From contig JBHNWI010000380.1 in assembly GCA_048127485.1 (NCBI GenBank), positions 43,563,036 through 43,627,035 on the forward strand: DNA of 64,000 bases, given 5' to 3'. The position numbers and the translations under genes are program-made. Source of the stretch: Solemya velum. Lineage: Eukaryota. Of this stretch, positions 1-64,000 are shown in pieces. The notes beneath the pieces were generated by a model. The model ran no database searches, was not told the origin of the DNA, and saw nothing but the letters and a program-made list of their open reading frames with translations. Position 1 is the first letter of the stretch. The number at the start of each line of letters is the position of its first letter.

Positions 1-285
1 TGTGAAAAGAGGAAGTGGAGTGGAAGCCCTGAGATGAGTACACACTGCAACAAAAACCTCGAGAGGGAGGATGACAGACAAACAAAACACAGCGGTAGGA
101 GTGTGAAAAGGCAGGAAAGCAGGCATATAACTCTATTTGCTGATAAAGAAAATGGCAATCAAACTGAAAAACAAAACATTAAATTCAATGAAGAACGTAA
201 TTGGGGTCTCTCCAGATTTAAATTCTTAAAAGGATTCCCCAATTCTGAAACACGAGCACCTGTAAACCTACGCCTGGTACTTCAG

Positions 286-531
286 TGGTGATCATTTCTA
301 GCAGTGATGAAGACACAAATGATGATAGTGAATCAAAGAGGATTAAGTCTGTCATCTGCTCCAGTACCAGCAACTCCATGTCACCAAGCAGGGAAGATAA
401 CAAAGGCGTGATCATTTCTAGCAGTAATGAAGACACAAATGATGATAGTGAATCAAAGAAGATTAAGTCTGTCATCTGCTCCAGTAGCAGCAACTCCGTG
501 TCATCAAGCAGTGAAGATAACAAAGGCAGAG
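286..531 (+). CDS. Exon 1 (first in window) of a Ser/Asp/Glu-rich gene of unknown function; contains two tandem 39-aa repeats (VIISSSDEDTNDDSESKRIKSVICSS…EDNKG)
   Basis: Open frame from an AG acceptor at 284-285 to a GGTGAGT donor at 532. The phase (out=1) is compatible with the next exon. There are no stops in 82 codons. Confidence 0.4.
288..521 (+). repeat. Tandem duplication of a 117-bp coding unit (2 copies, ~90% identical)
   Basis: The 117-bp unit occurs at 288-404 and again at 405-521 with a few substitutions. The duplication is in-frame. Confidence 0.8.
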
Positions 532-1654
532 GTGAGTTTAGTAAAAGGATAGATGAAATTCCATCAGTATGACCATTTTTGTTTCACTTTTCCAATGGGA
601 ATAGCTGGATATCCACCACAAAAAGGGTCAAGGTTGCAGCTTCAAGGTTGAGGTCACATTGGTAACTTTTATTCCACATGTTCCACTTCATATCTATTAA
701 TCTATTGAAGAGATCTGAATCATAATTCCACTGTACATGTGTCAATAGACTCACAAAGGGTGATGAAGTATAAGGTCACAATGCAAGGAAGCCAGTTACA
801 CTACCATCTATGTAGCTCAAATTTAAAATTTGTGATCAAGGTGAATAATGTCTGACATGTATACCATTTATCTGCAGCTGATCTAAAATGGAAAATACGG
901 CTCGACCTTTTTATGCTATTGCCTCTATTTCAGCAAGCTCTTTGGCGACATTGAATTTATGTCATTATCTCTCCTTTATCAGAAGTAGATATGAGGTAAC
1001 GAATCTAAGCAACTTCCATACATAACACATCTCTGGGTTAAATTTATCCAAAGTGTATATGTTTCACAGATTAACTATATAAATGACATTTAATGTCAAA
1101 CTAGCAAAAATTATTATGGATAATGCATGGCAACAATAGACTCTTGTTATTGACATTTCAGTATTTATATTCCCCAATAAACTTGACTTGGTGCCTGCAT
1201 TGTCAGAAATCCAACCATTTGCTTTCATTGTAAAAACATCTTAGATAAACATCGAGGGTTTGTCAAATAAAATCAATTTACTATTTTATGTTAGTACTAT
1301 TAGTTTAATTTGCAGGAAATAATGTAAGCCGTGATCAATTTCAGTTAAGGTTACGCAACACCAAAAACAAAAAAGGGTCGCATTAACTTCTAATGATGTT
1401 GGAGTAGTATTCAGGATGTTTGGAAAGATACATATTCTCTTTGAATACCTAAGATGGAATAAGTTGATTTTTATCGTGATTGAAATAATTGCAATTGATA
1501 GATTCTGTATTGTTTGTGAATATGCATAACATTATATACTGTACTGTGGCATTTTTATGTCTACACACAGTTATTTTTTTTTTCAAATAGCATCATTAAA
1601 AATTCTGTGCGCTTAGATGTGTGGTTTAATGTAGTTTAATTGGTGCCAATTCAG

Positions 1655-1709
1655 GCTCTTCTGAGGAGGAAGAAGATAATTGTTTGCTGGAAATGACTTA
1701 TGAGGAAAG
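1655..1709 (+). CDS. Exon 2 of the same unknown gene (GSSEEEEDNCLLEMTYEE)
   Basis: It is preceded by a polypyrimidine tract and an AG at 1653-1654 and followed by an AAAG|GTGAGT donor. Entering in phase 1 and leaving in phase 2 keeps the frame open. Confidence 0.35.
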
Positions 1710-2631
1710 GTGAGTAACCATCATTTATAATCATCAATTCAAACAATGACATAAGATGTCCAATGATGTTATTTTTAGATAGATATCATAATTGTTCTAT
1801 TTGATGTGATATAACTTGAATTGGATTCATTCTTTCAGTTTAATTACTGATTTATTCGTTGATCCAGATATTCATCCAACGAGAAACTGAAAAGACACTT
1901 CATGCACTCAGCCTGTGTGTGATATGAAAAATTATTCATTCATATAAAATTGTGTGCATTACATTTCGACTCTCTTGTCATTAATTTTCTAGTATCAATA
2001 TTAAAAGGCACTGTAAAGGTAGGAGTACACCTGACTAAGTATTCTAATATGGCGAGGGGCTAAAGCAAATGTTCTGGAAATTGCCATAGACATCAGGTAG
2101 TCAGTAGAATGTTTGGAGGATGGAGGGAACCTCTTGCTTTCCTATGTATTCCAACAGCATAAAAATACATCTAGGCCCTGAAGCTAAGGAGGGCACAGGG
2201 TATGTAATATGGACATATATAATATATGATGGTAGTGAGGTTCATGCCCCCACACAGCCATCACTGGAATCTTATTGATTATTATTAGAAGTACTGGCCA
2301 AGACAGTGCAATAAGAATGAGCGATATTTTATATGTTCAGAGAAGTTGACACTGAGAATCACAGGCCACAAGATTTAAAAAAATGGCAGAAATCATTTTT
2401 TGTTTCCGCAAATTCATGATGAAAGAAACCAACAGAAATCATTTTTCAATTCCAAGATAAAATACTATGGTAACCAAGGAGTGACAGAAACTATTTGTTG
2501 TTTTTATATTTTCAATTCGAGGGAAATTACATAGGAAACGAAACAGTCAGTGTAACCCTATGGCTTGGAATTATTATGTTTCAGCATGATTTCAGTCTCC
2601 ACTAATATACGGTAGTCTTTTTCCTTTCTAG

Positions 2632-2725
2632 TAGTATGGAGGACAATATTTGGAGGAAAATTGTAATTGGCCCTGGAAAGCTGAACACAGACAACTTGGA
2701 TACTATATTCCCAAAACCAAAGCTT
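2632..2725 (+). CDS. Exon 3 of the same unknown gene (SSMEDNIWRKIVIGPGKLNTDNLDTIFPKPKL)
   Basis: A TTTCCTTTCTAG acceptor and a GTAAGT donor at 2726. The phase (2 in, 0 out) is compatible with the flanking exons. Confidence 0.35.
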
Positions 2726-5700
2726 GTAAGTTTGTTAACATTTAGTTAGACACTCTGTGAAGCTCTTGTTAAATTGAACATGGTTAAAACCACATTTTAA
2801 TGTACTACTACAACATATATTTTGAGTTAGTTTCTGGAAATACTCGAGATAACCAAGTTTCACATGTGCATGAAAAAATATTATAATAATTATAATTTAT
2901 ATAGATTCCATCATGGACTGTGAAGCCTAGGCTTGTACAATGCTAACTAAAATTAGCAGGATGATTCTGCCTCTCTTTACGCAAATAACACATACTTGGA
3001 AGAATTCTTCTTTGATTCAACCTTTTGTTGCATCACATTTCTTGTCGGTTGGGTTATGAACAAGTTGGTCCGTTGATTTGTCAGACAGCCATTTATTGAG
3101 TTTTACATATTCCAAATTTTGATTGGTTTATTCACGTCATTCTTATTCAATGACGAAAGCTCAACTGGACTTGAACCTTAACTGGCTTTATCTGCATCTT
3201 GTGAGCAAAGCGTACATAGCAGTATTGAATATTTGCTTTTAATCAGATTGGCAGGGGCCTTTGTGGCCAAGGGGATAATGCTGATTTTGATGAATATAAG
3301 CTTGGATTTACGACAAAACTGTCATGCGTTTCGGAGGAGGAACAACAGAGAGCTGCATAGTCGGGCAAATGTAGTATCCCAGTCAATCCTGAAAGACATG
3401 ACATAAGGTGGAAGGAACAAAAGTCTAGAACTGTTCCACTACCCCCTATACAGGACCATAAGAAGCTGTGTACAAAGTGAATACACTACACCATGTGAAC
3501 GATAGTAGCTACAATAGCTAATATATATACTATATACTAGAAGATAAAAGTATACCGTCCAATATATGGATACAACGGTAGAGTGTATCTGCATAACAAG
3601 AAAACGCACAACCGAGCAGAATGTGTGAGATGGGGAGTAACAGGGATGCTGGACACAGTATAACAGCAGCATGTATGCCTTGTACCACAGGATTGCAACC
3701 CAGTCACATACTGAGCCCCGGGTTAAACAGACCCTGAGCAAACCTCATAGTGGATGTTCGACAGGAAACAGCAAATGCTAGAAATGAGAACAACCATGCA
3801 AGATGGGACCCCTCAGTCGCCGAGTAGGAGTAGGCTACACTAGGTCACGGTGTAGAAGCAAGTGGAGTACCAAAAATGGGAAGATGCCACTTGACATACA
3901 CAAAGTCAAAGAGGGCGAATGATGGAGCGAGGAGAGTCCAAAAGAAACCATCCACCTGGAAGCCCAAACTCAGAGGTTGAGAATAGGCCAGGTAGGCCAC
4001 CCATGGAATTCCAGCAGAGTGTAAAGTAAAAAAAAGCTAGACCACAGACAACCACAATGTGTGTGTGTTTGAATTATTATTGTATCGTCGACCTATAAGA
4101 TCATTAGGGAAATATTTACAGATTTCCACACTGGAAATCCAATGGTAACACAAAAACAAGAGTGAAACTAGACACAAAGGTACTCCCCAAAAACAGGAAC
4201 AGAGAGCCAACTAAAAGAAAAGTGATTGAGAAATGACTGCCAACAGGGCAGTGAATACTGTTGAACATGGGTATAATACCCAACTTTGTTTCGATCAAGC
4301 CATTTGGCAAGTGTGTAAAGCAAAAGACTATATACCCTAGTGACTAACAGCGCAATGGTTTTAGAAGTCTAGGTGTATTAGAGATATTCGGAAGTGGTCC
4401 GAGAGTGTCCCAGTAAGGGAAATGGGCAGAAGCGACACTAGAGAAAGAGCAAGTTATGAAGTCCCAGAGATTGAATGTGTTTCAATTACAGAATGCAGCA
4501 CCATGAATATTGTGAACACTAGAGAGCATGGAGGTAGAAGACGGGTCAATTAAACACACTTTTCGAAGGCTAAAAATACAGGACTGACTAAATCACACAA
4601 ACAAACTGAATGAACTGAACGACAAACGAACATTTATCACAGACCGGTGGGAACACATAACTTCAGAGTGGGAGAGTAGTGAGTTAGCGAGGGATGAACC
4701 CACCCTGGTGAGAGTGGGATCAATGGTCACTGAATTAAAACAGCATCGAAATGCAGTGAATACCAGTGTGAGGGAGTAAACAGCATGATCAGTGTTGAAG
4801 GAACTCGTATATAATCCCACAAAGGAAAGATTGCAGAGTAGAACCTATTAGTACCGAGATGTTCATGGTATAAAGCCAACAAGTCATCAGAAGACCTGGT
4901 CATCCGATCCTTCTCTGAGGAAAGTGACAGTATTATATAACGACCGGAAAAATAAAGCAACCAGTCAGAGTTGAGTTGTCCTCCAGAAGATGTGCCAGAG
5001 AAGCGAGTGGTCAAGTATACAAGACCATCCAATCGTTAAAGCAAACAACTAAACCTCGGGGAGTGCTTGTCAAGCAAGAAACGACAAGATCTACCACTAC
5101 ACTGTCAAAACTCCTTCTTACAATGGTGCAATATCTTTTCAGAAAGGTGGTGGGCTTCTAGCATTGTTATCATGAAAGACAGAGGGACATGCCAGTCAGA
5201 CAACATCAGCATGGGGAACCCCACCCGCAGACAGAGTCAACAGAAGGTGTCGGACTGCCTGATGATGTGAACATAGGCGATGACAGTCCACTGGGTTCGT
5301 GTGACTTGGAGAACAAGAAACAGGAACTATGGAACTGAACTCTGTGGTAATGATAATTGTCAAGAACTGGTAACACGTAAACGAAGATGAAGTAAAATTA
5401 ACCTCTTACCTGCTCGTCACAAGAACCCTGTTTCTGGACTGCGTCAAATGTCAACAGATGTAGTGCCAATCCGGACTGTCTACAGAGGCTTATTCCAATC
5501 TGGATAGTCAAAAAAAACAAAACTTTTGAAATACAGAAGACAGACGAAATCCTATAGAAAACTGCAGCTGATCGTGATGCAATGAAGAGAAGCATCAAAC
5601 ACAGAAACGTTAGTCGGAAAAATAGCCTGTGCATTAAAAAAACACACAGCTGTATATCTTACTATATGTCTATATGGCTTGAAATAAAAAAACACAAAGT

Positions 5701-7546
5701 GGTTCGGTAAATTAGCCGCAGCACATGCATAGAAACACAGAATGGTATATCATTATATGTCTCCATGGTGTGGAATTTGAAGCCTCTATGGTGAGAATTA
5801 TGAAAACACAATTGTAAAATGACTCCATGTCATGTTGAAATACATAAAGTGGTGAATTGTAATAAAAAAATAGATAGACTGTTGTAGAGTGGAACACATT
5901 GAAGCGCCTGTGTCAATGACATATAGAACACAGGAGCAAAATTTTGACGTGACTTTGACGTTCACTAAGCGCCAAAATAGAGTGCTGTTTCTGGATACAA
6001 GATGGCTGCAATGGAGATAACACATGTGCCGGGTTTGGGTAAGGTCAGGACTTGAGCAAGTTTGGATAAGGAAACAGTGGCATAAAAGTCGATTGTTATT
6101 TACATTTTCTGAGGCTGTTACGCGCTAATATCCTAAAATTCATGGTGGTAGAGTATATTGCAATTAAAAAAATACCATAGTACAGGAAGATTCAATAACA
6201 TGTCTGATCAGAAATAGTTATGATGAATGGCAGGTGGAAAGTCAGAAATTGGCAGAGTTTTGTCATTTATTACAATAAATAACAGAAACCACCATAAAAT
6301 ATAGACTTAGCATCATGTTTAGTGAATGAATGGGGTTTAAAAACCTGCATAGTAATCTTTCAGCAATATGGGGCAGTGTGTATGCAGGTGTTTTCTGTAC
6401 TGTGTTCCAGTACTTGTCTGCTACAACAGTATTGTCTTAACAACCAGTTTAACTATTGAAGAAAGATATGATTTTTATATGGATGAAAAACTTCTTTTAT
6501 TCAACAATTGATAATGGTTGGTTGGTTCGATTTGAGTTTATTTTCTTATGTTGTTTTGCAAAAATTTTAAAAGAAAAAATTTATTTTCCAATTTCCTTAT
6601 TTGTTTATGTGTAAATATTGATTTAAAATCAAGCCGGATGAAGAAATTGGTGACAAAATAAATTTAGAATTATGAAAATGATGAATTTTGAGGGATGAGT
6701 GATGTTTTGGCTTGATGTGATTAGATTAGGGAAAGTTGCGTAATATGATGGGGGGGGATTGTGCAGTTAGCCTAGGCTATAGCTCAAATGGGCATGAATT
6801 GTCCTGAGAGCAGCAGTGTTACAGATAAACTAAGTGTGTTTATCTATTTTGATTTTGTGTATGAATATAGAGATGCTTTGTTGCCCAGCATGGACTTGAC
6901 TGAAGACACATTGTTCATGTGTAAACAATGGTCACAACAGATCAGCCTAGCATGTTTACGATTTTGTAGAAAGTTGAAACGACGTCGATTGCCTATTTCA
7001 GTTTGAGCAATTTGCAACTCGGTTGTTGTTTTATGGAACTCTTTAATTAGCAGGGGTGTTATGGGAGTGCATGAGGCCTAATTGTATGCAATAAAATTAC
7101 GATTTGTAAGGAACTGAAATTAGGTTCATAACTGGTACATGATGCCTATAAACAATGAACAATTGAAAGTTACTATAAATACATTAGAGCAAGTGACAAT
7201 AGTTACTCAACCAGCTAATTACTCTAGTTCTCGATAGGTGTTATGTAAACATTGTTATAGCTGTGATTAGAAAATCATTCAAACTTCTTATTTTGGCTCC
7301 CTTATATTTTTTTATTGTGAACGAAAGCGAATTGTGTTTCTCTGGTTTCCAAGTAAGTCAACATAGTCATTTGGAGGAATCTTCTGTCTTTCATGTCAAA
7401 GTGAAAATCATTGATGCCAGATTTGAAAGACGATCGTATTGTAATTTAAACCTTGTTTAGAATAGAGATCATTACATTGGACTGTCTTACTTAACTAGAC
7501 TCGTGCTCCTATTAATTTATTATATCTCAATATTTGTCTCTTACAG

Positions 7547-7643
7547 GGTTGTTTCTGGGAGTTGAGTCACCAGATTTACTGTGCTTTAAACCTGAATTCA
7601 AACACCGATGAAATTCTAGAGGAGAATGGACTCAGAGACAATG
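7547..7643 (+). CDS. Exon 4 of the same unknown gene (GCFWELSHQIYCALNLNSNTDEILEENGLRDN)
   Basis: A CTCTTACAG acceptor and an ATG|GTATGT donor. The phase is 0 in, 1 out. Confidence 0.35.
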
Positions 7644-9152
7644 GTATGTATACTGTCAAGTTTCCCAAGATCATTATAGCAGAAATTTTAAACTTTGTGC
7701 CCTCAAACACCGATGCCTGGATTTGTAAACTGGTGATCTACCTGTCTCCATACTCAGATGCCCATTGATTATTATCTACATAATGGTAGAAAGTTACTAG
7801 AAACTGTTACCAGTTTTAAAAATTGGATTACATGTACATGTATAGATGCTTTCCCTGGTGGATCTAATGTGATAAATGTTGCTAGTTGCCATTGATTTAA
7901 TACAACATCTGAAATGGTCACATCTGTTGCTCTTCGAAAGCTCATATCTCCGTTAGTGTGCCACCACAGTTTCAAGGTTATCCTGCAGAACAAAGGAGTG
8001 GTCTCTGTGGGCCTCCTTTACAACATGAAGAATTTGGACACCTTGCTTCATCATAACTCTGAAACATTGGCAAAATTGCTCATCTTGAGCTGTAATTCTC
8101 CAACAAGGTTATTATATATGGCTGGCTGTTTGCAATACAAAAAGTATCATTTTCTGCTCTTGAAACATAATGAGGTTCAATATTAGCACTACATAGCTGC
8201 TTCAAGAACAGAGCAGCAAATGGCAGTAAAAACACATTTGGACCCAGCCTGGAAATAATAATGTGTTTTGTTAGACTGATCAGACCAAGAGGGATACTCA
8301 GTTCATTCAATAATTGTGAGTGCAGGCAACACCAACGCACCACCATACACTGAGGGCAGAAAACTTGGAACCATATTTATGGAATTATTCATTGCATACT
8401 GCATTTTATCACACCATAAACCATAGTTGATGCATTTATGATATCTAAGCTTACAAGTTTGATTTTATGTGAACATCAAGGGGCAGGCTATTGAGCGAAT
8501 GATACCTTTAGGGCTAACTGTCCACCAGCAGTGGCATTGACCCAGTAGAGGTGAAATACATGAATATGAAACAAAAAAATCAAAAGTTAGTGTATCAGGT
8601 GCACATTTCTGCAAATTAAACTTTTTTGTGGTGCTGAACCCCAAAACAGTGGGGAAAATTGAATTATAGTACATGTAACATAATTGAGAGCTACAGAAAA
8701 GCAGGACTAACCTAAATAAATAGATGGGTCATCTTTAAGCTACAGCGGGATTCTGAGCAAGCTTGGGCACATTCACCTAAGCATAATAGTGATAGTGTTG
8801 CATCATTTTCTAGTACATTTAGATTAAATATTCTATTGACTGATCTTAAGCAAATTGAAACTAACTATTCGTCATACTGTGTTCAGTGAAACAAACATTT
8901 CATGATTTAAAATCTCATATCAAGACCGACCATGTTTATTCTATCAGAAACACTATGAAACAACTCTTTTAGTTCTCCATTTTATAGAGCATAGTTGATA
9001 GGATTCTAGTTGATAAGTTCATTCTGCACTATTTTTAAGAATTAGCCTTAATACACATAAAAACTATCTTGGAGCTTCCAGACTATAAGTGTACAATTGT
9101 TTAAACATGGACCATAATTCAATTTTAATTAATATTTTTTTTCCCATTTCAG

Positions 9153-9502
9153 ATATTACAACAAAAACAAATTTGAAAAATGCCATAACAACTTTGCTAG
9201 TTGTTTTGTCGATCCTCCGGTGTTTGTACAGGAGAAGGTTTGGATTGTCATATACTGTGGATATGTTCCAACATGACGTGAAATTAGCACCACCCAAGCT
9301 GGCAGACACACCTGGGGGTCAGACTGTCATATTTTTTATTGGACACATTACTCTGCATGTTCCTCGCATATTCTATGGTCCAATGAGGTGGCTACAGGGC
9401 AATGTCAGCAGTGTATTCAAAGATCAGTTCAAACTTCCATTTGGCATTAATAGCGTTGATGTTGTATGTAAAATGTTGGAGGCCTTCAGTGAATATGATT
9501 GA
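9153..9502 (+). CDS. Terminal exon of the unknown gene (…FGLSYTVDMFQHDVKLAPPKLADTPGGQTVIFFIGHITLHVPRIFYGPMRWLQGN…EAFSEYD*)
   Basis: A TTTTTTTTCCCATTTCAG acceptor, a 116-codon open frame entering in phase 1, a TGA stop at 9500-9502, and AATAAA 15 bp downstream. Confidence 0.45.
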
Positions 9503-9516
9503 CTGGAGAATTACTA

Positions 9517-9522
9517 AATAAA
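9517..9522 (+). terminator. AATAAA polyadenylation signal for the upstream gene
   Basis: A canonical hexamer 15 nt after the stop codon, in an AT-rich 3' context. Confidence 0.35.
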
Positions 9523-11040
9523 ACCATGATAAAATACTTGTTTGGGACAATGTTTGTAGTATTGATGTACAGATTATGTACATGTATACATCATTGAAAA
9601 GTTGCAAACAATATACATGATACACGACTTCACAAGAAACTGTATTTGATTGACAAAGTTTAACCAATTTAAAAAAACTTTCAGTGATCTTTACAAAGTA
9701 TGTTGATAACTTCATTTGAACTTCAAGCAATGTATTGAGATTTTCAAATTCATGGTTGATATCTTCTGAAAATGCATAATTTTATGTTTTTCAATTATTT
9801 CTTTTTTAAATCTAATGGATACATACTGAGGTTTATTCAGCTCCTCATAGATATTTATTCTGACTATGATGCAGTTGGCTCAATGCCTTTTTTCAGAAAT
9901 AGTTAACTAATCAAACTATTACCCCACAAGAAAGCACTAAGGAACAGAACTTTGATTTCCATACACATTAGGCTCAGTTCTCAGTTTCGTGGTTACTCTG
10001 GAGTCAGAAGGAAGTACGTAGTTAGTGTATTTACAAATTGATTTCAAATGCAATTTTCTGCAAATGCTATTATATATCTCGGAATGTCTTTTTGACAATT
10101 CAGAAGAAAAAGAGCTGCATTGATGTTTATTTACTAGTTTTTTATAGCATAGACAGAGCAAGTTTCATCAAGCCTTGTGATTGGCTAATATTTCTTTCAA
10201 CAACTCCTCTGTATTTTTAGGTTATCTAGGAAAATCCTTAGATTTTGTCTTGGTTATTTCAGTGTAGTGGATCGAATGGCTAGGATTGATGATTGTACAT
10301 GTACTAAGTGTATTCAATAAATTTCATTATTACATATTCATTTAATCCTTCTATGTCAATAAAACAGGTTTCCCAGCCAAGCTATAAAACATTCTGTATT
10401 GCATACATCCGGGGCTTCCCGGAACTACTTTTGACTTGGTGGGGATTCCCTTGTTTCACACATGGCTGAATGTAAGGAATATATAAGACAAAGAAAATGT
10501 TAGGTTGTGTATTACCACAGCATTTTTAAAAAACATCGTGTGGAATTTTTGGGAATTTGTGATAACAGAACCTAACATTGTGTTGGTTTCATTGAATTTT
10601 TATTGCACTCGTGCCATATGTGTGGTCTAGTGGGATATGTATTTGTGCACGTATGCACTCATGCAATAAAAATTCAACGATACCAGCACATGTGTAGTTC
10701 CTTGTTTGTATTGAGTTCTATTTAATTGTTTCTAATGCATTAACTCTCTAATATGTGTTCAATTCAATAAAATCTATAGAGTAAAATTCCACAAAATTCC
10801 ATATTTTCTACATAAAACTCCTAAAGTCAGCACCAGAGACCCCCATCTATTATAAATTTGTGGAATCACCCTTGATTTGTATCATCCTAATATTATTGGG
10901 GGAAAAAACAAATGAAATCATTCATGTCATTCTCTAGGACTCTGTACATTGCATTCCAATTTTTAAGTGTTATATACAGCTATAAGTATATGTTCATTAT
11001 ATATCAATATATACTTGATAAATATACAGAAATATATAGT

Positions 11041-11096
11041 AATGCTAAACGTTTTTGGCATTATATATATATATATATATATATATACCATATTAT
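11041..11096. repeat. (TA)n microsatellite (further copies at 11431-11460)
   Basis: Direct reading of the sequence. Confidence 0.9.
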
Positions 11097-11425
11097 TATA
11101 GTATATATTATATACTTTAGGATAGCCCAGATCTGTTATCAGTATTGTATTTATACTATTAAACAATGCACTATTTTTAGAATCTTAGTAATGATCACAA
11201 TTTGTTTTAATATTACAATCACTAATCTACAGCAACTACTATGTATTTCTTTTCTGTCTATGACATTTTTCATGTTTTGTGTTATACATTCCATTTTTTA
11301 GAACTATATTATATGATATTCTATATAATTTTATCATATATATATTATTGTAAACAAGAAGGGATACTTTAAGTGCATTCTATGAAATTTAAAAACTGTT
11401 TGTTACTATATACATAATATACCGG

Positions 11426-11458
<33 letters not shown>

Positions 11459-13379
11459 TTTATCTATTTTTATTACCAATCATGTTGAACCTTCAGTCAT
11501 GATTGTATGTTTAAGCTTTTGGGAAAATTTGCCCAGAGGCAACTCAATTGAAAAATGTTACTTGCCCCCAATTGGTGTGCACTTTTCTAATCATGCCTAA
11601 CTTTTGTGTGCAAATATCGGTGAAGGACTTTGAATAGTATCTTGATAGTTTGTCCCAAGGAAGAAAAGTGTTACTAACCATAACAATTTAGTTTCCTCTG
11701 ATTCTGGATGATTCATGCTAAGCTAACTTTGCAATTTTCCATACAGAGTTGTCGACCTTGCAGGCTTTCGATCTCTGTAAACATCTCGATTTCACAAGAT
11801 TCTTGTAAAATAAAAATATACTTCAGATTTTTCTTCTAAGACGCTATTCGTCTTTTTTGTCCTATATCTTCAGTTTTGACGTGAAATATGCTTTTTTTTA
11901 GGCGAAATACAATTTTAAAATGCTATATTTATAAGGACTATATTATTGTCGAACGTTCTCCTAATTTGAGTATTTTTCAAATACAGCGTTTTTAAATTGT
12001 ATATTAAATGTCTTCAGTCCTGTTTGGCTTCCAATGCTTAAAGGAAATGGGCCAGTGGCAGAAAGTTGTATAATTTCAAAATAGCTTGTAACATCTGTAA
12101 TAAATTGAAGACTCTTACCATTAAACTATGCGATAGTACATCACATCACTCTCCCGACATTGGTCACATCGATGAGATGATGTTTCATTTTGCATTGATG
12201 TTAATGAGAGGACAAAACTGGTGTTCACATTCCCATCCACATATGTTTGCTCCTGAGTTTCCACAAAATGGGATGTGTCTCTTCACTATGCTCTCAATGA
12301 CTGTAATTATCTTAAATCATTATTGAATTCATAAAAATATTCAGAGACATAAAAGCATTCATGAAACAATGTTCAGTACTTTGTTGTGCTCAATTTGGAG
12401 AGAAGTGATCCTTCAACCATTTTGAGTAAGATATAATATCGATATTACCATCCCAGCTGAATAGTATTGAGTTGGCAGCGATGAAAATAATGATGATGAT
12501 AAGCTGGTTTGTTTTTAGGAGCATCTAATGCACAAATGAAGCTAGGGAAACCACCTTTCATTGACAGGGCACTAACACCCTTCCCATTGAAATTTGACGA
12601 AACAGAAGCTTGCAAGTCTTCAGGCGACAGGGAGACAACCAGATGTCAGATGTCTAACCAAGGCCCCAGTGATGAAGTGAGGTGATGACTGCCATTGTAC
12701 ATTGAAAGAAAAAATCCATGACTATCATATATAGATGTTTCTCAAAATCGAATGACAATGCATTTCTACGCGACACTATTCTACAATATTCAAATTTGAT
12801 CAATATATTGTTTACAATTAATCCAGAAAAAGCAATATCATTATAAAAACAACTATGAACATTGTATTAAATATGGATGCACCCATCAAAAAAAATTAAT
12901 CGATTCAAACAACCACAATGTCCCAACGATGATGTAAAAACTGTGAGAAAATTTAGAAACTATCACCATAGGGCTGGAAATTAGAATGCTTTTTGAAAAA
13001 TAGTGAAATAAAACTAATGGTTTGATACCCCAACCTAAAAAAAGATCTTTTTCAAAAGGTGATAGACGAAAATAAAATGTTAGCTTCTTATGGAGTCATT
13101 TGAGGTCCTTATCAAATAAATCAACAAACGCACGTATTCCCATTCAACTCATCAGGGGATACTGTATTTACATCTCAAACAGATAAACATTTAGTTGAAA
13201 ATCTCAATACATATTTTGACAATATATCCAGCCAGGGTTGTACAAAAACAATTGAACAATTAACAAGAGTAGCATGTTTTACTGAAAAATAATTTAAATT
13301 AAAAAAAAGGAGTTAATTTTAAACATTAGATGATGTTTCAAAACATATTGCTAATCTAGACTCCACTAAAGCCATGGAA

Positions 13380-14100
13380 TTGATGTCAATGGTCCAAAAA
13401 CTATAAAGAAATGTAATGATTTGATAGCCCCTCATATTAAACCTATTATAAATTTGAGTATTGAAATTGTAACTTCCCCTAAATAGCTGAAAATAGCAAG
13501 AGTCACCCCACTTTATAAAGGTGGCGATAGAGAGGGTTCTGGAAATTACAGGCTAATTCCTATTTTACCAACTCAAGTGAAATCTTTGAAAAACACGTTT
13601 CAGCTCATCTTTAGACTTTACAGATATTTATCAAAGCATCACTCACTACATGTGTATCAATCGGGCTTTATAGACGAACATCCATGTCAAACTGTCCTTA
13701 TAACATTAATTTACCAATGGATACACAACATGGAAAGCCTTTGACCTTGTAGACCACCAGGTTCTACTATATAAATTAGGATTGTTAAATCTTACAAATC
13801 ACTCTGTTCAATGGTTTAAATCTTCCATTGAACTTCACCAACAATTTGTGAAAAGGAAACTTGTCATCATAACTACAACATATTATCACAGAAGTTCCTG
13901 ATGATTCAATTCACGACCCACTCTTATTTATAATTTATATCAATCATCTTCCTTTATATACTACTCAGTAATATAGATATGTTTGCCGATGAAACAACAA
14001 TACATGAGTCTGGCTCTAATCTGACTGAAATCGAATTGAAGCTACAAGAAGATCTAATATTTATAATAATAAGGGGAAAAAAACTTTGCATGCTACTTAG
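13380..14100 (+). mobile_element. Degraded LINE reverse-transcriptase fragment (CR1/Jockey-like), intronic or intergenic
   Basis: Conceptual translation with stops gives …KIARVTPLYKGGDREGSGNYRLIPILP…QSGFIDEHPCQT…KAFDLVDHQVLLYKLG…MFADETTIHESG, which are the RT motifs 0-C. Confidence 0.55.
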
Positions 14101-15105
14101 TACAGTGTAAATTGGCAAATGAAGACAGTTAAATCTTTATATTTTCAATCATCCATTAGTTGCTGTATCATGTAAAAAAGTGATTGGCATACATATTGAT
14201 GAATTCCTGAGATGGATTGAACAAATCAGCCAAACTCTTTCAAAAACAACCACAGTATAGCTCTGCTTAGATGTCTGAAATCCTACTTATACCAAGATGC
14301 TATGCTAACTTATTATCAAGCATACATTTCAGCAACATTGGATTTGGCTTCTGTATGGAGATAATGCAAATCTGAACAAATAAATACACGAACACCGATT
14401 CAGAAACAAGCCTTTAGAATAATTGTAAACCCTAAAGGCCTCTTTGCTGTTGTGATCATATAGTAGGGTTTGATAGTTGTTTGTTTTGCGTTGTGTATGA
14501 CTTTTCCATTTAGGATGATAAAACTTCACTAACAAAACAAGAGTTTAATACAGCAACACACATTTACATATACAGACAGAATCCGTCACAACTGCATTTG
14601 GTCAGCTCTCATGGGTGATGCATAAATACAGAAACCGAAACTGATTTGAGCTTAGCAGAGCTCGTAATATGTACTAATTGTAACATCCGACCCATAATTG
14701 TCACTCAAATTACCATGCCCATTGTTTCCCAAACTGCCTAAAAACAAATGTGTACTGTACCAAGCAGTGCAACTCTAGTGCTATGTAGCTGTATCTGTCA
14801 ATCTAATTACATAATGGTATCCTTTTTATGTAAATATCCACTAATTTCTCATAGAAGCACTCCAATAATACGCAGTTATGACATCAATGAACTAGGTATT
14901 CCTAGAGTCCACAGGCTTACCTATGCATCTGTTGGTACAACCCTCCCACTGCATTTGTTTACTTTACTTAGATAGCTTGTCATCACGGACAGTGCACAGT
15001 TGTGATTTACAATTACTGGGGGATTTGGCCTAGTTCTTAAGTGTATAATACCCTTATGGGAGATTAGTTTTGGCATAACATGTTACTCTCGTTGTTGTTG
15101 TGGTT

Positions 15106-15311
15106 ATTATTGTCTCGCCTGCGACAGCAGAAGCGAGACATAGGGATCACTCATTCCGTCCGGCGTTGGAGTTGACGGCGGCGTCAACATTTCATTTCCA
15201 GAGCATAGTTCCTAAACTACTGGGTGGATTGGAACCAAACTGCACACAAGTGATCCCCATGCACCCTAGATGTGCCTTTTGGGGTTAATTGCTTCGCAGG
15301 TGAGACAATAA
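15106..15311. mobile_element. MITE-like element with 18-bp TIRs (TTATTGTCTCGCCTGCGA); a related core copy lies at ~22245-22410
   Basis: Inverted termini are at 15106-15123 and 15294-15311. An internal ~150-bp core (…GTTGACGGCGGCGTCAACATTTCATTTCC…CTAAACTACTGGGTGGATTGGAACCAAACTGCACA…) recurs at 22255-22400. Confidence 0.5.
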
Positions 15312-15654
15312 TGGAATTTTACGTGTTATTATTATTATTATGATGATGATGCCAATGTCTTCCGATGTCTGTAGCACAAATGTAGACAAAATCCCTACCC
15401 AGGTGTACCCAGGTGCACAAGAAAAACGCCAACATAATGTGCAATAGAGTGTAATGTGTGCATTCAATCGACCACAATCATGCCTTGCAATAAAGGTTAC
15501 TGGTTGGTGATTGGTTGGTTGGATTAATGGCACCTTAGATTTACACACACAAACATATATACGAACACAACTGTCTATTATATCTTCACAGCATGTGAAA
15601 TCACAACTGTGTGTGCAAGTGTATGTGAGTGTGAGTAGCGTGTCTGCTTGCAAC

Positions 15655-15905
15655 AGTGTGGACTGATGCCACTCTTTAAGGTGCTGTCACACCAGAATGC
15701 CATATCACATACCACATGACATCCTAACCAGTCACATTATACTGACACCAGGTTAACCAGCCCTTGCAATAACCTTAATAGTGGACGCCTGGTAGGCAGC
15801 CACAAAGAATATCAATTTTAAAGACTGGTTTGTCTTGGCTGGGTTTTGAACCCCTGCCTTCCCAGTCACAGAGCGAGCACCCTACCAACTAGGCTATATA
15901 AAGGT
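15655..15905 (-). mobile_element. tRNA-derived SINE (minus orientation)
   Basis: The reverse complement of 15840-15900 reads …TAGTTGGTAGGGTGCTCGCTCTGTGACTGGGAAGGCAGGGGTTCAAAACCC, with A-box and B-box. Its body is homologous to the repeats at 28440-28680 and 51330-51500. Confidence 0.55.
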
Positions 15906-16689
15906 TACTGTGATAGACACTAACTAGCTTCATATTATTCCAAAGGATTGCAGAATTTCTGATTTACACATGCTTTAATGTTGAAACACCTAAGAGAAAA
16001 TACATCGGAGCCCCCACATCCATGAAGCAAAAAAGACCCTCCTGGAGATTGATGGATAAAAGAGAACTCAGAGACGGGAATAACCCAATTTATTCCAATA
16101 TGCATGCAGAATAGAGGAATCAATTGAGGGCTCTGTGACAACATGCAGCTTCTTCAATTTCAAATCGAGGCCCCTGTGTATCGGTGCTTTAGATGTTTTT
16201 GTTGAAAAAGAGTAAGGTACTATACCCGGGTTCATCTGTATCCATCTCTTATTCTCTCATCTCTTTCACTGACCTATTGGTGTGAAGGCCTATGGTCCTC
16301 TATGCAACCAAAGAACAAACTTTCTCATCGTTATATACTGTCATGGGTCCTTATAACTAGGACTCCATAGGCTACTACAACTGGTCAGAGCAGAAGTGTG
16401 CACCATACCACTGAAATGCTGATAAGAAAAGATGGAGGGCCTCCATGACCTAGTACAGGCACACAGGTTATTAGCAAGAGTACAAAATTCAAACAACAAA
16501 AATTAATTCACTCGGAAGCAATTGAATATTGCACTTAGGAATTAAGTCTTGGTGTTATAACATGGACAACTGTACTTCATTTGTAACCAGACAATATATA
16601 TCCATTTCACTGTTATCTTACCCTTTGGAAGATTGCTAACTTCATTCCTGTTGATTCCGTGGCTTTTCTCTCCCATCTTTTCTGTTTGC

Positions 16690-17280
16690 CTCACCATCTT
16701 GATTCACGGTTCCCTGGAGTATTTGTGGCTAGGTCCGATGATCGAAAGATATGACCATACCATTTTAGCATTTGTTTCTTGACCATGGGGAGATCTCCAG
16801 ATTGGCGAATCTTTTTGGTTGTATACCTCTTTATTGGTAATATTATGGTCTCTGTAGAATGTATTCAAGATCTTACAGTAGCATCTCATCTCTAAAGCTT
16901 GAATTCTTCTCTCCAGCTCAGGCATTGTAAATACCTTAAGCATATGGGGTTATTGAGATGACCTATTAGTTTGAACTTGGAGCAAAATGTAATGTTCTTG
17001 CAACAGCTGCTGTCTGTGCAGCGCAGAGTGATGTCTCTGGTTTGGATCAATTGTCCGATATAGTAGATCCAGGTACTTCTATTTGGTTATTGGACTTCTC
17101 GGTACTGAGGTCTATCATAAACCTTGTAGATAAGTTACTGGTCAAAGTGTTGCACCAGATTCTTGATCTCTTGCACATCCCCTGTTTGTCCGTCGATGTC
17201 ATCTGCCAAGTTTGGTGATTGGTCTCAGTGACCTCCAATGCTGAACGATTGTACCCTCATGACCTTGCTTCCACTTAGTC
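16690..17280 (-). mobile_element. LINE ORF2 C-terminal fragment (…ALEMRCYCKILNTFYRDHNITNKEVYNQ… motif family)
   Basis: Minus-strand ORFs at 16704-16943 and 17047-17238 carry the MRxxRKIL…DHITNEEV-type motif that is common at the C-terminus of CR1/L2/RTE-like ORF2. Confidence 0.4.
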
Positions 17281-18699
17281 TGCTCCATACATTTTTATAT
17301 ATTGATGAATGTGTCTATTACTTCAATAAAACAGTTTTTCTAAATCACAGAAATGTCGTTCAGGAATCATTTTTTGTTCAGGCATTTCAAGAAAATAATC
17401 TTTCTTAAAGTTTACCCATAAATGGCAATGCATTGAAGGTGCTACCTATTGCCCTGCCTATCTTTGCTACTAGGCTACATGTGATTACTATCTTTGATTT
17501 CAAAATCATTATTTCTTTCATGAGAATTGTGTGAATCTAAGATTATTTGCTGTGGCTCAGCAGTACCATCGTTCTGAGAAAAGTTCGCCAAATATGCCAC
17601 CCTTGATGTTCTTTTATATGTGTGTATGGTGTATCAGATGCAAGCTTATAGACCACCAGCCTTGCTATTTAGGCCCCTAGATTTATTTGGGAACGAAAGC
17701 TAGTGGTCACGTGTCTCTTGCTGAATTCGGTGGAAGTGCAATCAACATCCAGCTAAGACCTCGACAGAAAATAAATTAGTTAGGATGTTGCTTGTTTTGA
17801 ATTATCTGACAACACCATAAATTTCTGGTGGGCATTTGGTTTTTATCTACACTCCTACCAAAAGGTCGTTTTCACGGAATGATGACGGAAGGTAATTTAT
17901 TATAGGAATGGGAGGGCAAGGGCTGCAGCCGCAGGTGTGCTGTCACCATTATGTCGTTATCAGTGGTTATCTCGACATTATATCGTTATTTAGACAAACT
18001 ATTGCCATACCATTATGTCGGTATTTCGATATATAATTGTGTCTTTATTTCGACATAATATTTTTCCTTCAAATTTGAATAGGTCAAATTACCATCAACA
18101 AAATATTTAATCATTTCAGACTACGTGGTAAAATTGTCTCCATTCAACTGAGAGCAAAAATAACATTAATACGTTATGGAAGTTCGAATTTGAGCATTTG
18201 GTCACATCATCTACAACGTTGACACTGGTAATCGAGATTTTCAGAGCAGTGATCCTAGACTTGTTTAGTAAACAATGACACACCCACTCTAACAGTAAAC
18301 ACTTAACACATATCTATGTTCAATCATCATGGAAGGGCCCTTATAAGAGGGGGAGTACAGGGGGTCCCACCTCCCTCCCCTTCCTTCCCACTCCCGTCTC
18401 CCTTCCTCCACTCATACCTGCCAACCTATAACTTTGAATCTAGGGGGTGGGTACCCCAAAAAGGGGGGGTTCTGCCCACACCGCCCATTTGCCCCCCTGC
18501 CTCCTTCACCACCGTATCACCGACCCCCCTGTACTCCCCTTTTCATAATGAGAGGAAAATTTACCATTAAAGGGGTATTCCTTAAAAATTAAAGGTTACG
18601 AATCGATCATTTATTTTTATTTTTTTTATTAAAGACATCAAAAAAATATGATGTATACTTGTAAGAAAAAAAATTTAGCATTGGAACACTTTCTTAGAG

Positions 18700-18900
18700 T
18701 CGCCAGAAAATATGCTTTCCAGCTCTCAGTCTTCGCTGCGCGCCATCTTGGAGGTGGTGTTTCATGACGAGCGCATGCGCAAAGAGAGTAACGTTGACAG
18801 AGGAAATAAAAATAAACAAAATGCGCAGACTCCACACTTCCTATCAGAATATGGGCAGGGCTTAACACATAGTGGCGGACCGCCACAATATAATTTAATT
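18700..18900. promoter_or_regulatory. CpG-rich promoter-like island with an NRF1 site (GCGCATGCGC) and a YY1 core (GCGCGCCATCTTGG)
   Basis: Local CpG density is high in an otherwise AT-rich genome. A palindromic GTGGCGGACCGCCAC is present. The island is flanked by a ~28-bp inverted repeat (18567-18595 and 19012-19042). Confidence 0.35.
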
Positions 18901-21900
18901 AATTAATCAAACAAACAATTTACTTTTCGTAACTTCTAAATTTTGCTATTCTCGCAAGGGCCATGAATTCCAGTGTACGTTAAAAATTCAAATGGCCGAG
19001 ATTTTTTTATTTTACTAAAGTTATAAGGAATACCCTTTTAATGTATACATGTATGTGATAATTACCAATGATAATAAGTGCACCAAAAAACTAAAATGTT
19101 ATACACACCAGAAAAAAACATGTTCATATCAGATAATATAATGTGTGCATCAAATCAGTTTTCTTCGCACACTAGATAATTTTAGTTATGCAAACCAGAT
19201 TCAAGCATATCATATGCCATCCTCGGAGACCCTGAGTGGTGAAACTATCCTTCAGCTTTCTTCTTCCCCCCTGGGTTATTATGCAGACAAACATTTGTAG
19301 CTATAATTGGTAAGTGGATCATAAAACTAGTAAGTGGATATGTTTACCTTCCTTTTGTGATTTTGTCTGGAAATTTCCAGATTTTGAATATATATACATG
19401 TAGATTTTAAGTGATCTCAAGGCTTGTTTGAACAATGTCATGGTGAATTTTAATTACTTTTACATACAGAAAAACAAATTGAGGTTTTAATCTTATGTAC
19501 AATGTTTTAAATTCATATAAACTCAAATGCTGATTTCCAAAAACACAATATTTCGGTAAAGAAAAGAAGCAACTCTACTACCCAAGTGTATATTTATTCA
19601 CATACGAAGAAGAAAGCTAAAAATATGGATACTAATAAATTTTTTAATGTTTTTGAAGAAATGTGTCACTCTAATATGATTTCTAGATCATTTCAAATAT
19701 GTTATACATACTCAAGATTTTAGTACTCAATAAATTAAATAGCATTCTGTTGTGTTTTAATTGATGTGCTATATCTACTGATTTATTTTAATATACTTTA
19801 TACTGATGTATTGACTTTGACCTGATTGCTCATGGTTAGAACCTTAGACCCATTCTTAAGGTAGGAAGGTAGCTGGGAAATTGTTCTCAAGCAATGCTTT
19901 CATCTTGCTATGACACTGGGCTACAGTTTTGTGCTGAAATAAACCTTAGCCTCCAAAGTTTGACTTAATGTGAAATTAGTGCTAATTAATAGCAGTCCTA
20001 ATTAGTTTCTGTGGTGCATTTACCATTCTTAAGCACCGTATGTTCTGACCTTGGACTAAAAAACTTCACTCTTAACATTTAAAAACTTTAGAGCCAACAT
20101 TATGTATAAACCTTAGTGGGCTAATATTGACTAATGAGTATAATCTAAGCTAATCATAGCTGGGGCATAGCCAGACACATAATAAAGTGCAGGCCCAAAG
20201 GAGGGAGTAGCATGCTTCCGAGACTTTTTTGAAGAACTGATATCAAATTCCACCTTCTGGACCTCTCCATGGGGGTATATAATGTTATAATTTAATTTCC
20301 TATGTAACAGTGATTTTCATTGGCTAACAGTCTTCGGTCTATACCTCAATAGACCGAAAAAACTGCCTGGAGTACTTTCTCTATTGTAAACACAAATCAG
20401 CCGTCTCTTCAGTACGGATTCTACTGACGATATGCAGATCTGTTTACGTCGGTAGACTAGAAGACTGTAACGTTTTATCTCCCCAACCATCTCAAGTGAA
20501 TTATTTCATATCATAGCCTAAGAATGTAGATCTATATTGTATTTTTCCAACCCTAATAATAATAATCAACATCACAACACAACACAAACGTATAGAATGT
20601 TATTTTGACAATCATTTAATGTTTAAAGTTCCCCTGTAACATTTTAACACCGACTAACTATAATAATAATAAATAACCTTGTGGATTTGGGAGACCCAAC
20701 AAATTAGCCAAAGTTCAAACAGGGCACAAACGTTGATTTCTTAGAGCCAGAACTATGTCATACTACGTAAATGTTTACATTTGTCAGACGGATACAAACA
20801 CTCGGGTCAGCTTAGCTGTACTGCCACATCATGTATATAAAAATCCGTCCGTAGTTACAGCAGAGAGTGATCTATTTCACACAAAAATCCATATCTGGTA
20901 CGTTGTCATTATTGTCGTCCGGAAAATGTTGAGTCGGTAGTTCATTTAATACTCTCATGCCAAATTCAACTGTCTCAAAGTCAAAACCGCCAAGTTTGAC
21001 TACTACTAACGTAGGCTTACTAGTTTCAGCACACACATGGAATGAAAGCCAAGGACACTCTTTCCCAATTCAACTCCGACACTGTTGACAGTTTTATGAA
21101 ATCCCTACTTTTTTCAAATTCATCGTTCCGCAATTGTGTTTTCCATTTCAGTGGCAAATAAACGTGTTATCCTTTTCTGACTGCTGACCTAGATATCTAA
21201 CCTTAGTGTTGACTGGTGCTCATTGTCAAAGGCGACGTCACTAAAATCATTGCGCCGTACACGAAATTGGCTTGAAAATGAAATAGCGAATACTAATTGT
21301 ATTTGTTTCTATGTTTGTTTTATTTAAGCGACAACATGCATTAATTAAATTAGAAGGATTATACCAAATTAATTTTTAGTCTTCGCGGTTTCTTAAATGT
21401 GCACATCGGTTTTCGGTCTATGACCCAATAGACCAAAAATGAATTTGGTATAATCCTTAAATAATTTCAAGAGCTTTTCATTGTTTCAAGTAAACATCAT
21501 AAGTGTTTCAATTTTAAGAAATGTTTGGTATATATGACTAAGAACTCTTTCATAAAACTATTGTACATTAATATAGGTCATAGAGTCTAGATAGTCACAG
21601 TGCATGGAACAAATTTAGTTGTGTCATCAGGCCGATTGAGTATTGAGAAAATGTTGACAATGCTCACTAAGATGCTTCAACTCTTGTGGACTAGTACAAT
21701 AACATGGCACAATGGCTGCCTGCCCCTGTTACCTACAGCGCTAGTCAGTGGTTCTCATTGGGTTAGATTAATGGCACTGCAGATTTAAGCCTATATGTGC
21801 CCACCACATAGACATATATGCGAAACACAATTGTATATTATGTCATCACAATATGTTAAATAAGTAATGGAGCCAGAATAACCCTGTGACAATGCCCCTA

Positions 21901-22599
21901 CTCTTATTCTGTTAAGGTTAACAGTATCTTGATTGTGCTCCACCAAAGAGAACTGACTCAAACATGGCACACCAGTTATAGTCTCATGCGACAGATTGAA
22001 GGTCATCTGGAGGTTGATTCAATCCAAAACTCTGAATTTGGAGCAAAGCTTAGTAGCAACAATAACAGGGGCAGGCAACCATTCCACAAACACAAGTATT
22101 TCTGCAACTCTTTCTGAGAATTTACAAGAATTGGCTTCTTCGAAAATGGATTGGATTCTGTATGAATGCAGGCTGTATTTATTGTGAACATCTGCAGACA
22201 GGTCACATGCCTATCTGGTGTGCACAAGCATGCACAAGATGATTTTTTTCATGTGAGTCGTCATCGTTGAAGTTGACGGCATCGTCAACATTTCATTTCC
22301 GAGGCACACTCCTAAACTGCTGGGTGGATTGGAACCATACTGCACAGAAGGGATCCCCATCACACTAGATGTGCTTTTTTGGGTAGTTTAGTCGTCTAAC
22401 CTATTTTCTGTTCACAGAACAAAAATGGCCTAGGATGCTTGTATTACTATTAAATAGGAAAAGAACATCAAATCTATTTTTCTCATCTTCTGCTGGTTTC
22501 CCATTGTTCGAAAGAGCATAGGAGTTCAGATTAAAACCACAGCATTTTTTGTTTAACACTTTCCACTTGAAAAAACAACAATACCACATATACTGGGGT

Positions 22600-22710
<111 letters not shown>

Positions 22711-22808
22711 AGAAAATCAACTTTCGTACCCTTGTCAATTATAGTGCTCAATCAAAATTTGAGAGCGGTATAAGAAGAAAAGCAAAGTGGAAGTTTGGTG
22801 CTTTATTT

Positions 22809-22858
22809 CATGACAACACTACGGACCGTTTCGCCCGAAGGCTCGTCAGGTGTGTGAT
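22809..22858 (-). ncRNA. Hammerhead ribozyme-like motif (left TIR copy)
   Basis: The reverse complement reads CACACCUGACGAG-CC-UUCG-GG-CGAAAC-GGUCCGUAG: a CUGANGA box, a 3-bp helix II closed by a UUCG tetraloop, and a GAAA box. It is followed by the near-palindromic CGGUCCG containing GUC, as in dimerising minimal PLE hammerheads. Confidence 0.45.
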
Positions 22859-22988
22859 AAAAATGAACAAGATCAATGTATATATAAGGTTTGGTCATAA
22901 TGGATTAATAATAATTATAATGACATAGCGGTACTTTCTCGTCGTGGCTTCTGTGTAGGTGAGTCGTCGGTAATTAAGCTACAGCTGC

Positions 22989-23486
22989 ATGGACAACATA
23001 GGCAAAATCATCAAAGCTCACAACACAGCCATCCTTCAACAGAACACTACCACAGAACCCAAACTCTGCAATTGTCGAAAGAAAAATGAATGTCCACTAG
23101 CCGGAAAATGCCTCACAAAGAACGTCATCTACAAAGCAACAGTCGAAACTACCCACGAAACAAAAGAATACATAGGAGCCTGCGACACCGACTTCAAAAC
23201 CAGATGGCGCAATCACAAGTCCTCCATCAAACTACCACACAAACGCAGCGACACCGAGCTCAGCAAATACATTTGGGACAGAAAGAACACCGACACACAG
23301 TACAAACTAACATGGGCTATACTCAAACAAGCGAAGTCATACAGCAACACAACTAAAAGATGCAACCTTTGTCTATGGGAAAAATTCTTCATAATCAACG
23401 CAAAGAAAGAAAGAAATCTGAACAGACGATCAGAACTGATTAGCAAATGCCGCCATGCCAACAAATTCCTACTGATGAACGCCTAA
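22989..23486 (+). CDS. Zn-finger + GIY-YIG endonuclease-like protein (165 aa)
   Basis: The protein reads CNCRKKNECPLAGKC…NVIYKATVETTHETKEYIGACDTDFKTRWRNHK. This is a CxC…CPLxGxC finger followed by GIY(IY)-x10-YIG-x8-R-x3-NH, the same architecture as the PLE EN domain at 26790-27010 (CGRSNCGTCPFL…LLYVIRCLGCGEYYIGQTGTELRKRVTVHK). A second CxxC…C…H cluster lies near its C-terminus. Confidence 0.6.
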   Translation: MDNIGKIIKAHNTAILQQNTTTEPKLCNCRKKNECPLAGKCLTKNVIYKATVETTHETKEYIGACDTDFKTRWRNHKSSIKLPHKRSDTELSKYIWDRKNTDTQYKLTWAILKQAKSYSNTTKRCNLCLWEKFFIINAKKERNLNRRSELISKCRHANKFLLMNA

Positions 23487-23764
23487 CAGTCCTCACTACG
23501 CCGCTACCCAGATCACCCAACTCCCAACCAGCCCACTCACCGCCTAACAGAGACAACAATAGATGCCGACACACACTGAAGCCACATCTACCTCCACCTG
23601 AATCGACCGTCACCCAACCCTGCGAAGCCTAATCAAACAGCGCCGACATACCCGTTAATTACCGACGACTCACCTACACAGAAGCCACGACGAGAAAGTA
23701 CCGCTATGTCATTATAATTATTATTAAACCTTATATATACATTGATCTTGTTCATTTTTATCAC

Positions 23765-23810
23765 ACACCTGACGAGCCTTCGGGCGAAAAGGTCCGTAGT
23801 GTTGTCATGG
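23765..23810 (+). ncRNA. Hammerhead ribozyme-like motif (right TIR copy)
   Basis: The sequence is CCUGACGAGCCUUCGGGCGAAAAGGUCCGUAGUGUUGUCAUGG. It has the same core as the left copy with one substitution after GAAA. Confidence 0.4.
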
Positions 23811-23918
23811 AATAAAGCACCAAACTTCCACTTTGCTTTTCTTCTTATATATATATATATCGCTCTCTTTATAGATTGAGCACTTTAATTGACAAAAAGG
23901 ATTGAATTGATTTTCTAT

Positions 23919-23941
23919 ATATATATATATATATATATATT
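23919..23941. repeat. (TA)n spacer between the GIY-YIG element and the PLE
   Basis: Direct reading. Confidence 0.9.
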
Positions 23942-24637
23942 TGAAAATTGTTTTTTTAAATACACAAGTAAGATATATTTGAAAACAAGGTAAAAATCAA
24001 AACGCAAACACCAAATCGTTTCAAAGTACTCCCTACGGTTTCGTCTCCTCATCAGGGAAGTAACTGTTTATTAACGTGACGTAATCATTACGTAACGTAT
24101 ATAAGGGAGGTAATATATATACACAGATCACATAAAGAGAGAAATGACAAATATATTGTGTTGTCTAAATAAACCATCATACCAATTAATTACTGTTAAC
24201 ATATTCAGCAATATAATCGAATATATAATTTGACGGCATATTATATTTCATCGGAAAATACTCATATAGTATAGTAAGAGTCTCTGTTAAAGACGTTATC
24301 AAAACACGATGATTTCAACCATTTCATACAATAATACACAGACATATATAAGCGGGATATTTTATAGGTTTTACGGAGCCAGAGACCCCCCCCCAAAATA
24401 ATGTTATACAATGTAGTAATATGTCCATGTTAAGACACTCTTTAAACCGTTAAAATTAAATTTTGTCATACAATGTTGTAATATGTAGTTAAAGAGATAG
24501 GGTTTTATATGTGGACTTTAACACTGTAGAATTATGTAACAATAATTTGCTTAGACTATTACTCAGACTGTTTAAACATTCTAATACAATGTTAACACTG
24601 TAAATTTCTCTTAGGAAATATTATAAAATAATCAGTA

Positions 24638-25408
24638 TCAATGTGCATTCAATTTAGGGTTATATTTTCTAATAAATTCTTTCTCTTTCGTCACCCTTTC
24701 ATTCTCGGTCGTATCAGAACGTAACTTATAAAATGGATAAATAGAAAATCCAATGATTTTATTTGCAGCGCAATTTGCAATATGACCGCTCAGTGGTATC
24801 ATGCGAACAGACGGGTCCCTAATCTGTTGTTTGTGAACTGTGACTCGTTTCCGCAGTTCAGTACCTGTCTGGCCTATATAGTCCTCACCGCAACCAAGAC
24901 ACCTAATAACATAGAGAAGGTTATTACTGGCACAGTTCATTGGACTTTTGATGTTAAACATAAAACCATTCTTGAATTCATAAGAACGTCCTTCTATTAA
25001 AAATGGACAAGTTCCACAATTCGAGCGTCCACACTTCGTGATTCTTGTATCCTCGCTGGATTTATCTTCAAACTTGGCTTTTGTCAATATTCGTTTCAAC
25101 GTTTTTGGCTGTCTCTGGCTATTTATAATTGGGGATGTTTCTAAAACCTTTTTCATTTTGTGATCCTGTTCCAGTATTGGAATGTTGTTTTTAATTATAT
25201 TGAAAGCTCTTGGGTTACGTGGATTGTAAGTTGTAACTAGCGGTAAGATTTTATCATCAGTATGTACTTTCGTTTCTCTTAATTCCACTTGGTTTTGACT
25301 TCTTGCTTTCTCAATCCCGAAATCAATTAGCTTTTCTGGATATCGTCTTTGTTTCAAATGGAATTTAAGTTCTTTCAATCTGGCATCTCTGGTGGTGGTA
25401 TTTGACAC
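24638..25408 (-). pseudogene. Inverted partial PLE ORF (thumb/linker + Zn-finger + GIY-YIG EN, 256 aa, intact frame)
   Basis: It is ~97% identical at protein level to 26440-27188 on the + strand. GIY-YIG is present as LLYVIRCLGCGEDYIGQTGTELRKRVTVHK. Confidence 0.75.
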
Positions 25409-25496
25409 AATGGTGCAAATTCTCCGAGCTAAATTATAAGGAATATTTCTGATCGTATGTTTGGGGTGACTGGAGTAGAAGAATAAATATTGTTTC

Positions 25497-27188
25497 GTGT
25501 CAGATTATCTTACTAATTTTGAGTGCAAAACTAGCAATTTTTACGGGCTCCCCAAAGTCCACGAGAGTGACACCATAAAGAAAATGTGTGAAGAAACTAA
25601 GTTACCGTACATAGAAATGATAAAACTAGACAATCTGAAACTTCGTCCTATAGTAGCCGGTCCAGCCAATGAAACACACAGACTTAGTTCTTTCCTGGAT
25701 TTACTTCTAAAACCATTTCTTAAACATATACCGAGTTATATAAGAGATGACATCGATTTCCTACAACACCTCCCACAGTCGGTAGAAGAGGATACAGTTT
25801 TAGTTACACTTGACGTTGTTGGGCTCTACTCTAACATACCTCATGATTTTGGTATCAAAGCCCTCGAATACTGGACAAACACCCGGAAGAATTACCCGAT
25901 CGAGTCAGTAAAGAATTTATACTTGAAAGTATGATATTCATTCTGAATAACAATTACTTTCTCTTCAACAACAAGAGCTACAAACAGATAAAAGGGACTG
26001 CCATGGGAACTAAGGTTGCACCCACATATGCCAATTTGGTGATGGGCTATTTGGAAAATTTGATTAATGAAAAAGTTGCAATTGCTTATCCTGATATGCA
26101 TACTGCAAATTTTGTTCAAAACTGGAAGAGATACCTAGATGATTGCTGGTTTCTATTTCGCAAACGTGGGGTAACCTGAAGGAGTTCCACGAACTACTTA
26201 ATAACATCCATGCCGATTTCCAGTTTACAGTAGAATCAAGTGAAAATAAAATACCGTTCCTAGATATTCTTATCATCAAAAAAGAAAACCTACAGATAGA
26301 AACTGACATGTATTTCAAAACAACCGACACGAAACAATATTTATTCTTCTACTCCAGTCACTCCAAACATACGATCAGAAATATTCCCTATAATTTAGCT
26401 CGGAGAATTTGCACCATTGTGTCAAATACCACCACCAGAGATGCCAGATTGAAAGAACTTAAATTCCATTTGAAACAAAGACGATATCCAGAAAAGCTAA
26501 TTGATTTCGGGATTGAGAAAGCAAGAAGTCAAACCAAGTGGAATTAAGAGAAACGAAAGTACATACTGATGATAAAATCTTACCGCTAGTTACAACTTAC
26601 AATCCACGTAACCCAAGAGCTTTCAATATAATTAAAAACAACATTCCAATACTGGAACAGGATCACAAAATGAGAAAGGTTTTAGAAACATCCCTAATTA
26701 TAAATAGCCAGAGACAGCCAGAAACGTTGAAACGAATATTGACAAAAGCCAAGTTTGAAGATAAATCCAGCGAGGATACAAGAATCACGAAGTGTGGACG
26801 CTCGAATTGTGGAACTTGTCCATTTTTAATAGAAGGACGTTCTTATGAATTCAAGAATGGTTTTATGTTTAACATCAAAAGTCCAATGAACTGTGCCAGT
26901 AATAACCTTCTCTATGTTATTAGGTGTCTTGGTTGCGGTGAGTACTATATAGGCCAGACAGGTACTGAACTGCGGAAACGAGTCACAGTTCACAAACAAC
27001 AGATTAGGGACCCGTCTGTTCGCATGATACCACTGAGCGGTCATATTGCAAATTGCGCTGCAAATAAAATCATTGGATTTTCTATTTATCCATTTTATAA
27101 GTTCCGTTCTGATACGACCGAGAATGAAAGGGTGACGAAAGAGAAAGAATTTATTAGAAAATATAACCCTAAATTGAATGCACATTGA
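25497..27188 (+). pseudogene. PLE RT–EN ORF, 5'-truncated and interrupted by at least 3 frameshifts
   Basis: Four consecutive ORFs in different frames (25497-25934, 25931-26179, 26143-26547, 26538-27188) together span RT motifs 1-7, the thumb and the EN. The left-arm copy reads straight through the 26530 region. Confidence 0.8.
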
Positions 27189-27754
27189 TATGATTATTTT
27201 ATAATATTTCCTAAGAGAAATTGACAGTGTTAACATTGTATTAGAATGTTTAAACAGTCTGAGTAATAGTCTAAACAAATTATTGTTACATAATTCTACA
27301 GTGTTAAAGTCCACATATAAAACCCTATCTCTTTAACTACATATTACAACATTGTATGACAAAATTAATTTTAACAGTTTAAAGAGTGTCTTAACATGGA
27401 CATATTACTACATTGTATAACATTATTTTGGGGGGTCTCTGGCTCCGTAAAACCTATAAAATATCCGCTTATATATGTCTGTGTATTATTGTATGAAATG
27501 GTTGAAATCATCGTGTTTTGATAACGTCTTTAACAGAGACTCTTACTATACTATATGAGTAATTTCCGATGAAATATAATATGCCGTCAAATTATATATT
27601 CGATTATATTGCTGAATATGTTAACAGTAATTAATTGGTATGATGGTTTATTTAGACAACACAATATATTTGTCATTTCTCTCTTTATGTGATCTGTGTA
27701 TATATATTACTTCCCTTATATACGTTACGTAGTGATTACGTCACATTAATAAAC

Positions 27755-27800
27755 AGTTACTTCCCTGATGAGGAGTCGAAACGGTAGGGAGTACTTTGAA
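27755..27800 (+). ncRNA. Hammerhead-like core in the PLE terminal repeat; its mirror copy is on the − strand at 24025-24060
   Basis: The sequence UUCCCUGAUGAGGAGUCGAAACGGUAGGGAGUAC has contiguous CUGAUGA…GAAAC boxes. Helix II is only marginal (GGAGUC), so this is tentative. Confidence 0.3.
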
Positions 27801-27876
27801 ACGATTTGGTGTTTGCGTTTTGATTTTTACCTTGTTTTCAAATATATATATATATATATATAATAAGAAAATAAAT

Positions 27877-27995
27877 TTGGTTGTTGATAGATCAACACTT
27901 TTGATTAGTTTCGTCCTCTTCAGCATTCTTCAGATGAAGAGTGCTGAAGAGTATGAAACTGATCAGTAGTGTTGATCTATCGCCAACCAAACTAA
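27877..27995. repeat. ~115-bp near-perfect palindrome (foldback) immediately 3' of the PLE
   Basis: TTGGTTGTTGATAGATCACACT… is mirrored by …AGTGTTGATCTATCGCCAACCAA, with an inner palindrome TCCTCTTCAGCATTCTTCAG/ATGAAGAGTGCTGAAGAG. Confidence 0.5.
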
Positions 27996-28108
27996 TTTTC
28001 TATTAGCAATGCTCTGGTTCTCCATTGAGCACTTTGTTAACAGTCTCTGCAAAATACATTTTGCAACATACTGTATATACATGTATATACATTGCCTTTA
28101 ATTTTCAG

Positions 28109-28327
28109 GTACTTCGGGTAATGTCGTCCAAATACTGACAAATTGGTTTGAAGTTAAAGTTCGAGATCAGGGAGAAGTATATCAGTACCATGTTGATTAC
28201 TGCCCATCGGTGGATTCCAAGGAGGTCAGGGTTGGCATGTTATTGAAGCATGAGGCTATGCAAGGAAGAACGAATGCCTTTGATGGGATGACACTGTTCA
28301 CACCACAGAAGCTCTCTCAAGAAGTTG
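28109..28327 (+). CDS. PIWI: PIWI exon A (N domain): (G)TSGNVVQILTNWFEVKVRDQGEVYQYHVDYCPSVDSKEVRVGMLLKHEAMQGRTNAFDGMTLFTPQKLSQEV
   Basis: An AATTTTCAG acceptor and a G|GTATTA donor. The exon aligns to the Piwi N-terminal block (GTxGxxVxLxTNxFxL…YQYHVxY…AFDGxxLF). It enters in phase 1, so at least one upstream coding exon exists. Confidence 0.8.
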
Positions 28328-28409
28328 GTATTATTTTAATGTCTGTTAACAGTTAGCAAACTCACTGCAATTGAAAAGAGACTTCAAGTTCACAAACTCG
28401 TCTCAAGTG

Positions 28410-28700
28410 TGACCAGCACCATGGCCTAGCTGCTAGAATGCCCAATCTGTGACTGGGAGGTCAGGAGTACAAACACTGGCTGAGATAAACCAGAAGTCTA
28501 AAAATTGATATTTCTTGTGTCCATTGGCGGGCATCTGATATTAGGGTTAACACAAGGGCTGGTTAACCTGGTGTCTGTATATTGTGACTTTGGAGGATGT
28601 CATGTGGTATGTGATATGGCATTCTGGTGTGACAGCACCTTAAAGAGCAACATGAGTCTGCACTGTCTTGCACTGCAAGTTAATGAGTAGAATGTGTAGG
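28410..28700 (+). mobile_element. tRNA-derived SINE copy (same family as 15655-15905 and 51230-51520)
   Basis: The head is TGGCCTAGCTGCTAGAATGCCCAATCTGTGACTGGGAGGTCAGGAGTACAAAC. The body is homologous to the other copies. Confidence 0.45.
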
Positions 28701-31411
28701 TGTAATATTCATAAATATGAATACATTGAAAAAAATTATACTTGAATACAACTGTAGCTAAAGGAAAAGTCGAACCTAAGTTTTCACTGATTGAAATTAA
28801 CACATACATTTAAAGATGTAGGAATTATTTATGTTTGTCCGTTGATAGAGTTGTTCCAAATAATAGAACCAGGTACAATGGAAATTATATGGGAATCGCA
28901 TGATTGAGGTCGACACATTCATACAGGACAGCCTTGTATATTGACATTTGTTGGGACTCATCATACAGGACAGCCTTCTCATCACATTTCGTGGGTCTTA
29001 TCTAATAAGATCTAGCTATTTGTTACATTGTAGATAACAACTTTATCTTTCCAAAATATATGGACATTAAACAATGGTAATGTTAACAATGAACAATCAA
29101 GAGCAGCTCTACAACTACTTCTCCAATCAATCTTATATTTACTGTAACCTAAAGGCCTATCAAATCTGTTTTGTGATCATTCTATTCCTTATAAGAAAAG
29201 CCCTACTGATTAGCACGACAATGTGATGCATGGTGACCATCAGAATACAGTTCTAACAGAGTAAAAACTTCCATACCAAAATTACTGTCCTTCATAGCTG
29301 AATGATTGCTAAAAAGGGCTCCAATACACATACTACCAAATTGAACTATTGACGGTTCATGAAGATTAAAGTACTATATAGAATTGCATGTGTGGACATT
29401 AGTCTATTTTTCTAAAACATTTTTTGGAATTAAATCTAGCATTATATTTAGAAATATATAGCATGTACATGACGCATGATCATTTTCTGGTTTTCATTAA
29501 TGGTGCTCTGAACTAGAACAGTGGAAAATCAAAAGTCTCATTGACCCTGTTTTAGTAATATACTAGTAAACAAAACAATACAATACACATATTAGTACAG
29601 CAGATGTGCATTTCTATAATTAGAGAACTGGAGAACTGAAGAAAGGAAACTGACACACCTTACTCTCACTTTCATTCATCTCAGGCTCAGGTCTAGTATT
29701 AATTATAAAAATATAAAAAATAAAGGTATGTTTGTTTGAAAAGAAGTTTGCTGCTGTGCAATGTGTCCACTGATATCAACTGATGTAAGTGTTATCATTC
29801 ATAACTCTTGACAGACATCTCCATCATATAGTTCAACATATATATGTAATTGCAGGTTTTTGAAGGAAAAATTTTAAATAAAATTATTCTTTTTTGCATT
29901 TTATTTGTGTAAAGTTTCTTACTAATGCATACTGTTGGCTTATATTCAAAGTAAACTTGGCCTAGGTGCCAGTCATGTTAAGAACTCCATTCAAAATAGC
30001 ATGGCATGATTTTAAATTTTCATTGATTGAAAAATGCCACCGTTACAACCGTATATTATATAAACAATATGGCAACCGGTCAAAAGCAAATGACAAACAT
30101 GTATGTACATCAATAAAATTGTGAGAGAAGATCAAGTCTTATAAATATACCCATGGAATGTGCAGTTATATCGCTAAAGGGGTGCTAGCACATATGACTT
30201 CGGTACCTACAGGCATACACTGCGTTGAAGGGGCATCTTTTTGGGCAGTTTTGGCATAATATGATACAAACTGTAGCATCCTATAAATTCTACCTGGGTA
30301 TGGGGTAATTATTGTAAACTTGAGATTGTAAAATAATAGACAAATTGTGGTCACTTGGGCATGAAACTAGTAAATCCACAAAAGGTTTCAGTTTATGTCC
30401 AGTTGCCCCCAAAATGAAGATGAGGTGAGCTGATTTGTTTTAGAGTCTTGTTTTGCACAATTACAACTATATAAGCCCCTGTCATTGTGAGTAGCAGGGT
30501 GAAGAAACCACTTAAAAGTAGATTGAAAGAATCTAAGACCATCTATGGCCATCGACGTCTTTCTCACAGGCAAGTCCAGGAAGACTCCACCGTTGAAACA
30601 AACTTTGCTTGCAGCAAACTTTGCCAACAACATGGCTGGAACCAACAATGCTGAAATATGAGAGGCACCAAGACTAGACACTGAACTGACAGTGCCTTAT
30701 CCACTTGGCCATGGAAGCACTTCCAAAACGAAGAAAAGTAGTTGTCACACATGCATAATTTACCCACTACCCTGGTATAGTCTTTGTTAAGAAACTATAG
30801 TCTGTATCATATTATAAAATAAGGTTTCCCCCAAGTGCCTCTTTAAACCAGTTAAACCAGTTTCAGTTGATACCCATGCATTTAACAATATAATGAATGT
30901 GAACAATCATATCTTTTATTAGGTCTCCAATTCAGATACCAGAACAAGGAAATGTTAAATTATATTACACATCATTGCCATTGTTAGAAGACAAACCAAA
31001 TATTGTAACAAACTGATTTTAAAATATGAATTTTATCTTATCCATTCTGTAATTATTCCAGGTCTTTATAAGTTATAATGGCTCTCTATTGAGTGAGAGT
31101 GATCAAACTAACATTTTATTATTCATATGTCTGCAAGTAAGGTGATTCGATAACTCACCCAGTCAGGAATGTTTAGGTTTATGTGAAAAGATACCAATGA
31201 AAATAGCCACCCCTTGTGAACATATTTTTCATATCTGATGATATAGCATTTATTCATTGCTTATGCTTGTTATTCTTTTGCAATAACTAAGAAAACAAAT
31301 TAAAAAAATTAGCAAATTGGCATAGCTTTGATTGATCAAATGGGCTTTGGCATGAAAATGTTTAAATATGTTGAAAATAATTAAAAATATAAGCATTTTT
31401 ATAGGTTACAG

Positions 31412-31529
31412 AACTGGTTTGCGAGAGGAACACCGATGGTGCAAGGATACAAATTACTGTCAATCTGGTTGCACAGATAATGCCCAATGATCCCCTGTGT
31501 ATTAGAGTTTGGGGGATAATTTTCAAGCG
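31412..31529 (+). CDS. PIWI: PIWI exon B: ELVCERNTDGARIQITVNLVAQIMPNDPLCIRVWGIIFK
   Basis: A TTACAG acceptor and a GCG|GTGAGA donor, phase 1 in and 2 out. The peptide matches the Piwi N-domain block (…ITVxLxxELPxxSPxCxQxxNIIFRR). Confidence 0.8.
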
Positions 31530-33169
31530 GTGAGATTCATGTTTTTGTGTTTCCTGATTGTTATTAAACCATCACTCCTCAAGCACTGACCAGACTTCAT
31601 AATGTTTCTGGAAACAAAATATATTCTATTATTATTATAGGTTAAAAAACATAAAAAAATTAAGTGTTTTAATTTCTAAGTACTAATATACATTAAAATT
31701 CGTTAGTCTTAAAAAAGATTGAACTATAACCAGTATGGTTTGCAGAGTCACCATCGATTCCAAGTCTATTAGTATTAATAGGTCAGAACTATAGCCTAGC
31801 GGAGAGAGCAGTAGTCTTGAAAATTGCATGCATTTGCACTATAATAGTCACAACAAACCTAAGTTGTAAAAAATTCCTTTCTTGCAGTTACCTGTGAATT
31901 CTTTTTGCCACCTGATTGTCTGACTGGCTGAAGCTCTCTGTTTAATATATATAACTATTACTATGGGAAATTGAGACTTCAGTTGCACATTTCAATGAGA
32001 TGATGCTATAGAGGTCAGTATTGTCTCTGCACTCTCACAAACAGATACCATCTCAATATGATCCAAGTCTATGCAGTGATCCAAGAGACATCAAACCACA
32101 GTACAGCACATCAAAATCTGATTGTTTTGTAGATTTTGCAAGAATCAAGTTGTTACGAGAATCCAGAGAATTTTCTAGGACGATGTAAAAAAGTTTCTTT
32201 ATCTAGGGACATGTGATTTACGAAGCAGGTTCACATGTTATAAAGTAGGTACATGCTACCAAGTTTCAAGCAGTATGGACATAGCCATGTCAGCATGCAT
32301 GTCCTTGCAGTATAAACACAGGGTGATAATTTCCTGTTGGTTAATACAAATTCAATCGCTCAGCACACATCATGGAAGTGACCTACTCCATCATCACCAG
32401 TTACTGTTGCTGATTGTAGAGATACAGAACAGCTAATATATGTAATTGTGACATGAACTTTCTCCAAATCACAAATAAGTTTAATCATTTTCATGTACAT
32501 GTATTTCCATATCTATATTAATATCTATGAAATAACATAGACCTTGTGATATTCATATTCGACCTAGACCTAGTATTTAAGTCATTTCAACACAAGTTTG
32601 TTACTGAAAGATGTTGATCTACCTCTTGGTGATTCCTATCGAAACAGTATATCTGTATGCATCACAATGGAATATATATATTGATATCAATGTCCATCCT
32701 CCCAGTGGTAATGCACCACATTTTCCTGTTAAAAAGGTCCCATTAAAACAAGCATGTTACTGTTGGATCCCAATCAATGTTCAGTTTCTAGCCAAAACAA
32801 TTACTCTGATGAATTCCTGCATGTGAAAAGAAGTTGGTTTAGTGCCAGCCATTGAAAATATACAAACTGGGTGTTATCAGTGAAAGAAATGGGCTGTCAT
32901 TGTCATGGCGTAGTGTAGACATTTGAACATTCAAAAGATTGTAGAATATCACAGAAAAATCACATTGTGTGGGGGTTGCATGTTGTTACGGGATGTCTTA
33001 TCACCAACAGTATTGTAGAGAAAATCGCACCATGGGGCAGTCTTCTGAACTAATTGCTTGGTTAAGTGTTTTAAGAATTTGGGCATTGGCCAATGAGAAC
33101 TTCCAACTCTGTCAGTATTTGGATCTGACATTATAAAGTCAATACTATTTCATACTTGGTAGTATTATT

Positions 33170-34500
33170 ATACCCCACGAAACGAAGTTTCGAAGGGTAT
33201 AATGTTTTTGACGCTTCCGTCCGTCCGTCCGTCAGTCCTGTTTTTGTCAGTGCATTTCCTCTGAAACTACTGAACAGAATTTCCGGAAACTGGTAAGAAC
33301 ACAGTATGCCATTGTACATATTAACGGAAAATTTTGATCCCCTGAATTGGGATTCCCTGAATTTTGTGGGAGTTATGCCCCTTTGAACTCAGTTCACTGA
33401 AATACACTACTGGAGCAACATGTCCTCTCAAAATACTGAATAGAATTTCAGGAAACTTAGTATGTAGTAAGGACAATATGTAGTTAGGGCCCTACCACTT
33501 AGTGGCAACCACTCTATAGTGATCAGTCTGTCTGTATGTCCATCCATCCATCTAACAAATCATGTCCAGGCTGTAACTTTTTTGTTCTTTCATATAAGTT
33601 TTTGATATTTGGCATGTAGGTAGATCACATCTAAACGATGTTGCATTGCTGATTCGTGACCTTTGACCTTGAACTTTGACCTCAAGGTCAAATCATCGCC
33701 TTTTTAATGGAACAATCCATGTTCCAGCTGTGTTTTAATATTTAGGTTCTTGATATTTTGCATGTGAGTGTTGGAATGCCCTATAGTGACCAGTTTGTCT
33801 GTCTGTGCATCTGTTCGTTCGTCCTTGAATAGTGTCCGAGCTGTAACTTTTTTGTCCTCTGCGATAAGCTTTTGATATTTGACATGTAGGTAGACCACCG
33901 AAGACGATGTGTCGCGTTCCATAGTTTGTGATCTTTGACCTTGTACTTTGACCTCAAGATCAAATTATTGCTCATTTATGTGTTCGGGCTGTAACTTCTT
34001 TGTCCTTTGACACAAGCTTTTGATTTTTGGCATGTAGGTAGATCACATCAAGACGATGTGTCACGCTTCATGGTTTTTAGGCTTTGACTTTGAACTTTGA
34101 CTTCAAGGTCAAATTATTGCTTATTTAATGGAACAAATTGTGTCCCGGCTGTGTTTTGTTGTTTAGATTCTTGATACTTTGCATGTGAGTGATGGACCGC
34201 TCTATAGTGATCAGTCTGTCTGTCTGTGCATCCGTCTGTCCGTTTTTAGCGAATCGTGCCCGGACTGTAACTTTTTTGTCATTTGCTATAAGCTTTTGAT
34301 ATTTAATGTAGGTAGACCACCTCAAGACGATGTGTCGGGTTCGTAACCTTCGACCTTGAACTTTGATCTCAAGGTCAAGTAGTTGTCTATTTAATGAAAC
34401 AATTCATGTCACGGCTGTGTTTTAATGTTTAGATTCTTGATATTTTGCATGTGAGTGATGGAAGCCACATAGTGACATCTGTGTGGGTATGTCAATCACA
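33170..34500. repeat. Complex satellite-like tandem array (~135/270-bp unit variants, ~5 copies) containing repeated TGACCTCAAGGTCA palindromes
   Basis: Recurring blocks …GGCTGTAACTTTTTTGT…AAGCTTTTGATATTTGGCATGTAGGTAGATCACATC…GACCTTGAACTTTGACCTCAAGGTCAAAT…TTGCATGTGAGTG…CTATAGTGATCAGTCTGTCTGT lie at ~33570, 33840, 33975 and 34263. Confidence 0.8.
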
Positions 34501-34906
34501 TTTCAGCCAGGCTTGATTGATGGGGAGTGTGTCAAAGAAACAACCCAACCAGAGAGAAAAAAAACAACTTAACTGGAGAGAAAAATACAGCCCAAGTTGG
34601 CTTTATTGTTTTTTATTTTGCATTATCAATTGATGACAATCTCCAATCTTAAACCTGCTCCTCCATCAATGTGGGGGCGTGGGGTATGTGAGCGTGCTCA
34701 CTTAGTTCTTTAATTTTTTATGTGAATCTACTAGGATTTTCACAGATGCAAATACAGGAGAACTTCTGTCCAAATGGATTCTCTTGATTCTACTTGAAAT
34801 TCAGACCCATAGTATATTAATATAATTTTGAATTGCATAGTTTTTACATAATCCAATAATAGTTGACTAAATGAACTGGAAACTAACAAAATGAATCTGT
34901 TTGTAG

Positions 34907-34957
34907 GATTTTGCAGAAAATAAATGTGAATGAAACCATTGATGTTCCTAAACATGG
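34907..34957 (+). CDS. PIWI: PIWI exon C (micro-exon): RILQKINVNETIDVPKH
   Basis: A TTGTAG acceptor and a GG|GTAAGT donor. Entering and leaving in phase 2 keeps the frame. It corresponds to the Piwi …RRLLKxxxLxQIGRNYYNPxxPIDIPxH segment, but similarity is weak. Confidence 0.6.
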
Positions 34958-36089
34958 GTAAGTTTGTTGAGCATATAGATTTTGTTGAGTATTGATATAT
35001 TCATTTTCTGTTTTACTATTTTATAGTTAGTGTAATAATGCTACCCAGTAGTAAGGAGAAGCCCAGTATTAGCACTTGAAAAAGGCGTCTGTGTAGCCGA
35101 ATCATCGTGCGTATAAACACATCTTTGATTTATAATAGTGTCTTGAAGGCAGTTTTATCATGTTGATTGTATCAGTAGTAAGAAAATTATTTAGTGATCA
35201 TTCCGAACTCTAAAGCAACAACTGAAAAAATATGTTATAATAAATATTCTATATTTTCATAATCTAAAAACACAATTGGGGTTGCATTGATTGTGGTTTC
35301 GAGGCCTCTCCCCACACATCTATGACAACAGAGTCATAATCTTACCTCAACTGAAGTCTAATTTATCATGGGCAGATTAAGCATGTTTAGAGGAAATCAG
35401 GGCACTCGCCCTAGTTTTGGAGTCAACCTGTTTAGCTCAGTCAGGAGTAATGGTAGTGTTGCAATGTTGATTTCAACTGTATCTTATGGGTTCTATTTTA
35501 CTATTCGAAATTTCAAATTGCAACTTTTTCATCTGTAGAAATCTAGCACTTCGGTTCTGTTGATTCCTCAAGACTCTCTACATATTTCGATGCCCTGGGG
35601 TGAGAATTGGGGTTAAATGCTGGGCGTTAGGATATCAATGAAGGTTTAATTGGGGGCAATACACTTTAAAACCACTAAACTCAATCAAGATTGATTTACA
35701 GCAGACTTGTCCAACAAGTTATGTTTGGTTAAGTATGGGTATCTATGATGGCGGGAATAGATTGAGTGATCTTGATCATTTTAGCAGCACTCTAGTTTGA
35801 CCTGTAAAGAACCAATTTGGAGGTGGGGCTTCCAAAATGAGGATTCAGGATCATGCAGAAGGTGGCCTAATATATAAGGTTTTTGTCATATGGTTTCTGT
35901 TCCCATACTTTCCATGTTTATTTTTAGCCCAACTGAAACAAATAATCTGTTTTCTCTTATTTTGTTTGTCATTGTACTGACTTGGCCAAAATAACATGCA
36001 TGGTATTATACAAGCCTATAAAACAAACCAATTCCAACATTCCTATATAAAGCCTCTCTCATCTTCATATAGAGCCTCTCATCGGGCAG

Positions 36090-36340
36090 TTCACATCTGT
36101 GCGGGGTCCTCTGTGGCCGAGGGAATAAGTTGCTGCTCTCAGCGTCTAATTCTGGTGCTTCTCACATCTCAGTGTTCCGGGTTCGAGCCCCATTGGTGGC
36201 AAATTTTGTTTCAACAGCAGAGTCGTCCTGGGCTTGCTTGTGAGAAAGTTGTTTGTGGCTTGTGGATGGTTGCGGGTTCTTCCCGGCTACTTCTAGACAG
36301 TTTCTTCTCCTTGCTACTTGCACCGACATAGCCATAATTA
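36090..36340 (+). mobile_element. tRNA-derived SINE (GGGGTCCTCTGTGGCCGAGGG…TTCCGGGTTCGAGCCCCATTGGTGGCA)
   Basis: A- and B-box-like segments are followed by a unique body. It lies within a PIWI intron. Confidence 0.5.
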
Positions 36341-36591
36341 TGCTGAACAAGCCTCTAAAACAAATCATCTCCCTCACTCATCTCAACTAATCAGGACTAT
36401 TTCAAGAGTTTGTCATGAATTTTTTGCACATTCATCAATCCTGGTATAAAATCAGTCTTTTCTTTAAATCCAATGAAATATTTAGTAATTGAACTTATTT
36501 TAATTCAAGAAAAAACATTTTGTACTTGGGTTATGAAATTTTGTAGGTCACGAATTTAACTAACCAAAATATAATGGGTTTTTTTTTGCAG

Positions 36592-36786
36592 GTTGCAGGT
36601 GTTGCCCAGCTTTGTGACATCCTTGTTGCTATCAGAAACTCTTCTGTTGAATGTGGATTTGTGCCACAGAATAATCTCAACGAAATCGGTTTTGGACATC
36701 ATGTACCAAATTTATGAGGAACAGAAATTGGATCAGTTTCATGACAAATGTCTGCAAGAACTAATTGGGACCATCATCATAACAAG
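36592..36786 (+). CDS. PIWI: PIWI exon D: GLQVLPSFVTSLLLSETLLLNVDLCHRIISTKSVLDIMYQIYEEQKLDQFHDKCLQELIGTIIIT
   Basis: A TTTTTTTTGCAG acceptor and an ACAAG|GTATGA donor. It matches the Piwi linker-1 region (WPGFxTSILQYExxIMLCxDVSHKVLRxETVLDFM…ELIGLVVLTKY). Confidence 0.85.
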
Positions 36787-37959
36787 GTATGAATGAAAGG
36801 AGGAAAATAGATTTTCAGTGAAGGAAAAATACTATAAGGGATTCATATTGAATTTTAATCTTAATACCTGTCTATCTAGTTTTGGCCCTACACTTTTTCT
36901 CGTGTTCAAAGTGGGCATAGTTGGAGACATAAAAAAGGCTTTCTTCAGATGGCTTGTACAAGGTCCAAAACATTCAATATTTCTCCAAACGATAACTGCT
37001 CTTCCACTGGGAAAAGTAGACTTTCAGAAACAAGCATACAAGATCAAGCTCTTCGAATAAGAAAGCAAATTGTGAAAGGTTACATGTTCGATTTATTTAG
37101 AATTTTGATGTTTTCTTGCAAATTTCTCTGTACTACAAAAAGAGATATTTATATAATTATATTAAGCTGCATGTTTTATTGCAGATTCTGATTTGATTTG
37201 TTTGGACATTCTTTCATTAGTCATTTCGGCAATTTTGTTTTGAGGTTGAAGCCTTTAACCAGAAAGAATTTACACCAATTTCGAGTCAGCTTTCAAAAGT
37301 ATGAGAGATACCAGGTAGGCTATGGAGGTTTTGATGTGATTGCTGCAATCACTGTACATATTAGCTGTAATTGTTTATAGTGCCTCCTGTGTTGCTTCAG
37401 TCGATATTGATGGAATGTTGTCTGTCTGTTTGTAATGAACATAAAGATTCTAAATTGCCACATATCCCATTTGGCTGCTGCTGATTGGTTGAAATTTCAG
37501 TAATGTCTGATTGCGTTCAGTTATGGTATATAGGTGTATTGGAGACTGCAGATCCAACCAGGGCATTCCCAATATATAATCTGCCGTTTCTTAAATCCAA
37601 TGGAATATTTAGTAATTGAATTTATTTTAATTCCAGAAGAAACATTTTGTACCTAATTGCTCTGGTTGGTTGAATTTCCAATGTTGTATAATGTTGTCCA
37701 AGGTTCCTAATTGATCAAGATTTTTTTTCAACTTTTTTCTATCTTTCCTGTTACAATGTGACAAGAGAGATTCTTCTAGAAAATGAGCAATGGCTGCATT
37801 GTAAATACAATTTTTATTCCAGCTACCATAAGAGTGGAACATGAAAGTAGGCAATATGAGCATTTTGGAGCTTTTTTTTAGTACATGTAGTAACTTTTTG
37901 GTACACTCAATAAATACAGCAATTGTAAAAATGTTGAGCTTTCTTGCAAGTAAATGCAA

Positions 37960-38350
37960 ATCCTGGGAATATGAGCATTTAGAGGTTTCCTTTTTATGAG
38001 CATTCAGAGCACTCCTGCATGGCCAACCCATGAAAGTGAAAATGGACAATTAAGCTTTTCCTGCCAGTACATGTATTAAATATGGCAAATGTAAGAACAT
38101 GGAGCATTCCATAACAATGCAAGTACACACAAATGCGAGCTTTATGAGTTTTTCTGCAAATACATGCAAATCCAGGAAATATGAGCATTTTGGGCTTTCC
38201 TTTTGTGAGCATTTGGAGCTCTCCTCCCAGTATATGTAGTGAATCTACCAAATGTGAGCATTTAGAGCTTTTCTTTTTGTAAACATTCAGAGCTCTCCTG
38301 CATGGCCAACTTATGAAAGTGAAAATAGATAATTTTAAGCTCTCCTGTCA
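37960..38350. repeat. Tandem duplication of a ~190-bp unit
   Basis: …GCAAATCCTGGGAATATGAGCATTTAGAGGTTTCCTTTTTATGAGCATTCAGAGCACTCCTGCATGGCCAAC… is repeated with ~90% identity. Confidence 0.6.
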
Positions 38351-38509
38351 GTACATATAGTAAAACAGCAAAAACATTGTGTTCTATGCCATGCAGTGCA
38401 ATGGGGTGTTTCCTTGTTGCACTGGTGTTATAGTATGTTTGCCCGTGTCATGAACGATGTTTGCTATTGGCTAATGGTGGTACCAGTGTCGAGTGTGCCT
38501 ACTATTGGC

Positions 38510-38690
38510 AGCACTCCAGACTAGTCTTTGTTCACACTGTCCAGATGGATTGGCCGTCCTTGACACTGTCCAGATAGTGGGATCCTTTGTTGACACTGTC
38601 CGGGAACCGGGAGCTTCTGTTGACACTGTCTTGAAGGTGAGAGTTTTTGTTGACACAGTCTGGATTGCAGGACGTTCTATAGACTAGTAT
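38510..38690. repeat. 30-bp minisatellite (GACACTGTCCAGATAGTGGGATCCTTTGTT-like, ~5 units)
   Basis: Direct reading. Confidence 0.7.
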
Positions 38691-38999
38691 TATCATGCTC
38701 AGGGCACAAAGACCTTTTTCATCACATCTGTGTTCAATGATATAGCACCATTGTTGGGGAGATCCAAATGCTCCTGTGTTCAAGGTGGGTGATAGGGACC
38801 CAGGTCATCACCATTCCCATAAGAATATTAGTTTCCCACCACTCAGTCAGAACCATTCCCTAAAGTTTTGGTCAGTCTTGTCACTTATCACGTGTCATGC
38901 ACAACTCTGTTCAGTTGTTTGCTGAGTAAATGGTAGAGCGACTTGTCTCACTGTGTCCCCTATATTCGGTACCGGGACACAGAGAGACTCACGCACCGC

Positions 39000-39560
39000 C
39001 ATTTTGTGGAATTATTTTTAACATTGGGCTTATGGCGAGCGCAGCCGTATTCTGCGGACCGGTCTGACGGCGAATAAAACACATGTACATATACCTGATT
39101 GTTTTTCTGCTCTCTATTTTACATATATACATCCTTACACAATCATATCTTTAAGTAGAAAGCCATAAATATGTCGATAACTGCATTTTTCTAGCGTTCA
39201 GGGGGGATTCCGTCAAAATAGATGACGTCAGTTTCGAAGGCCTCGTCCAGTTGCATTGTAATTTGTAAACACGGCTGAATGAAAAAAATCGGGGAAGCCC
39301 TTCCCAATGAATAGCGCAAAAGTGTCACGTGACGCAGCTTTAATGTTCAAGCCAATATGGCGGACAGAACCATCGAACCAACAAAACTTTGCTCTTTCAG
39401 TGGGCGGAACACGTTTATTTAGTGAATGACAGTTACTATATCAATGGATACGAGTTCAGTAACAATCACTGAGGTGACGTACGTATGAAACCGTTGTCTG
39501 TTGGAGGTTGTGCTGCCAAAAATCGCGGCGAGGAGACGGCGGGGTGCTGCGACTGAATAA
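39000..39560. promoter_or_regulatory. Intragenic CpG-rich promoter-like island (YY1-like CCGCCATTTTG and AATATGGCGG, CRE TGACGTCA, E-box TCACGTGAC, CCAAT)
   Basis: CpG density is far above the surroundings and the motif content is as listed. A 15-bp-stem hairpin lies at 38935-38980. The island is in the PIWI intron between exons D and E. Confidence 0.3.
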
Positions 39561-40379
39561 TGAAAGCAAATAATAGGTGCATGAGTCTGTCTCGATGTTT
39601 CTGAGAAAACAATCGTGACAGACTGGTCGGTCTAAGTAAATGGATGGTCTTCTATACTTAACTTCTCTTCTCCTTTCAGAGACATCTCGCCTAGAGTTAA
39701 GACCGACTGCAACTGGGTGGTGGTTTTGTTTTATTTATAACCATATGATTATGTGTACATTTCATTGGAGGAAGATCAGACAATCATGTCTTATAGCAAT
39801 TTGTAGTTCCTAATATATGAAATTTTTGGTACCAATCAATGCTCCTCTCCAATTTTTCTTTCATTGGATTGTCTGAGATATGGATGCACATCTGACCATG
39901 TTGCTTACTCCCTTGTCTCGACTATTCACTGCATTGTTGACAAATCTTCAGGCCAATGATCATCAATCCTGTTCTTACCAGTGATGGTTTAACTAGAGCC
40001 AATCATTGCTCTTCTGCAGCGATGTTATGTGTTATCACCTGTTTCGCAACAGTGCTAGTTTTCTGGGTGTTCTGTTCAGTTGGGCATAATCGGTGTGATT
40101 TTGATGCACAGCCACAAGTAACTTCTGCCTCCATGTGCATGATTCATATGTTTTGTCCTGTATGCCAGTTCCTCTTCTCACCCCATTTGGACTGCTGTCT
40201 TCTTGGAGTTGAAACACTTGCACTCTTCTCATGCTTTCATTACTCGCACCTTACCTAGTGTTGCTAATGCACATTTTCATTCTTGTGCCATTCGGCAGAC
40301 CAGGGTTCAATAATATCTCATAGTGATTTCTTCCATGCGTCTTGAAATTACTATTTTTGACAAAGTTTCTTTGAACCCC

Positions 40380-40700
40380 CAGTGCTTGGTGGATTTCTGC
40401 TTCATCAAGCAATGACGCATTCTCTGCATCTGGATTATTCTGCAGTTTTCACTTTATACTTCGGTGGCAGAACTGTTAGGCTAATTGGCCATCAGATTGT
40501 ACCCACTTCATGCATCGCCAGACTTTATTTCCACCAATTCTCAATTGTCAGTCGGCTTGCAATGATTAGACCTAAGTGCTTTGAACAACTACTTCTAGGT
40601 GGAACTTCAATTTAGAACAACCTAGCTCCATAATTCATAGTCTTCGACTCGGCAAATACCAGGAAGCCTATTCCCCCATTTGGTCCACCGTTGAAGGTGG
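40380..40700. repeat. Interspersed repeat copy (same family as 50890-51130)
   Basis: GTACCCACTTCATGCATCGCCAGACTTTATTTCC…GACCTAAGTGCTTTGAACAACTACTTCTAGGTGGAAC corresponds to GTACCCACTCCGTGCATCGCTGACTTTTATTTTC…GACCTCAGTGCTTTGAACTGCTACATCTAGGTGAAAT. Confidence 0.5.
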
Positions 40701-40999
40701 AGTAGTGTAACAAACAAAATGGATGTTTTGATTGTGCATTAGATGAGAAAGCCAGAAGTGTTTGTGTTTCTTACATGTATATGTTTTTTATGCAGTTTTT
40801 CTAGCTTGGAGTATGTTGTGTCATTTTTAGACTTGCCAAGTCTCTTTCTTAATTAATTCAGTTATTCTATGTATTTTTTACACACGTAAATAAACACTAG
40901 TGTATATTTCCCTTCATTGTGTCATTCATTTTTTATCAGAATTCTGAATCAGCTCATGGTATTATGTTCATGCGTACGGATTTGTGTCATGAGCGCGGA

Positions 41000-41450
41000 T
41001 CTCTAGCAAACATGGTTGGTCGTACAAGTGGGCGGGGCCTATGTATTGAACCGAGTCAGGTGCGCGCGTCAGTCAAAATATCACGTGACACAAAAACTAG
41101 TGTCACACTCAAAAAAAACGGTCGAAATAAAGTTTTCCAGCGGTGATGGGATGCTGGGTTGTGCAATATATATATATGCAGTAGCCATATATCCCATCAC
41201 CCCGAAGGAAAACAGTCGTGTCATTAATGTTTCGCCAACAACAGAAGCCTTTATCTGCACAGTTTGTTTATAATCTCCTCGCCACTGATTGGCTGCGTAC
41301 TGACACACCCCAGAGCTGCTGTTAGTGCCTGCAGAGTTTACAAGTCCCCTTGCCGGCTAGCTGTGTGGATAGGGGAGATAACTCGGGCGCGGGTCTACGG
41401 CCAAAAGAAGGCAAGGAGACTATGTCATTTTGTTCAGTACTTTCTGACCC
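41000..41450. promoter_or_regulatory. Second intragenic CpG-rich promoter-like island ~120 bp upstream of the PAZ exon (Sp1 GGGCGGGGC, E-box TCACGTGAC, NF-Y CCAAT as CCACTGATTGGCTG)
   Basis: It has high CpG content with the motifs listed. It sits immediately 5' of exon E. Confidence 0.3.
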
Positions 41451-41568
41451 TCCCATTTTGAATGAATTAATCATAACAGCTGACAGTTCTGGCAATTATT
41501 TGGCTTCATTAATTAGCATTGATTCTCTTGATATAATGTTATATTACATGTTTTGACTGGACCAACAG

Positions 41569-41680
41569 GTACAACGGCAGGACTTATCGTATTGATGACA
41601 TCAATTGGGAGGCTCACCCCACAGACAAATTCCAGTTGAATGATGGCACAGAAACCACTTTTATTGCCTATTACAAGAGG
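41569..41680 (+). CDS. PIWI: PIWI exon E (PAZ): [38 protein letters not shown]
   Basis: An ACCAACAG acceptor and an AGAGG|GTAATT donor. It is a near-canonical PAZ block (YNNKTYRVDDIDWxxxPxxTFxxxDGSExSFxEYYxKQ). Confidence 0.9.
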
Positions 41681-42300
41681 GTAATTACATCTTCAGCTGA
41701 TAGCAGCCATACCATTATGCATAGAGGAATCCTCTTACCATTGGTCTGTAATGTAGCATATGCACCAATCAAATTGACATTGTGAAGTTGAACCAAACCT
41801 TAAATATTGTATACAATGTACATTCATTTATGCAAAGACTACAGAAATAATGTTTGGAATATTGTATTGTCTGAATTGCTTTAAAGTTGTATTGTACCGG
41901 GTATATCAGAATGGCTATTAGCTACAATGAATTCAATGGTATATATGTGTTACTCAGTAAAAAAACACATCCTAAATATACAATTAGTGTCAATTGAACA
42001 ATGCCACTTGCAATTCTATGCTACTGTCAATATATTTTTATGGTCAGTGCACTTTTCCCTTAAGAACAGCTTACTTGAAAAACAATTCAAATAGTTTATT
42101 TTGAAATAACCATGCAATTTTTGGCACAGCATGAGGTGAGGTGCAAAATAATAATTTGTTGAGTAAACCGTATCTGTACTTTCTATTAAAATAGTTTTGT
42201 ATCGAGATGAAAAATATGAATTCTGGCGTTAGCAAATTCATTTGTTGAACTGGAACAAAAACATCATGAACATGTAAATTAAAAGATGTAACATTATCAA

Positions 42301-42307
42301 AGAGTGT

Positions 42308-42346
<39 letters not shown>

Positions 42347-42410
42347 TTCATTTATTCATTTATTCATTTATTCATTTATTCATTTATTTATTTATTAATT
42401 TATTTATTGT
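42301..42410. repeat. (TTTA/TTCATTTA)n microsatellite
   Basis: Direct reading. Confidence 0.9.
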
Positions 42411-43149
42411 TATCTGTAATAGTTTTTAAATAAAACTAGCTGAATACAAGGAAGTTAATAAGTTGAACTTTGTTAGGCCAACAAAAAACAGACAGTTCCC
42501 ACTCCTGTTTGTTTCTAAAGTGAAATAAGCAAAAATGACATATAATACAACTTTAACAATTGACAAACATCTTTGCAAGCCAATGTGTTATCTTTTGTTT
42601 AATTAGGTTCTATGTGAAGTTCAGGCTGATTGTGCTACATTTATATAAACAGCAAAAATATAAACATCTTGATCATTTACTTTCACTATGATAAAATTAT
42701 CAAGTTCATGCAAAACAGAAGTGGAAATTGGCCATGGCTGTAATTCTCATTGCAGCAACAAATCAGCTGGAATTGTTTAAAGCATAATGTAACTATGATC
42801 TTTAAAAATATATAAACCTAAAGGAATCAATTGAGTAAAGACTATTTTTGATTTCACAAAAAATTAATTACAAAGTAAAAACTAAATAAATACTGTACTG
42901 GCAGAAAAAAGTACAATACCCAAATTGGATAATAACTTAACAGGCTTATCTATGTACCGCTACTACATTTGTAATTGGATCTTTCAGAACATAGGGATCA
43001 TGACAGTGATGGCATATTCCACCGAAATGCACCTGTTGGGAAGAATAAAACAGCAGGTCCAATTCGAAATTACCAACATGTGTTCATTTCGTGTGTTACA
43101 AGATCTTTACACCTCAGCTGTGTAAAAATTGGGAACTTGGAACCTTTGC

Positions 43150-43640
43150 CAACATAAGCAACACTGCCACAGTTGAACAAAGCAAAGTTAGATTGAGCTA
43201 TTAGCATGCACGAGGCTGGCGCCAGCAACAGTGATGTTGCTCGGCAGTTTGGTGTGTCAACATTCACTATTACCCAACTGATTTAGAATTTCAGAAAAAC
43301 TGGCAGTACTGCTGACATAGGGAGGGATGCCCTCATGTGACAATGATTCAACAAAACCAGCATATTGTGCTATCACATTTGAGGAATCGCACACTTCCAG
43401 TAAAAAGAATCGCTGCAAACACAATAGGGATATACAGAAGACTCATTGTGACAGATATATCAAAACCTACTGAAGGCTGTTGCATTGAGGAACGGGAGGC
43501 CTTTCTTTGGAGCTATCCTTGTGCATCGATGTCAACAATTGAGAGACCATTGGTGTTTACAGCATTGACATTGGGTGCATCAGTGGAGACACATTCTGTT
43601 TACAGACGAGTCCAGATTTAGAATGTTCCATTCTTATCTT
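43150..43640 (+). pseudogene. Tc1/mariner-like transposase fossil (HTH + start of DDE domain, multiple stops), intronic
   Basis: Translation gives …MHEAGASNSDVARQFGVSTFTITQLI…KTGSTADIGR…HRCQQLRDHWCLQH*HWVHQWRHILFTDESRFRMF, which is the characteristic Tc1 N-terminal/DDE-entry motif (…W…VLFSDESRF). Confidence 0.55.
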
Positions 43641-43964
43641 CACATGAGTGTATATCAACGTTAGTGTCGGCGACCTTTACCACTTGGCTCCCTCGCTTCT
43701 GATAAAAACTGCAGTTTGGTGACCGGTTTTATACATCACATACACTTGGTACCCCTTTGATAGGTGAATTGACCTAAATTAGTGCTGGCGATTTGGTGTC
43801 TAATTCTGAGTGTTGGAGTCTTGAAGGGGACTCTCTTCCAAATAGTACTAAATTGGTACTTTATCAAGAAAATAATATCCCAAAAACAAATATTGTATTT
43901 GAACATTTTCTAAAACAACTACTTCATTTCAGCACCTTAGTTTAATTGATGGCTTTCTTCACAG

Positions 43965-44088
43965 CACCATAAAATGGAAATTGGCAATGACAAACAGCCA
44001 ATGCTGGTGAGTCTTCCAAAGAAGAAAGACATCAGACGGGGACAGACTCTACCTATAATGCTTGTTCCTGAGCTATGTTACACAACAG
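43965..44088 (+). CDS. PIWI: PIWI exon F (PAZ C-terminal part): HHKMEIGNDKQPMLVSLPKKKDIRRGQTLPIMLVPELCYTT
   Basis: A TCTTCACAG acceptor and an ACAG|GTACAG donor. It matches QPVLVSxPKRR…LIPELCYLTGL. Confidence 0.9.
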
Positions 44089-46036
44089 GTACAGATATAC
44101 CAGTCCAGCAGTATAATATGATTTGTAAAGATGTTTCTGACATAGCTAATTTGAAATTACACTCTCAGATGGTCTGTCTCAGGATTTTTCTTGTTAAGGA
44201 AACTAAAAATGAATTGAGTACAGTTAGTTTCATGCAGATTCTGCTTAACCTGGCTCATCCCAATGATTTCACCTGAACATGGACACTCCACTCTTATTGC
44301 CGTGATCTGCGAGGATATGAATAATCCTTTAATCATCCTAATATCATCACCACAATAGATTTCCTTAATCATCTCGCGTTGATGTAGCAGTGATGGTATC
44401 CAACTGAGAATGACAATGAGAAATTGTGGTGGATTGCACTGACAGGCATACTAGGCTTAGTAATTATAATATTGTACACACAGTTACCTGGATTTTAAAC
44501 AAGATTCCTGTTTTAGGATAGAATACCAAATGCCTATTAAACATTATTCTAGCAGTAATATGCTAGATTTGCTTATTGGTGAAAATACAAATGTACACAT
44601 GACCATGAAATAATTGCCATTCCCATTGTTATTTTTAGCAATGCTTGCGATCATTTTTCATCAATGTTTTTTTTTTTTTTAAATATTTTCAGATCTACTT
44701 TACATTGTAATAGATATTGATTTAAAACCATAGTATTTATCAAAAAAATCTTAAGACTAATGAGAATTTATTAATTTATTTATTAGTATTATTTTCATTC
44801 TTGAATATGAAACTTGGTCACAGGAGATGCAGTGTTGCAGATATAAATCAGGTGCCTGGCTTACTATGTAGAGCTGCATCAATCTGGCTACGTAGTTCTG
44901 CATGACTTATTGAAAAATCTGCATCTGCATTCACATTATATAATATAACATAGAGGAGGATAAAATTGAATGCTGATTGCAAGCATTCTATTACTTCAAA
45001 TTACTTAGATCTATTAATTTTCATGGCAAAAAAATTTATATATTTTCCTGTTTAAAATGGACATTCAGGTCAGGTATTGCTATAACAAAACACACATGCT
45101 CTGTGTCTTGACTAGCCTGTTTGTCATTGTTTTTAAGTCAAACCACATTCGGCATATATATCAGATGTATCTTTGTTTTTCCAAATGGACATTTTTCATA
45201 ACTATTTCTCTCAATTATAACAATTTCTATTTTACCATGAGCAGAGAACATGGCATATCATTTTCCCCTACAGATCCACCAACAGTATAGTAATCAAAAT
45301 ACCAAGGGGAATTATGCAATCACTTGTCAAGGTCAAGGGTATATTGTATATAATGAACTGCAGTGCTGTTGATATTTCGTTTGTTATCATTCTGTGTACA
45401 ATTGTCCATGACACACCACTTCACTCTTGATTTTTTATCTCTGTATAAGAATTCCAACTCTTCTTAAAGTTATCTCCCTTTTTGTGCATGCTTTATACAT
45501 TTCTATATTGATCTAATATCAAAACTGATTTGTGATGCTTCATTTTGTAAATATACATTTTTGCTATTAAACTTATCAAATGTAATATGTTAAAATTATC
45601 AAATTTAACATGTTATCAACTTTGCTTGTATCTCAAACCCCCCAAATTACTTCTGTTATGTTTAGGTTTAAATTTTCTAGGTATGGACAGTGAATCTTCA
45701 ATCATCCTTGCAATTTTTGCCAAAAGTCATGAACATGTGGACCAATACAAAATAAAAGTGTTAAGGATTTTGGTTCACCTCTGCAGAATGGGCATTTGTT
45801 GTCTGGGCTAATACCAATTTATAAAGAAAAGTGTTTGTTGATAATATTTTGTGTGTTAATCAATATTGGAACTGACGGGATGATCTTACTCAGACTTTCG
45901 ACCCTGTTTACAAAATCGTACACTCACATTCAAAGGGATCTGGCAAAAATGAGTTGATGAGTGTGTAATTATATAATAATATATACTTCATCCTAGTTTT
46001 TGGTTCATTATATAATACTGCACTGGTATTTCACAG

Positions 46037-46154
46037 GACTGTCACCTGGAGTGAGAGCAGACTTCAGGATAATGCGAGACCTACAGACACATACCCGCCT
46101 TGGACCAGTGGATCGAGTCGCAACCTTACAAAGGTTCCACCAGAGCTTCAGCAG
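46037..46154 (+). CDS. PIWI: PIWI exon G: GLSPGVRADFRIMRDLQTHTRLGPVDRVATLQRFHQSFS
   Basis: A TTTCACAG acceptor and a CAG|GTAATT donor. It matches [27 protein letters not shown]. Confidence 0.85.
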
Positions 46155-46829
46155 GTAATTCAAAGTCCTTTGTTGATTATACAAGCAAGCATCATGAATA
46201 ATTGGGGTTTTCATTATTACTTCAACATTGCTACATTGCATGCAGGCATATATTACATTCAACTTCTTACATATGTTACATATGAACATACTTTGAATAA
46301 TGTATTACACTTTGATTTTACCAAATCATAGGCAATGCTTTATGTAAAGGATAAATTGAATTCAGTATAAAAGTACAGCAAATGCTTCAATTAAATACAT
46401 ACAGTATGTGGGTTGAGATGTTCGACCGAACGAATGAACGAACGAATGAAAGAACGTTATTATCTAGTGATAGTGCCAACCAACCAACTAACCAACCACG
46501 AATGGATAAACAAAGCAACAGACGGACAAAAGAATTAACGAACTTTATTATCTAGTGATAGTGACAGATGGAGTGGGTACAGTAAATCACTGCTCAAATG
46601 TTATTCAAGAAATTTGGCATCATGTATAGTCCTGTTCACTAGTGTATATCGGCTACACTATCACACTAAAAAAAAATTTTTTTATATCATATGTATATCT
46701 GTATCATAATTATGAGAATTGTTTTTTTTTCATAAGATTAAAGAAATGGGCATGTCAGAAGTATAATAAACTTGTCAGCTAATTGAACCACGCAAACATT
46801 TTTAGCTTTTGATTTTTATTTGTTTTTAG

Positions 46830-46944
46830 GCCTGATATATGTGAGATCATGAACTTATGGGGTTTGGAATTAGGTCCTGAATTGCTGACTGTAGAAGGGA
46901 GAGTCCTACCCAGAGAAATAGTTTTCACTTCAAACAAACAACAG
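46830..46944 (+). CDS. PIWI: PIWI exon H: RPDICEIMNLWGLELGPELLTVEGRVLPREIVFTSNKQQ
   Basis: A TGTTTTTAG acceptor and a CAG|GTATGC donor. It matches …ELxxWGLxFxxxLLxxxGRILxxExI. Confidence 0.85.
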
Positions 46945-48833
46945 GTATGCCAGGAAAAAGGGACAAGTGTTCTGACTACTCCACTAAAAATTTAAATGGA
47001 ATTCCCACTGGGATCCCAACCAAAATCTCGATGGGATTTCACCGGAATGAAAATGAATCCCAACCAAAATTCACAACTACCAATCTCTTGTAGTAAAAAT
47101 TGTAACACTTTCTATAATGAGAATACTGAAACCATTTTAAAATATTAAGATTCAATTGTTTCAATGAGCAAACCTTTGAAGGAAGCCAATCGAGAATACA
47201 TATTTCTTGCTTTTAAAAATGAATTCAGCAGGGCTCCAGAAAAGTGGAGTATTTGAGTATTTTGAGTATGATCCTCTTTTTATTAATGAAATGTTCAGAA
47301 ATTGATGATGATAAACTGCAATGAAAGATCGAGGCCTTTTAATACTTTATAGGGACCTAGGCTATAGATAATGTAGTAATAGGCTAATATCACAGACGAC
47401 TTCCAAACAAGTGAACTGTTGATTCGGATGAGTGGTATCTGTAGCTCATTTGTTTGGCAGAAGAGTGTACTCATATTGTAAAGTTTTTCAAGACCCCTGG
47501 TCATCCCCAATATGCTGGGTTTGGTTACAGCTGTAACCTTTCTTAGATGATACTGGAGTCTGGAGTTAGTTAGCAAGTTTTATGAAATATGAGGCCTAAT
47601 GTCAATGACAATCTTTGGGAGGGGGAGACCTGATCAATTTTCAAAAAACTTGGTCTGAGGAACAGAATACCAACTTTGTATGTCCTTATGTATTTTATGG
47701 TGAGAGTTTGATATCAACACTAAAATCCGAGAAGGTACTCTATTGCGCTGCTTAAATGGAATATCTTTATGCCAAAAAATTTCTGGCACTGTAGTATGTA
47801 TAGTTTACTCATGCCTTTGAAATTTGACAAATAATTTTACTCATCACCCTGTAAAGAACCGCGAAGTTAATACACATAGAATTTCAAAATAATGAGTAAA
47901 ATACTCCTCAATCTAAAAAATTATCTGGGGCCTTGAATTCAGAAAGATGGCTCCCTATTAAACAAAAACATCCCCCTTCCTCATGATTGATACAAAATAT
48001 ATTGTATTATGCATTTTATGTTGATTAGTTCATTTCTGTCTGATAAACTTCTCAAACTTTCCAAATTAAAACATGTAAAATGTAGATCCACTATGTAAGT
48101 TACAAAATTTAATAATATGAATAATCTAAAAAGAAAATATTAAAGGTTCACTATAAGCCGTCAGCTCTGCTGTCTGATTCTTTGCTATATCTGTATTTCA
48201 AAAGGGTTATTAGGTCAAATTTCTTTAAAAAAATTTAACAAATAGGTTATGATGAAGGTGATAATGCTTGGAAATGTACTCCCAAGACAACCATGACAAC
48301 GATACACTTGCAACATCTTCACATGACACATACACACAACAGCTATAAAAGTACAGGGTTCTTGCTGAGATGTCACCTGTCACTATAGCTAGAATGTTCG
48401 AATAAGTGTTACCAAGCATTATAACAAGACTTGCGGAGACATTACCAACGTGAAGGAACAACACATGACCTTTCCAGATCCGGCAGACTGCCTGTGACCT
48501 CCAGAGCTCAGGATTGCTACATCCAGTTACATTATCTATGAGAAAGGGTGACGACAGCATTCTCTACGGCATCCATCATCCCGGATTTGTGCAGGATATT
48601 GGCACAGACTTTCCAGAACCATTTTGGGAAGTAGGACTACGTGCTAGATTGACAATTTACATCCAATTTATCTTTCAACAACCTTTTCAAAAAATAAACT
48701 CTTGATTTGTTGCTAAATATTTCCATTTGTTGAACCTTCTAGTACATATGTAGTTATTGTTTAGATCATAGTTGAAAACTATTTGACATGTCTAAAGTGT
48801 TTACTGGTAGAACTGCTCTTGCTCTGGTTTCAG

Positions 48834-49018
48834 TTGTCTGTGAGTGCTGACCAAGAATGGGTTAGATCATCTTCAAGGTCGGTGCTGCTGCAACCTCTGT
48901 CGTTGTACAAGTGGCTGGTCATTTCCAGCAAAACCAACGCCTCCAACTCACACAACCTCATCTCCCTGTTACAGAGGGTCTGTCCACCTTTGGGTATCCA
49001 GATAGGTCTACCATTAAT
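48834..49018 (+). CDS. PIWI: PIWI exon J (MID): LSVSADQEWVRSSSRSVLLQPLSLYKWLVISSKTNASNSHNLISLLQRVCPPLGIQIGLPL
   Basis: A CTGGTTTCAG acceptor and an AAT|GTGAGT donor, phase 0 in and 2 out. It matches …ADWSKxIRxxxLLxxxxLxxWLxIxxxRxxxxAxxFxxxLxxVxxxMGxxV. Confidence 0.8.
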
Positions 49019-49210
49019 GTGAGTTGACATTTTTGAAAGGTATATCAATTCTAGCTTGTTGTCTCAGTACTCAATCTATATGAAAGTACTCATTAAATAA
49101 AGCTGTCATCAAATTCTGTTTATTTCCAACCTGTTGAATGTGCCACCCTTTTCCCCAATAGGTTTCTTACTTTATTCTGTAATATGGAAATACAGCTGTT
49201 TCCATCTCTA

Positions 49211-49462
49211 TTACCGTAAAATCTCGATTACTAGTCGCGTCTCGAATAGTAGTCGCACCCCGACTTTGGAGTGGTTTGAGTGAAAATTCCCCCGTACTTT
49301 CAAATCTGGAAATGGCTCAATTACAAGTCGCATCAGATTTTCAATGAACCCGACCTCAAATTTCTCAGAAATTGTCTTATTTATTTGATAGCGTCAATTA
49401 TTGGAATTGTAACTCTTAATCTCGAACACTAGACGCGACTAGTAATCGAGATTTTACGGTAA
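49211..49462. mobile_element. MITE (~250 bp) with 33-bp perfect TIRs (TTACCGTAAAATCTCGATTACTAGTCGCGTCTC)
   Basis: The inverted termini are read directly, and the internal region has no ORF. Confidence 0.6.
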
Positions 49463-50889
49463 TTAGACTTCAGACCTCCAGATATGTTTTTGGCATATTT
49501 CAACATAAGCATGGTATTGATGGCTCTTGATATATTTCAATGAAAACATAATAGGAATGTTCATGTGTAAGGAGATAAGCCTACTTTATCACTGTGTTGG
49601 TATCGTTTTTGTTGCAAGTTTCACTTCTTTTCATTTTATCCTAAATATATTCACAAATAGATCCTAATACATCTGTGGTCAGTATGCTCAGATATCTGAA
49701 GAATAATATTCATACAAGATGATGTAGACAGATATAACTTTCCTTTCCTTTCATTCTTACAAAACCACATGGGGTGATAAATTCATGGATTAGTTTGTAA
49801 TATTGACAATCATTAATTGGCACCAGATTTGGCTTTGTATCATAAAATGTATTGTGATATCAAATCCTCTCTCAGTAGGGTCTAGAACATTATTGAAACT
49901 TTATTTGTAACTTGTGGTGCAATTGACTACCATTGTCTTATAATATGACTGCCTATAATACCCAGTAGTGTACTTGTGTGTACCTTCTAAAAGTTTCACC
50001 ATGTTGATTGTCACCTCTCGACAGGATATCATATTATTATAACTACATGTGCCCAATACAATTGTAAAATTAAATTAGACCATCATTAATCTATATACAA
50101 GCTGTCAATTTGTAATATACAAAACTCGTAACAATAGTCAGCTTCAATGTTCTATAGGCCTACATTATGATAATAGAAGCAGTTACTTAATTTAATTTCT
50201 CTACTTGATGACCGTAAAGCTTTCTATGTGTTTTACTACAGATTAGTATTATGTGGCAATATACTCTACCACCAGGAGTTCAAGGATATATTTAATAGTG
50301 AAAATGTCCAATAAGAAGAGTATTTAATGTTGACATTTTATCGGAGGATATTTAATGATGAAAATGTCAAATAAGAAGAGTATTTAGTTGACATTTTATC
50401 AGAGGAATAAGTAAACCAAATTATTCAAACTAGGGAAACGTTTCAAAATAATATAGTCCTTATAAATATAGCATTTTAAAATTGTATTTCGCCTCAAAGA
50501 AAAAAATAATATTTCACATCGAAACTGAAGATATAAGCAGAAAAAGACGAATCTAAAGTATATTTGTATTTTTATACTTTTTACAAGAATCTTGTAAAAA
50601 AATCAAGACATTTACAGAGATTGTGAACCTGCCTGCAAGGTTGATAACTCTGTATGAGAGATTGGTGCAAGTCCCCTGGAGCTACCATGTGCCTACAGAC
50701 TCCATTCTATTTTTGATGCCTGTGAATGAGGTCACATAAATTTTGCTCCCGGGAGCTTCCAGTTCCTCTCTGCAATGTTCTGTGAATTTTGGATAACCTC
50801 TACTGTTTCATTGACATTGGGGTCATTATAGTGATTTCTTCAATGTTTTTCAATGACTTCAGTCTGACGTTTTCACAGAATTTCGAATG

Positions 50890-51130
50890 TGTTTTTTTTA
50901 CTAGAAATGTCATTTTTTCCTGTTAATGCATATTTACCACCACTGCAGTGGGCTAAGGTTCATCCTTTTGCTTTACACTCTGCAGTCTCATTGTTTGCCT
51001 ATTTGACGTTCAGGTTGTACCCACTCCGTGCATCGCTGACTTTTATTTTCGCATATTCTACGTTGTCTTGACCTACAGGGTTGGGTTCAGTGACAGACCT
51101 CAGTGCTTTGAACTGCTACATCTAGGTGAA
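50890..51130. repeat. Second copy of the interspersed repeat seen at 40380-40700
   Basis: See the 40380-40700 entry. Confidence 0.5.
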
Positions 51131-51229
51131 ATGTTTTCCTTAGGAATCACCCTGCTCCCTCATTCACCCTCTTCGACACGGCATATTTCAAGAGGGGGAT
51201 GCCCAACTTTGGTAGTCTGTTGCTTCTGG

Positions 51230-51520
51230 TTGCCTTTTGGTTACCGTCTTCTCCATGGCACATTGAGAGCTACCAGCACTGTGGCCTCGTGGATGAGGCT
51301 CCCGCTTGGCAACTAAGAGGTTGAGAGGGGTTCCACTTTAGCTGATGTTTCTAGTTAGTATTCCTTGTGGCTGCTTGTTGGGCACCCAATATTAGGTTCA
51401 CACAAGATCTAGTTAACCTGGGGGTCAGTATGTGACTGAGGCTAATGTCCTGTAGTACAGAATATGACATTTTGATGTTACACTCTGTCACCCGCAGCCA
51501 CGTTACATTCCCGTCACACA
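51230..51520 (+). mobile_element. tRNA-derived SINE copy
   Basis: The head is GTGGCCTCGTGGATGAGGCTCCCGCTTGGCAACTAAGAGGTTGAGAGGGGTTCCA. The body is homologous to 28520-28680 and to the reverse complement of 15655-15800. Confidence 0.4.
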
Positions 51521-52818
51521 CTTCCTGCTCAGTTGTGCTTTCTCTTGTTATGCAGATATACTATACTGTTGTGTAAATATACATGGTCAAACCTGTGTTA
51601 GTGACCCACTGTTTTCAATGACTCCCTGTCGTTAGTGACCCTTTTCATTCCTCCCGATTGAAAATACTATATAAAGCACCTTATTTCAGCACCAACCTGG
51701 GTTATGTGACTAACAACTGCATTTTTAGTTCTTGAAATAGCACTTTTACCTGATTTCTAACCGGAAGACAACCACAGTCCAGTTATTTTGTGCAAAAACA
51801 AAAATTCACAACCTGACAATGATCCTTCAAGTTATGGGAGTTGTTTTTCTGAATTCACCATTTTTTATGTTGTTTTTTTTTAAAAAAATTCTCAAATACC
51901 AATATGGTTAGATTGCTATAGCAGGGGCTTATCTTGCTCTTTTAGCACAGCTGTTTCTATAGTTTTAGTCTCCTTGTCTTTTCTGGATAACCACTCCTTC
52001 AGTTCTGTTCAAATTTTATCAAATCATCATGGTCAACAATGCACATAGAAAGGGAATTGTCCCCAGACCACCAATGGTTTGACCACGGTATAGGAATTCC
52101 CACCTATTTAAAAAAAATTTGCAATTGCCTAACTCTGTCTGTGATCCCTCACTAATGTTTTTAAAAAAATACACAATCACTTAGCATACAAATGGTAATT
52201 GTCACCCAAATCAGCCATAGTTAGGCCAGGGCTGGGGAACCCCTGCACAATTTTTCTAACTAAAAATATTTTTTTACCCTACCTCAAGTCCCTCAACATA
52301 TCGTCTTTTTTACATTCCTTCCAACAAATGATTGTTGACTTCAGTCCTGGGTGAGGGATGGGGATGAGAAATACTGGGCATCTGCCAGTAGGGATTTAAT
52401 AAGAGCTCAATTGGCAGATTGCTGGCAGTTGACAGTCTCCATGGGAATTTTTTAATAGACTTGTCTGAATAGTTATGTTTGGTAATATAATCCTATATAT
52501 GGCTTTTATTTAATTTGGCTACTGGTATGACTGGGGGTATTGATTGAGGGATCTTGATCACTTTTGCAGAGCTCTAATTGTGTCTGTTTCGAAAGTCTTG
52601 TTTACTTACATTAATAGCAAGGAAAATGTCAAGCTTCAGATTCTCACTTGATTTACATGCATCAGTCAGTCCAAAAAAGGCACTACTAATTCATTTAATT
52701 CACAATCATAATTTTAGAGTATTTACTGAATTAAGAATTTCTATGTTTCTTGTTCAATCTTATAATTTGGAGATCTTGAATTTAGTATTACCAATCCTTT
52801 TTAATATACTCTGTGTAG

Positions 52819-52970
52819 GTGCGCACTCCCGTCAGATAGAAATGAGTGTTACATGAAAGCGATGAAAGAGGAAGTGAATTCAGCTACACAGATAGTCATT
52901 TGTGTTGTCCCCACACACAGAAAAAACTTATATGATCTCATCAAGAAGTTCTGCTGTGTGGAACGCCCAG
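52819..52970 (+). CDS. PIWI: PIWI exon K (MID/PIWI junction): MCALPSDRNECYMKAMKEEVNSATQIVICVVPTHRKNLYDLIKKFCCVERP
   Basis: A CTGTGTAG acceptor. The only in-frame solution that joins to exon L uses a GC donor (CCCAG|GCAAGT). It matches …[27 protein letters not shown]. Confidence 0.8.
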
Positions 52971-53805
52971 GCAAGTTCATAGAACTGAGATATAACATTA
53001 CTGTAAACTTTCTGTGGTATGGTTCAAATTTCAGAACCAGTTCAGCAAAAGAACAGCAATACACAATCATGATACAATGTTCAATCATGTCGGCTTCTTT
53101 CAGCCATTCTCGACTTATGTATGTAGCCCCAAAACATACTTGAACCATGAATGTAAATCCTCTTATGATTATTGTTATTGATTTATTTGCAAAGTTACTT
53201 ACAGTGCTGATTATTTTCTAAACAAGATTAAAACATTGTTATGACATCATACCATGTTTCTATGATTGCAATATAGTTAAAATGGACTTTTGCTCTACCA
53301 ATCTAGTCCAACAGTCAACACTACACAGTCCATTATATTGGACTGTGGACGAGATGCCGTAGGGACTGGCGAAAGTTGACAATATGGGTTGAGTAAAAAA
53401 ACACGTCAATCCTAAATACATGAATCAACAGATTGAACAGCCATTGATGATACAAATGTCAAATGATGAGAAACATGTCACTATTTATATAGTCTGCTTA
53501 TCATGGCAAAAAAATAATGAGCTGAAGGGAAAATGAATACTGAAACTGCTATCTTCTGTTAAGCATGTAGCTTGGATTGGCAGTAGGTGTTCTTGATTTT
53601 ACTTGTACATCTAATTCCTTCTTTTGTGCAATAGGGTTGTTTGTCCTGCAATAAAGTACTGTAACAATTATAGACTGGAAAGTAGAAGATTACAGAATCT
53701 GATCTATTTATAGCATGCCACTGATCTGATGCAATGTGACACACATTCTTCATGTCAGACCATCTGAATTTTTTTCTTACAATGTTTACCTTTCTTCGTT
53801 TTCAG

Positions 53806-53927
53806 TTCCGTCTCAGGTGATAGTGGGGCATACTATCTCTAAACTCAATTCACTGTCTGTAGCCACAAAAGTTGCAATTCAAATCAACTGCAAGCTGGGT
53901 GGAGAAGTATGGTGTTTAAATATCCCA
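53806..53927 (+). CDS. PIWI: PIWI exon L (PIWI domain start): VPSQVIVGHTISKLNSLSVATKVAIQINCKLGGEVWCLNIP
   Basis: A CGTTTTCAG acceptor and a CCCA|GTATGT donor. It matches the highly conserved [41 protein letters not shown]. Confidence 0.9.
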
Positions 53928-54815
53928 GTATGTCTTTTTTAATTTCAATTATCTTAAAATCACGTGTGTGTATTGATTACAAGGACCTGAATCATTCAAA
54001 CTGCCAGTGGGATGATATAACACAAGAGTGGGCTTCAACTCACCAAGATAATTCTACTCTATTTTGCTAATATGATGATGTAAGAGCATTTGTATAATTG
54101 ATGTATATGAATACAAAAAGAGTGCAGTAGTTGTATGGAATTATTGTGTTTAATTGCCTGTCCTGTAGTTTGTTATCATATTTGATAAAGAAGACCTTCA
54201 CCAACCATGGTTTGATCGTCACTGAGAAATAACCATGATACAACCATGGTTTAGAGAAATACAAGAAAATCTAACCAGCACATTTGTTTCAATTCACATA
54301 ACTTATGATACAATTAAAATAATTCATGAACTATACAACAATGAGTTGAATACATGAGGCTGTGTTGTCAATGTTTTGATACAGTATTAAACGAAATACC
54401 CAGCTATTGGGAGATGGTAGTTTCATGTCCATGATTTTTTAGCAATGTGAATAAGTATTCTAACACTTGTGGCCATTTTGACTACCAGAGACTTCCCATA
54501 TTCAATGCTTAGCAAAAGATTCATCATTGGCACTGTCATGTTATATTATGCCTATGTGTTGCAGATACTAATATGTCATGTTTTGATTATTTGTAATGTT
54601 TATCCATTCAGTGACAAATGTTAAGTTCACAATATCTGAACTTTATTTAATTTCTAACCAGATCCCTCTGTGGTTTTTAACACCTGCAGCAGAATTTATA
54701 TACATGTACAATGTATACTACTCCAACTTTTAAAACAGTGTGTTTGCATTAGATATGATACATGTATATTATTGAACATTGTAGATATCAAGAAATCTTG
54801 TCTCATTTAATTTAG

Positions 54816-54990
54816 TTGAGTGGATTAATGGTGATAGGTGTGGACACATACCATGATGCCTCAAAGAAAAGTTGTTCTGTAGTTGGGGTTGTTGCAAGCA
54901 TCAATGGCAATATGACCAGGTATTACTCCAGAGTGTTTTTTCAACAGTGCCACCAAGAAATAGCTGATGCTCTCTGTGTTCCTATTGTGG
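54816..54990 (+). CDS. PIWI: PIWI exon M: LSGLMVIGVDTYHDASKKSCSVVGVVASINGNMTRYYSRVFFQQCHQEIADALCVPIV(G)
   Basis: An AATTTAG acceptor and a probable G|GTGTGT donor. It matches LMxVGIDVxHDxxxxxxSxxGFVASxNxxxTRWFSRxxxQxxxQEIxDxL and contains the first catalytic Asp (GVDTYHD). No downstream exons could be located in the window. Confidence 0.8.
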
Positions 54991-55424
54991 GTGTGTATTC
55001 ATTAAAATCTGTTTTCAAAGATTTCAGTTATGCAGTATCTACATTTTTACTTTTATACAAGACAGTTAATTAGGACAGTTGTTATTCCACAATTTATGCA
55101 ACCTATTTCATAAAGCATTTTTAAGTTAAAGATATTCTCAAACATTTTAACAATTTCATAATTTCTCATCAATATCATCCAATAATTCCAAAACCCCTGT
55201 CCTGTCTCGATCTGAATACACTCCAACTCCCCCACCTTGGTGGCGTGTCAACCATTTCATCAAAGATTGATATGAGAACTTTTTTTGGTTCCTACCCATG
55301 GTATTTTAAAATTCTGTGCTACAAAAGGCATATTTGCTGATAAGGCACATCCATCATGATGACATTAGAGATCTGTACTAATAAAGAGACTACCAACTGT
55401 TCTGATAGAGAATGAACAGATTCC

Positions 55425-55795
55425 ATCTTCTCATCATCTTCACAAGTCAAGGTCCGTATGTTAGCTTTTGCGTTACAGATCCTGACAAATGCTATACACA
55501 TTATAGAAATCCAGGCTTGATTCTCACCTAGAGAAGCAAGTGCATTAGTATATTCTGTATACTTTTTTACTAAACTGAATATTGATACATGTGCATTTAC
55601 CTTCAGTGTCATCACTGGGTGACATGACACATTGATGATCCCATATGGCCCAAATTTCTTAATTTTCTGAAAATAAACAAATGTAAATGTTTCTCTCGAA
55701 AAGAAGCAAGCCCGGGTTTCTATGTATAACATTTGTCAAGGTCAATAACATGAAAGCTAATATACAGACCTTGACTTGTGAAGATAACTTTTGAC
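55425..55795. mobile_element. MITE-like element with ~35-bp TIRs (TTATCTTCACAAGTCAAGGTC…)
   Basis: Inverted repeats at 55429-55465 and 55752-55790 flank ~290 bp of AT-rich non-coding sequence. Confidence 0.45.
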
Positions 55796-57277
55796 TTTTG
55801 GCTTTTGATTAGTCCAGTCTCTCTTCTTTGAGGCAGGAAGAATGGCAGAATATCTAACAATTTGAAATATTTTGATGTTATCTAATGTGGAAAATATAAT
55901 CTAATATGTCAAATACAGTAACTTCAGGAGTATAGTTAATTTATCATTTCACCTGCATTGAGAATGTAATAAATCATTTGAGGATTTCACTTGGTTACAA
56001 AACCATCCATAACTCTGGTCTCAACAATTCAATACTGTAACAATGGAGTTATTGTCCTGGGTGATTCAGAGAACAACACAGTTACCACTTAACAATTTTA
56101 TTTTGGCCAATCAATTTTATTGTTGAAATATCGAGACGTCTCGTAATAACTATCACAGTATATGACTATCAATGTATGTTATATTGTATCACAATTAAAT
56201 GCTCTATAAATATATAAAAGTATGTCTAAAGGGTTTATAAGTATAACCATCAATTATATTTATTCAAGTATCAACTATCACAGGCTTACTGTTATCTCCA
56301 CCTCACAGCCAATTTACATCACATATGCCATGTGTTACTATCACAGAACATGTACAGACACACTGAACTAACATGTCTCGTTCATCCACTCAGTTTACAG
56401 ATGCTCATTAAATCAATCCGAAACACTCTGTCGGTTTACCGTACATTCTGGTCAGTATTTGAATATAGAGTCGCCATTTACACCATGCACAAGCTGATAC
56501 TCATCAGCATTACAATACTACTATGTATCAAAGTCAACTATTCGTGGTATCACGTATTACGACGTCAAATCGTCCAAAATGCCTTCCCGTAACCCACGCA
56601 ATACAAATTGTTGCAATAGTCCGTCCTGCTGGTCCATAGATAACGCCTCCCCGTATCCCACGCAATGTAAATGTAAATGGTTGTAATAGTCCGTATCACT
56701 GGTCCTATGTCTCAGCATTTAGTGTTGTTAGCCCTATCCATGGCGTCAAGATCCCGATCGGAGCCTGACTAAAATAACGGACGCCGTCAGTATATACGAC
56801 ATACTTAATTTAATAACGCGGTCGCGCACGAGTATTTACAAACATACCACCACCAAATCCACTAAATATTTACAACGAATTAATCAGAAAACAAGGCCCA
56901 CTATTTGACTATTAATTCCCTACCTTAAATCAGCTTTCTCATAACACCTGTAGGATTATGTCCTGATCTGACAAACTTCCCATGTTATGGTGCTGGCTCC
57001 CACAACGTCACTCAGCACAGCAAAATCCAAGACTGATTCAATGGAATTACAGCAGCTTTTATACTGTTAAACCGGATGTGCAACATCTAACAATTAGCAG
57101 TGGGCAGTTTCCGATACACAAATCATTAGTCATGACCAGAATCCCAATACATTGAAAATAGATTCGTTACATACGTTCCCCTCCTGAAGACAAAACAACA
57201 ATTTTGTCCAACCACAACTACGAATCTCTCTAGCAATATTTATTTACACTCTGTACCCGACTAAAACTCAACGAGCT

Positions 57278-58271
57278 CTAAACTCTCGACAACACATCTG
57301 CCACTATATTTTCTGAACCAGGAATATACACAACTTTGAATTTGAACTCCTGCAATGTGAGACTCCATCTCAACAGTCTCTGGTTTGACATTTTGACACT
57401 ATCAAGCCATTTCAAAGGTGCATGATCTGATTCAATAATGGACTCTGTATCTTCTAAATATACCCTCAATGATTTCACCGACCATACTATGGCATAGCAT
57501 TCCTTTTCTATGACCGCATAGTTTCTCTCAGAAGTACTCAACTTTTTACTCATGTACAACACTGGATGCCTACCATCATCAAATGATTGTTTTAACACCG
57601 CCCCAACCCCGTGTCACAAGCATCTGTCCTAAGAATGAACTGTTTTTCAAAATCCGGACTTCTCAATACTGGTCCCTTCAGCAAAACCCGTTTCAAACTT
57701 TCAAAAGCCTGTTGCAATGTTTCATTCCAAATCACTTTGTTTGGCATTGATTTCTTTGTCAAATCAGTCAATGGTATAGCCAATGTTGCAAAATTCTGAA
57801 CAAATTTTCTATAGAACCCCACGAAACCAAGGAAACACTTTACCTGTTTCTTTGTCAGTGGTTGTGGAAAATTTTGAACGATTGCCATTTATCAAGTGTA
57901 GGTTTCACCATCCTATTTCCTACAACATGAGCTAGAAACACTAATTGTGGGAATCCAAAGCTACATTTGCTCGGTTTAGCAGACAAATTAGATTTCCTCA
58001 ATGCTAGAAATACCAGCCTCAGATGCTCTATGTGATCATTCCAAGTATCACTGTATACACCTATGTCATCAATAAATGCTTCTGTGAATGACTCGTAACC
58101 CTGCAAAACCTTGGCCACGAGACGAACAAACGTCGCTGGCGCACAAACCATACCAAATGGCATAACAATGAAACGATACTGACCGAATGCCGTAACAAAA
58201 GAGCTCTTTTGTTTGGCATCTTCATCCAGTGGTGCCCCGTGGGGATCCGGGGTAGAATAGATCCTCTGCAC
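57278..58271 (-). mobile_element. Ty3/gypsy-type LTR-retrotransposon pol fragment (RT + RNase H), truncated at its 5' end by the LINE insertion
   Basis: Minus-strand ORFs carry …PFGMVCAPATFVRLV…AFIDDIGVYS… (RT, YxDD), …FLGFVGFYRKFVQNF… and …ERNYAVIEKECYAIVWSVKSLRVYL…DHAPLKWL…VVYIPGSENIVADVLSR (RNase H). Upstream at 56250-57270 there are possibly LTR-like repeats. Confidence 0.8.
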
Positions 58272-61200
58272 CCCCTTGCATTCGTAAGAGGCGATAAAAT
58301 GGGGGCAACCCGTTTGCCGTGGGTTGCGACCCGTGATGGCGGAGATGGGAATCCTGATGGCTGAGGAGTCCCGTGGTACGCCCCCCTTGGTTATATAGAG
58401 TCTTGACCATTTCTCTCCAACACGCCATTTTGGCCCCGTATTCGCCTAGACGGGTGGTTAGGGTTGGCTCGCCCTAATCAATCGGCTGGTCATAACAGGT
58501 CCTGGAGTTGTGACCAATAGTTCTCGGTTAAAAACTTTTATCAAACATATTTTTAGAAACAAATTTGAATTCTTTTCTATTTCATTGACTACTTTCATTT
58601 CTCATCATGTCACCTCTCCAGAAGACGATGGCTTAGAGTCAATCGAGTGGTTAAATTTGGCATTGTGCGTTCAGGTACACATGGCGCCATGTGTGCATGG
58701 ACGCACATTATTTTATTTCTCTATTCGAGTATAGCACTTGCGTAGCCCTGACAGGGGTGTGCGCTGGGTATTCCCGCACTTCTCTGTCCCCTTGTTGGGC
58801 TCCGAGGCGGGTGGGGAGCGCAAGTGTCGAATAAATAATCCATACCCATGGCTTCCAAAACAAAGCAAAACCATTCTGCGTCCTCACGTCATTTAAAACG
58901 ACAAAAGCTCGCGGTGGTTGATTCGACATCTGAATCAGATACTATGATCAGTTGTCGAATCATCATCTACTACAGGTAATAGTTGGCCTCGGTTCGTTGT
59001 AATCGAGGGCAAGAATGAAAATTTACAAAATTGTCACCTTTTGCTATATGCAAAGGTTTTCAAAGTACATGTGGAGACCCCCAATCAGTAAAGACCCTTC
59101 GTTCAGGATGCTTGCTGGTTGAGTGCGCTACTCCAAAACAAAGCTTCACACTACTAAAACTTAACAAATTTGTCAATCAGTCTGTTACAGTCACACCACA
59201 TAAAACTCTGAACACATGCAAAGGTGTGGTCCGTTCCAGGGACCTTCAACACACTGATGAGTCTGAGATGCTCCTTGGTCTCAAGGACCAAGGGTAACCC
59301 AGGCTCAACGGATTCATGTCAGACGTGGGATGGCAGGGTGCCTACAAACACTTACATCCTCACATCAACACACCAAAAATACCACCTTTTATCAAAGTTG
59401 GGTATATACGCATCACTGTCGAGGCGTATATTCCCAATCCTCTTCGTTGTTTTAAATGTCAACGGTTTGGCCATCACCAGGGACCTGCAAGCGAGAGGCT
59501 GTGTGCTCTCGCTGCAGTGAAGTTGGTCATGATGGCTCTTCATGTACAAAAACAATGAAATGTGCCAATTGTTCAGCACAACATTCAGCATTTTCTAAAG
59601 ACTGTTCATTTTGGAAGAAGGAAAAGGAGATTCAGCGCGTGAAGGTTGTTCGGGGTATGTCATTCCCTGATGCCAGGAAATTTGTGGAGGCCACAACTGT
59701 AGGTCAGTCTGGCAAGTCGTTTGCGGACGCGGCCCGAGTTGCCAAGCCAGCCCCCACAAATCTGTCTCGGTACAGACAGATATGACATGGCCCGAGCAAC
59801 TTCCAACTTTCGCTCTTCTCCCCAGTACTCAAAAACTATGAAAACTGTTTCTTCAACACAGACCACAACCATCACTCATCCCAAGACTGCTACTGGTAAA
59901 ACACCAACAGCAAAACCTTCCGTTCCCCCAAAACCTACTAAGAATAAATCATTGCTCTGACCCCTACTGCACTTGTTAAAATCACCCCTGAGCCGCCCGT
60001 TACACCTCAACGGCGGCCCCGGATCACAAGGTCAAATAGGCAGAAGAAGGGATCAGATGATCCTATCAAGCTGCACAATCGCTATGGCAGCTTGATGGAG
60101 TCTGATGACCTCTCTTCGTCATTTGATCCACTCAGTCCTAGCAAACACAAACATAGTCCTCATAAACCCACCTCATCATTCTTGATGATATTATGGAAGT
60201 GAGTGTCAACTCCTCCCAAAAACAACTTTTTTCTGGCTGTCCTTCGGAGCCTATCGACCCCGAAGTGATGTGCCCATCGACCAATACAAGTCCTATTAAA
60301 GGACCGAGTCCCATTAAACACCCTTAATGGAGAACTCCAAAATCATTCAGTGGAATTGTAGAGGTTTAAAGGCCAACTTTAATGAAATAAGTCTTCTATT
60401 AAATGATAAGCAACCTGCAGTCGTATGCTTGCAGGAAACACTTCTCAATGATAAAGATACCATTACTTTTAAAAACCATTCTATGTATAATTTCATTTTT
60501 CCCACCGAGAATAGAGCTTGTGGTGGTGTTTCTGTTATTGTTAATAATAGAACACCCCACAGTCCTGTCTCTTTGAACACCAACCTGCAAGCAGTTGCAG
60601 TCCGTGTTACACTACACAAAACAATCACTGTCTGTTCTCTGTACTTACCGCCTTCGTCAACTATAATATAAGTGACTTAGACCATCTTGTCACACAGTTA
60701 CCCACACCTTTCATGTTACTAGGCGATTTTAATGGCCACAATTATCTATGGGGTTGCAGAGATATTAATGCCAAGGTAAATTAATAGAAGACTTCATTTC
60801 AAAACACAATCTCTGCCTTTTTAACAATAAAACTTCTACCTATCTACATCCCGCTTCGGGATCATACACTTCCATTGATCTTTCCATCTGTGATCCATCA
60901 GTTTTCTTGATTTTACATGGAGAGTCGACGACGACCTCCATGGAAGTGATCACTTTCCCATCATTTTAGACACCACGGGCCAAATCAACCAGATAGGGCA
61001 CCGAGGTGGAATTTACCTAAAGCAGATTGGACTAAGTTCCAGAATCTGTGTGAGGATCGATTATCTCACTTTACAGTGAAGGATGATCAAGACCCTATTG
61101 AGATTTTTTACCTCTATTTTACATGATGTGGCTACAGAAGCCATACCCAAAACGTCCTCAACTTGTGCCAAATTTAAAAAACCATGGTTTACAGATGAAT

Positions 61201-64000
61201 GCAAGGATGCAATTAGTGAACGCAAGAGGGCACTACGTCTTTTTAAACTGTGCCCTACTGCTGACAATCTTAACAGTTTTCGTATATTTCGCGCAAAAGC
61301 TCGGCGCACTATTCGAATAAACAAGAGGAAGACTTGGAGAAATTACGTCTCCAAGTTGAACTCGCGTTCTTCCATAAAAAAAACATGGGATATGGTTCGA
61401 AAATTCAGGGTAAATCAAAATCTAACCATGTCCATCACCTTAATAGTGATGGAAAACTGATTACATCTGTTCCAGATATAGCGAATACCCTGGCGGACGC
61501 TTTCTCCCACACAACTCTTCTGCAGAGCATTGCTCTAAAGAGTTCTTCGCGTAAAAAAACGCAAAAGAGAAACGCCCGCTGAAATTCAAATCCAAAAACA
61601 CCGAGGATTATAATAAAGTTTCTCTATTAGAGAGTTGAAAGATTCTCTTAATAGAGCCAATGATACCGCTGCTGGACCCGATGAAATACCCTACCAGTTT
61701 CTGAAACATTTACCTGATACAGCTCTTCTCTTTGCTTGATATTTTTAACAATATATGGCAATCTGGTAATTTCCCTCCCTCATGGAGGGAAGCTACTATT
61801 ATTCCCATACCCAAACCCGACAAAGATCATTCTAACCCCACAAATTACCGCCCTATTGCGCTCACTAGTTGCATTTGTAAAACCATGGAACGTATGATCA
61901 ATGATAGACTTGTCTGGTTCCTTGAATCAAATAAACTGTTAACCAACATTCAGTGTGGTTTCAGGAGCCAGAGAAGTACTACCGACCACTTGGTCAGACT
62001 AGAAACTTTTATTCGCGAAGCTTTTATTCGTAAAGAACATGTTGCATCTATCTTTTTCGATCTTGAAAAAGCATACGATACAACATGGAAATATGGTATA
62101 ATGAATGACCTGTTTGATATGGGTCTCGAGGACATTTACCTCACTTCATTAGCAGTTTTTTATATGATAGACATTTTAAAGTAAAGTTGGGTCTACCCTT
62201 TCTGACCTGCATGATCAGGAAATGGGTGTACCACAGGAAGCATATTATCCGTTACCCTTTTTAGTATAAAATCAATAGTCTTGCGAAATGCATAGCGCCA
62301 GGAGCTGAGGGATCTCTGTATGTTGATGACTTCCTCCTGTGCTATCGTTCAAAAAATATGAATAGCATTGAACGTCAACTCCAGTTGTCGCTTAATAAAA
62401 TACAAAAATGGGCTGACAATAATGGTTTTAAATTTTCTAAAGCCAAAACAGTTTGCATGCATTTTTGCCAATTACGAGGAATTCACCATGATCCCCAGTT
62501 ATTTCTCAATGGCACAGCGATTCCTGTGGTAAGGAAACTTTCTGGGTATCATGTTGGATCCCAAGTTAACTTTTGTACCTCATATTAGATATTTGAAGTC
62601 AAAATGCCATAAAGCTATTAATTTTTTGCGAGTTGTAGCACATACCGACTGGGGGCAGATCGTCAGGTTCTGCTCCGCCTTTATAGATCACTTGTCCGAT
62701 CAAAGTTGGATTATGGTAGTGTAGTCTATGGCTCAGCTAGAAAATCATATCTGAAGTTGCTCGACCCCATTCATAATCAGGGTCTTCGATTATGTCTTGG
62801 GCTTTTAGAACCCCCTGCGGAAAGCTTGTACGCCGAGGCCAATGAACCTTCCTTGTATCTTCGACGTAAAAAGCTTTCTTTGCAGTATGCTACCAAGCTG
62901 TACTCAAACCCTGATAACCCTGCTTTTGACTGTGTTTTTAATCCCAAATATGAAGTTTTATTTGTACAAAAACCTAATGCTATTCCAACTTTGGTATACG
63001 TGTTGGTCCTGAACTTGCGGAAGCTGGTATTGATGTGGATCAGATAGCTGCGAACTCGGTGCCGAGATCTCCTCCTTGGTTGACAGCAACACCGAAAATA
63101 CTTTTTGACTTGAACAAGTCAAAAAAGGCCACTACGGATCCACTTCTTTACCGTTCCCATTTTTTGAGCTTCGTGATATTTATAGGAATTTTATAGACAT
63201 TATACTGATGGGTCAAGGGAGGGTGACCACGCGGCAGCTGCAGTCGCAACTCCAACTGGCATCCTCTCTACAAGACTTCCTGACAAATCTTCAATTTTTA
63301 CTGCTGACTTCGGGCTCTTCTCATGGCACTAGACTATATATAGAGTCCCGTGGTAGAGAGTTCATTATTTTTTCAGACTCTCTGTCATGTTTACAAGCAT
63401 TACATTCTTTAAAGTTCAAAAATCCCATTATATCTACCATTCTTGCAAAGCACAGCTGCCTTCTCTCCCGAGAGAAGACAATTGTGCTTTGCTGGATACC
63501 CAGTCATGTCGGTTTCGTGGTAATGAACGGGTGGATTCTGCAGCTAAAAAGCACTGAATTCACCCATAACTGATTTCAAAATATTATATACAGATTTTCA
63601 GTATTACATTTTTAAATACATACGTATGATCTGGCAGTCCAGTTGGAACGAGGCTCTTTCCAATAAGCTTCACGATCTGAAGCCTATTTTAGGTGAATGG
63701 CGTGGAGCTTACAGGAACATTCGTCGTGAGGAGGTTGTACTGTGCCGATGTCGCATTGGGCATACTCTCCTCACACACTCATTTCTTTTAAGGGTGACAC
63801 TCAACCGCGGTGTGTTTCTTGTTGCTGTCCTTTGACAGTGAAACACATCATGGTTGAGTGTCCACATTTAGCCAGCAATAGAGACCGTTTTTACAGAGTC
63901 CGAACAATGCTAGACTTGTTCGGCTCTGTTTCTACCGACCAGATTTTAATTTTTTAAAGTATACCATTTCTTTTCAAAGTTTTAAACACGTTTTATAATT
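58272..64000 (+). mobile_element. Non-LTR retrotransposon (I/LOA/Nimb-like clade: gag-like ORF1 with CCHC knuckles; ORF2 with APE–RT–RNase H–CCHC), frameshifted, running off the 3' window edge
   Basis: The ORF1 region 59031-59785 (frameshifted across 3 frames) has CxxC…H…C knuckles. ORF2 spans 60327-63957 across ≥9 frame changes. It includes APE (QWNCRGLKANFNEISLLL…VVCLQETLL), RT (NYRPIALTSCICKTMERMINDRL…FDLEKAYDTTW…), RNase H (IFSDSLSCLQAL…WIPSHVGF) and a C-terminal CCHC. Confidence 0.8.

Follow-up and report, generated by a model that had tools for sequence, protein, structure and literature searches.

A dead Penelope-like element arranged head-to-head in a (TA)n microsatellite of Solemya velum, and the reduced hammerhead motif of its family

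The stretch of Solemya velum DNA analyzed here (64,000 nucleotides, hereafter the window) contains an inactivated Penelope-like retrotransposon (PLE), present as two truncated copies lying head-to-head within a (TA)n microsatellite. Integration of a Neptune-type PLE into (TA)n by two-strand target-primed reverse transcription is probably how this locus was formed. Three frameshifts in the long open reading frame (ORF) and damage to the hammerhead motif of each arm make the locus a dead relic; intact copies of its family persist in public sequencing runs.

The two arms were aligned over their whole length. The region 23973-25501, read on the minus strand, is the reverse complement of 26326-27847 on the plus strand, with 1506 matches over 1522 positions (98.9%). 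Differences between the arms amount to 16 substitutions (10 transitions and 6 transversions) and 5 indel events. An earlier reading of the sequence alone had recognized the arms as reverse complements, but its estimate of about 97% identity was too low. The unique middle of 824 nt (25502-26325) belongs to the long copy. The join at 25501/25502 is exact, with a microhomology of 1 nt and neither filler nor target bases, and (TA)n is present on both sides of the dimer. The 32-nt tail of the short arm is missing at the right end of the dimer; L090, an independent copy of the element, has the identical tail followed by (TA)n. Its length fits the optional tail known from PLEs, which measures 30-40 bp (PMC8557442; PMC11167929). 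A direct pLTR is absent at the locus, and the arrangement is that of an inverted head-to-head partial dimer. The same geometry has been described for PLE insertions, as the sequence-only reading had supposed; PLEs whose linker has the form CX2-5CxxC typically target (TA)n and leave a 5'-truncated inverted copy, with a tail at one end (PMC8557442).

Features of the inverted PLE dimer, with positions in the window. EN, endonuclease; RT, reverse transcriptase; R1, covariance model described in the text.
Feature	Position	Strand	Details
(TA)n microsatellite, left flank (target)	23916..23940	.	sequence read, repeat families D1/D2
32-nt PLE tail	23941..23972	-	element-derived; left end only; element strand reads CTTACTTGTGTATTTAAAAAAACAATTTTCAA
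Short arm	23973..25501	-	inverted, 5'-truncated copy; last 288 codons of the RT-EN ORF and 3' UTR
Predicted hammerhead, short arm	24027..24062	-	UACUUCC-CUGAUGA-GGAGAC-GAAAC-C-GU-A|GGGAGUA; R1 22.7 bits, E 6.6e-4, top match in the window
Short-arm ORF	24638..25408	-	256 codons from GTG; thumb/linker and GIY-YIG EN
Short-arm ORF motifs	25033-25007; 24919-24866	-	CX4CxxC; GIY..YIG block with CxxC
Long copy	25502..27847	+	5'-truncated, begins in the RT N-terminal region at ...DYLTNFECK; RT motifs, EN, 3' UTR
RT motifs, long copy	25644-25661; 25994-26038; 26129-26149	+	RPIVAG; GTAMGTKVAPTYANL; RYLDDCW
Three frameshift deletions, long copy	25874..26531	+	4 nt at 25874, 1 nt at 26167, 1 nt at 26531
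EN module, long copy	26793..27188	+	linker CGRSNCGTC 26793-26819; GIY..CxxC..YIG 26907-26960; stop codon 27186-27188
3' UTR (pLTR-equivalent region), long copy	27189..27847	+	homologous to L089/L090 downstream of their ORFs
Predicted hammerhead, long copy	27758..27793	+	UACUUCC-CUGAUGA-GGAGUC-GAAAC-G-GU-A|GGGAGUA; R1 22.5 bits, E 7.5e-4
(TA)n microsatellite, right flank	27842..27863	.	sequence read, repeat families

Assembler mis-joins occur at shared repeats. Here the join links unrelated positions of the element (about codon 200 and about codon 476), the arms differ by the substitutions and indels listed above, and each arm runs into its own microsatellite flank. It is thus extremely improbable that the assembler joined two genomic copies of the family at a repeat, even though tandem and inverted PLE structures are known to trouble assembly (PMC8557442).

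The coding capacity of both arms was then compared with that of related proteins. After correction of its frameshifts, the long-copy protein matched RVT_1 in Pfam (E 3e-9), and its EN is C-terminal, as in all intact relatives. Global alignment of the long-copy coding sequence to the intact relative L089 gave exactly three frameshifts, where at least three had been noted from the sequence alone, and no premature stop remained once all three were corrected. The 1-nt deletion at 26531 is visible against the short arm too. A D>Y change beside YIG is private to the long copy. In both arms, the two cysteines of the CCHH signature lie between GIY and YIG (LLYVIRCLGCGEDYIGQT...RVTVHKQ...SGH). The Cys and His columns of this signature are invariant among 24 relatives, and so are C634, C639 and C642 of the C-X4-C-X2-C linker, which is present in both arms. 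The order of domains, RT and then a C-terminal GIY-YIG nuclease, and the PLE-type CCHH bear out the initial assignment to PLEs. In the short arm, protein homology extends to the junction (tblastn 25504-24641, 99%), and the intact 256-codon frame previously seen in this EN-containing arm was recovered. Its open frame simply reflects less decay.

Homology searches returned 1190 proteins with an RT and then a C-terminal GIY-YIG; RVT_1 and in many cases GIY-YIG are among their precomputed Pfam domains. Three near-identical copies of the element were found in Logan assemblies of public sequencing runs: L001 and L089, which have intact 764-aa ORFs, and the shorter L090. The long copy is 97.0% identical to L089 (843-3186), and the short arm 98.1-98.2% identical to L089 and L090; together with the three frameshifts, these values agree with the earlier description of the element as young but disabled. 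Two intact relatives of 764 aa, P0001 and P0390, carry GLKF, DKG, CX4CxxC and CCHH, P0390 being encoded on L089. In P0001, which is 95% identical, the first two motifs read KGLKFTP and EADKGSA; the window copy is truncated upstream of these motifs. The element is a canonical PLE with C-terminal EN. Judged by these diagnostic motifs (CX4CxxC linker and CCHH, with DKG and GxKF in the intact relative), it appears to be of the Neptune type, Neptune itself being paraphyletic in published trees (PMC8557442).

Compared with the Logan copies, both arms have 17 derived substitutions in common and have lost 1 nt in CCGG, which indicates one source lineage for both. Private changes are distributed very unequally. 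The long copy has 14 private substitutions and the short arm 2 (binomial p about 0.004), private 1-nt deletions number 4 and 0, respectively, and within the 3' UTR the private substitutions are 9 and 0. The spectrum of the 14 long-copy substitutions is mixed, with no signature of RNA or DNA editing. Because the arms have decayed unequally, their identity cannot date the insertion. The sequence-only reading had deduced a recent duplication from this identity: the element is indeed young, but arm identity is not a clean clock, and dating inverted PLE dimers in this way is unsafe.

The stronger decay of the long copy would be accounted for if it had inserted first and a younger copy of the same subfamily had later entered, in the opposite orientation, the (TA)n beside its 5' end. 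Several PLE insertions are already present in the same microsatellite, which also speaks for such a succession. However, the two 5' ends meet directly, without (TA) or any other target sequence in between, and the 17 derived substitutions and the deletion in the CCGG palindrome are common to the arms and absent from the intact copies. Moreover, head-to-head partial dimers have been described as the product of single PLE integrations (PMC8557442). Two separate insertions are thus unlikely.

In the favored account, a single two-strand integration, the GIY-YIG nuclease of the element would have cut an AT-rich target and both DNA strands would have been extended on element RNA, giving two cDNAs that converged from the two flanks. 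One cDNA would have ended at 2346 nt and the other at 1529 nt (plus the 32-nt tail), before the two were joined head-to-head; for this reason each outer end would be an element 3' end. The cDNAs would have started at two distinct internal initiation sites, each directly after UUUUCAA-AUAU, and this difference in start would explain why the tail is found at the left end only. We infer two-strand priming from the geometry of the locus and by analogy with a PLE of another clade, Poseidon of Anolis. In work with a purified PLE protein, both strands were cut and extended, and reverse transcription began at two internal sites which define the tail (PMC11167929). The asymmetry of the arms is not expected from one event and subsequent neutral decay, and the account needs the added assumption of two templates. 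The unequal decay argues that the arms came from different templates, and two slightly different transcripts probably served for the two cDNAs.

The inverted arm might also have arisen at the DNA level, if the 3' 1.5 kb of a simple 5'-truncated insertion had been duplicated in inverted orientation by fold-back or template switching during replication or repair. Fold-back replication errors can produce long inverted repeats, and an exact junction with 1 nt of microhomology is compatible with such an error. Nevertheless, the short arm at the left end carries the element-derived 32-nt tail, which is shared with L090 and missing from the long copy at the right end; this rules out the long copy as its DNA template. 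Duplication of this kind also predicts equal decay of the arms, whereas decay is unequal, and the duplicate would need to land with (TA)n at both ends. This origin is thus very improbable. Read as a two-strand integration, the locus is a genomic view of the two-strand, two-start-site model recently derived in vitro. In itself it is a textbook dead PLE insertion, and its chief use is for annotation.

Both arms carry a hammerhead-like motif in their 3' UTR. Its boxes, CUGAUGA...GAAAC, lie at 27765-27782, exactly as first read, and at 24055-24038 in the mirror copy, within the interval 24035-24056 proposed earlier. Both core boxes with a helix I of at least 7 bp were seen twice in the window, each time in the element 3' UTR, and 0.025 occurrences were expected per dinucleotide-shuffled window. 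The covariance model R1 was built from relatives alone, without the window sequence, and its two best matches in the 128 kb searched were the motifs of the arms. Thus, the suggestion of a hammerhead-like motif in the pLTR position is supported, the motif being conserved in relatives. For the long copy, cleavage is predicted between 27786 and 27787, 61 nt ahead of the element end. An Infernal search of Rfam, which had been proposed as a check of the motif, was negative: no hammerhead was found at gathering thresholds in the whole window, nor at E<=10 in 22500-28200, among the Rfam hammerhead families covered (Hammerhead_1, _3, HH9, HH10 and II). The only matches in these searches were weak miRNA and snoRNA ones, caused by (TA)n and hairpins.

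No core position is missing from either arm (CUGANGA and GAAA boxes, G10.1-C11.1), and helix I is 7 bp long in the descriptor scan. In the family consensus (UACUUCCCUGAUGAGGAGACGAAACCGGUAGGGAGUA), helix II (GGAGAC) consists of one G-C pair (G10.1-C11.1) and a GAGA loop of the GNRA type. The consensus for helix III is ACCGGU (L089, L090), a 6-nt palindrome, and all relatives have ACNN'GU palindromes, a property that the descriptor did not demand. In the window, helix III is one base short and non-palindromic in each arm (ACGGU in the long copy, ACCGU in the short arm), and the changes GAGA>GAGU and ACCGU>ACGGU are private to the long copy. On sequence grounds, the motif is a reduced hammerhead variant conserved in the lineage, and the window copies have a helix III lesion in addition. 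The motif is downstream of the ORF in 11 of the 13 related loci having enough 3' sequence, and in L006 it occurs twice, 3699 nt apart, in a pLTR-like manner. In 10 relatives the sequence of helix I varies and its pairing is kept, the first 4 pairs being demanded by the search itself. The 6-nt palindromic helix III of the family would imply dimeric action. Minimum free energy folding of monomers and dimers gave the expected extended dimer for the relatives and was uninformative for the window copies.

The length of helix II varies from 0 to 4 bp across relatives. It shrinks stepwise (4, 3, 2, 1, 0 bp) among relatives whose RT-EN proteins are 45-55% identical to that of the window copy, and the core, the long helix I and the 6-nt palindromic helix III are conserved throughout. 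The window family is at the 1-bp step of this series (G-C pair and GNRA loop). We therefore put forward, as a tentative and rather doubtful proposal, that this PLE lineage carries a putative natural "miniribozyme"; hammerheads in which a single G-C pair replaces helix II are active in vitro (PMC544870). If active as dimers, these motifs would form a natural hammerhead class outside the Rfam models and the published PLE descriptors, and hammerheads of invertebrate genomes would be undercounted. The 1-bp helix II hammerhead of this family escapes detection by Rfam, and its position is conserved in distant relatives; it is probably missed by current ribozyme censuses.

The (TA)n tract is a PLE hotspot, putatively within a Piwi-like gene. 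Neptune-type and Hydra-type PLEs and shorter fragments with PLE-like ends, all inverted dimers, are found in this one tract, which illustrates microsatellite targeting linked to the linker domain of the nuclease. The adjacent element (22769-23849) belongs to the Hydra clade (CxCX5C linker, no CCHH, DKT, RWK), and relatives of about 700 aa share these features. Its 165-aa GIY-YIG ORF (22989-23486) was considered as a new "endonuclease-only" hammerhead element, because all 144 of its word-indexed homologues were short, and this idea was rejected. Exhaustive HMMER searches gave proteins of about 700 aa with the C-terminal domain of the neighbor and RWK, DKT and YRDD motifs; the short ORF calls result from a conserved internal Met. 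The tract adjoins an exon which is Piwi-like by PDB comparison, and the 1.5-kb inverted repeat immediately precedes this coding exon, on its sense strand. As a weaker reading, the repeat could fold the pre-mRNA into a long dsRNA hairpin feeding small-RNA silencing of this PLE family.

Among known PLEs, the element resembles the Neptune clade (Arkhipova 2006; Craig et al. 2021, PMC8557442) in its RT followed by a C-terminal GIY-YIG, its CX2-5CxxC linker and CCHH, the GxKF and DKG N-terminal motifs of its intact relative and the absence of a CxC motif. Insertion into (TA)n, heavy 5' truncation, an inverted partial copy, a 30-40 nt tail and a hammerhead in the pLTR/3' UTR are further points of likeness. 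Unlike canonical PLEs, which are described as single-ORF, related families here have a conserved upstream ORF1 of about 380-400 aa, for which Pfam gave no match. Hydra elements (Craig et al. 2021) have a CxCX5C linker, no CCHH, DKT and RWK, whereas the element under study has CX4CxxC and CCHH, and its relatives carry DKG instead of DKT and no RWK; its Hydra-type neighbor has the same inverted-dimer geometry and (TA)n target. Naiad/Chlamys elements are defined by an N-terminal GIY-YIG, a CxC motif and an IFD insertion, which sets them apart from the present element with its C-terminal EN.

The proposed mechanism is taken from PAc, a Poseidon element of Anolis carolinensis and the one PLE to have been reconstituted in vitro (Frangieh et al. 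2024, PMC11167929). For PAc, AT-rich DNA is cut and extended on both strands, and the spacing of two internal RT starts equals the genomic tail. However, PAc belongs to a different clade and has no linker Zn-finger, and the putative start sites at the present locus both adjoin AUAU, a sequence that could pair with (TA)n at the target. In PAc the hammerhead overlaps the start of the ORF; that of this element is 570 nt after the stop codon. LINE-1 twin priming is comparable in that two opposite-strand priming events at one target yield an inverted, 5'-truncated structure. It inverts the 5' part of a single copy by internal priming on the same RNA, whereas here each arm includes the element 3' end and the dimer is bounded by 3' ends on both sides.

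With the min-HHR of PLEs (Cervera & de la Pena 2014, PMC4209133), the motif shares a type I topology, intact CUGANGA and GAAA boxes, G10.1-C11.1, the palindromic helix III of the family consensus, a terminal-repeat location and opposite-strand copies separated by a few hundred to a few thousand bases. Helix lengths are reversed: in published min-HHRs helix II is long (6-8 bp) and helix I short (4-5 bp), whereas in this family helix II has 1 bp plus GAGA and helix I 7 bp. The window copies also differ by their 5-nt non-palindromic helix III, and they do not have the extended helix II with an unpaired base after A9 of min-HHRs. The architecture of the window family matches that of the miniribozyme, in which G10.1-C11.1 and a 4-nt linker replace helix II, and the architecture of L004 and L009 matches that of the minizyme, with an unpaired linker in place of helix II (PMC544870). 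These engineered molecules are synthetic and trans-acting, have DNA arms and cleave efficiently in vitro.

Element A, the Penelope-like element (PLE) under study, is an inverted partial dimer. A repeat search over 22000-30000 paired its two arms through collinear inverted segments, and the 824 nt between them belong to the right-hand copy only. Thus, a plus-strand copy (the long copy) lies head-to-head with a minus-strand copy of its own 3' part (the short arm). The junction is exact, base 25501 fitting both copies, and sequence inspection found neither filler nor target sequence there. Gapped alignment matched 1506 of 1522 aligned positions (98.9%), with 16 substitutions (10 transitions, 6 transversions) and 5 indel events. 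The repeat search and this alignment confirmed the dimer coordinates proposed in the sequence-only reading, whereas its arm identity of about 97% was too low.

Features of the PLE cluster and other parts of the window (by eye: recognised by eye)
Feature	Position	Strand	Details
Covariance model partial match	13136-13161	-	16.4 bits, E 0.04
Outer fragment pair	22708-22768 and 23850-23915		mutually inverted (by eye)
Second PLE dimer	22769-23849		directly left of element A
Arms of second dimer	22769-22977 and 23655-23849
ORF of second dimer	22989-23486	+	165 aa
(TA)n, left flank	23916-23940
PLE tail	23941-23972		32 nt, element-derived, left end only
Short arm (left arm)	23973-25501	-	1529 nt, long copy's 3' part
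Hammerhead motif, left arm	24062-24027	-	descriptor; as in right arm, with GGAGAC and C-GU
ORF of short arm	24638-25408	-	256 codons
Long copy	25502-27847	+	2346 nt
Region between arms	25502-26325
Frameshifting deletion	25874	+	4 nt, vs L089
Frameshifting deletion	26167	+	1 nt, vs L089
Right arm	26326-27847
Frameshifting deletion	26531	+	1 nt, vs L089
Hammerhead motif, right arm	27758-27793	+	descriptor; UACUUCC-CUGAUGA-GGAGUC-GAAAC-G-GU-A/GGGAGUA
(TA)n, right flank	27842-27863
Palindrome	27866-28001		67-nt arms, 2-nt spacer
Piwi-like exon, Piwi N domain	28109-28320	+	PIWIL1 residues 117-184, E 1e-13
LTR-retrotransposon-like RT fragment	57855-58271	-	...FIDDIGVYS... (by eye, translations)
LINE-like ORF series	60327-63573	+	AP-endonuclease-like N-terminus, then RT (by eye, translations)

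On the plus strand, four consecutive ORF pieces run across three frames. The frame-corrected protein matches Pfam RVT_1 and has 1190 homologues at E<=1e-10 in a large protein database. The closest, P0001, is an intact 764-aa ORF that shares 95% identity with the window copy; for the next best, identity is about 55%. Named homologues are bivalve proteins or come from bivalve-symbiont assemblies, the latter evidently with host contigs. Near-identical copies of element A (L001, L089 and L090, 0-0.4% apart) were found in Logan assemblies of independent public sequencing runs, with intact 764-aa ORFs on L001 and L089 and a 364-aa ORF call on L090; the family is therefore probably still active. Identity to the long copy is 97.0% for L089 and 96.3% for L090, and both match the short arm at 98.1-98.2%; the window therefore derives from the species of these copies or a very close one. 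Relative to intact L089, frameshifting deletions in the coding sequence of the long copy number exactly three; with these repaired, alignment to L089 showed no premature stop, and 19 of 564 residues differ. The element is thus young but disabled, as first described.

In the protein, the RT is followed by a linker, CGRSNCGTC (C-X4-C-X2-C), and then by the GIY-YIG block LLYVIRCLGCGEDYIGQT, in which a stretch containing two Cys separates GIY from YIG, and His residues lie downstream. P0001 carries KGLKFTP and EADKGSA near its N-terminus. Canonical EN+ PLEs are defined by a C-terminal EN with CCHH, and Neptune (and Nematis) are set apart from Penelope/Poseidon by a CX2-5CxxC linker (PMC8557442). 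The RVT_1 match and the C-terminal GIY-YIG with CCHH bear out the PLE identity. Element A displays the Neptune-type motif set, and neither the Hydra set (CxCX5C without CCHH, DKT, RWK) nor that of Naiad/Chlamys, with EN at the N-terminus (PMC8557442), was found in it. These motifs, on which the clade call rests, support a Neptune-type PLE. The insertion at this locus is dead and represents a new, unnamed family within this known kind.

The arms have decayed unequally. When their differences were polarised with L089 and L090, private substitutions numbered 14 in the long copy and 2 in the short arm over the whole shared region (binomial p about 0.004), and 9 and 0 in the 3' UTR only. The long copy has 4 private 1-nt deletions and the short arm none, its sole private indel being a GGG insertion in a G run. 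The long copy's private substitutions showed no editing-like spectrum. Both arms share 17 further substitutions relative to L089 and L090, which point to one source lineage for the two. The asymmetry, in contrast to what a single event followed by equal neutral decay would predict, speaks against that history. Consequently, the insertion is not datable from arm identity, and the short arm owes its open frame to less decay rather than to selection.

A hammerhead-like motif had been noticed at the end of both arms. Rfam hammerhead models gave no match at gathering thresholds in the window, nor at E<=10 over 22500-28200, so that the Infernal check proposed in the sequence-only reading was negative. 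Our own descriptor, which requires the CUGANGA and GAAA boxes, U-H as the cleavage dinucleotide and pairing of helix I across it, identified the motif in each arm; the expectation for motifs whose helix I is 7 bp or longer is 0.025 per dinucleotide-shuffled window. A like motif occurs on the coding strand of relatives with proteins 45-55% identical to that of the window copy. It lies downstream of the ORF in 11 of 13 relative loci with enough 3' sequence, 76-450 nt past the stop codon where spacing is readable, and in L006 it appears twice, 3699 nt apart, in a pLTR-like arrangement. In these relatives helix I reaches 5-10 bp with differing sequences, and every helix III is palindromic over 6 nt (ACCGGU, ACGCGU, ACAUGU or ACUAGU); neither the extension nor the palindrome is imposed by the descriptor. 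A palindromic helix III is the hallmark of PLE hammerheads that work as dimers (PMC4209133). A covariance model was built from ten relatives, excluding the window sequence and near-identical copies, and run unfiltered on both window strands. Its two best hits were the arm motifs, at 22.7 and 22.5 bits (E about 7e-4), followed in third place by the neighbouring element's hammerhead. Descriptor, conservation and covariance model together bear out the motif in both arms. The model also gave a partial minus-strand match, UAUCCCCUGAUGA-N6-UGGGAAU, which has helix I and the first core box but lacks the GAAA box, and may be either fortuitous or the remains of a decayed motif.

Both window copies of the motif carry damage. 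L089 and L090 read GAAAC-CGG-U (ACCGGU); one base of CCGG is missing in each arm (ACGGU and ACCGU), and in the right arm the GAGA loop has additionally become GAGU.

The two ends of the dimer differ. L090 ends in ...CCTTGTTTTCAAATATAT-CATACTTGTGTATTTAAAAAAACAATTTTCAA-(TA)n, as does the left arm read on its own strand, whereas in the right arm ...TTTTCAAATATAT is directly joined to (TA)n. The extra stretch on the left is therefore a PLE tail. Element-derived extensions at one end only have been described for PLEs (PMC8557442), the tail corresponding to the interval that separates two internal RT start sites (PMC11167929). In element A both sites are preceded by UUUUCAA-AUAU. A DNA-level fold-back duplication as the origin of the short arm is contradicted by this tail, which is absent from the long copy.

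The mechanism that fits best is target-primed reverse transcription at (TA)n with cleavage and extension of both strands, as seen in vitro for a Poseidon PLE (PMC11167929). Both target strands would be cut and each would prime reverse transcription; the two cDNAs would extend inward from opposite flanks, halt at different points and be ligated head-to-head. Use of a different RT start site by each cDNA would account for the tail at one end only, and their unequal decay would stem from copying of two slightly different transcripts, which is probable. For the element A family we infer both two-strand priming and two templates. Two successive insertions would also account for the arm asymmetry, but leave unexplained both the exact junction and the CCGG lesion common to the arms. 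A mis-assembly is unlikely, and nothing points to it. Geometry, one-end tail and (TA)n flanks thus support the original view of the dimer as a PLE integration product.

Other PLE insertions adjoin element A. The second inverted dimer consists of a 209-nt inverted 3' fragment and an 872-nt 5'-truncated copy, which begins within the conserved SYSCMDN motif, and has (TA)n on both sides. Its ORF contains CNCRKKNEC (CxCX5C), CNLC and CRH, lacks CCHH and has no Cys between IYK and YIG. Its relatives of about 700 aa (database proteins P0308, P0311 and P0376) carry RWK, DKT and YRDD, placing the element in the Hydra clade. Each arm holds a near-canonical type I hammerhead (CCUGACGAGCCUUCGGGCGAAACGGUCCGUA/GUGU), with C15.2>A in the right arm. 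The fragments just outside, of visibly lower identity, each end with GATTTTCT beside (TA)n; their appearance suggests two short fragments of PLE 3' ends, older than the Hydra-type element and later entered by it. Directly right of the (TA)n, the arms of the palindrome are 85% complementary and each contains CUGAAGA-N4-GAAAC; one also has a palindrome of 10 nt, ACUGAUCAGU, with GUAGUGUUG after it, an arrangement shared with the Hydra-type neighbour. The whole structure probably represents a very short inverted PLE dimer whose truncation point falls within the hammerhead. A weak Rfam MIR5304 match here scored 29 bits, below the gathering score of 75, and was rejected as a hairpin artefact. Given this cluster, the whole (TA)n tract is a PLE insertion hotspot.

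The cluster lies just upstream of the Piwi-like exon and most likely occupies an intron of a Piwi-like gene, with the long copy in sense orientation. A splice-acceptor AG precedes the exon, and PAZ-, MID- and PIWI-like ORF pieces were recognised by eye downstream on the plus strand; no exon of this gene was found upstream of the cluster. Farther along the window, LTR-retrotransposon-like and LINE-like remnants were also seen.

Of some interest are the unequal arms and a hammerhead that escapes Rfam and has only one base pair in helix II. Good cleavage in vitro by engineered hammerheads that combine one G10.1-C11.1 pair with a 4-nt linker (PMC544870) makes activity of the 1-bp form plausible. 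Across related loci helix II shortens stepwise, from 4 bp (L002, L008, L015, L016) through 3 bp (L018), 2 bp (L006, L020) and 1 bp with a GAGA loop (window family) to none (L004, L009), while palindromic helix III and long helix I are retained. More distant PLE loci, such as L027, L032, L040 and L042, have the classical min-HHR with long helix II and without loop 3. Relatives of element A also have a conserved ORF1 of about 380-400 aa upstream of the RT-EN ORF (L003 60-1271, L004 23-1162, L001 1-300), stopping just before that ORF or overlapping it. Between two families it is 43% identical over 150 aa (E 7e-41), and it has no Pfam match. Compared with known systems, the lineage thus differs twice: metazoan min-HHRs in the literature combine a long helix II of 6-8 bp with a short helix I (PMC4209133), whereas its helix II is only 0-4 bp, and canonical PLEs are described as single-ORF, whereas the relatives of element A have an added ORF1.

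What the first reader, a model, noticed from the sequence alone, without database searches (positions are those of the whole stretch)
28109..54990. PIWI-clade Argonaute gene spread over >27 kb, heavily TE-invaded and truncated at both ends in the window
Thirteen exons with perfectly consistent intron phases reconstruct a ~560-aa contiguous N–L1–PAZ–L2–MID–PIWI(start) sequence with hallmark motifs. The gene that silences transposons hosts several of them in its introns and 5' region: a PLE, a GIY-YIG element, SINEs, a Tc1 fossil and MITEs. Downstream, a gypsy fragment and a LINE sit where the rest of the PIWI domain (RDGVGDGQ…, the catalytic D/H and the C-terminus) should be. That part may lie beyond 64 kb, or the gene may be disrupted.
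Basis: partly seen in the sequence, partly recalled or inferred. Interest (0 to 1): 0.6.

Follow-up and report, generated by a model that had tools for sequence, protein, structure and literature searches.

The report
Clam Piwi gene, cut by window
This is a real, apparently intact Piwi (transposon-silencing Argonaute) gene of the clam Solemya velum. It only looks truncated because its last exons lie beyond the 64-kb window, so it is an ordinary though unusually divergent member of a well-known family.

Summary
Between 28109 and 54990 on the + strand, 12 exons (not 13) with consistent phases give an uninterrupted 562-aa N–L1–PAZ–L2–MID–PIWI(start) sequence. Pfam matches Piwi_N, PAZ, and Piwi positions 1-128 of 302.

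The sequence is 100% identical to residues 90-651 of GenBank KAL5017639.1, an 830-aa "hypothetical protein" of Solemya velum. That protein's last 179 residues complete the PIWI domain but are not encoded in the window. The gene therefore continues past 64 kb, across an intron of more than 9 kb that holds a gypsy fragment and a LINE. It is not disrupted.

The MID 5'-phosphate pocket and the DEDH slicer tetrad are intact.
- The public model's first 89 residues come from a Penelope-like retroelement (RT + GIY-YIG) just upstream, which is probably an annotation chimera. The true 5' exons were not found.
- The protein is a long-branch Piwil1: about 50% identical to other mollusc Piwil1, which are 60-83% identical to each other. 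It also uniquely lacks 10 aa in L1 (the QIGRNYYNP motif).

TE-filled introns are expected in a solemyid genome. Interest is low.

The parts
28109..28323 (+). Piwi exon A (N domain; enters in phase 1, so at least one coding exon must lie upstream)
   Evidence: acceptor ttttcag|GT, donor GAA|gttggt
31405..31529 (+). Piwi exon B (N domain/L1)
34907..34957 (+). Piwi exon C (L1; 51 nt; site of the 10-aa deletion relative to all other Piwi proteins)
36592..36786 (+). Piwi exon D (L1/PAZ start)
41569..41680 (+). Piwi exon E (PAZ)
43965..44088 (+). Piwi exon F (PAZ end, …LVPELCYTTG)
46037..46154 (+). Piwi exon G (L2)
46830..46944 (+). Piwi exon H (L2)
48834..49018 (+). Piwi exon I (MID, N-terminal part)
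52819..52970 (+). Piwi exon J (MID, Y and K of the 5'-phosphate pocket; followed by a GC-AG intron, donor CAG|GCAAGT)
   Evidence: the nearest GT donor breaks the frame
53806..53927 (+). Piwi exon K (MID/PIWI junction, PSQ…AIQINCKLGGE)
54816..54990 (+). Piwi exon L (start of the PIWI domain; catalytic Asp codon 54843-54845 and Glu codon 54957-54959; last Piwi exon in the window)
54991..64000 (+). Intron after exon L, longer than 9 kb and running off the window; the last 179 aa of the protein are encoded beyond 64000
25584..25851 (+). First coding exon of the public model KAL5017639.1, lying inside the reverse-transcriptase ORF of a Penelope-like element; probably an annotation chimera
23973..27847 (.). 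Penelope-like retroelement as an inverted dimer (arms 23973-25501 and 26326-27847, 98.5-99% identical) encoding RT followed by GIY-YIG, ending 261 bp before exon A
57278..58271 (-). Ty3/gypsy-type RT + RNase H fragment, antisense, in the last intron
   Evidence: RVT_1 8e-16, RT_RNaseH 3.2e-28
59031..64000 (+). Decayed non-LTR (LINE) element with Cys-rich ORF1, AP-endonuclease and RT, sense orientation, running to the window end
   Evidence: Exo_endo_phos 1.3e-5, RVT_1 1.4e-15
49210..49463 (.). MITE-like 254-bp unit with perfect 33-nt terminal inverted repeats in intron 9
33508..34476 (.). Tandem array of units of about 270 bp (76-82% alike) in intron 2

Best explanation
The interval holds 12 consecutive coding exons of the Piwil1-clade Piwi gene of the protobranch clam Solemya velum (GenBank protein KAL5017639.1). 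The gene is intact. Its remaining exons, encoding 179 aa of the PIWI domain, lie beyond the window across an intron of more than 9 kb that has taken up a gypsy fragment and a LINE.

By inference from the family, the encoded protein anchors the 5' phosphate of a piRNA in the MID pocket and the 2'-O-methylated 3' end in PAZ. It then cleaves complementary transposon transcripts with its DEDH RNase-H-like centre.

Transposon fragments in and around the gene are passive cargo of a repeat-rich genome. The Penelope-derived 'first exon' of the public model is most likely a gene-prediction artefact, and the genuine 5' exon(s) are unidentified.
For: Shown:
- 12 exons with canonical splice signals and consistent phases give a 562-aa open frame.
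- Pfam matches Piwi_N, PAZ and Piwi.
- The model is 100% identical over 100% of its length to P0061 = KAL5017639.1 of Solemya velum.
- P0061 residues 90-651 map onto the 12 exons, residues 1-89 onto 25584-25851, and residues 652-830 onto nothing in the window.
- The PIWI part of P0061 (residues 90-830) aligns end to end with solved PIWIL1 (9s0z) at E=2.4e-215 and 720 bits, against 134 bits for AGO2.
- The MID Y/K/Q/Q/K residues and the DEDH tetrad are all present in alignment with 14 other Piwi proteins.
- A neighbour-joining tree puts it with Piwil1, not Piwil2.
- No stop or frameshift occurs in 1.69 kb of coding sequence spread over 27 kb, despite about 50% amino-acid divergence. This argues for purifying selection.
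- The upstream element matches RVT_1 (2.1e-8) followed by GIY-YIG (1.1e-5), and the RT match covers residues of the annotated N-terminus. That N-terminus aligns with no Piwi N-terminus.

Inferred: piRNA binding, slicing, and expression.
Against: - There are no transcript data, so exon use, the 5' end and expression are untested.
- The DNA beyond 64 kb could not be fetched. The intact 3' end therefore rests on the public protein model alone.
- The protein is unusually divergent: 50-52% identical to mollusc Piwil1, which are 60-83% identical to each other.
- It lacks the otherwise universal L1 motif QIGRNYYNP.
- It has changes at near-invariant positions (KDRYDAIKK to KNLYDLIKK, GVGDGQ to GVSNGQ), so altered or reduced function is possible.
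- The conserved segment that precedes exon A in other animals (…RTRPAHITDKRG) was not found upstream.
Confidence: 0.85

Rival explanations
1. The gene is a truncated or disrupted copy (pseudogene) whose PIWI catalytic half was lost when the gypsy and LINE elements inserted.
For: No PIWI C-terminal exon lies in the 9 kb after exon L. That stretch holds a gypsy RT/RNase H fragment and a LINE.
Against: The public protein from the same locus is identical over all 562 aa and continues with a well-conserved 179-aa PIWI C-terminus, 70% identical to Mya Piwil1. Exon L ends at a good donor (GTGG|gtgtgt) in the phase needed for the next residue, Gly. The frame is open across 12 exons, and the catalytic and RNA-binding residues are kept.
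Confidence: 0.03
2. It is a fast-evolving lineage-specific Piwil1 duplicate (a 'Piwil1b'), sub- or neo-functionalised, and a canonical Piwil1 exists elsewhere in the S. velum genome but is unannotated.
For: - It shows long-branch behaviour, and divergence is concentrated in N/L1 and L2/MID: 41-45% identity against 53-61% among peers.
- It has a unique L1 deletion.
- Piwil1 duplications with weakly expressed copies are documented in molluscs (PMC6128900).
- With Mya Piwil1 as query it ranks below sponge and vertebrate Piwil1.
Against: No second S. velum Piwi protein appears in either search of a collection that does hold S. velum proteins. A recent duplicate should have been the top hit, but the next best is 46% identical.
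Confidence: 0.3
3. The Penelope-derived first exon is real: a sense-oriented retroelement supplies the promoter and/or start codon of the Piwi transcript, giving an RT-fragment–Piwi fusion.
For: The element is in the same orientation as the gene. Its ORF has an ATG at 25584 and a GT donor at 25851/25852 in exactly the phase that exon A needs. No alternative 5' exon was found in 28 kb.
Against: The 89 residues are the RT finger/palm motifs of a transposon and align with no Piwi N-terminus. Gene predictors commonly borrow TE ORFs when the true first exon is divergent. The donor TTG|gtatca is mediocre. The near-identical inverted arms (98.5-99%) point to a young insertion, which is unlikely to have replaced an essential 5' end.
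Confidence: 0.1

Closest known systems
Piwil1 (MIWI/HIWI-type) PIWI-clade Argonautes; nearest solved structure PDB 9s0z 'Piwi-like protein 1', then sponge EfPiwi (7kx7), MILI (7yfy) and Siwi (5guh)
   Same: Same N–L1–PAZ–L2–MID–PIWI order. End-to-end alignment at E=2.4e-215. MID 5'-phosphate pocket residues and DEDH tetrad are conserved. The C-terminal …[12 protein letters not shown]…L ending is conserved.
   Different: 10 aa shorter in L1 (no QIGRNYYNP). WPG/MPG is replaced by LPS. There are substitutions at near-invariant MID and PIWI positions. The N-terminal Arg/Gly-rich region is not identified.
Molluscan Piwil1 genes (e.g. Mya arenaria, Crassostrea, Mizuhopecten, Patella; Jehn et al. 2018, PMC6128900)
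   Same: These are the best database relatives and fall in the same clade in a neighbour-joining tree. Lineage-specific variation in the Piwil1 clade is already described.
   Different: Only 50-52% identical, where those proteins are 60-83% identical to each other. It ranks below sponge, cnidarian and vertebrate Piwil1 when a bivalve Piwil1 is the query.
Penelope-like retroelements (RT with C-terminal GIY-YIG endonuclease)
   Same: The element at 23973-27847 has RVT_1 followed by GIY-YIG on one strand and forms an inverted partial dimer. From my own knowledge, not checked here, such dimers are a frequent insertion form of these elements.
   Different: It is frameshifted and 5'-truncated. It is not part of the Piwi protein, except in the public gene model.

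Membership tests
PIWI-clade Argonaute | PAZ domain | tested here: met
   Pfam PF02170, E=1.9e-33, profile 1-122 of 123
PIWI-clade Argonaute | Piwi-type N-terminal domain | tested here: met
   Pfam PF23278 Piwi_N, E=2.6e-18
PIWI-clade Argonaute | Complete PIWI (RNase H-like) domain | tested here: met
   In the window only profile positions 1-128 of 302 are present. The rest is in the public protein KAL5017639.1 from the same locus, which aligns to the last residue of PIWIL1 9s0z. The DNA for that part was not seen.
PIWI-clade Argonaute | DEDH catalytic tetrad | tested here: met
   D (GVDTYHD) and E (HQEI) are in exon L. D (FRDG) and H (QYAHK) are in the part outside the window. All are aligned with 14 Piwi proteins. 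Which residues form the tetrad is taken from established knowledge of PIWI structures.
PIWI-clade Argonaute | MID-domain 5'-phosphate pocket (Y, K, Q, Q, K) | tested here: met
   NLYDLIKK, PSQV and AIQINCK are conserved in the alignment
PIWI-clade Argonaute | Closer to PIWI than to AGO clade | tested here: met
   phmmer against PDB: PIWIL1 720 bits and Siwi 573 bits, against AGO2 134 bits
PIWI-clade Argonaute | N-terminal Arg-Gly/Arg-Ala motifs for Tudor-protein binding | tested here: inconclusive
   No RG/RA-rich exon and no match to Piwi N-termini in 28 kb upstream. The true 5' exons are unknown.
PIWI-clade Argonaute | Binds piRNAs and is expressed in germline or soma | not testable with these tools
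   No RNA data available
Canonical Piwil1 orthologue group of lophotrochozoans | Sequence conservation typical of the group (60% identity or more among molluscs and annelids) and the L1 motif QIGRNYYNP | tested here: not met
   50-52% identity; 10-aa L1 deletion with no hidden micro-exon. It still groups with Piwil1 rather than Piwil2, so I file it as a divergent Piwil1-clade member, not as a typical orthologue.
Penelope-like element | Reverse transcriptase followed by a C-terminal GIY-YIG endonuclease on one strand | tested here: met
   A conceptual translation of 25.4-27.2 kb matches RVT_1 at E=2.1e-8 and GIY-YIG at E=1.1e-5, both above Pfam cut-offs
Ty3/gypsy LTR retrotransposon | RT–RNase H (and integrase, LTRs) | tested here: inconclusive
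   RVT_1 plus RT_RNaseH/RT_RNaseH_2 are present on the - strand. No integrase or LTRs were identified, so it is a fragment.
Non-LTR (LINE) retrotransposon | AP-type endonuclease followed by RT on one strand | tested here: met
   Exo_endo_phos at 60327-60671 and RVT_1 at 61732-62184, both on the + strand

The most novel reading that the evidence does not exclude
A young, sense-oriented Penelope-like retroelement really does provide the promoter and first coding exon of what may be the clam's only Piwil1 gene. Expression of the transposon-silencing protein would then be wired to a transposon. This would go with fast evolution of the protein and loss of the otherwise universal L1 motif.
Probability: 0.07. 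Interest if true: 0.55.

Novelty: new member of a known kind. Interest (0 to 1): 0.15.

Why it matters
It matters little for biology at large. Piwi genes are universal in animals, and long TE-laden introns are normal in a large, repeat-rich mollusc genome.

Practical value:
- The public 'hypothetical protein' KAL5017639.1 can be named a Piwil1-clade Argonaute.
- Its annotated N-terminus should be flagged as transposon-derived.
- The protein is an unusually divergent Piwil1 from an early-branching bivalve. That could interest people who study the arms-race evolution of the piRNA pathway, if confirmed with transcripts and a second solemyid genome.

Tried and rejected
- **13th micro-exon for the missing L1 motif.** Regex, BLOSUM scoring and a profile HMM over introns 2-3 gave only chance hits. 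The recurring 'HVGRSH' matches belong to a tandem repeat.
- **True N-terminal exons.** I tried an RG/RA-density scan, tblastn with over 100 Piwi N-termini, inspection of all stop-free + strand segments, and a profile of the conserved pre-exon segment. Nothing was credible.
- **PIWI C-terminal exons in 55-64 kb.** Searches with a PIWIL1 probe, 60 database fragments, low-threshold tblastn and the exact public protein found none.
- **DNA beyond the window.** The look-up of encoding contigs has no record for P0061.
- **Whole-frame Pfam scan of intron 4.** The tool refuses translations with stops. The ten longest stop-free segments from introns and flanks gave no TE domain.
- **Tc1 fossil.** A Sleeping Beauty probe recalled from memory gave only a 26-aa trace at E=3.6.
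- **tRNA-derived SINE heads or other RNA genes.** None found by ARAGORN or Rfam.
- **Second S. velum Piwil1.** None appeared among the top hits of two searches.
- **Paper on the S. velum annotation method.** Not found in the library. Only a citation was found (science.ads0215, via PMC13066446).
Full report
**1. Checking the observation**

The window is AT-rich (33-47% G+C). Its ORF list already showed Piwi-like peptides near 53.8 and 54.8 kb. They cover PIWIL1 residues about 105-677, with E-values down to 1.5e-16, and nothing matched residues 678-861. Sixty Piwi fragments from the protein collection gave the same series and nothing credible in 55-64 kb on either strand.

Reading the junctions base by base gives 12 exons:
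- 28109-28323, 31405-31529, 34907-34957, 36592-36786
- 41569-41680, 43965-44088, 46037-46154, 46830-46944
- 48834-49018, 52819-52970, 53806-53927, 54816-54990

All acceptors are AG behind pyrimidine tracts. Eleven donors are GT. The donor of exon 10 is GC in the textbook GC-AG context CAG|GCAAGT, and the only nearby GT donor breaks the frame. Phases match throughout, and the conceptual product is 562 aa without a stop. Introns 1-11 total 25.2 kb against 1.69 kb of coding sequence.

Pfam finds Piwi_N (2.6e-18), PAZ (1.9e-33) and Piwi (2.3e-25), the last covering only profile positions 1-128 of 302. The exon count is 12, not 13.

**2. What it is**

The 562-aa model is 100% identical over 100% of its length to P0061. 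P0061 is an 830-aa 'hypothetical protein ScPMuIL_007228' of the protobranch clam Solemya velum, GenBank KAL5017639.1, on a 151-Mb sequence. Mapping P0061 back onto the window gives three parts:
- Residues 90-651 are my 12 exons.
- Residues 1-89 map to 25584-25851.
- Residues 652-830 map nowhere in the window.

Those last 179 residues are a complete and well-conserved PIWI C-terminus (…DRIIVFRDGVSNGQL…RPEWYDFYLVSQ…[23 protein letters not shown]…LFYL). They are 70% identical to Mya Piwil1. Residues 90-830 align from first to last residue with solved PIWIL1 (9s0z) at E=2.4e-215. Sponge EfPiwi, MILI, Siwi and Drosophila Piwi follow, and AGO2 scores only 134 bits.

Exon 12 ends at GTGG|gtgtgt in the phase that yields the next residue, Gly. 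The simplest reading is that the gene continues beyond 64 kb. Intron 12 is then longer than 9 kb and contains two elements:
- an antisense gypsy-type RT/RNase H fragment at 57278-58271;
- a decayed sense LINE with endonuclease at 60327-60671 and RT at 61732-62184, running to the window end.

I could not fetch the downstream DNA, so this step rests on the public model.

**3. State of the gene**

I aligned the protein with 14 Piwi proteins, from sponge to human.
- The MID 5'-phosphate pocket residues are all present (Y and K in NLYDLIKK, Q in PSQV, Q and K in AIQINCK).
- The DEDH tetrad is present (D in GVDTYHD, E in HQEI, D in FRDG, H in QYAHK). Which residues form the tetrad is taken from established structural knowledge of PIWI proteins.
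- A neighbour-joining tree rooted on Piwil2 places the protein in the Piwil1 clade, on a long branch.

It is 50-52% identical to mollusc, annelid and cnidarian Piwil1, which are 60-83% identical among themselves. The excess divergence sits in N/L1 and L2/MID: 41-45% identity against 53-61% among peers. The C-terminal PIWI part is nearly normal.

It alone lacks 10 residues in L1, the QIGRNYYNP motif present in every other sequence examined. Regex, matrix and profile searches of introns 2-3 found no hidden micro-exon, and the public model agrees with mine.

With Mya Piwil1 as query, no S. velum protein is among the 120 best hits, although sponge, cnidarian and vertebrate Piwil1 are. With the S. 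velum protein as query, the next best hit is only 46% identical. So no more canonical S. velum Piwil1 is annotated in that collection.

An open frame over 12 exons at this divergence argues for purifying selection and a working gene. Whether it is the sole, fast-evolving Piwil1 or a divergent duplicate cannot be settled here. Piwil1-clade duplications with weakly expressed copies are known in molluscs (PMC6128900).

**4. The 5' end**

Exon A enters in phase 1, so coding sequence must lie upstream. The public model supplies it from 25584-25851. That stretch is inside a transposon ORF.
- The region 23973-27847 is an inverted dimer, with arms 23973-25501 and 26326-27847 at 98.5-99% identity.
- A conceptual translation of its + strand matches RVT_1 (2.1e-8) followed by GIY-YIG (1.1e-5). 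This is the Penelope-like architecture.
- The RT match covers part of the annotated N-terminus.
- Those 89 residues align with no Piwi N-terminus, whereas other animals share …RTRPAHITDKRG just before the exon-A junction.

I judge this a gene-prediction chimera. The ATG, the GT donor (TTG|gtatca) and the phase do fit, so a real TE-initiated transcript is not excluded.

Searches for a genuine N-terminal exon all failed: RG/RA density, over 100 Piwi N-termini, all stop-free segments, and a profile of the conserved segment. The 5' exon(s) may be too divergent to recognise or may lie before the window. 'Truncated at the 5' end by the window' is therefore possible but unproven.

**5. Transposon content**

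Confirmed:
- the Penelope-like element, which lies upstream and not in a mapped intron;
- the gypsy fragment and the LINE in the last intron;
- MITE-like units such as 49210-49463, with perfect 33-nt inverted ends;
- a tandem array of units of about 270 bp in intron 2;
- five families of 190-260-bp interspersed repeats shared between introns 1, 3, 4 and 9 and the upstream region.

At least 3.1 of the 26.9 kb has a second copy inside the same window.

Weak or unverified:
- The 'Tc1 fossil' is a 26-aa trace at E=3.6.
- The SINE claim lacks support from tRNA or Rfam matches.
- The 'GIY-YIG element' at 22683-23940 matches Pfam only at E=0.0095, below the cut-off.
- The ten longest stop-free segments from introns and flanks carry no Pfam TE domain.

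The only other sequenced solemyid genome is 4.27 Gb and 50% TE (PMC13066446). TE-laden introns are the expectation there, not a peculiarity of Piwi.

**6. Verdict**

The finding is real and its main interpretation is right. It is an ordinary Piwi gene, already present in GenBank under an uninformative name and cut by the window edge, not by transposons.

Three modest points of interest remain:
- the probable transposon-derived N-terminus in the public model;
- the GC-AG intron;
- the unusually divergent sequence with a unique L1 deletion.

Interest is 0.15. I classify it as a new member of a known kind.

Noticed in passing
window 22683-23940: A unit of about 1.26 kb with imperfect terminal inverted repeats of about 300 nt (85%; a 133-nt core at 96%). 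It encloses a single 165-170-aa ORF (22974-23486) with a Cys-rich motif and a weak GIY-YIG match (Pfam E=0.0095, below the cut-off). It sits about 30 bp from the left arm of the Penelope-like dimer. It could be an independent GIY-YIG-only element or part of a composite insertion.
   Followed up: partly
window 25584-25851: GenBank model KAL5017639.1 starts at an ATG inside the Penelope-like RT ORF and splices to the first Piwi exon at 28109, so its first 89 residues are transposon sequence.
   Followed up: yes
window 52970/52971: Intron 10 of the Piwi gene uses a GC-AG splice pair (CAG|GCAAGT). The nearest GT donor would shift the frame into a stop.
   Followed up: yes
window 1-572: The window opens inside + strand open frames. 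Positions 249-569 encode a Ser/Asp/Glu-rich peptide containing two 120-nt tandem copies (288-527, 95% identical). This may be an exon of a neighbouring gene cut by the window start.
   Followed up: no
window 13487-14107: + strand stop-free segments with LINE-like RT motifs seen by eye (…YRLIPILP…, …AFDLVDHQVLLYKLG…, …FADETT…). Pfam gave no hit for the first piece at E<=0.1.
   Followed up: partly
window 33508-34476: Tandem array of units of about 270 bp (76-82% alike) in intron 2. Its translated 'HVGRSH' motif mimics the missing Piwi 'IGRNYY' motif but belongs to the repeat.
   Followed up: yes
window 15653-15897 / 28421-28666, 11732-11976 / 50418-50664, 3563-3756 / 51383-51581, 30421-30608 / 36199-36376, 40474-40657 / 50992-51186: Five families of 190-260-bp interspersed repeats (70-78% identity, mostly in inverted orientation) are shared between Piwi introns and the upstream region. 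None has a tRNA-like head by ARAGORN or Rfam.
   Followed up: partly
window 55436-55785: A 350-bp unit with 63-nt terminal inverted repeats (84%) just after the last Piwi exon in the window. It is MITE-like.
   Followed up: no

Follow-up and report, generated by a model that had tools for sequence, protein, structure and literature searches.

Two CpG-rich, motif-dense patches in a PIWI intron are probably insertions of small non-autonomous TIR transposons

Human PIWIL2 carries a promoter in intron 10, where a 50-nt HLF/STAT3 module drives the truncated product PL2L60, as shown by reporter assays and ChIP (PMC5542253). In mouse oocytes, a Dicer isoform arises from an MT-C LTR residing in a Dicer intron, for which the account of Flemr et al. 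2013 given in PMC5857283 describes a new first exon, its expression and a phenotype. The core promoter of mouse Miwi, defined in transgenic mice, combines an NF-Y CCAAT box with a USF E-box and is regulated by methylation (PMC3355075).

The locus examined here lies in a PIWI gene within a 64-kb window, which is the whole stretch of DNA that we analysed. A first-pass annotation of the letters had singled out two CpG-rich patches in one PIWI intron as promoter-like islands upstream of the PAZ exon, which might give rise to an N-truncated PAZ-PIWI isoform or to nested, antisense or piRNA-precursor transcripts. We refer to the two patches, with the boundaries established below, as E1 and E2. As with PIWIL2 intron 10, a PIWI-family gene harbours promoter-like sequence ahead of the exons that encode the C-terminal part of its protein; here, however, the resemblance consists of motif matches of other types (YY1, CRE, USF, SP1 and NF-Y), the intron falls within PAZ and no usable start codon is near. 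The parallel with Dicer, as far as it is described in PMC5857283, is a transposon in the intron of a small-RNA pathway gene that could provide an alternative promoter and an N-terminal truncation, although MT-C is an LTR retrotransposon whereas E1 and E2 are, on our reading of the sequence, DNA transposons and lack a splice donor. With the Miwi promoter, E2 shares CACGTG, GATTGGC and a GC box, and E1 shares CACGTG and CCAAT; the Miwi promoter, however, occupies the 5' end of its gene, while here the motifs are of a generic housekeeping-promoter kind and are found inside mid-gene transposons.

Two exons of the PIWI gene frame the locus. Exon D (36592-36786, plus strand) encodes ...SVLDIMYQIYEEQKLDQFHDKCLQELIGTIIIT(R), in which the linker ends and PAZ starts; its 5' boundary is approximate, with an acceptor AG at either 36590-36591 or 36597-36598, and its donor reads AG/GTATGA. 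In a phmmer search of the PDB, the alignment of this stretch to PIWIL1 sets in near residue 281, and the beginnings of isolated PAZ constructs, 3O7V and 2L5C among them, align to it as well. The following D-E intron (36787-41568, plus strand; 4782 bp) houses both E1 and E2. Exon E (41569-41680, plus strand; acceptor ...ccaacag/G, donor AGG/GTAATT) contributes (R) and 37 residues from the middle of PAZ, which align to the PAZ domains of PIWIL1 and PIWIL2. In correction of the first-pass annotation, exon E starts at 41569 and is not the first PAZ exon; PAZ begins in exon D. Because PAZ constructs align from exon D, a transcript starting in the second island would lack about the first 35 PAZ residues. 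Reading the sequence further, we found no in-frame ATG from 41537 (immediately after the stop at 41534-41536) to the end of exon E and no consensus-like GT donor within 41400-41568. The early PAZ start in the upstream exon, together with the missing in-frame ATG and good donor in these intervals, led us to disfavour the proposed N-truncated isoform.

Base composition set the two patches clearly apart from the rest of the intron. The whole window has a GC content of 36.6% and a CpG o/e of 0.49. In 200-bp windows, the CpG o/e reached 1.0-1.4 across 38900-39700 and 0.74-1.18 across 40900-41400, against 0.0-0.5 in the flanks. For E1 (38934-39634) and E2 (40828-41422) as a whole, the values were 1.18 and 0.87, compared with 0.24 in the intron left of E1, 0.34 in the stretch between the elements (39644-40827) and 0.35-0.37 in neighbouring introns; the entire D-E intron has a CpG o/e of 0.53, which falls to 0.24-0.34 outside the two elements. 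On the left side, the CpG boundary coincides with the end of E1 to within 5 bp. The two CpG-rich patches are thus real (1.18 and 0.87 versus 0.24-0.37 in the surrounding intron), and their description as GC-rich holds in moderation, with 44% GC in both elements. A classical CpG island according to Gardiner-Garden and Frommer spans at least 200 bp with a GC content of at least 50% and a CpG o/e of at least 0.6. Throughout both patches the CpG o/e was at least 0.6, but a GC content of at least 50% was reached only in the 200-bp window 41201-41400 (52%), the maximum in the first island being 47%. Nor are such spots peculiar to this place, as had been thought: about ten further CpG-undepleted patches occur in the window, several of them overlapping retroelement ORFs.

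At its boundaries, each patch is enclosed by a perfect 9-bp target-site duplication (TSD) and by inverted termini starting with TAG(A). E1 measures 701 bp (38934-39634), corresponds to the first island and has the TSD and TIR of a non-autonomous TIR element. Its left TSD (38925-38933), AGTAAATGG, is an exact 9-bp direct repeat of its right TSD (39635-39643), AGTAAATGG. The left TIR (38934-38997, plus strand) begins TAGAGCGACTTGTCTC... and contains an internal hairpin with stems at 38945-38959 and 38974-38988; the right TIR (39576-39634, minus strand) begins, as reverse complement, TAGACCGACCAGTCTG... and contains an internal hairpin at 39584-39596 and 39612-39624. Among the 16 terminal bases, 12 are inverted-identical, and the 75-nt ends align over a TIR of about 65 nt with 49 matches in 64 columns. 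The alignment scored 32, against an average of 8.6 (sd 3.7) for shuffled ends; none of 2000 shuffles came up to it, and among 3000 random pairs from the window 8 did. The two ends also share their architecture, as the hairpin begins 11 nt from either end (inverted-repeat pairs I1-I3), and the fold z-scores were -4.2 for the left TIR and -5.5 for the right.

E2, a candidate non-autonomous TIR element of 595 bp (40828-41422), ends in TAGACTTGCC... and, as reverse complement, TAGTCTCCTTGCC..., between a left TSD (40819-40827), TGTCATTTT, and its exact 9-bp direct repeat on the right (41423-41431), TGTCATTTT. The second island lies in E2 up to 41422, and its last positions (41423-41450) belong to the right TSD and the flanking intron. 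The TIR of E2 is short, about 10-13 nt (TAG(A)CTTGCC versus TAG(TCTC)CTTGCC), and its pairing requires a 3-nt indel; past this length, the 75-nt ends of E2 showed no alignment. Its likeness to the TIR of E1 was at the 9e-4 level for the left end and at 3e-2 for the right. When the 1713 non-trivial 9-bp repeat pairs of the window were compared, leaving aside E1 itself and an overlap artefact, the termini of E2 were the most similar to the E1 TIR, and none of the other boundary pairs considered for E2 was better than 40828/41422. The pattern TAGAS-N4-6-WGTCT occurred three times in 128 kb (both strands), exclusively at the two ends of E1 and the left end of E2. Between the interiors of E1 and E2, local alignment was no better than for shuffles, so the two are unrelated and their likeness is confined to the termini. 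A single composite element spanning 38934-41422 was rejected on the mismatch of its outer termini and flanking repeats. Assignments of E2 to SINEs, LINEs, Helitrons or solo LTRs were likewise set aside, as neither an A/B box nor a poly-A tail, and neither TG..CA ends nor a CTRR-bearing 3' hairpin, could be seen by eye.

Could such boundaries and composition be a matter of chance? For E2, about two chance 9-mer direct repeats are expected in the box searched around it (an estimate from base composition) and two distinct 9-mers were found; moreover, E2 was not enriched for the motifs listed by the first-pass annotation (P=0.18). Against a mere fluctuation of composition with fortuitous motif matches stand the sharp CpG boundaries, the extended TIR of E1 with its 0/2000 shuffles, the first rank of E2 among about 1711 repeat pairs and the enrichment of an independent motif list in both elements. 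We regard this explanation as hardly credible. Since a 9-bp TSD and inverted termini bound each patch exactly, we consider it probable, with good confidence, that the two islands are small non-autonomous DNA transposons of the cut-and-paste (TIR) type, which entered the D-E intron in two separate and fairly recent events. Both combine a TSD, a TIR and a small size without a transposase ORF, as non-autonomous TIR elements do. The first-pass annotation had itself named TE copies with multiple genomic hits as the finding that would speak against its proposal: the structural half of this was observed (9-bp TSD and inverted termini), but no further copies appeared within the 64-kb window. Most likely, E1 and E2 are an ordinary genomic feature.

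How, then, should the CpG richness be read? The recognisable retroelements of the same window retain CpG as well, with o/e values of 0.68-0.97 (0.83 for a Penelope-like pair, 0.84 for an LTR-type RT region and 0.68 for a LINE). For this reason, the CpG richness of E1 and E2 is best read as a sign of recent insertion and not as a host CpG island. The elements would have arrived CpG-rich and, being young, would still have been spared the methylation-driven decay by which the gene body around them presumably lost its CpG. When PIWI is expressed normally, splicing of the intron would remove both. It should be noted that active promoters protected from methylation would also be consistent with the motif-rich sequence of the two elements and with a CpG o/e that is higher in E1 than in the other transposable elements. 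The methylation model itself is drawn from CpG depletion.

Every one of the motifs that had been listed (GCCAT cores, CRE, E-boxes, inverted CCAAT and GC box) could be located. In E1, where the motif cluster spans 38998-39480, GCCAT/ATGGCG occurs at 38997-38998, 39032 and 39357, and full matches to GCCATNTTG, which we take to be a YY1-type motif, occur at 38998 and 39353; TGACGTCA at 39223 is the sole copy in 64 kb. CACGTG is found at 39326 in E1, at 41082 in E2 and at 38889 just outside E1 (five in the window), GGGCGG at 39402 and 41030 (six in the window), and the NF-Y box GATTGGC at 41287 in E2. The listed motifs numbered 8 in E1 against 1.1 expected from dinucleotide shuffles, with none of 2000 shuffles reaching 8, and 2 in E2 against 0.8 expected. 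A separate, vertebrate-derived set of ten conserved human promoter motifs gave 5 in E1 against 0.96 expected (P=0.0013) and 4 in E2 against 0.70 (P=0.005). Nowhere else in the whole window are promoter motifs as dense over 650 bp as in the E1 region. The interiors of E1 and E2 are thus enriched in housekeeping-type motifs (YY1, CRE, E-box, GC box and NF-Y) beyond their own composition. As promoter-like islands, the patches retain a statistically real motif enrichment, but they are probably not host CpG islands, since a TSD and inverted termini bound each of them. A scan for bacterial promoters and terminators gave background-level counts, which are irrelevant to a eukaryote.

The motif-rich interiors would be sequence that the elements themselves carry, be it the remains of a transposase promoter or 5' sequence captured from the host, and their promoter motifs may confer a latent capacity for transcript initiation. 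Because both interiors are enriched beyond their own composition, it is possible that the transposons carry a promoter. A nested, antisense or piRNA-precursor transcript could start within E1 or E2. That such promoters are active, so that E1 and/or E2 initiate transcripts within the PIWI gene (sense ones reading through to exon E, antisense or nested non-coding ones, or piRNA precursors), appears unlikely. In favour of activity we count the enrichment beyond dinucleotide content in both interiors with E1 densest in the window, the two full GCCATNTTG matches in E1, the documented binding of NF-Y to transposable elements (PMC12065363), and the precedents of the PIWIL2 intron 10 promoter (PMC5542253) and the Dicer-intron MT-C LTR promoter in the account of PMC5857283. 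However, motif matches by themselves do not amount to activity, and the motif list was vertebrate-derived; a sense isoform would in addition begin inside PAZ, 41537-41680 offers it no in-frame ATG, and 41400-41568 lacks a good GT donor.

The same motifs, lying 150-500 bp upstream of exon E in sequence with a CpG o/e near 1, could instead belong to islands of a host-encoded internal PIWI promoter yielding an N-truncated isoform, with the flanking repeats being coincidental. The co-occurrence of E-box and CCAAT as in the mouse Miwi core promoter (PMC3355075) and the intragenic promoter of human PIWIL2 (PMC5542253) speak for such an arrangement. Nevertheless, TSD and TIR delimit both islands exactly, bona fide transposable elements of the window retain CpG equally, and with PAZ beginning in exon D the isoform would have a broken PAZ and neither an in-frame start codon nor a splice donor. 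We consider a host-encoded promoter very unlikely.

A further arrangement would be a small host gene, or a bidirectional promoter pair, nested in the intron, with the islands as 5' ends and 39644-40827 as its body. The two promoter-like patches are about 1.2 kb apart, and two minus-strand ORFs between them (40448-40254 and 40250-40038) lie in one frame with a single stop in between. Yet a six-frame scan of 38700-41569 returned no Pfam domain, the islands bear transposon boundaries, and the interval is as poor in CpG as ordinary intron. It also contains an old, CpG-depleted dispersed-repeat fragment (40474-40657), 70% identical over 197 nt to 50992-51186 and the sole dispersed-repeat match in the intron by blastn within the 64-kb window. 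A nested gene is, in our assessment, extremely unlikely. ORFs of at least 40 aa in the region of the elements were not protein-like, and neither a tRNA scan nor Rfam (at the gathering threshold and also with E up to 1) detected an RNA gene.

Neither blastn (word size 9) nor a search for the TIR pattern revealed further copies of E1 or E2 in the 64-kb window, and no transposase or autonomous partner was seen. The ORFs of 38 aa or more in the two elements, when concatenated, had no match among 5.8 billion proteins, used as a proxy for the ORFs of related contigs, and the left and right TIR sequences of E1 had none in exact-match scans of JGI metagenome contigs; the source species is apparently not in these protein and metagenome collections, the best match being 59% identical for the LINE RT and 60-68% for PIWI.

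Superfamily assignment was based on the TSD. The nearest known counterparts of E1 and E2 are non-autonomous class II (TIR) DNA transposons, whether MITE-like or deletion derivatives. Long TIRs are typical of MULEs, and hAT termini read YARNG. TSD length tracks the transposon superfamily (PMC10045372): a length of 9 nt is typical of MULEs and one of 8 bp of hAT (PMC2528002), while Merlin elements have a TSD of 8-9 bp and a conserved terminal 5'-GG (PMC8101967). On TSD length alone, the Mutator-like (MULE) superfamily fits E1 and E2 best. They share with MULEs the 9-bp TSD, the TIR of about 65 nt in E1 and their small, noncoding, intronic character; they differ in the TIR of only about 10-13 nt in E2, and no transposase relative or family consensus was found for either. 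The left end of E1, TAGAG, looks hAT-like, but its TSD is 9 bp versus the 8 bp of hAT. We rejected hAT on the 9-bp repeats of both elements, as trimming to 8 bp shifts the inverted termini one base out of register. For Merlin, the TSD length agrees, yet all four termini begin with TA and not GG.

The pairing of related termini with different interiors recalls a known plant phenomenon. Pack-MULEs, found mainly in plants, are host gene fragments transduplicated between MULE termini, and they preferentially carry GC-rich 5' gene fragments. To our knowledge, Pack-type capture has not been established in animals. Transduplication by MULEs is treated in PMC2528002. E1 and E2 likewise pair related termini with unrelated, GC- and CpG-richer interiors resembling host 5' or promoter sequence, although the 64-kb window, Pfam and the protein collection yielded neither a host locus of origin nor a captured exon for them; the likeness is one of resemblance. 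We think it doubtful, and quite improbable, that the two elements represent Pack-MULE-like transposons of animals, each with a different captured housekeeping promoter that would be active intragenically in antisense or nested transcripts or piRNA precursors. Were this so, transposon cargo would be directly coupled to the expression of a transposon-silencing gene.

In a CpG-depleted and presumably gene-body-methylated genome, a CpG-rich, motif-dense intragenic patch is not by itself a promoter island, and the correction guards against the annotation of a spurious internal PIWI promoter or isoform. The two small TIR elements are unrelated in their interiors, and the cargo of each resembles a housekeeping promoter; if this pattern is genome-wide, it would bear on the spread of promoters by animal DNA transposons and on the regulatory consequences of insertions in a piRNA-pathway gene. 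As to the PIWI exons themselves, the best matches were 60-68% identical, and the nearest named PIWIs, from lungfish and Mytilus, were about 45% identical over one exon.

The plus strand of the window carries a PIWI-family gene, whose joined exon translations match Pfam PF02171 proteins and align to the solved structures of PIWIL1, PIWIL2 and Siwi. The best relatives in the searched collections share 60-68% identity, and the nearest named PIWIs, from lungfish and Mytilus, reach ~45% over one exon. Exon D (about 36592-36786, plus strand) ends in ...ELIGTIIIT(R) at the donor AG|GTATGA, and exon E (41569-41680, plus strand) begins with (R) after the acceptor ...ccaacag. These splice positions set the limits of a plus-strand intron, 36787-41568, in which the first-pass annotation had seen two CpG-rich, promoter-like islands (39000-39560 and 41000-41450). 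The compositional claim held up: in 200-bp windows, the observed/expected CpG ratio (o/e) was 1.0-1.4 across 38900-39700 and 0.74-1.18 across 40900-41400, compared with 0.0-0.5 in the flanks of both islands. Overall, the window consists of eukaryotic, invertebrate-like DNA; its GC content is 36.6% and its CpG o/e 0.49. An 81-bp direct repeat (36445-36525 and 37573-37652, 89% identity) has one copy in each intron flanking exon D. Just upstream of the first island, at 37850-38370 and 38526-38664, lie diverged repeat units (about 210-283 bp) and a tandem array (30-bp unit, ~3.6 copies, consensus CTTTGTTGACACTGTCC...), both CpG-depleted.

Both islands sit in elements that carry transposon boundaries. 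Island 1 is contained in E1 (38934-39634, 701 bp), which is bracketed by a perfect 9-bp direct repeat, the target-site duplication (TSD) AGTAAATGG, at 38925-38933 and 39635-39643. The left terminus of E1 is TAGAGCGACTTGTCTC and the right terminus is the reverse complement of TAGACCGACCAGTCTG. This inverted similarity extends for ~65 nt: the 75-nt ends aligned at a score of 32 (49 matches in 64 columns), compared with 8.6 ± 3.7 for shuffles, none of which attained 32 (0/2000); 8 of 3000 random equally spaced window pairs did so. The two ends also share an architecture in which ~10 terminal bases precede a hairpin, which is followed by ...GAGACTCAyGCACC. The hairpins (38945-38988 and 39584-39624) each begin 11 nt from the element end, with fold z-scores of -4.2 and -5.5, and their stems are unlike in sequence yet both pair, suggesting that structure rather than sequence may have been kept. 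The first CpG of island 1 sits 5 bp inside the left end. We are highly confident that E1 is a transposon insertion. Repeat units in an upstream intron (33515, 33782, 34203 and a tandem array at 33832-34127) begin with TATAGTGAyCAGTCTGTCTG, which loosely resembles the right terminus of E1 (TAGACCGACCAGTCTGTC), and CpG-undepleted patches lie close by (33100-34400); these units and the array may be related to E1 or derived from a MITE.

Island 2, up to 41422, falls within E2 (40828-41422, 595 bp), which has a perfect 9-bp repeat, TGTCATTTT, on both sides. By itself this repeat is weak evidence, as chance alone would place about two 9-mer repeats in the searched box. The left terminus is TAGACTTGCCAAGTCT and the right terminus is the reverse complement of TAGTCTCCTTGCC. 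The pattern TAGAS-N4-6-WGTCT occurred three times when both strands of the window were counted, namely at the two ends of E1 and the left end of E2. Against all window positions, the resemblance to the E1 terminal inverted repeats (TIRs) reached the 9e-4 level for the left end of E2 and the 3e-2 level for the right. When all 1713 non-trivial 9-bp repeat pairs spaced 80-3000 bp were ranked without bias, the E2 termini were the most E1-like, with only E1 itself and an artefact overlapping E1's own end above them. We hold with good confidence that E2 is a transposon insertion as well. Within it, a perfect 11-bp inverted repeat (GGTGATGGGAT / ATCCCATCACC) with a 38-nt (TA)-rich loop occupies 41142-41201.

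The CpG content of E1 (o/e 1.18) and E2 (0.87) matches the transposable-element class of the window. Recognisable retroelements keep their CpG, with o/e values of 0.83 for a Penelope-like pair, 0.84 for an LTR-type RT/RNase H region, 0.68 for a LINE and 0.97 for a GIY-YIG-like ORF region; unique intronic DNA has 0.24-0.37. The two insertions look recent, since their flanking duplications are perfect (9/9). The simplest reading is that E1 and E2 would have entered the intron recently and already CpG-rich, with CpG loss yet to catch up, and protection from methylation would not be needed. The islands are an ordinary feature.

We then consider their promoter-like character. Every motif listed in the first-pass annotation was located at or near its position: TGACGTCA at 39223 (the sole copy in 64 kb), CACGTG (five copies in the window, including 39326, 41082 and 38889), GGGCGG at 39402 and 41030, GATTGGC at 41287, and multiple GCCAT/ATGGCG cores, two being complete GCCATNTTG matches. 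Relative to shuffles that kept the dinucleotide content of each segment, this set was enriched in island 1 (8 hits vs 1.1 expected; 0/2000 shuffles reached it) and showed no enrichment in island 2 (2 vs 0.8, P=0.18). Because these motifs had been picked after viewing the sequence, we tested an independent list consisting of the top ten conserved motifs of human promoters. Both islands were enriched (5 vs 0.96, P=0.0013; 4 vs 0.70, P=0.005), so both are promoter-like beyond their own composition, and by this human-derived list the island-1 region was the densest 650-bp stretch in the whole window. The promoter-like sequence therefore stands, while its reading as host CpG islands does not, given the TSDs and inverted termini bounding both; the islands are probably transposon insertions carrying such sequence as cargo. 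E1 and E2 have interiors unrelated to each other, whose motif enrichment may stem from remnants of transposase promoters or from host 5' regions captured in the manner of Pack-MULEs.

An internal promoter is not far-fetched in view of precedents: the mouse Miwi core promoter combines an E-box with CCAAT (PMC3355075), bearing out the proposed link to germline piwi promoters; human PIWIL2 has an intragenic promoter in intron 10 (PMC5542253); and, as cited from Flemr 2013 in PMC5857283, a truncated isoform of Dicer in mouse oocytes is driven by an LTR lying in one of the gene's introns. The N-truncated PAZ-PIWI isoform suggested for island 2 is nevertheless disfavoured. There was no consensus-like GT donor in 41400-41568, an in-frame stop lies at 41534-41536, no in-frame ATG follows from there through exon E, and a sense product initiated at E2 would start within PAZ. 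Exon E does encode PAZ, as had been proposed, but is not its first exon, because the isolated PAZ constructs 3O7V, 2L5C and 3O7X align from 'SVLDIMYQ...', encoded in exon D. Antisense, nested or piRNA-precursor transcripts may still arise from E1 or E2.

No Pfam domain was found in any frame of 38700-41569, the island region matched no tRNA or Rfam family (the latter even at E up to 1), and the ORFs of both elements (all of at least 38 aa) had no match among 5.8 billion proteins. No further copies occurred within the window, and exact scans with both E1 TIRs had no match in JGI metagenomes; the source species appears to be absent from the collections searched. TSD length generally tracks superfamily (PMC10045372). 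Duplications of 9 bases are typical of Mutator-like elements, while hAT makes 8 bp (PMC2528002); Merlin combines an 8-9 bp duplication with a terminal GG (PMC8101967), which is absent from E1 and E2. We provisionally assign both to Mutator-like elements, based on TSD length.

Among the other transposable elements, 24579-27247 holds two near-identical Penelope-like copies, inverted head-to-head, whose outer 30-mers match almost perfectly and whose ORFs (24641-25504, minus; 26517-27185, plus) share sequence and have GIY-YIG and RT domains. Downstream of the last identified PIWI exon (about 55 kb) are the LTR-type RT/RNase H fragment (57281-58445, minus) and the frameshifted LINE (60318-63900, plus), with endonuclease, RT and RNase H-like ORFs; its best external relatives by RT share 59% identity. 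CpG-undepleted patches free of transposable-element annotation in the checks made occur at 15001-15300, 18601-18900, 21101-21400 and 49201-49400, and the true 5' promoter of the PIWI gene may be one of the upstream patches.
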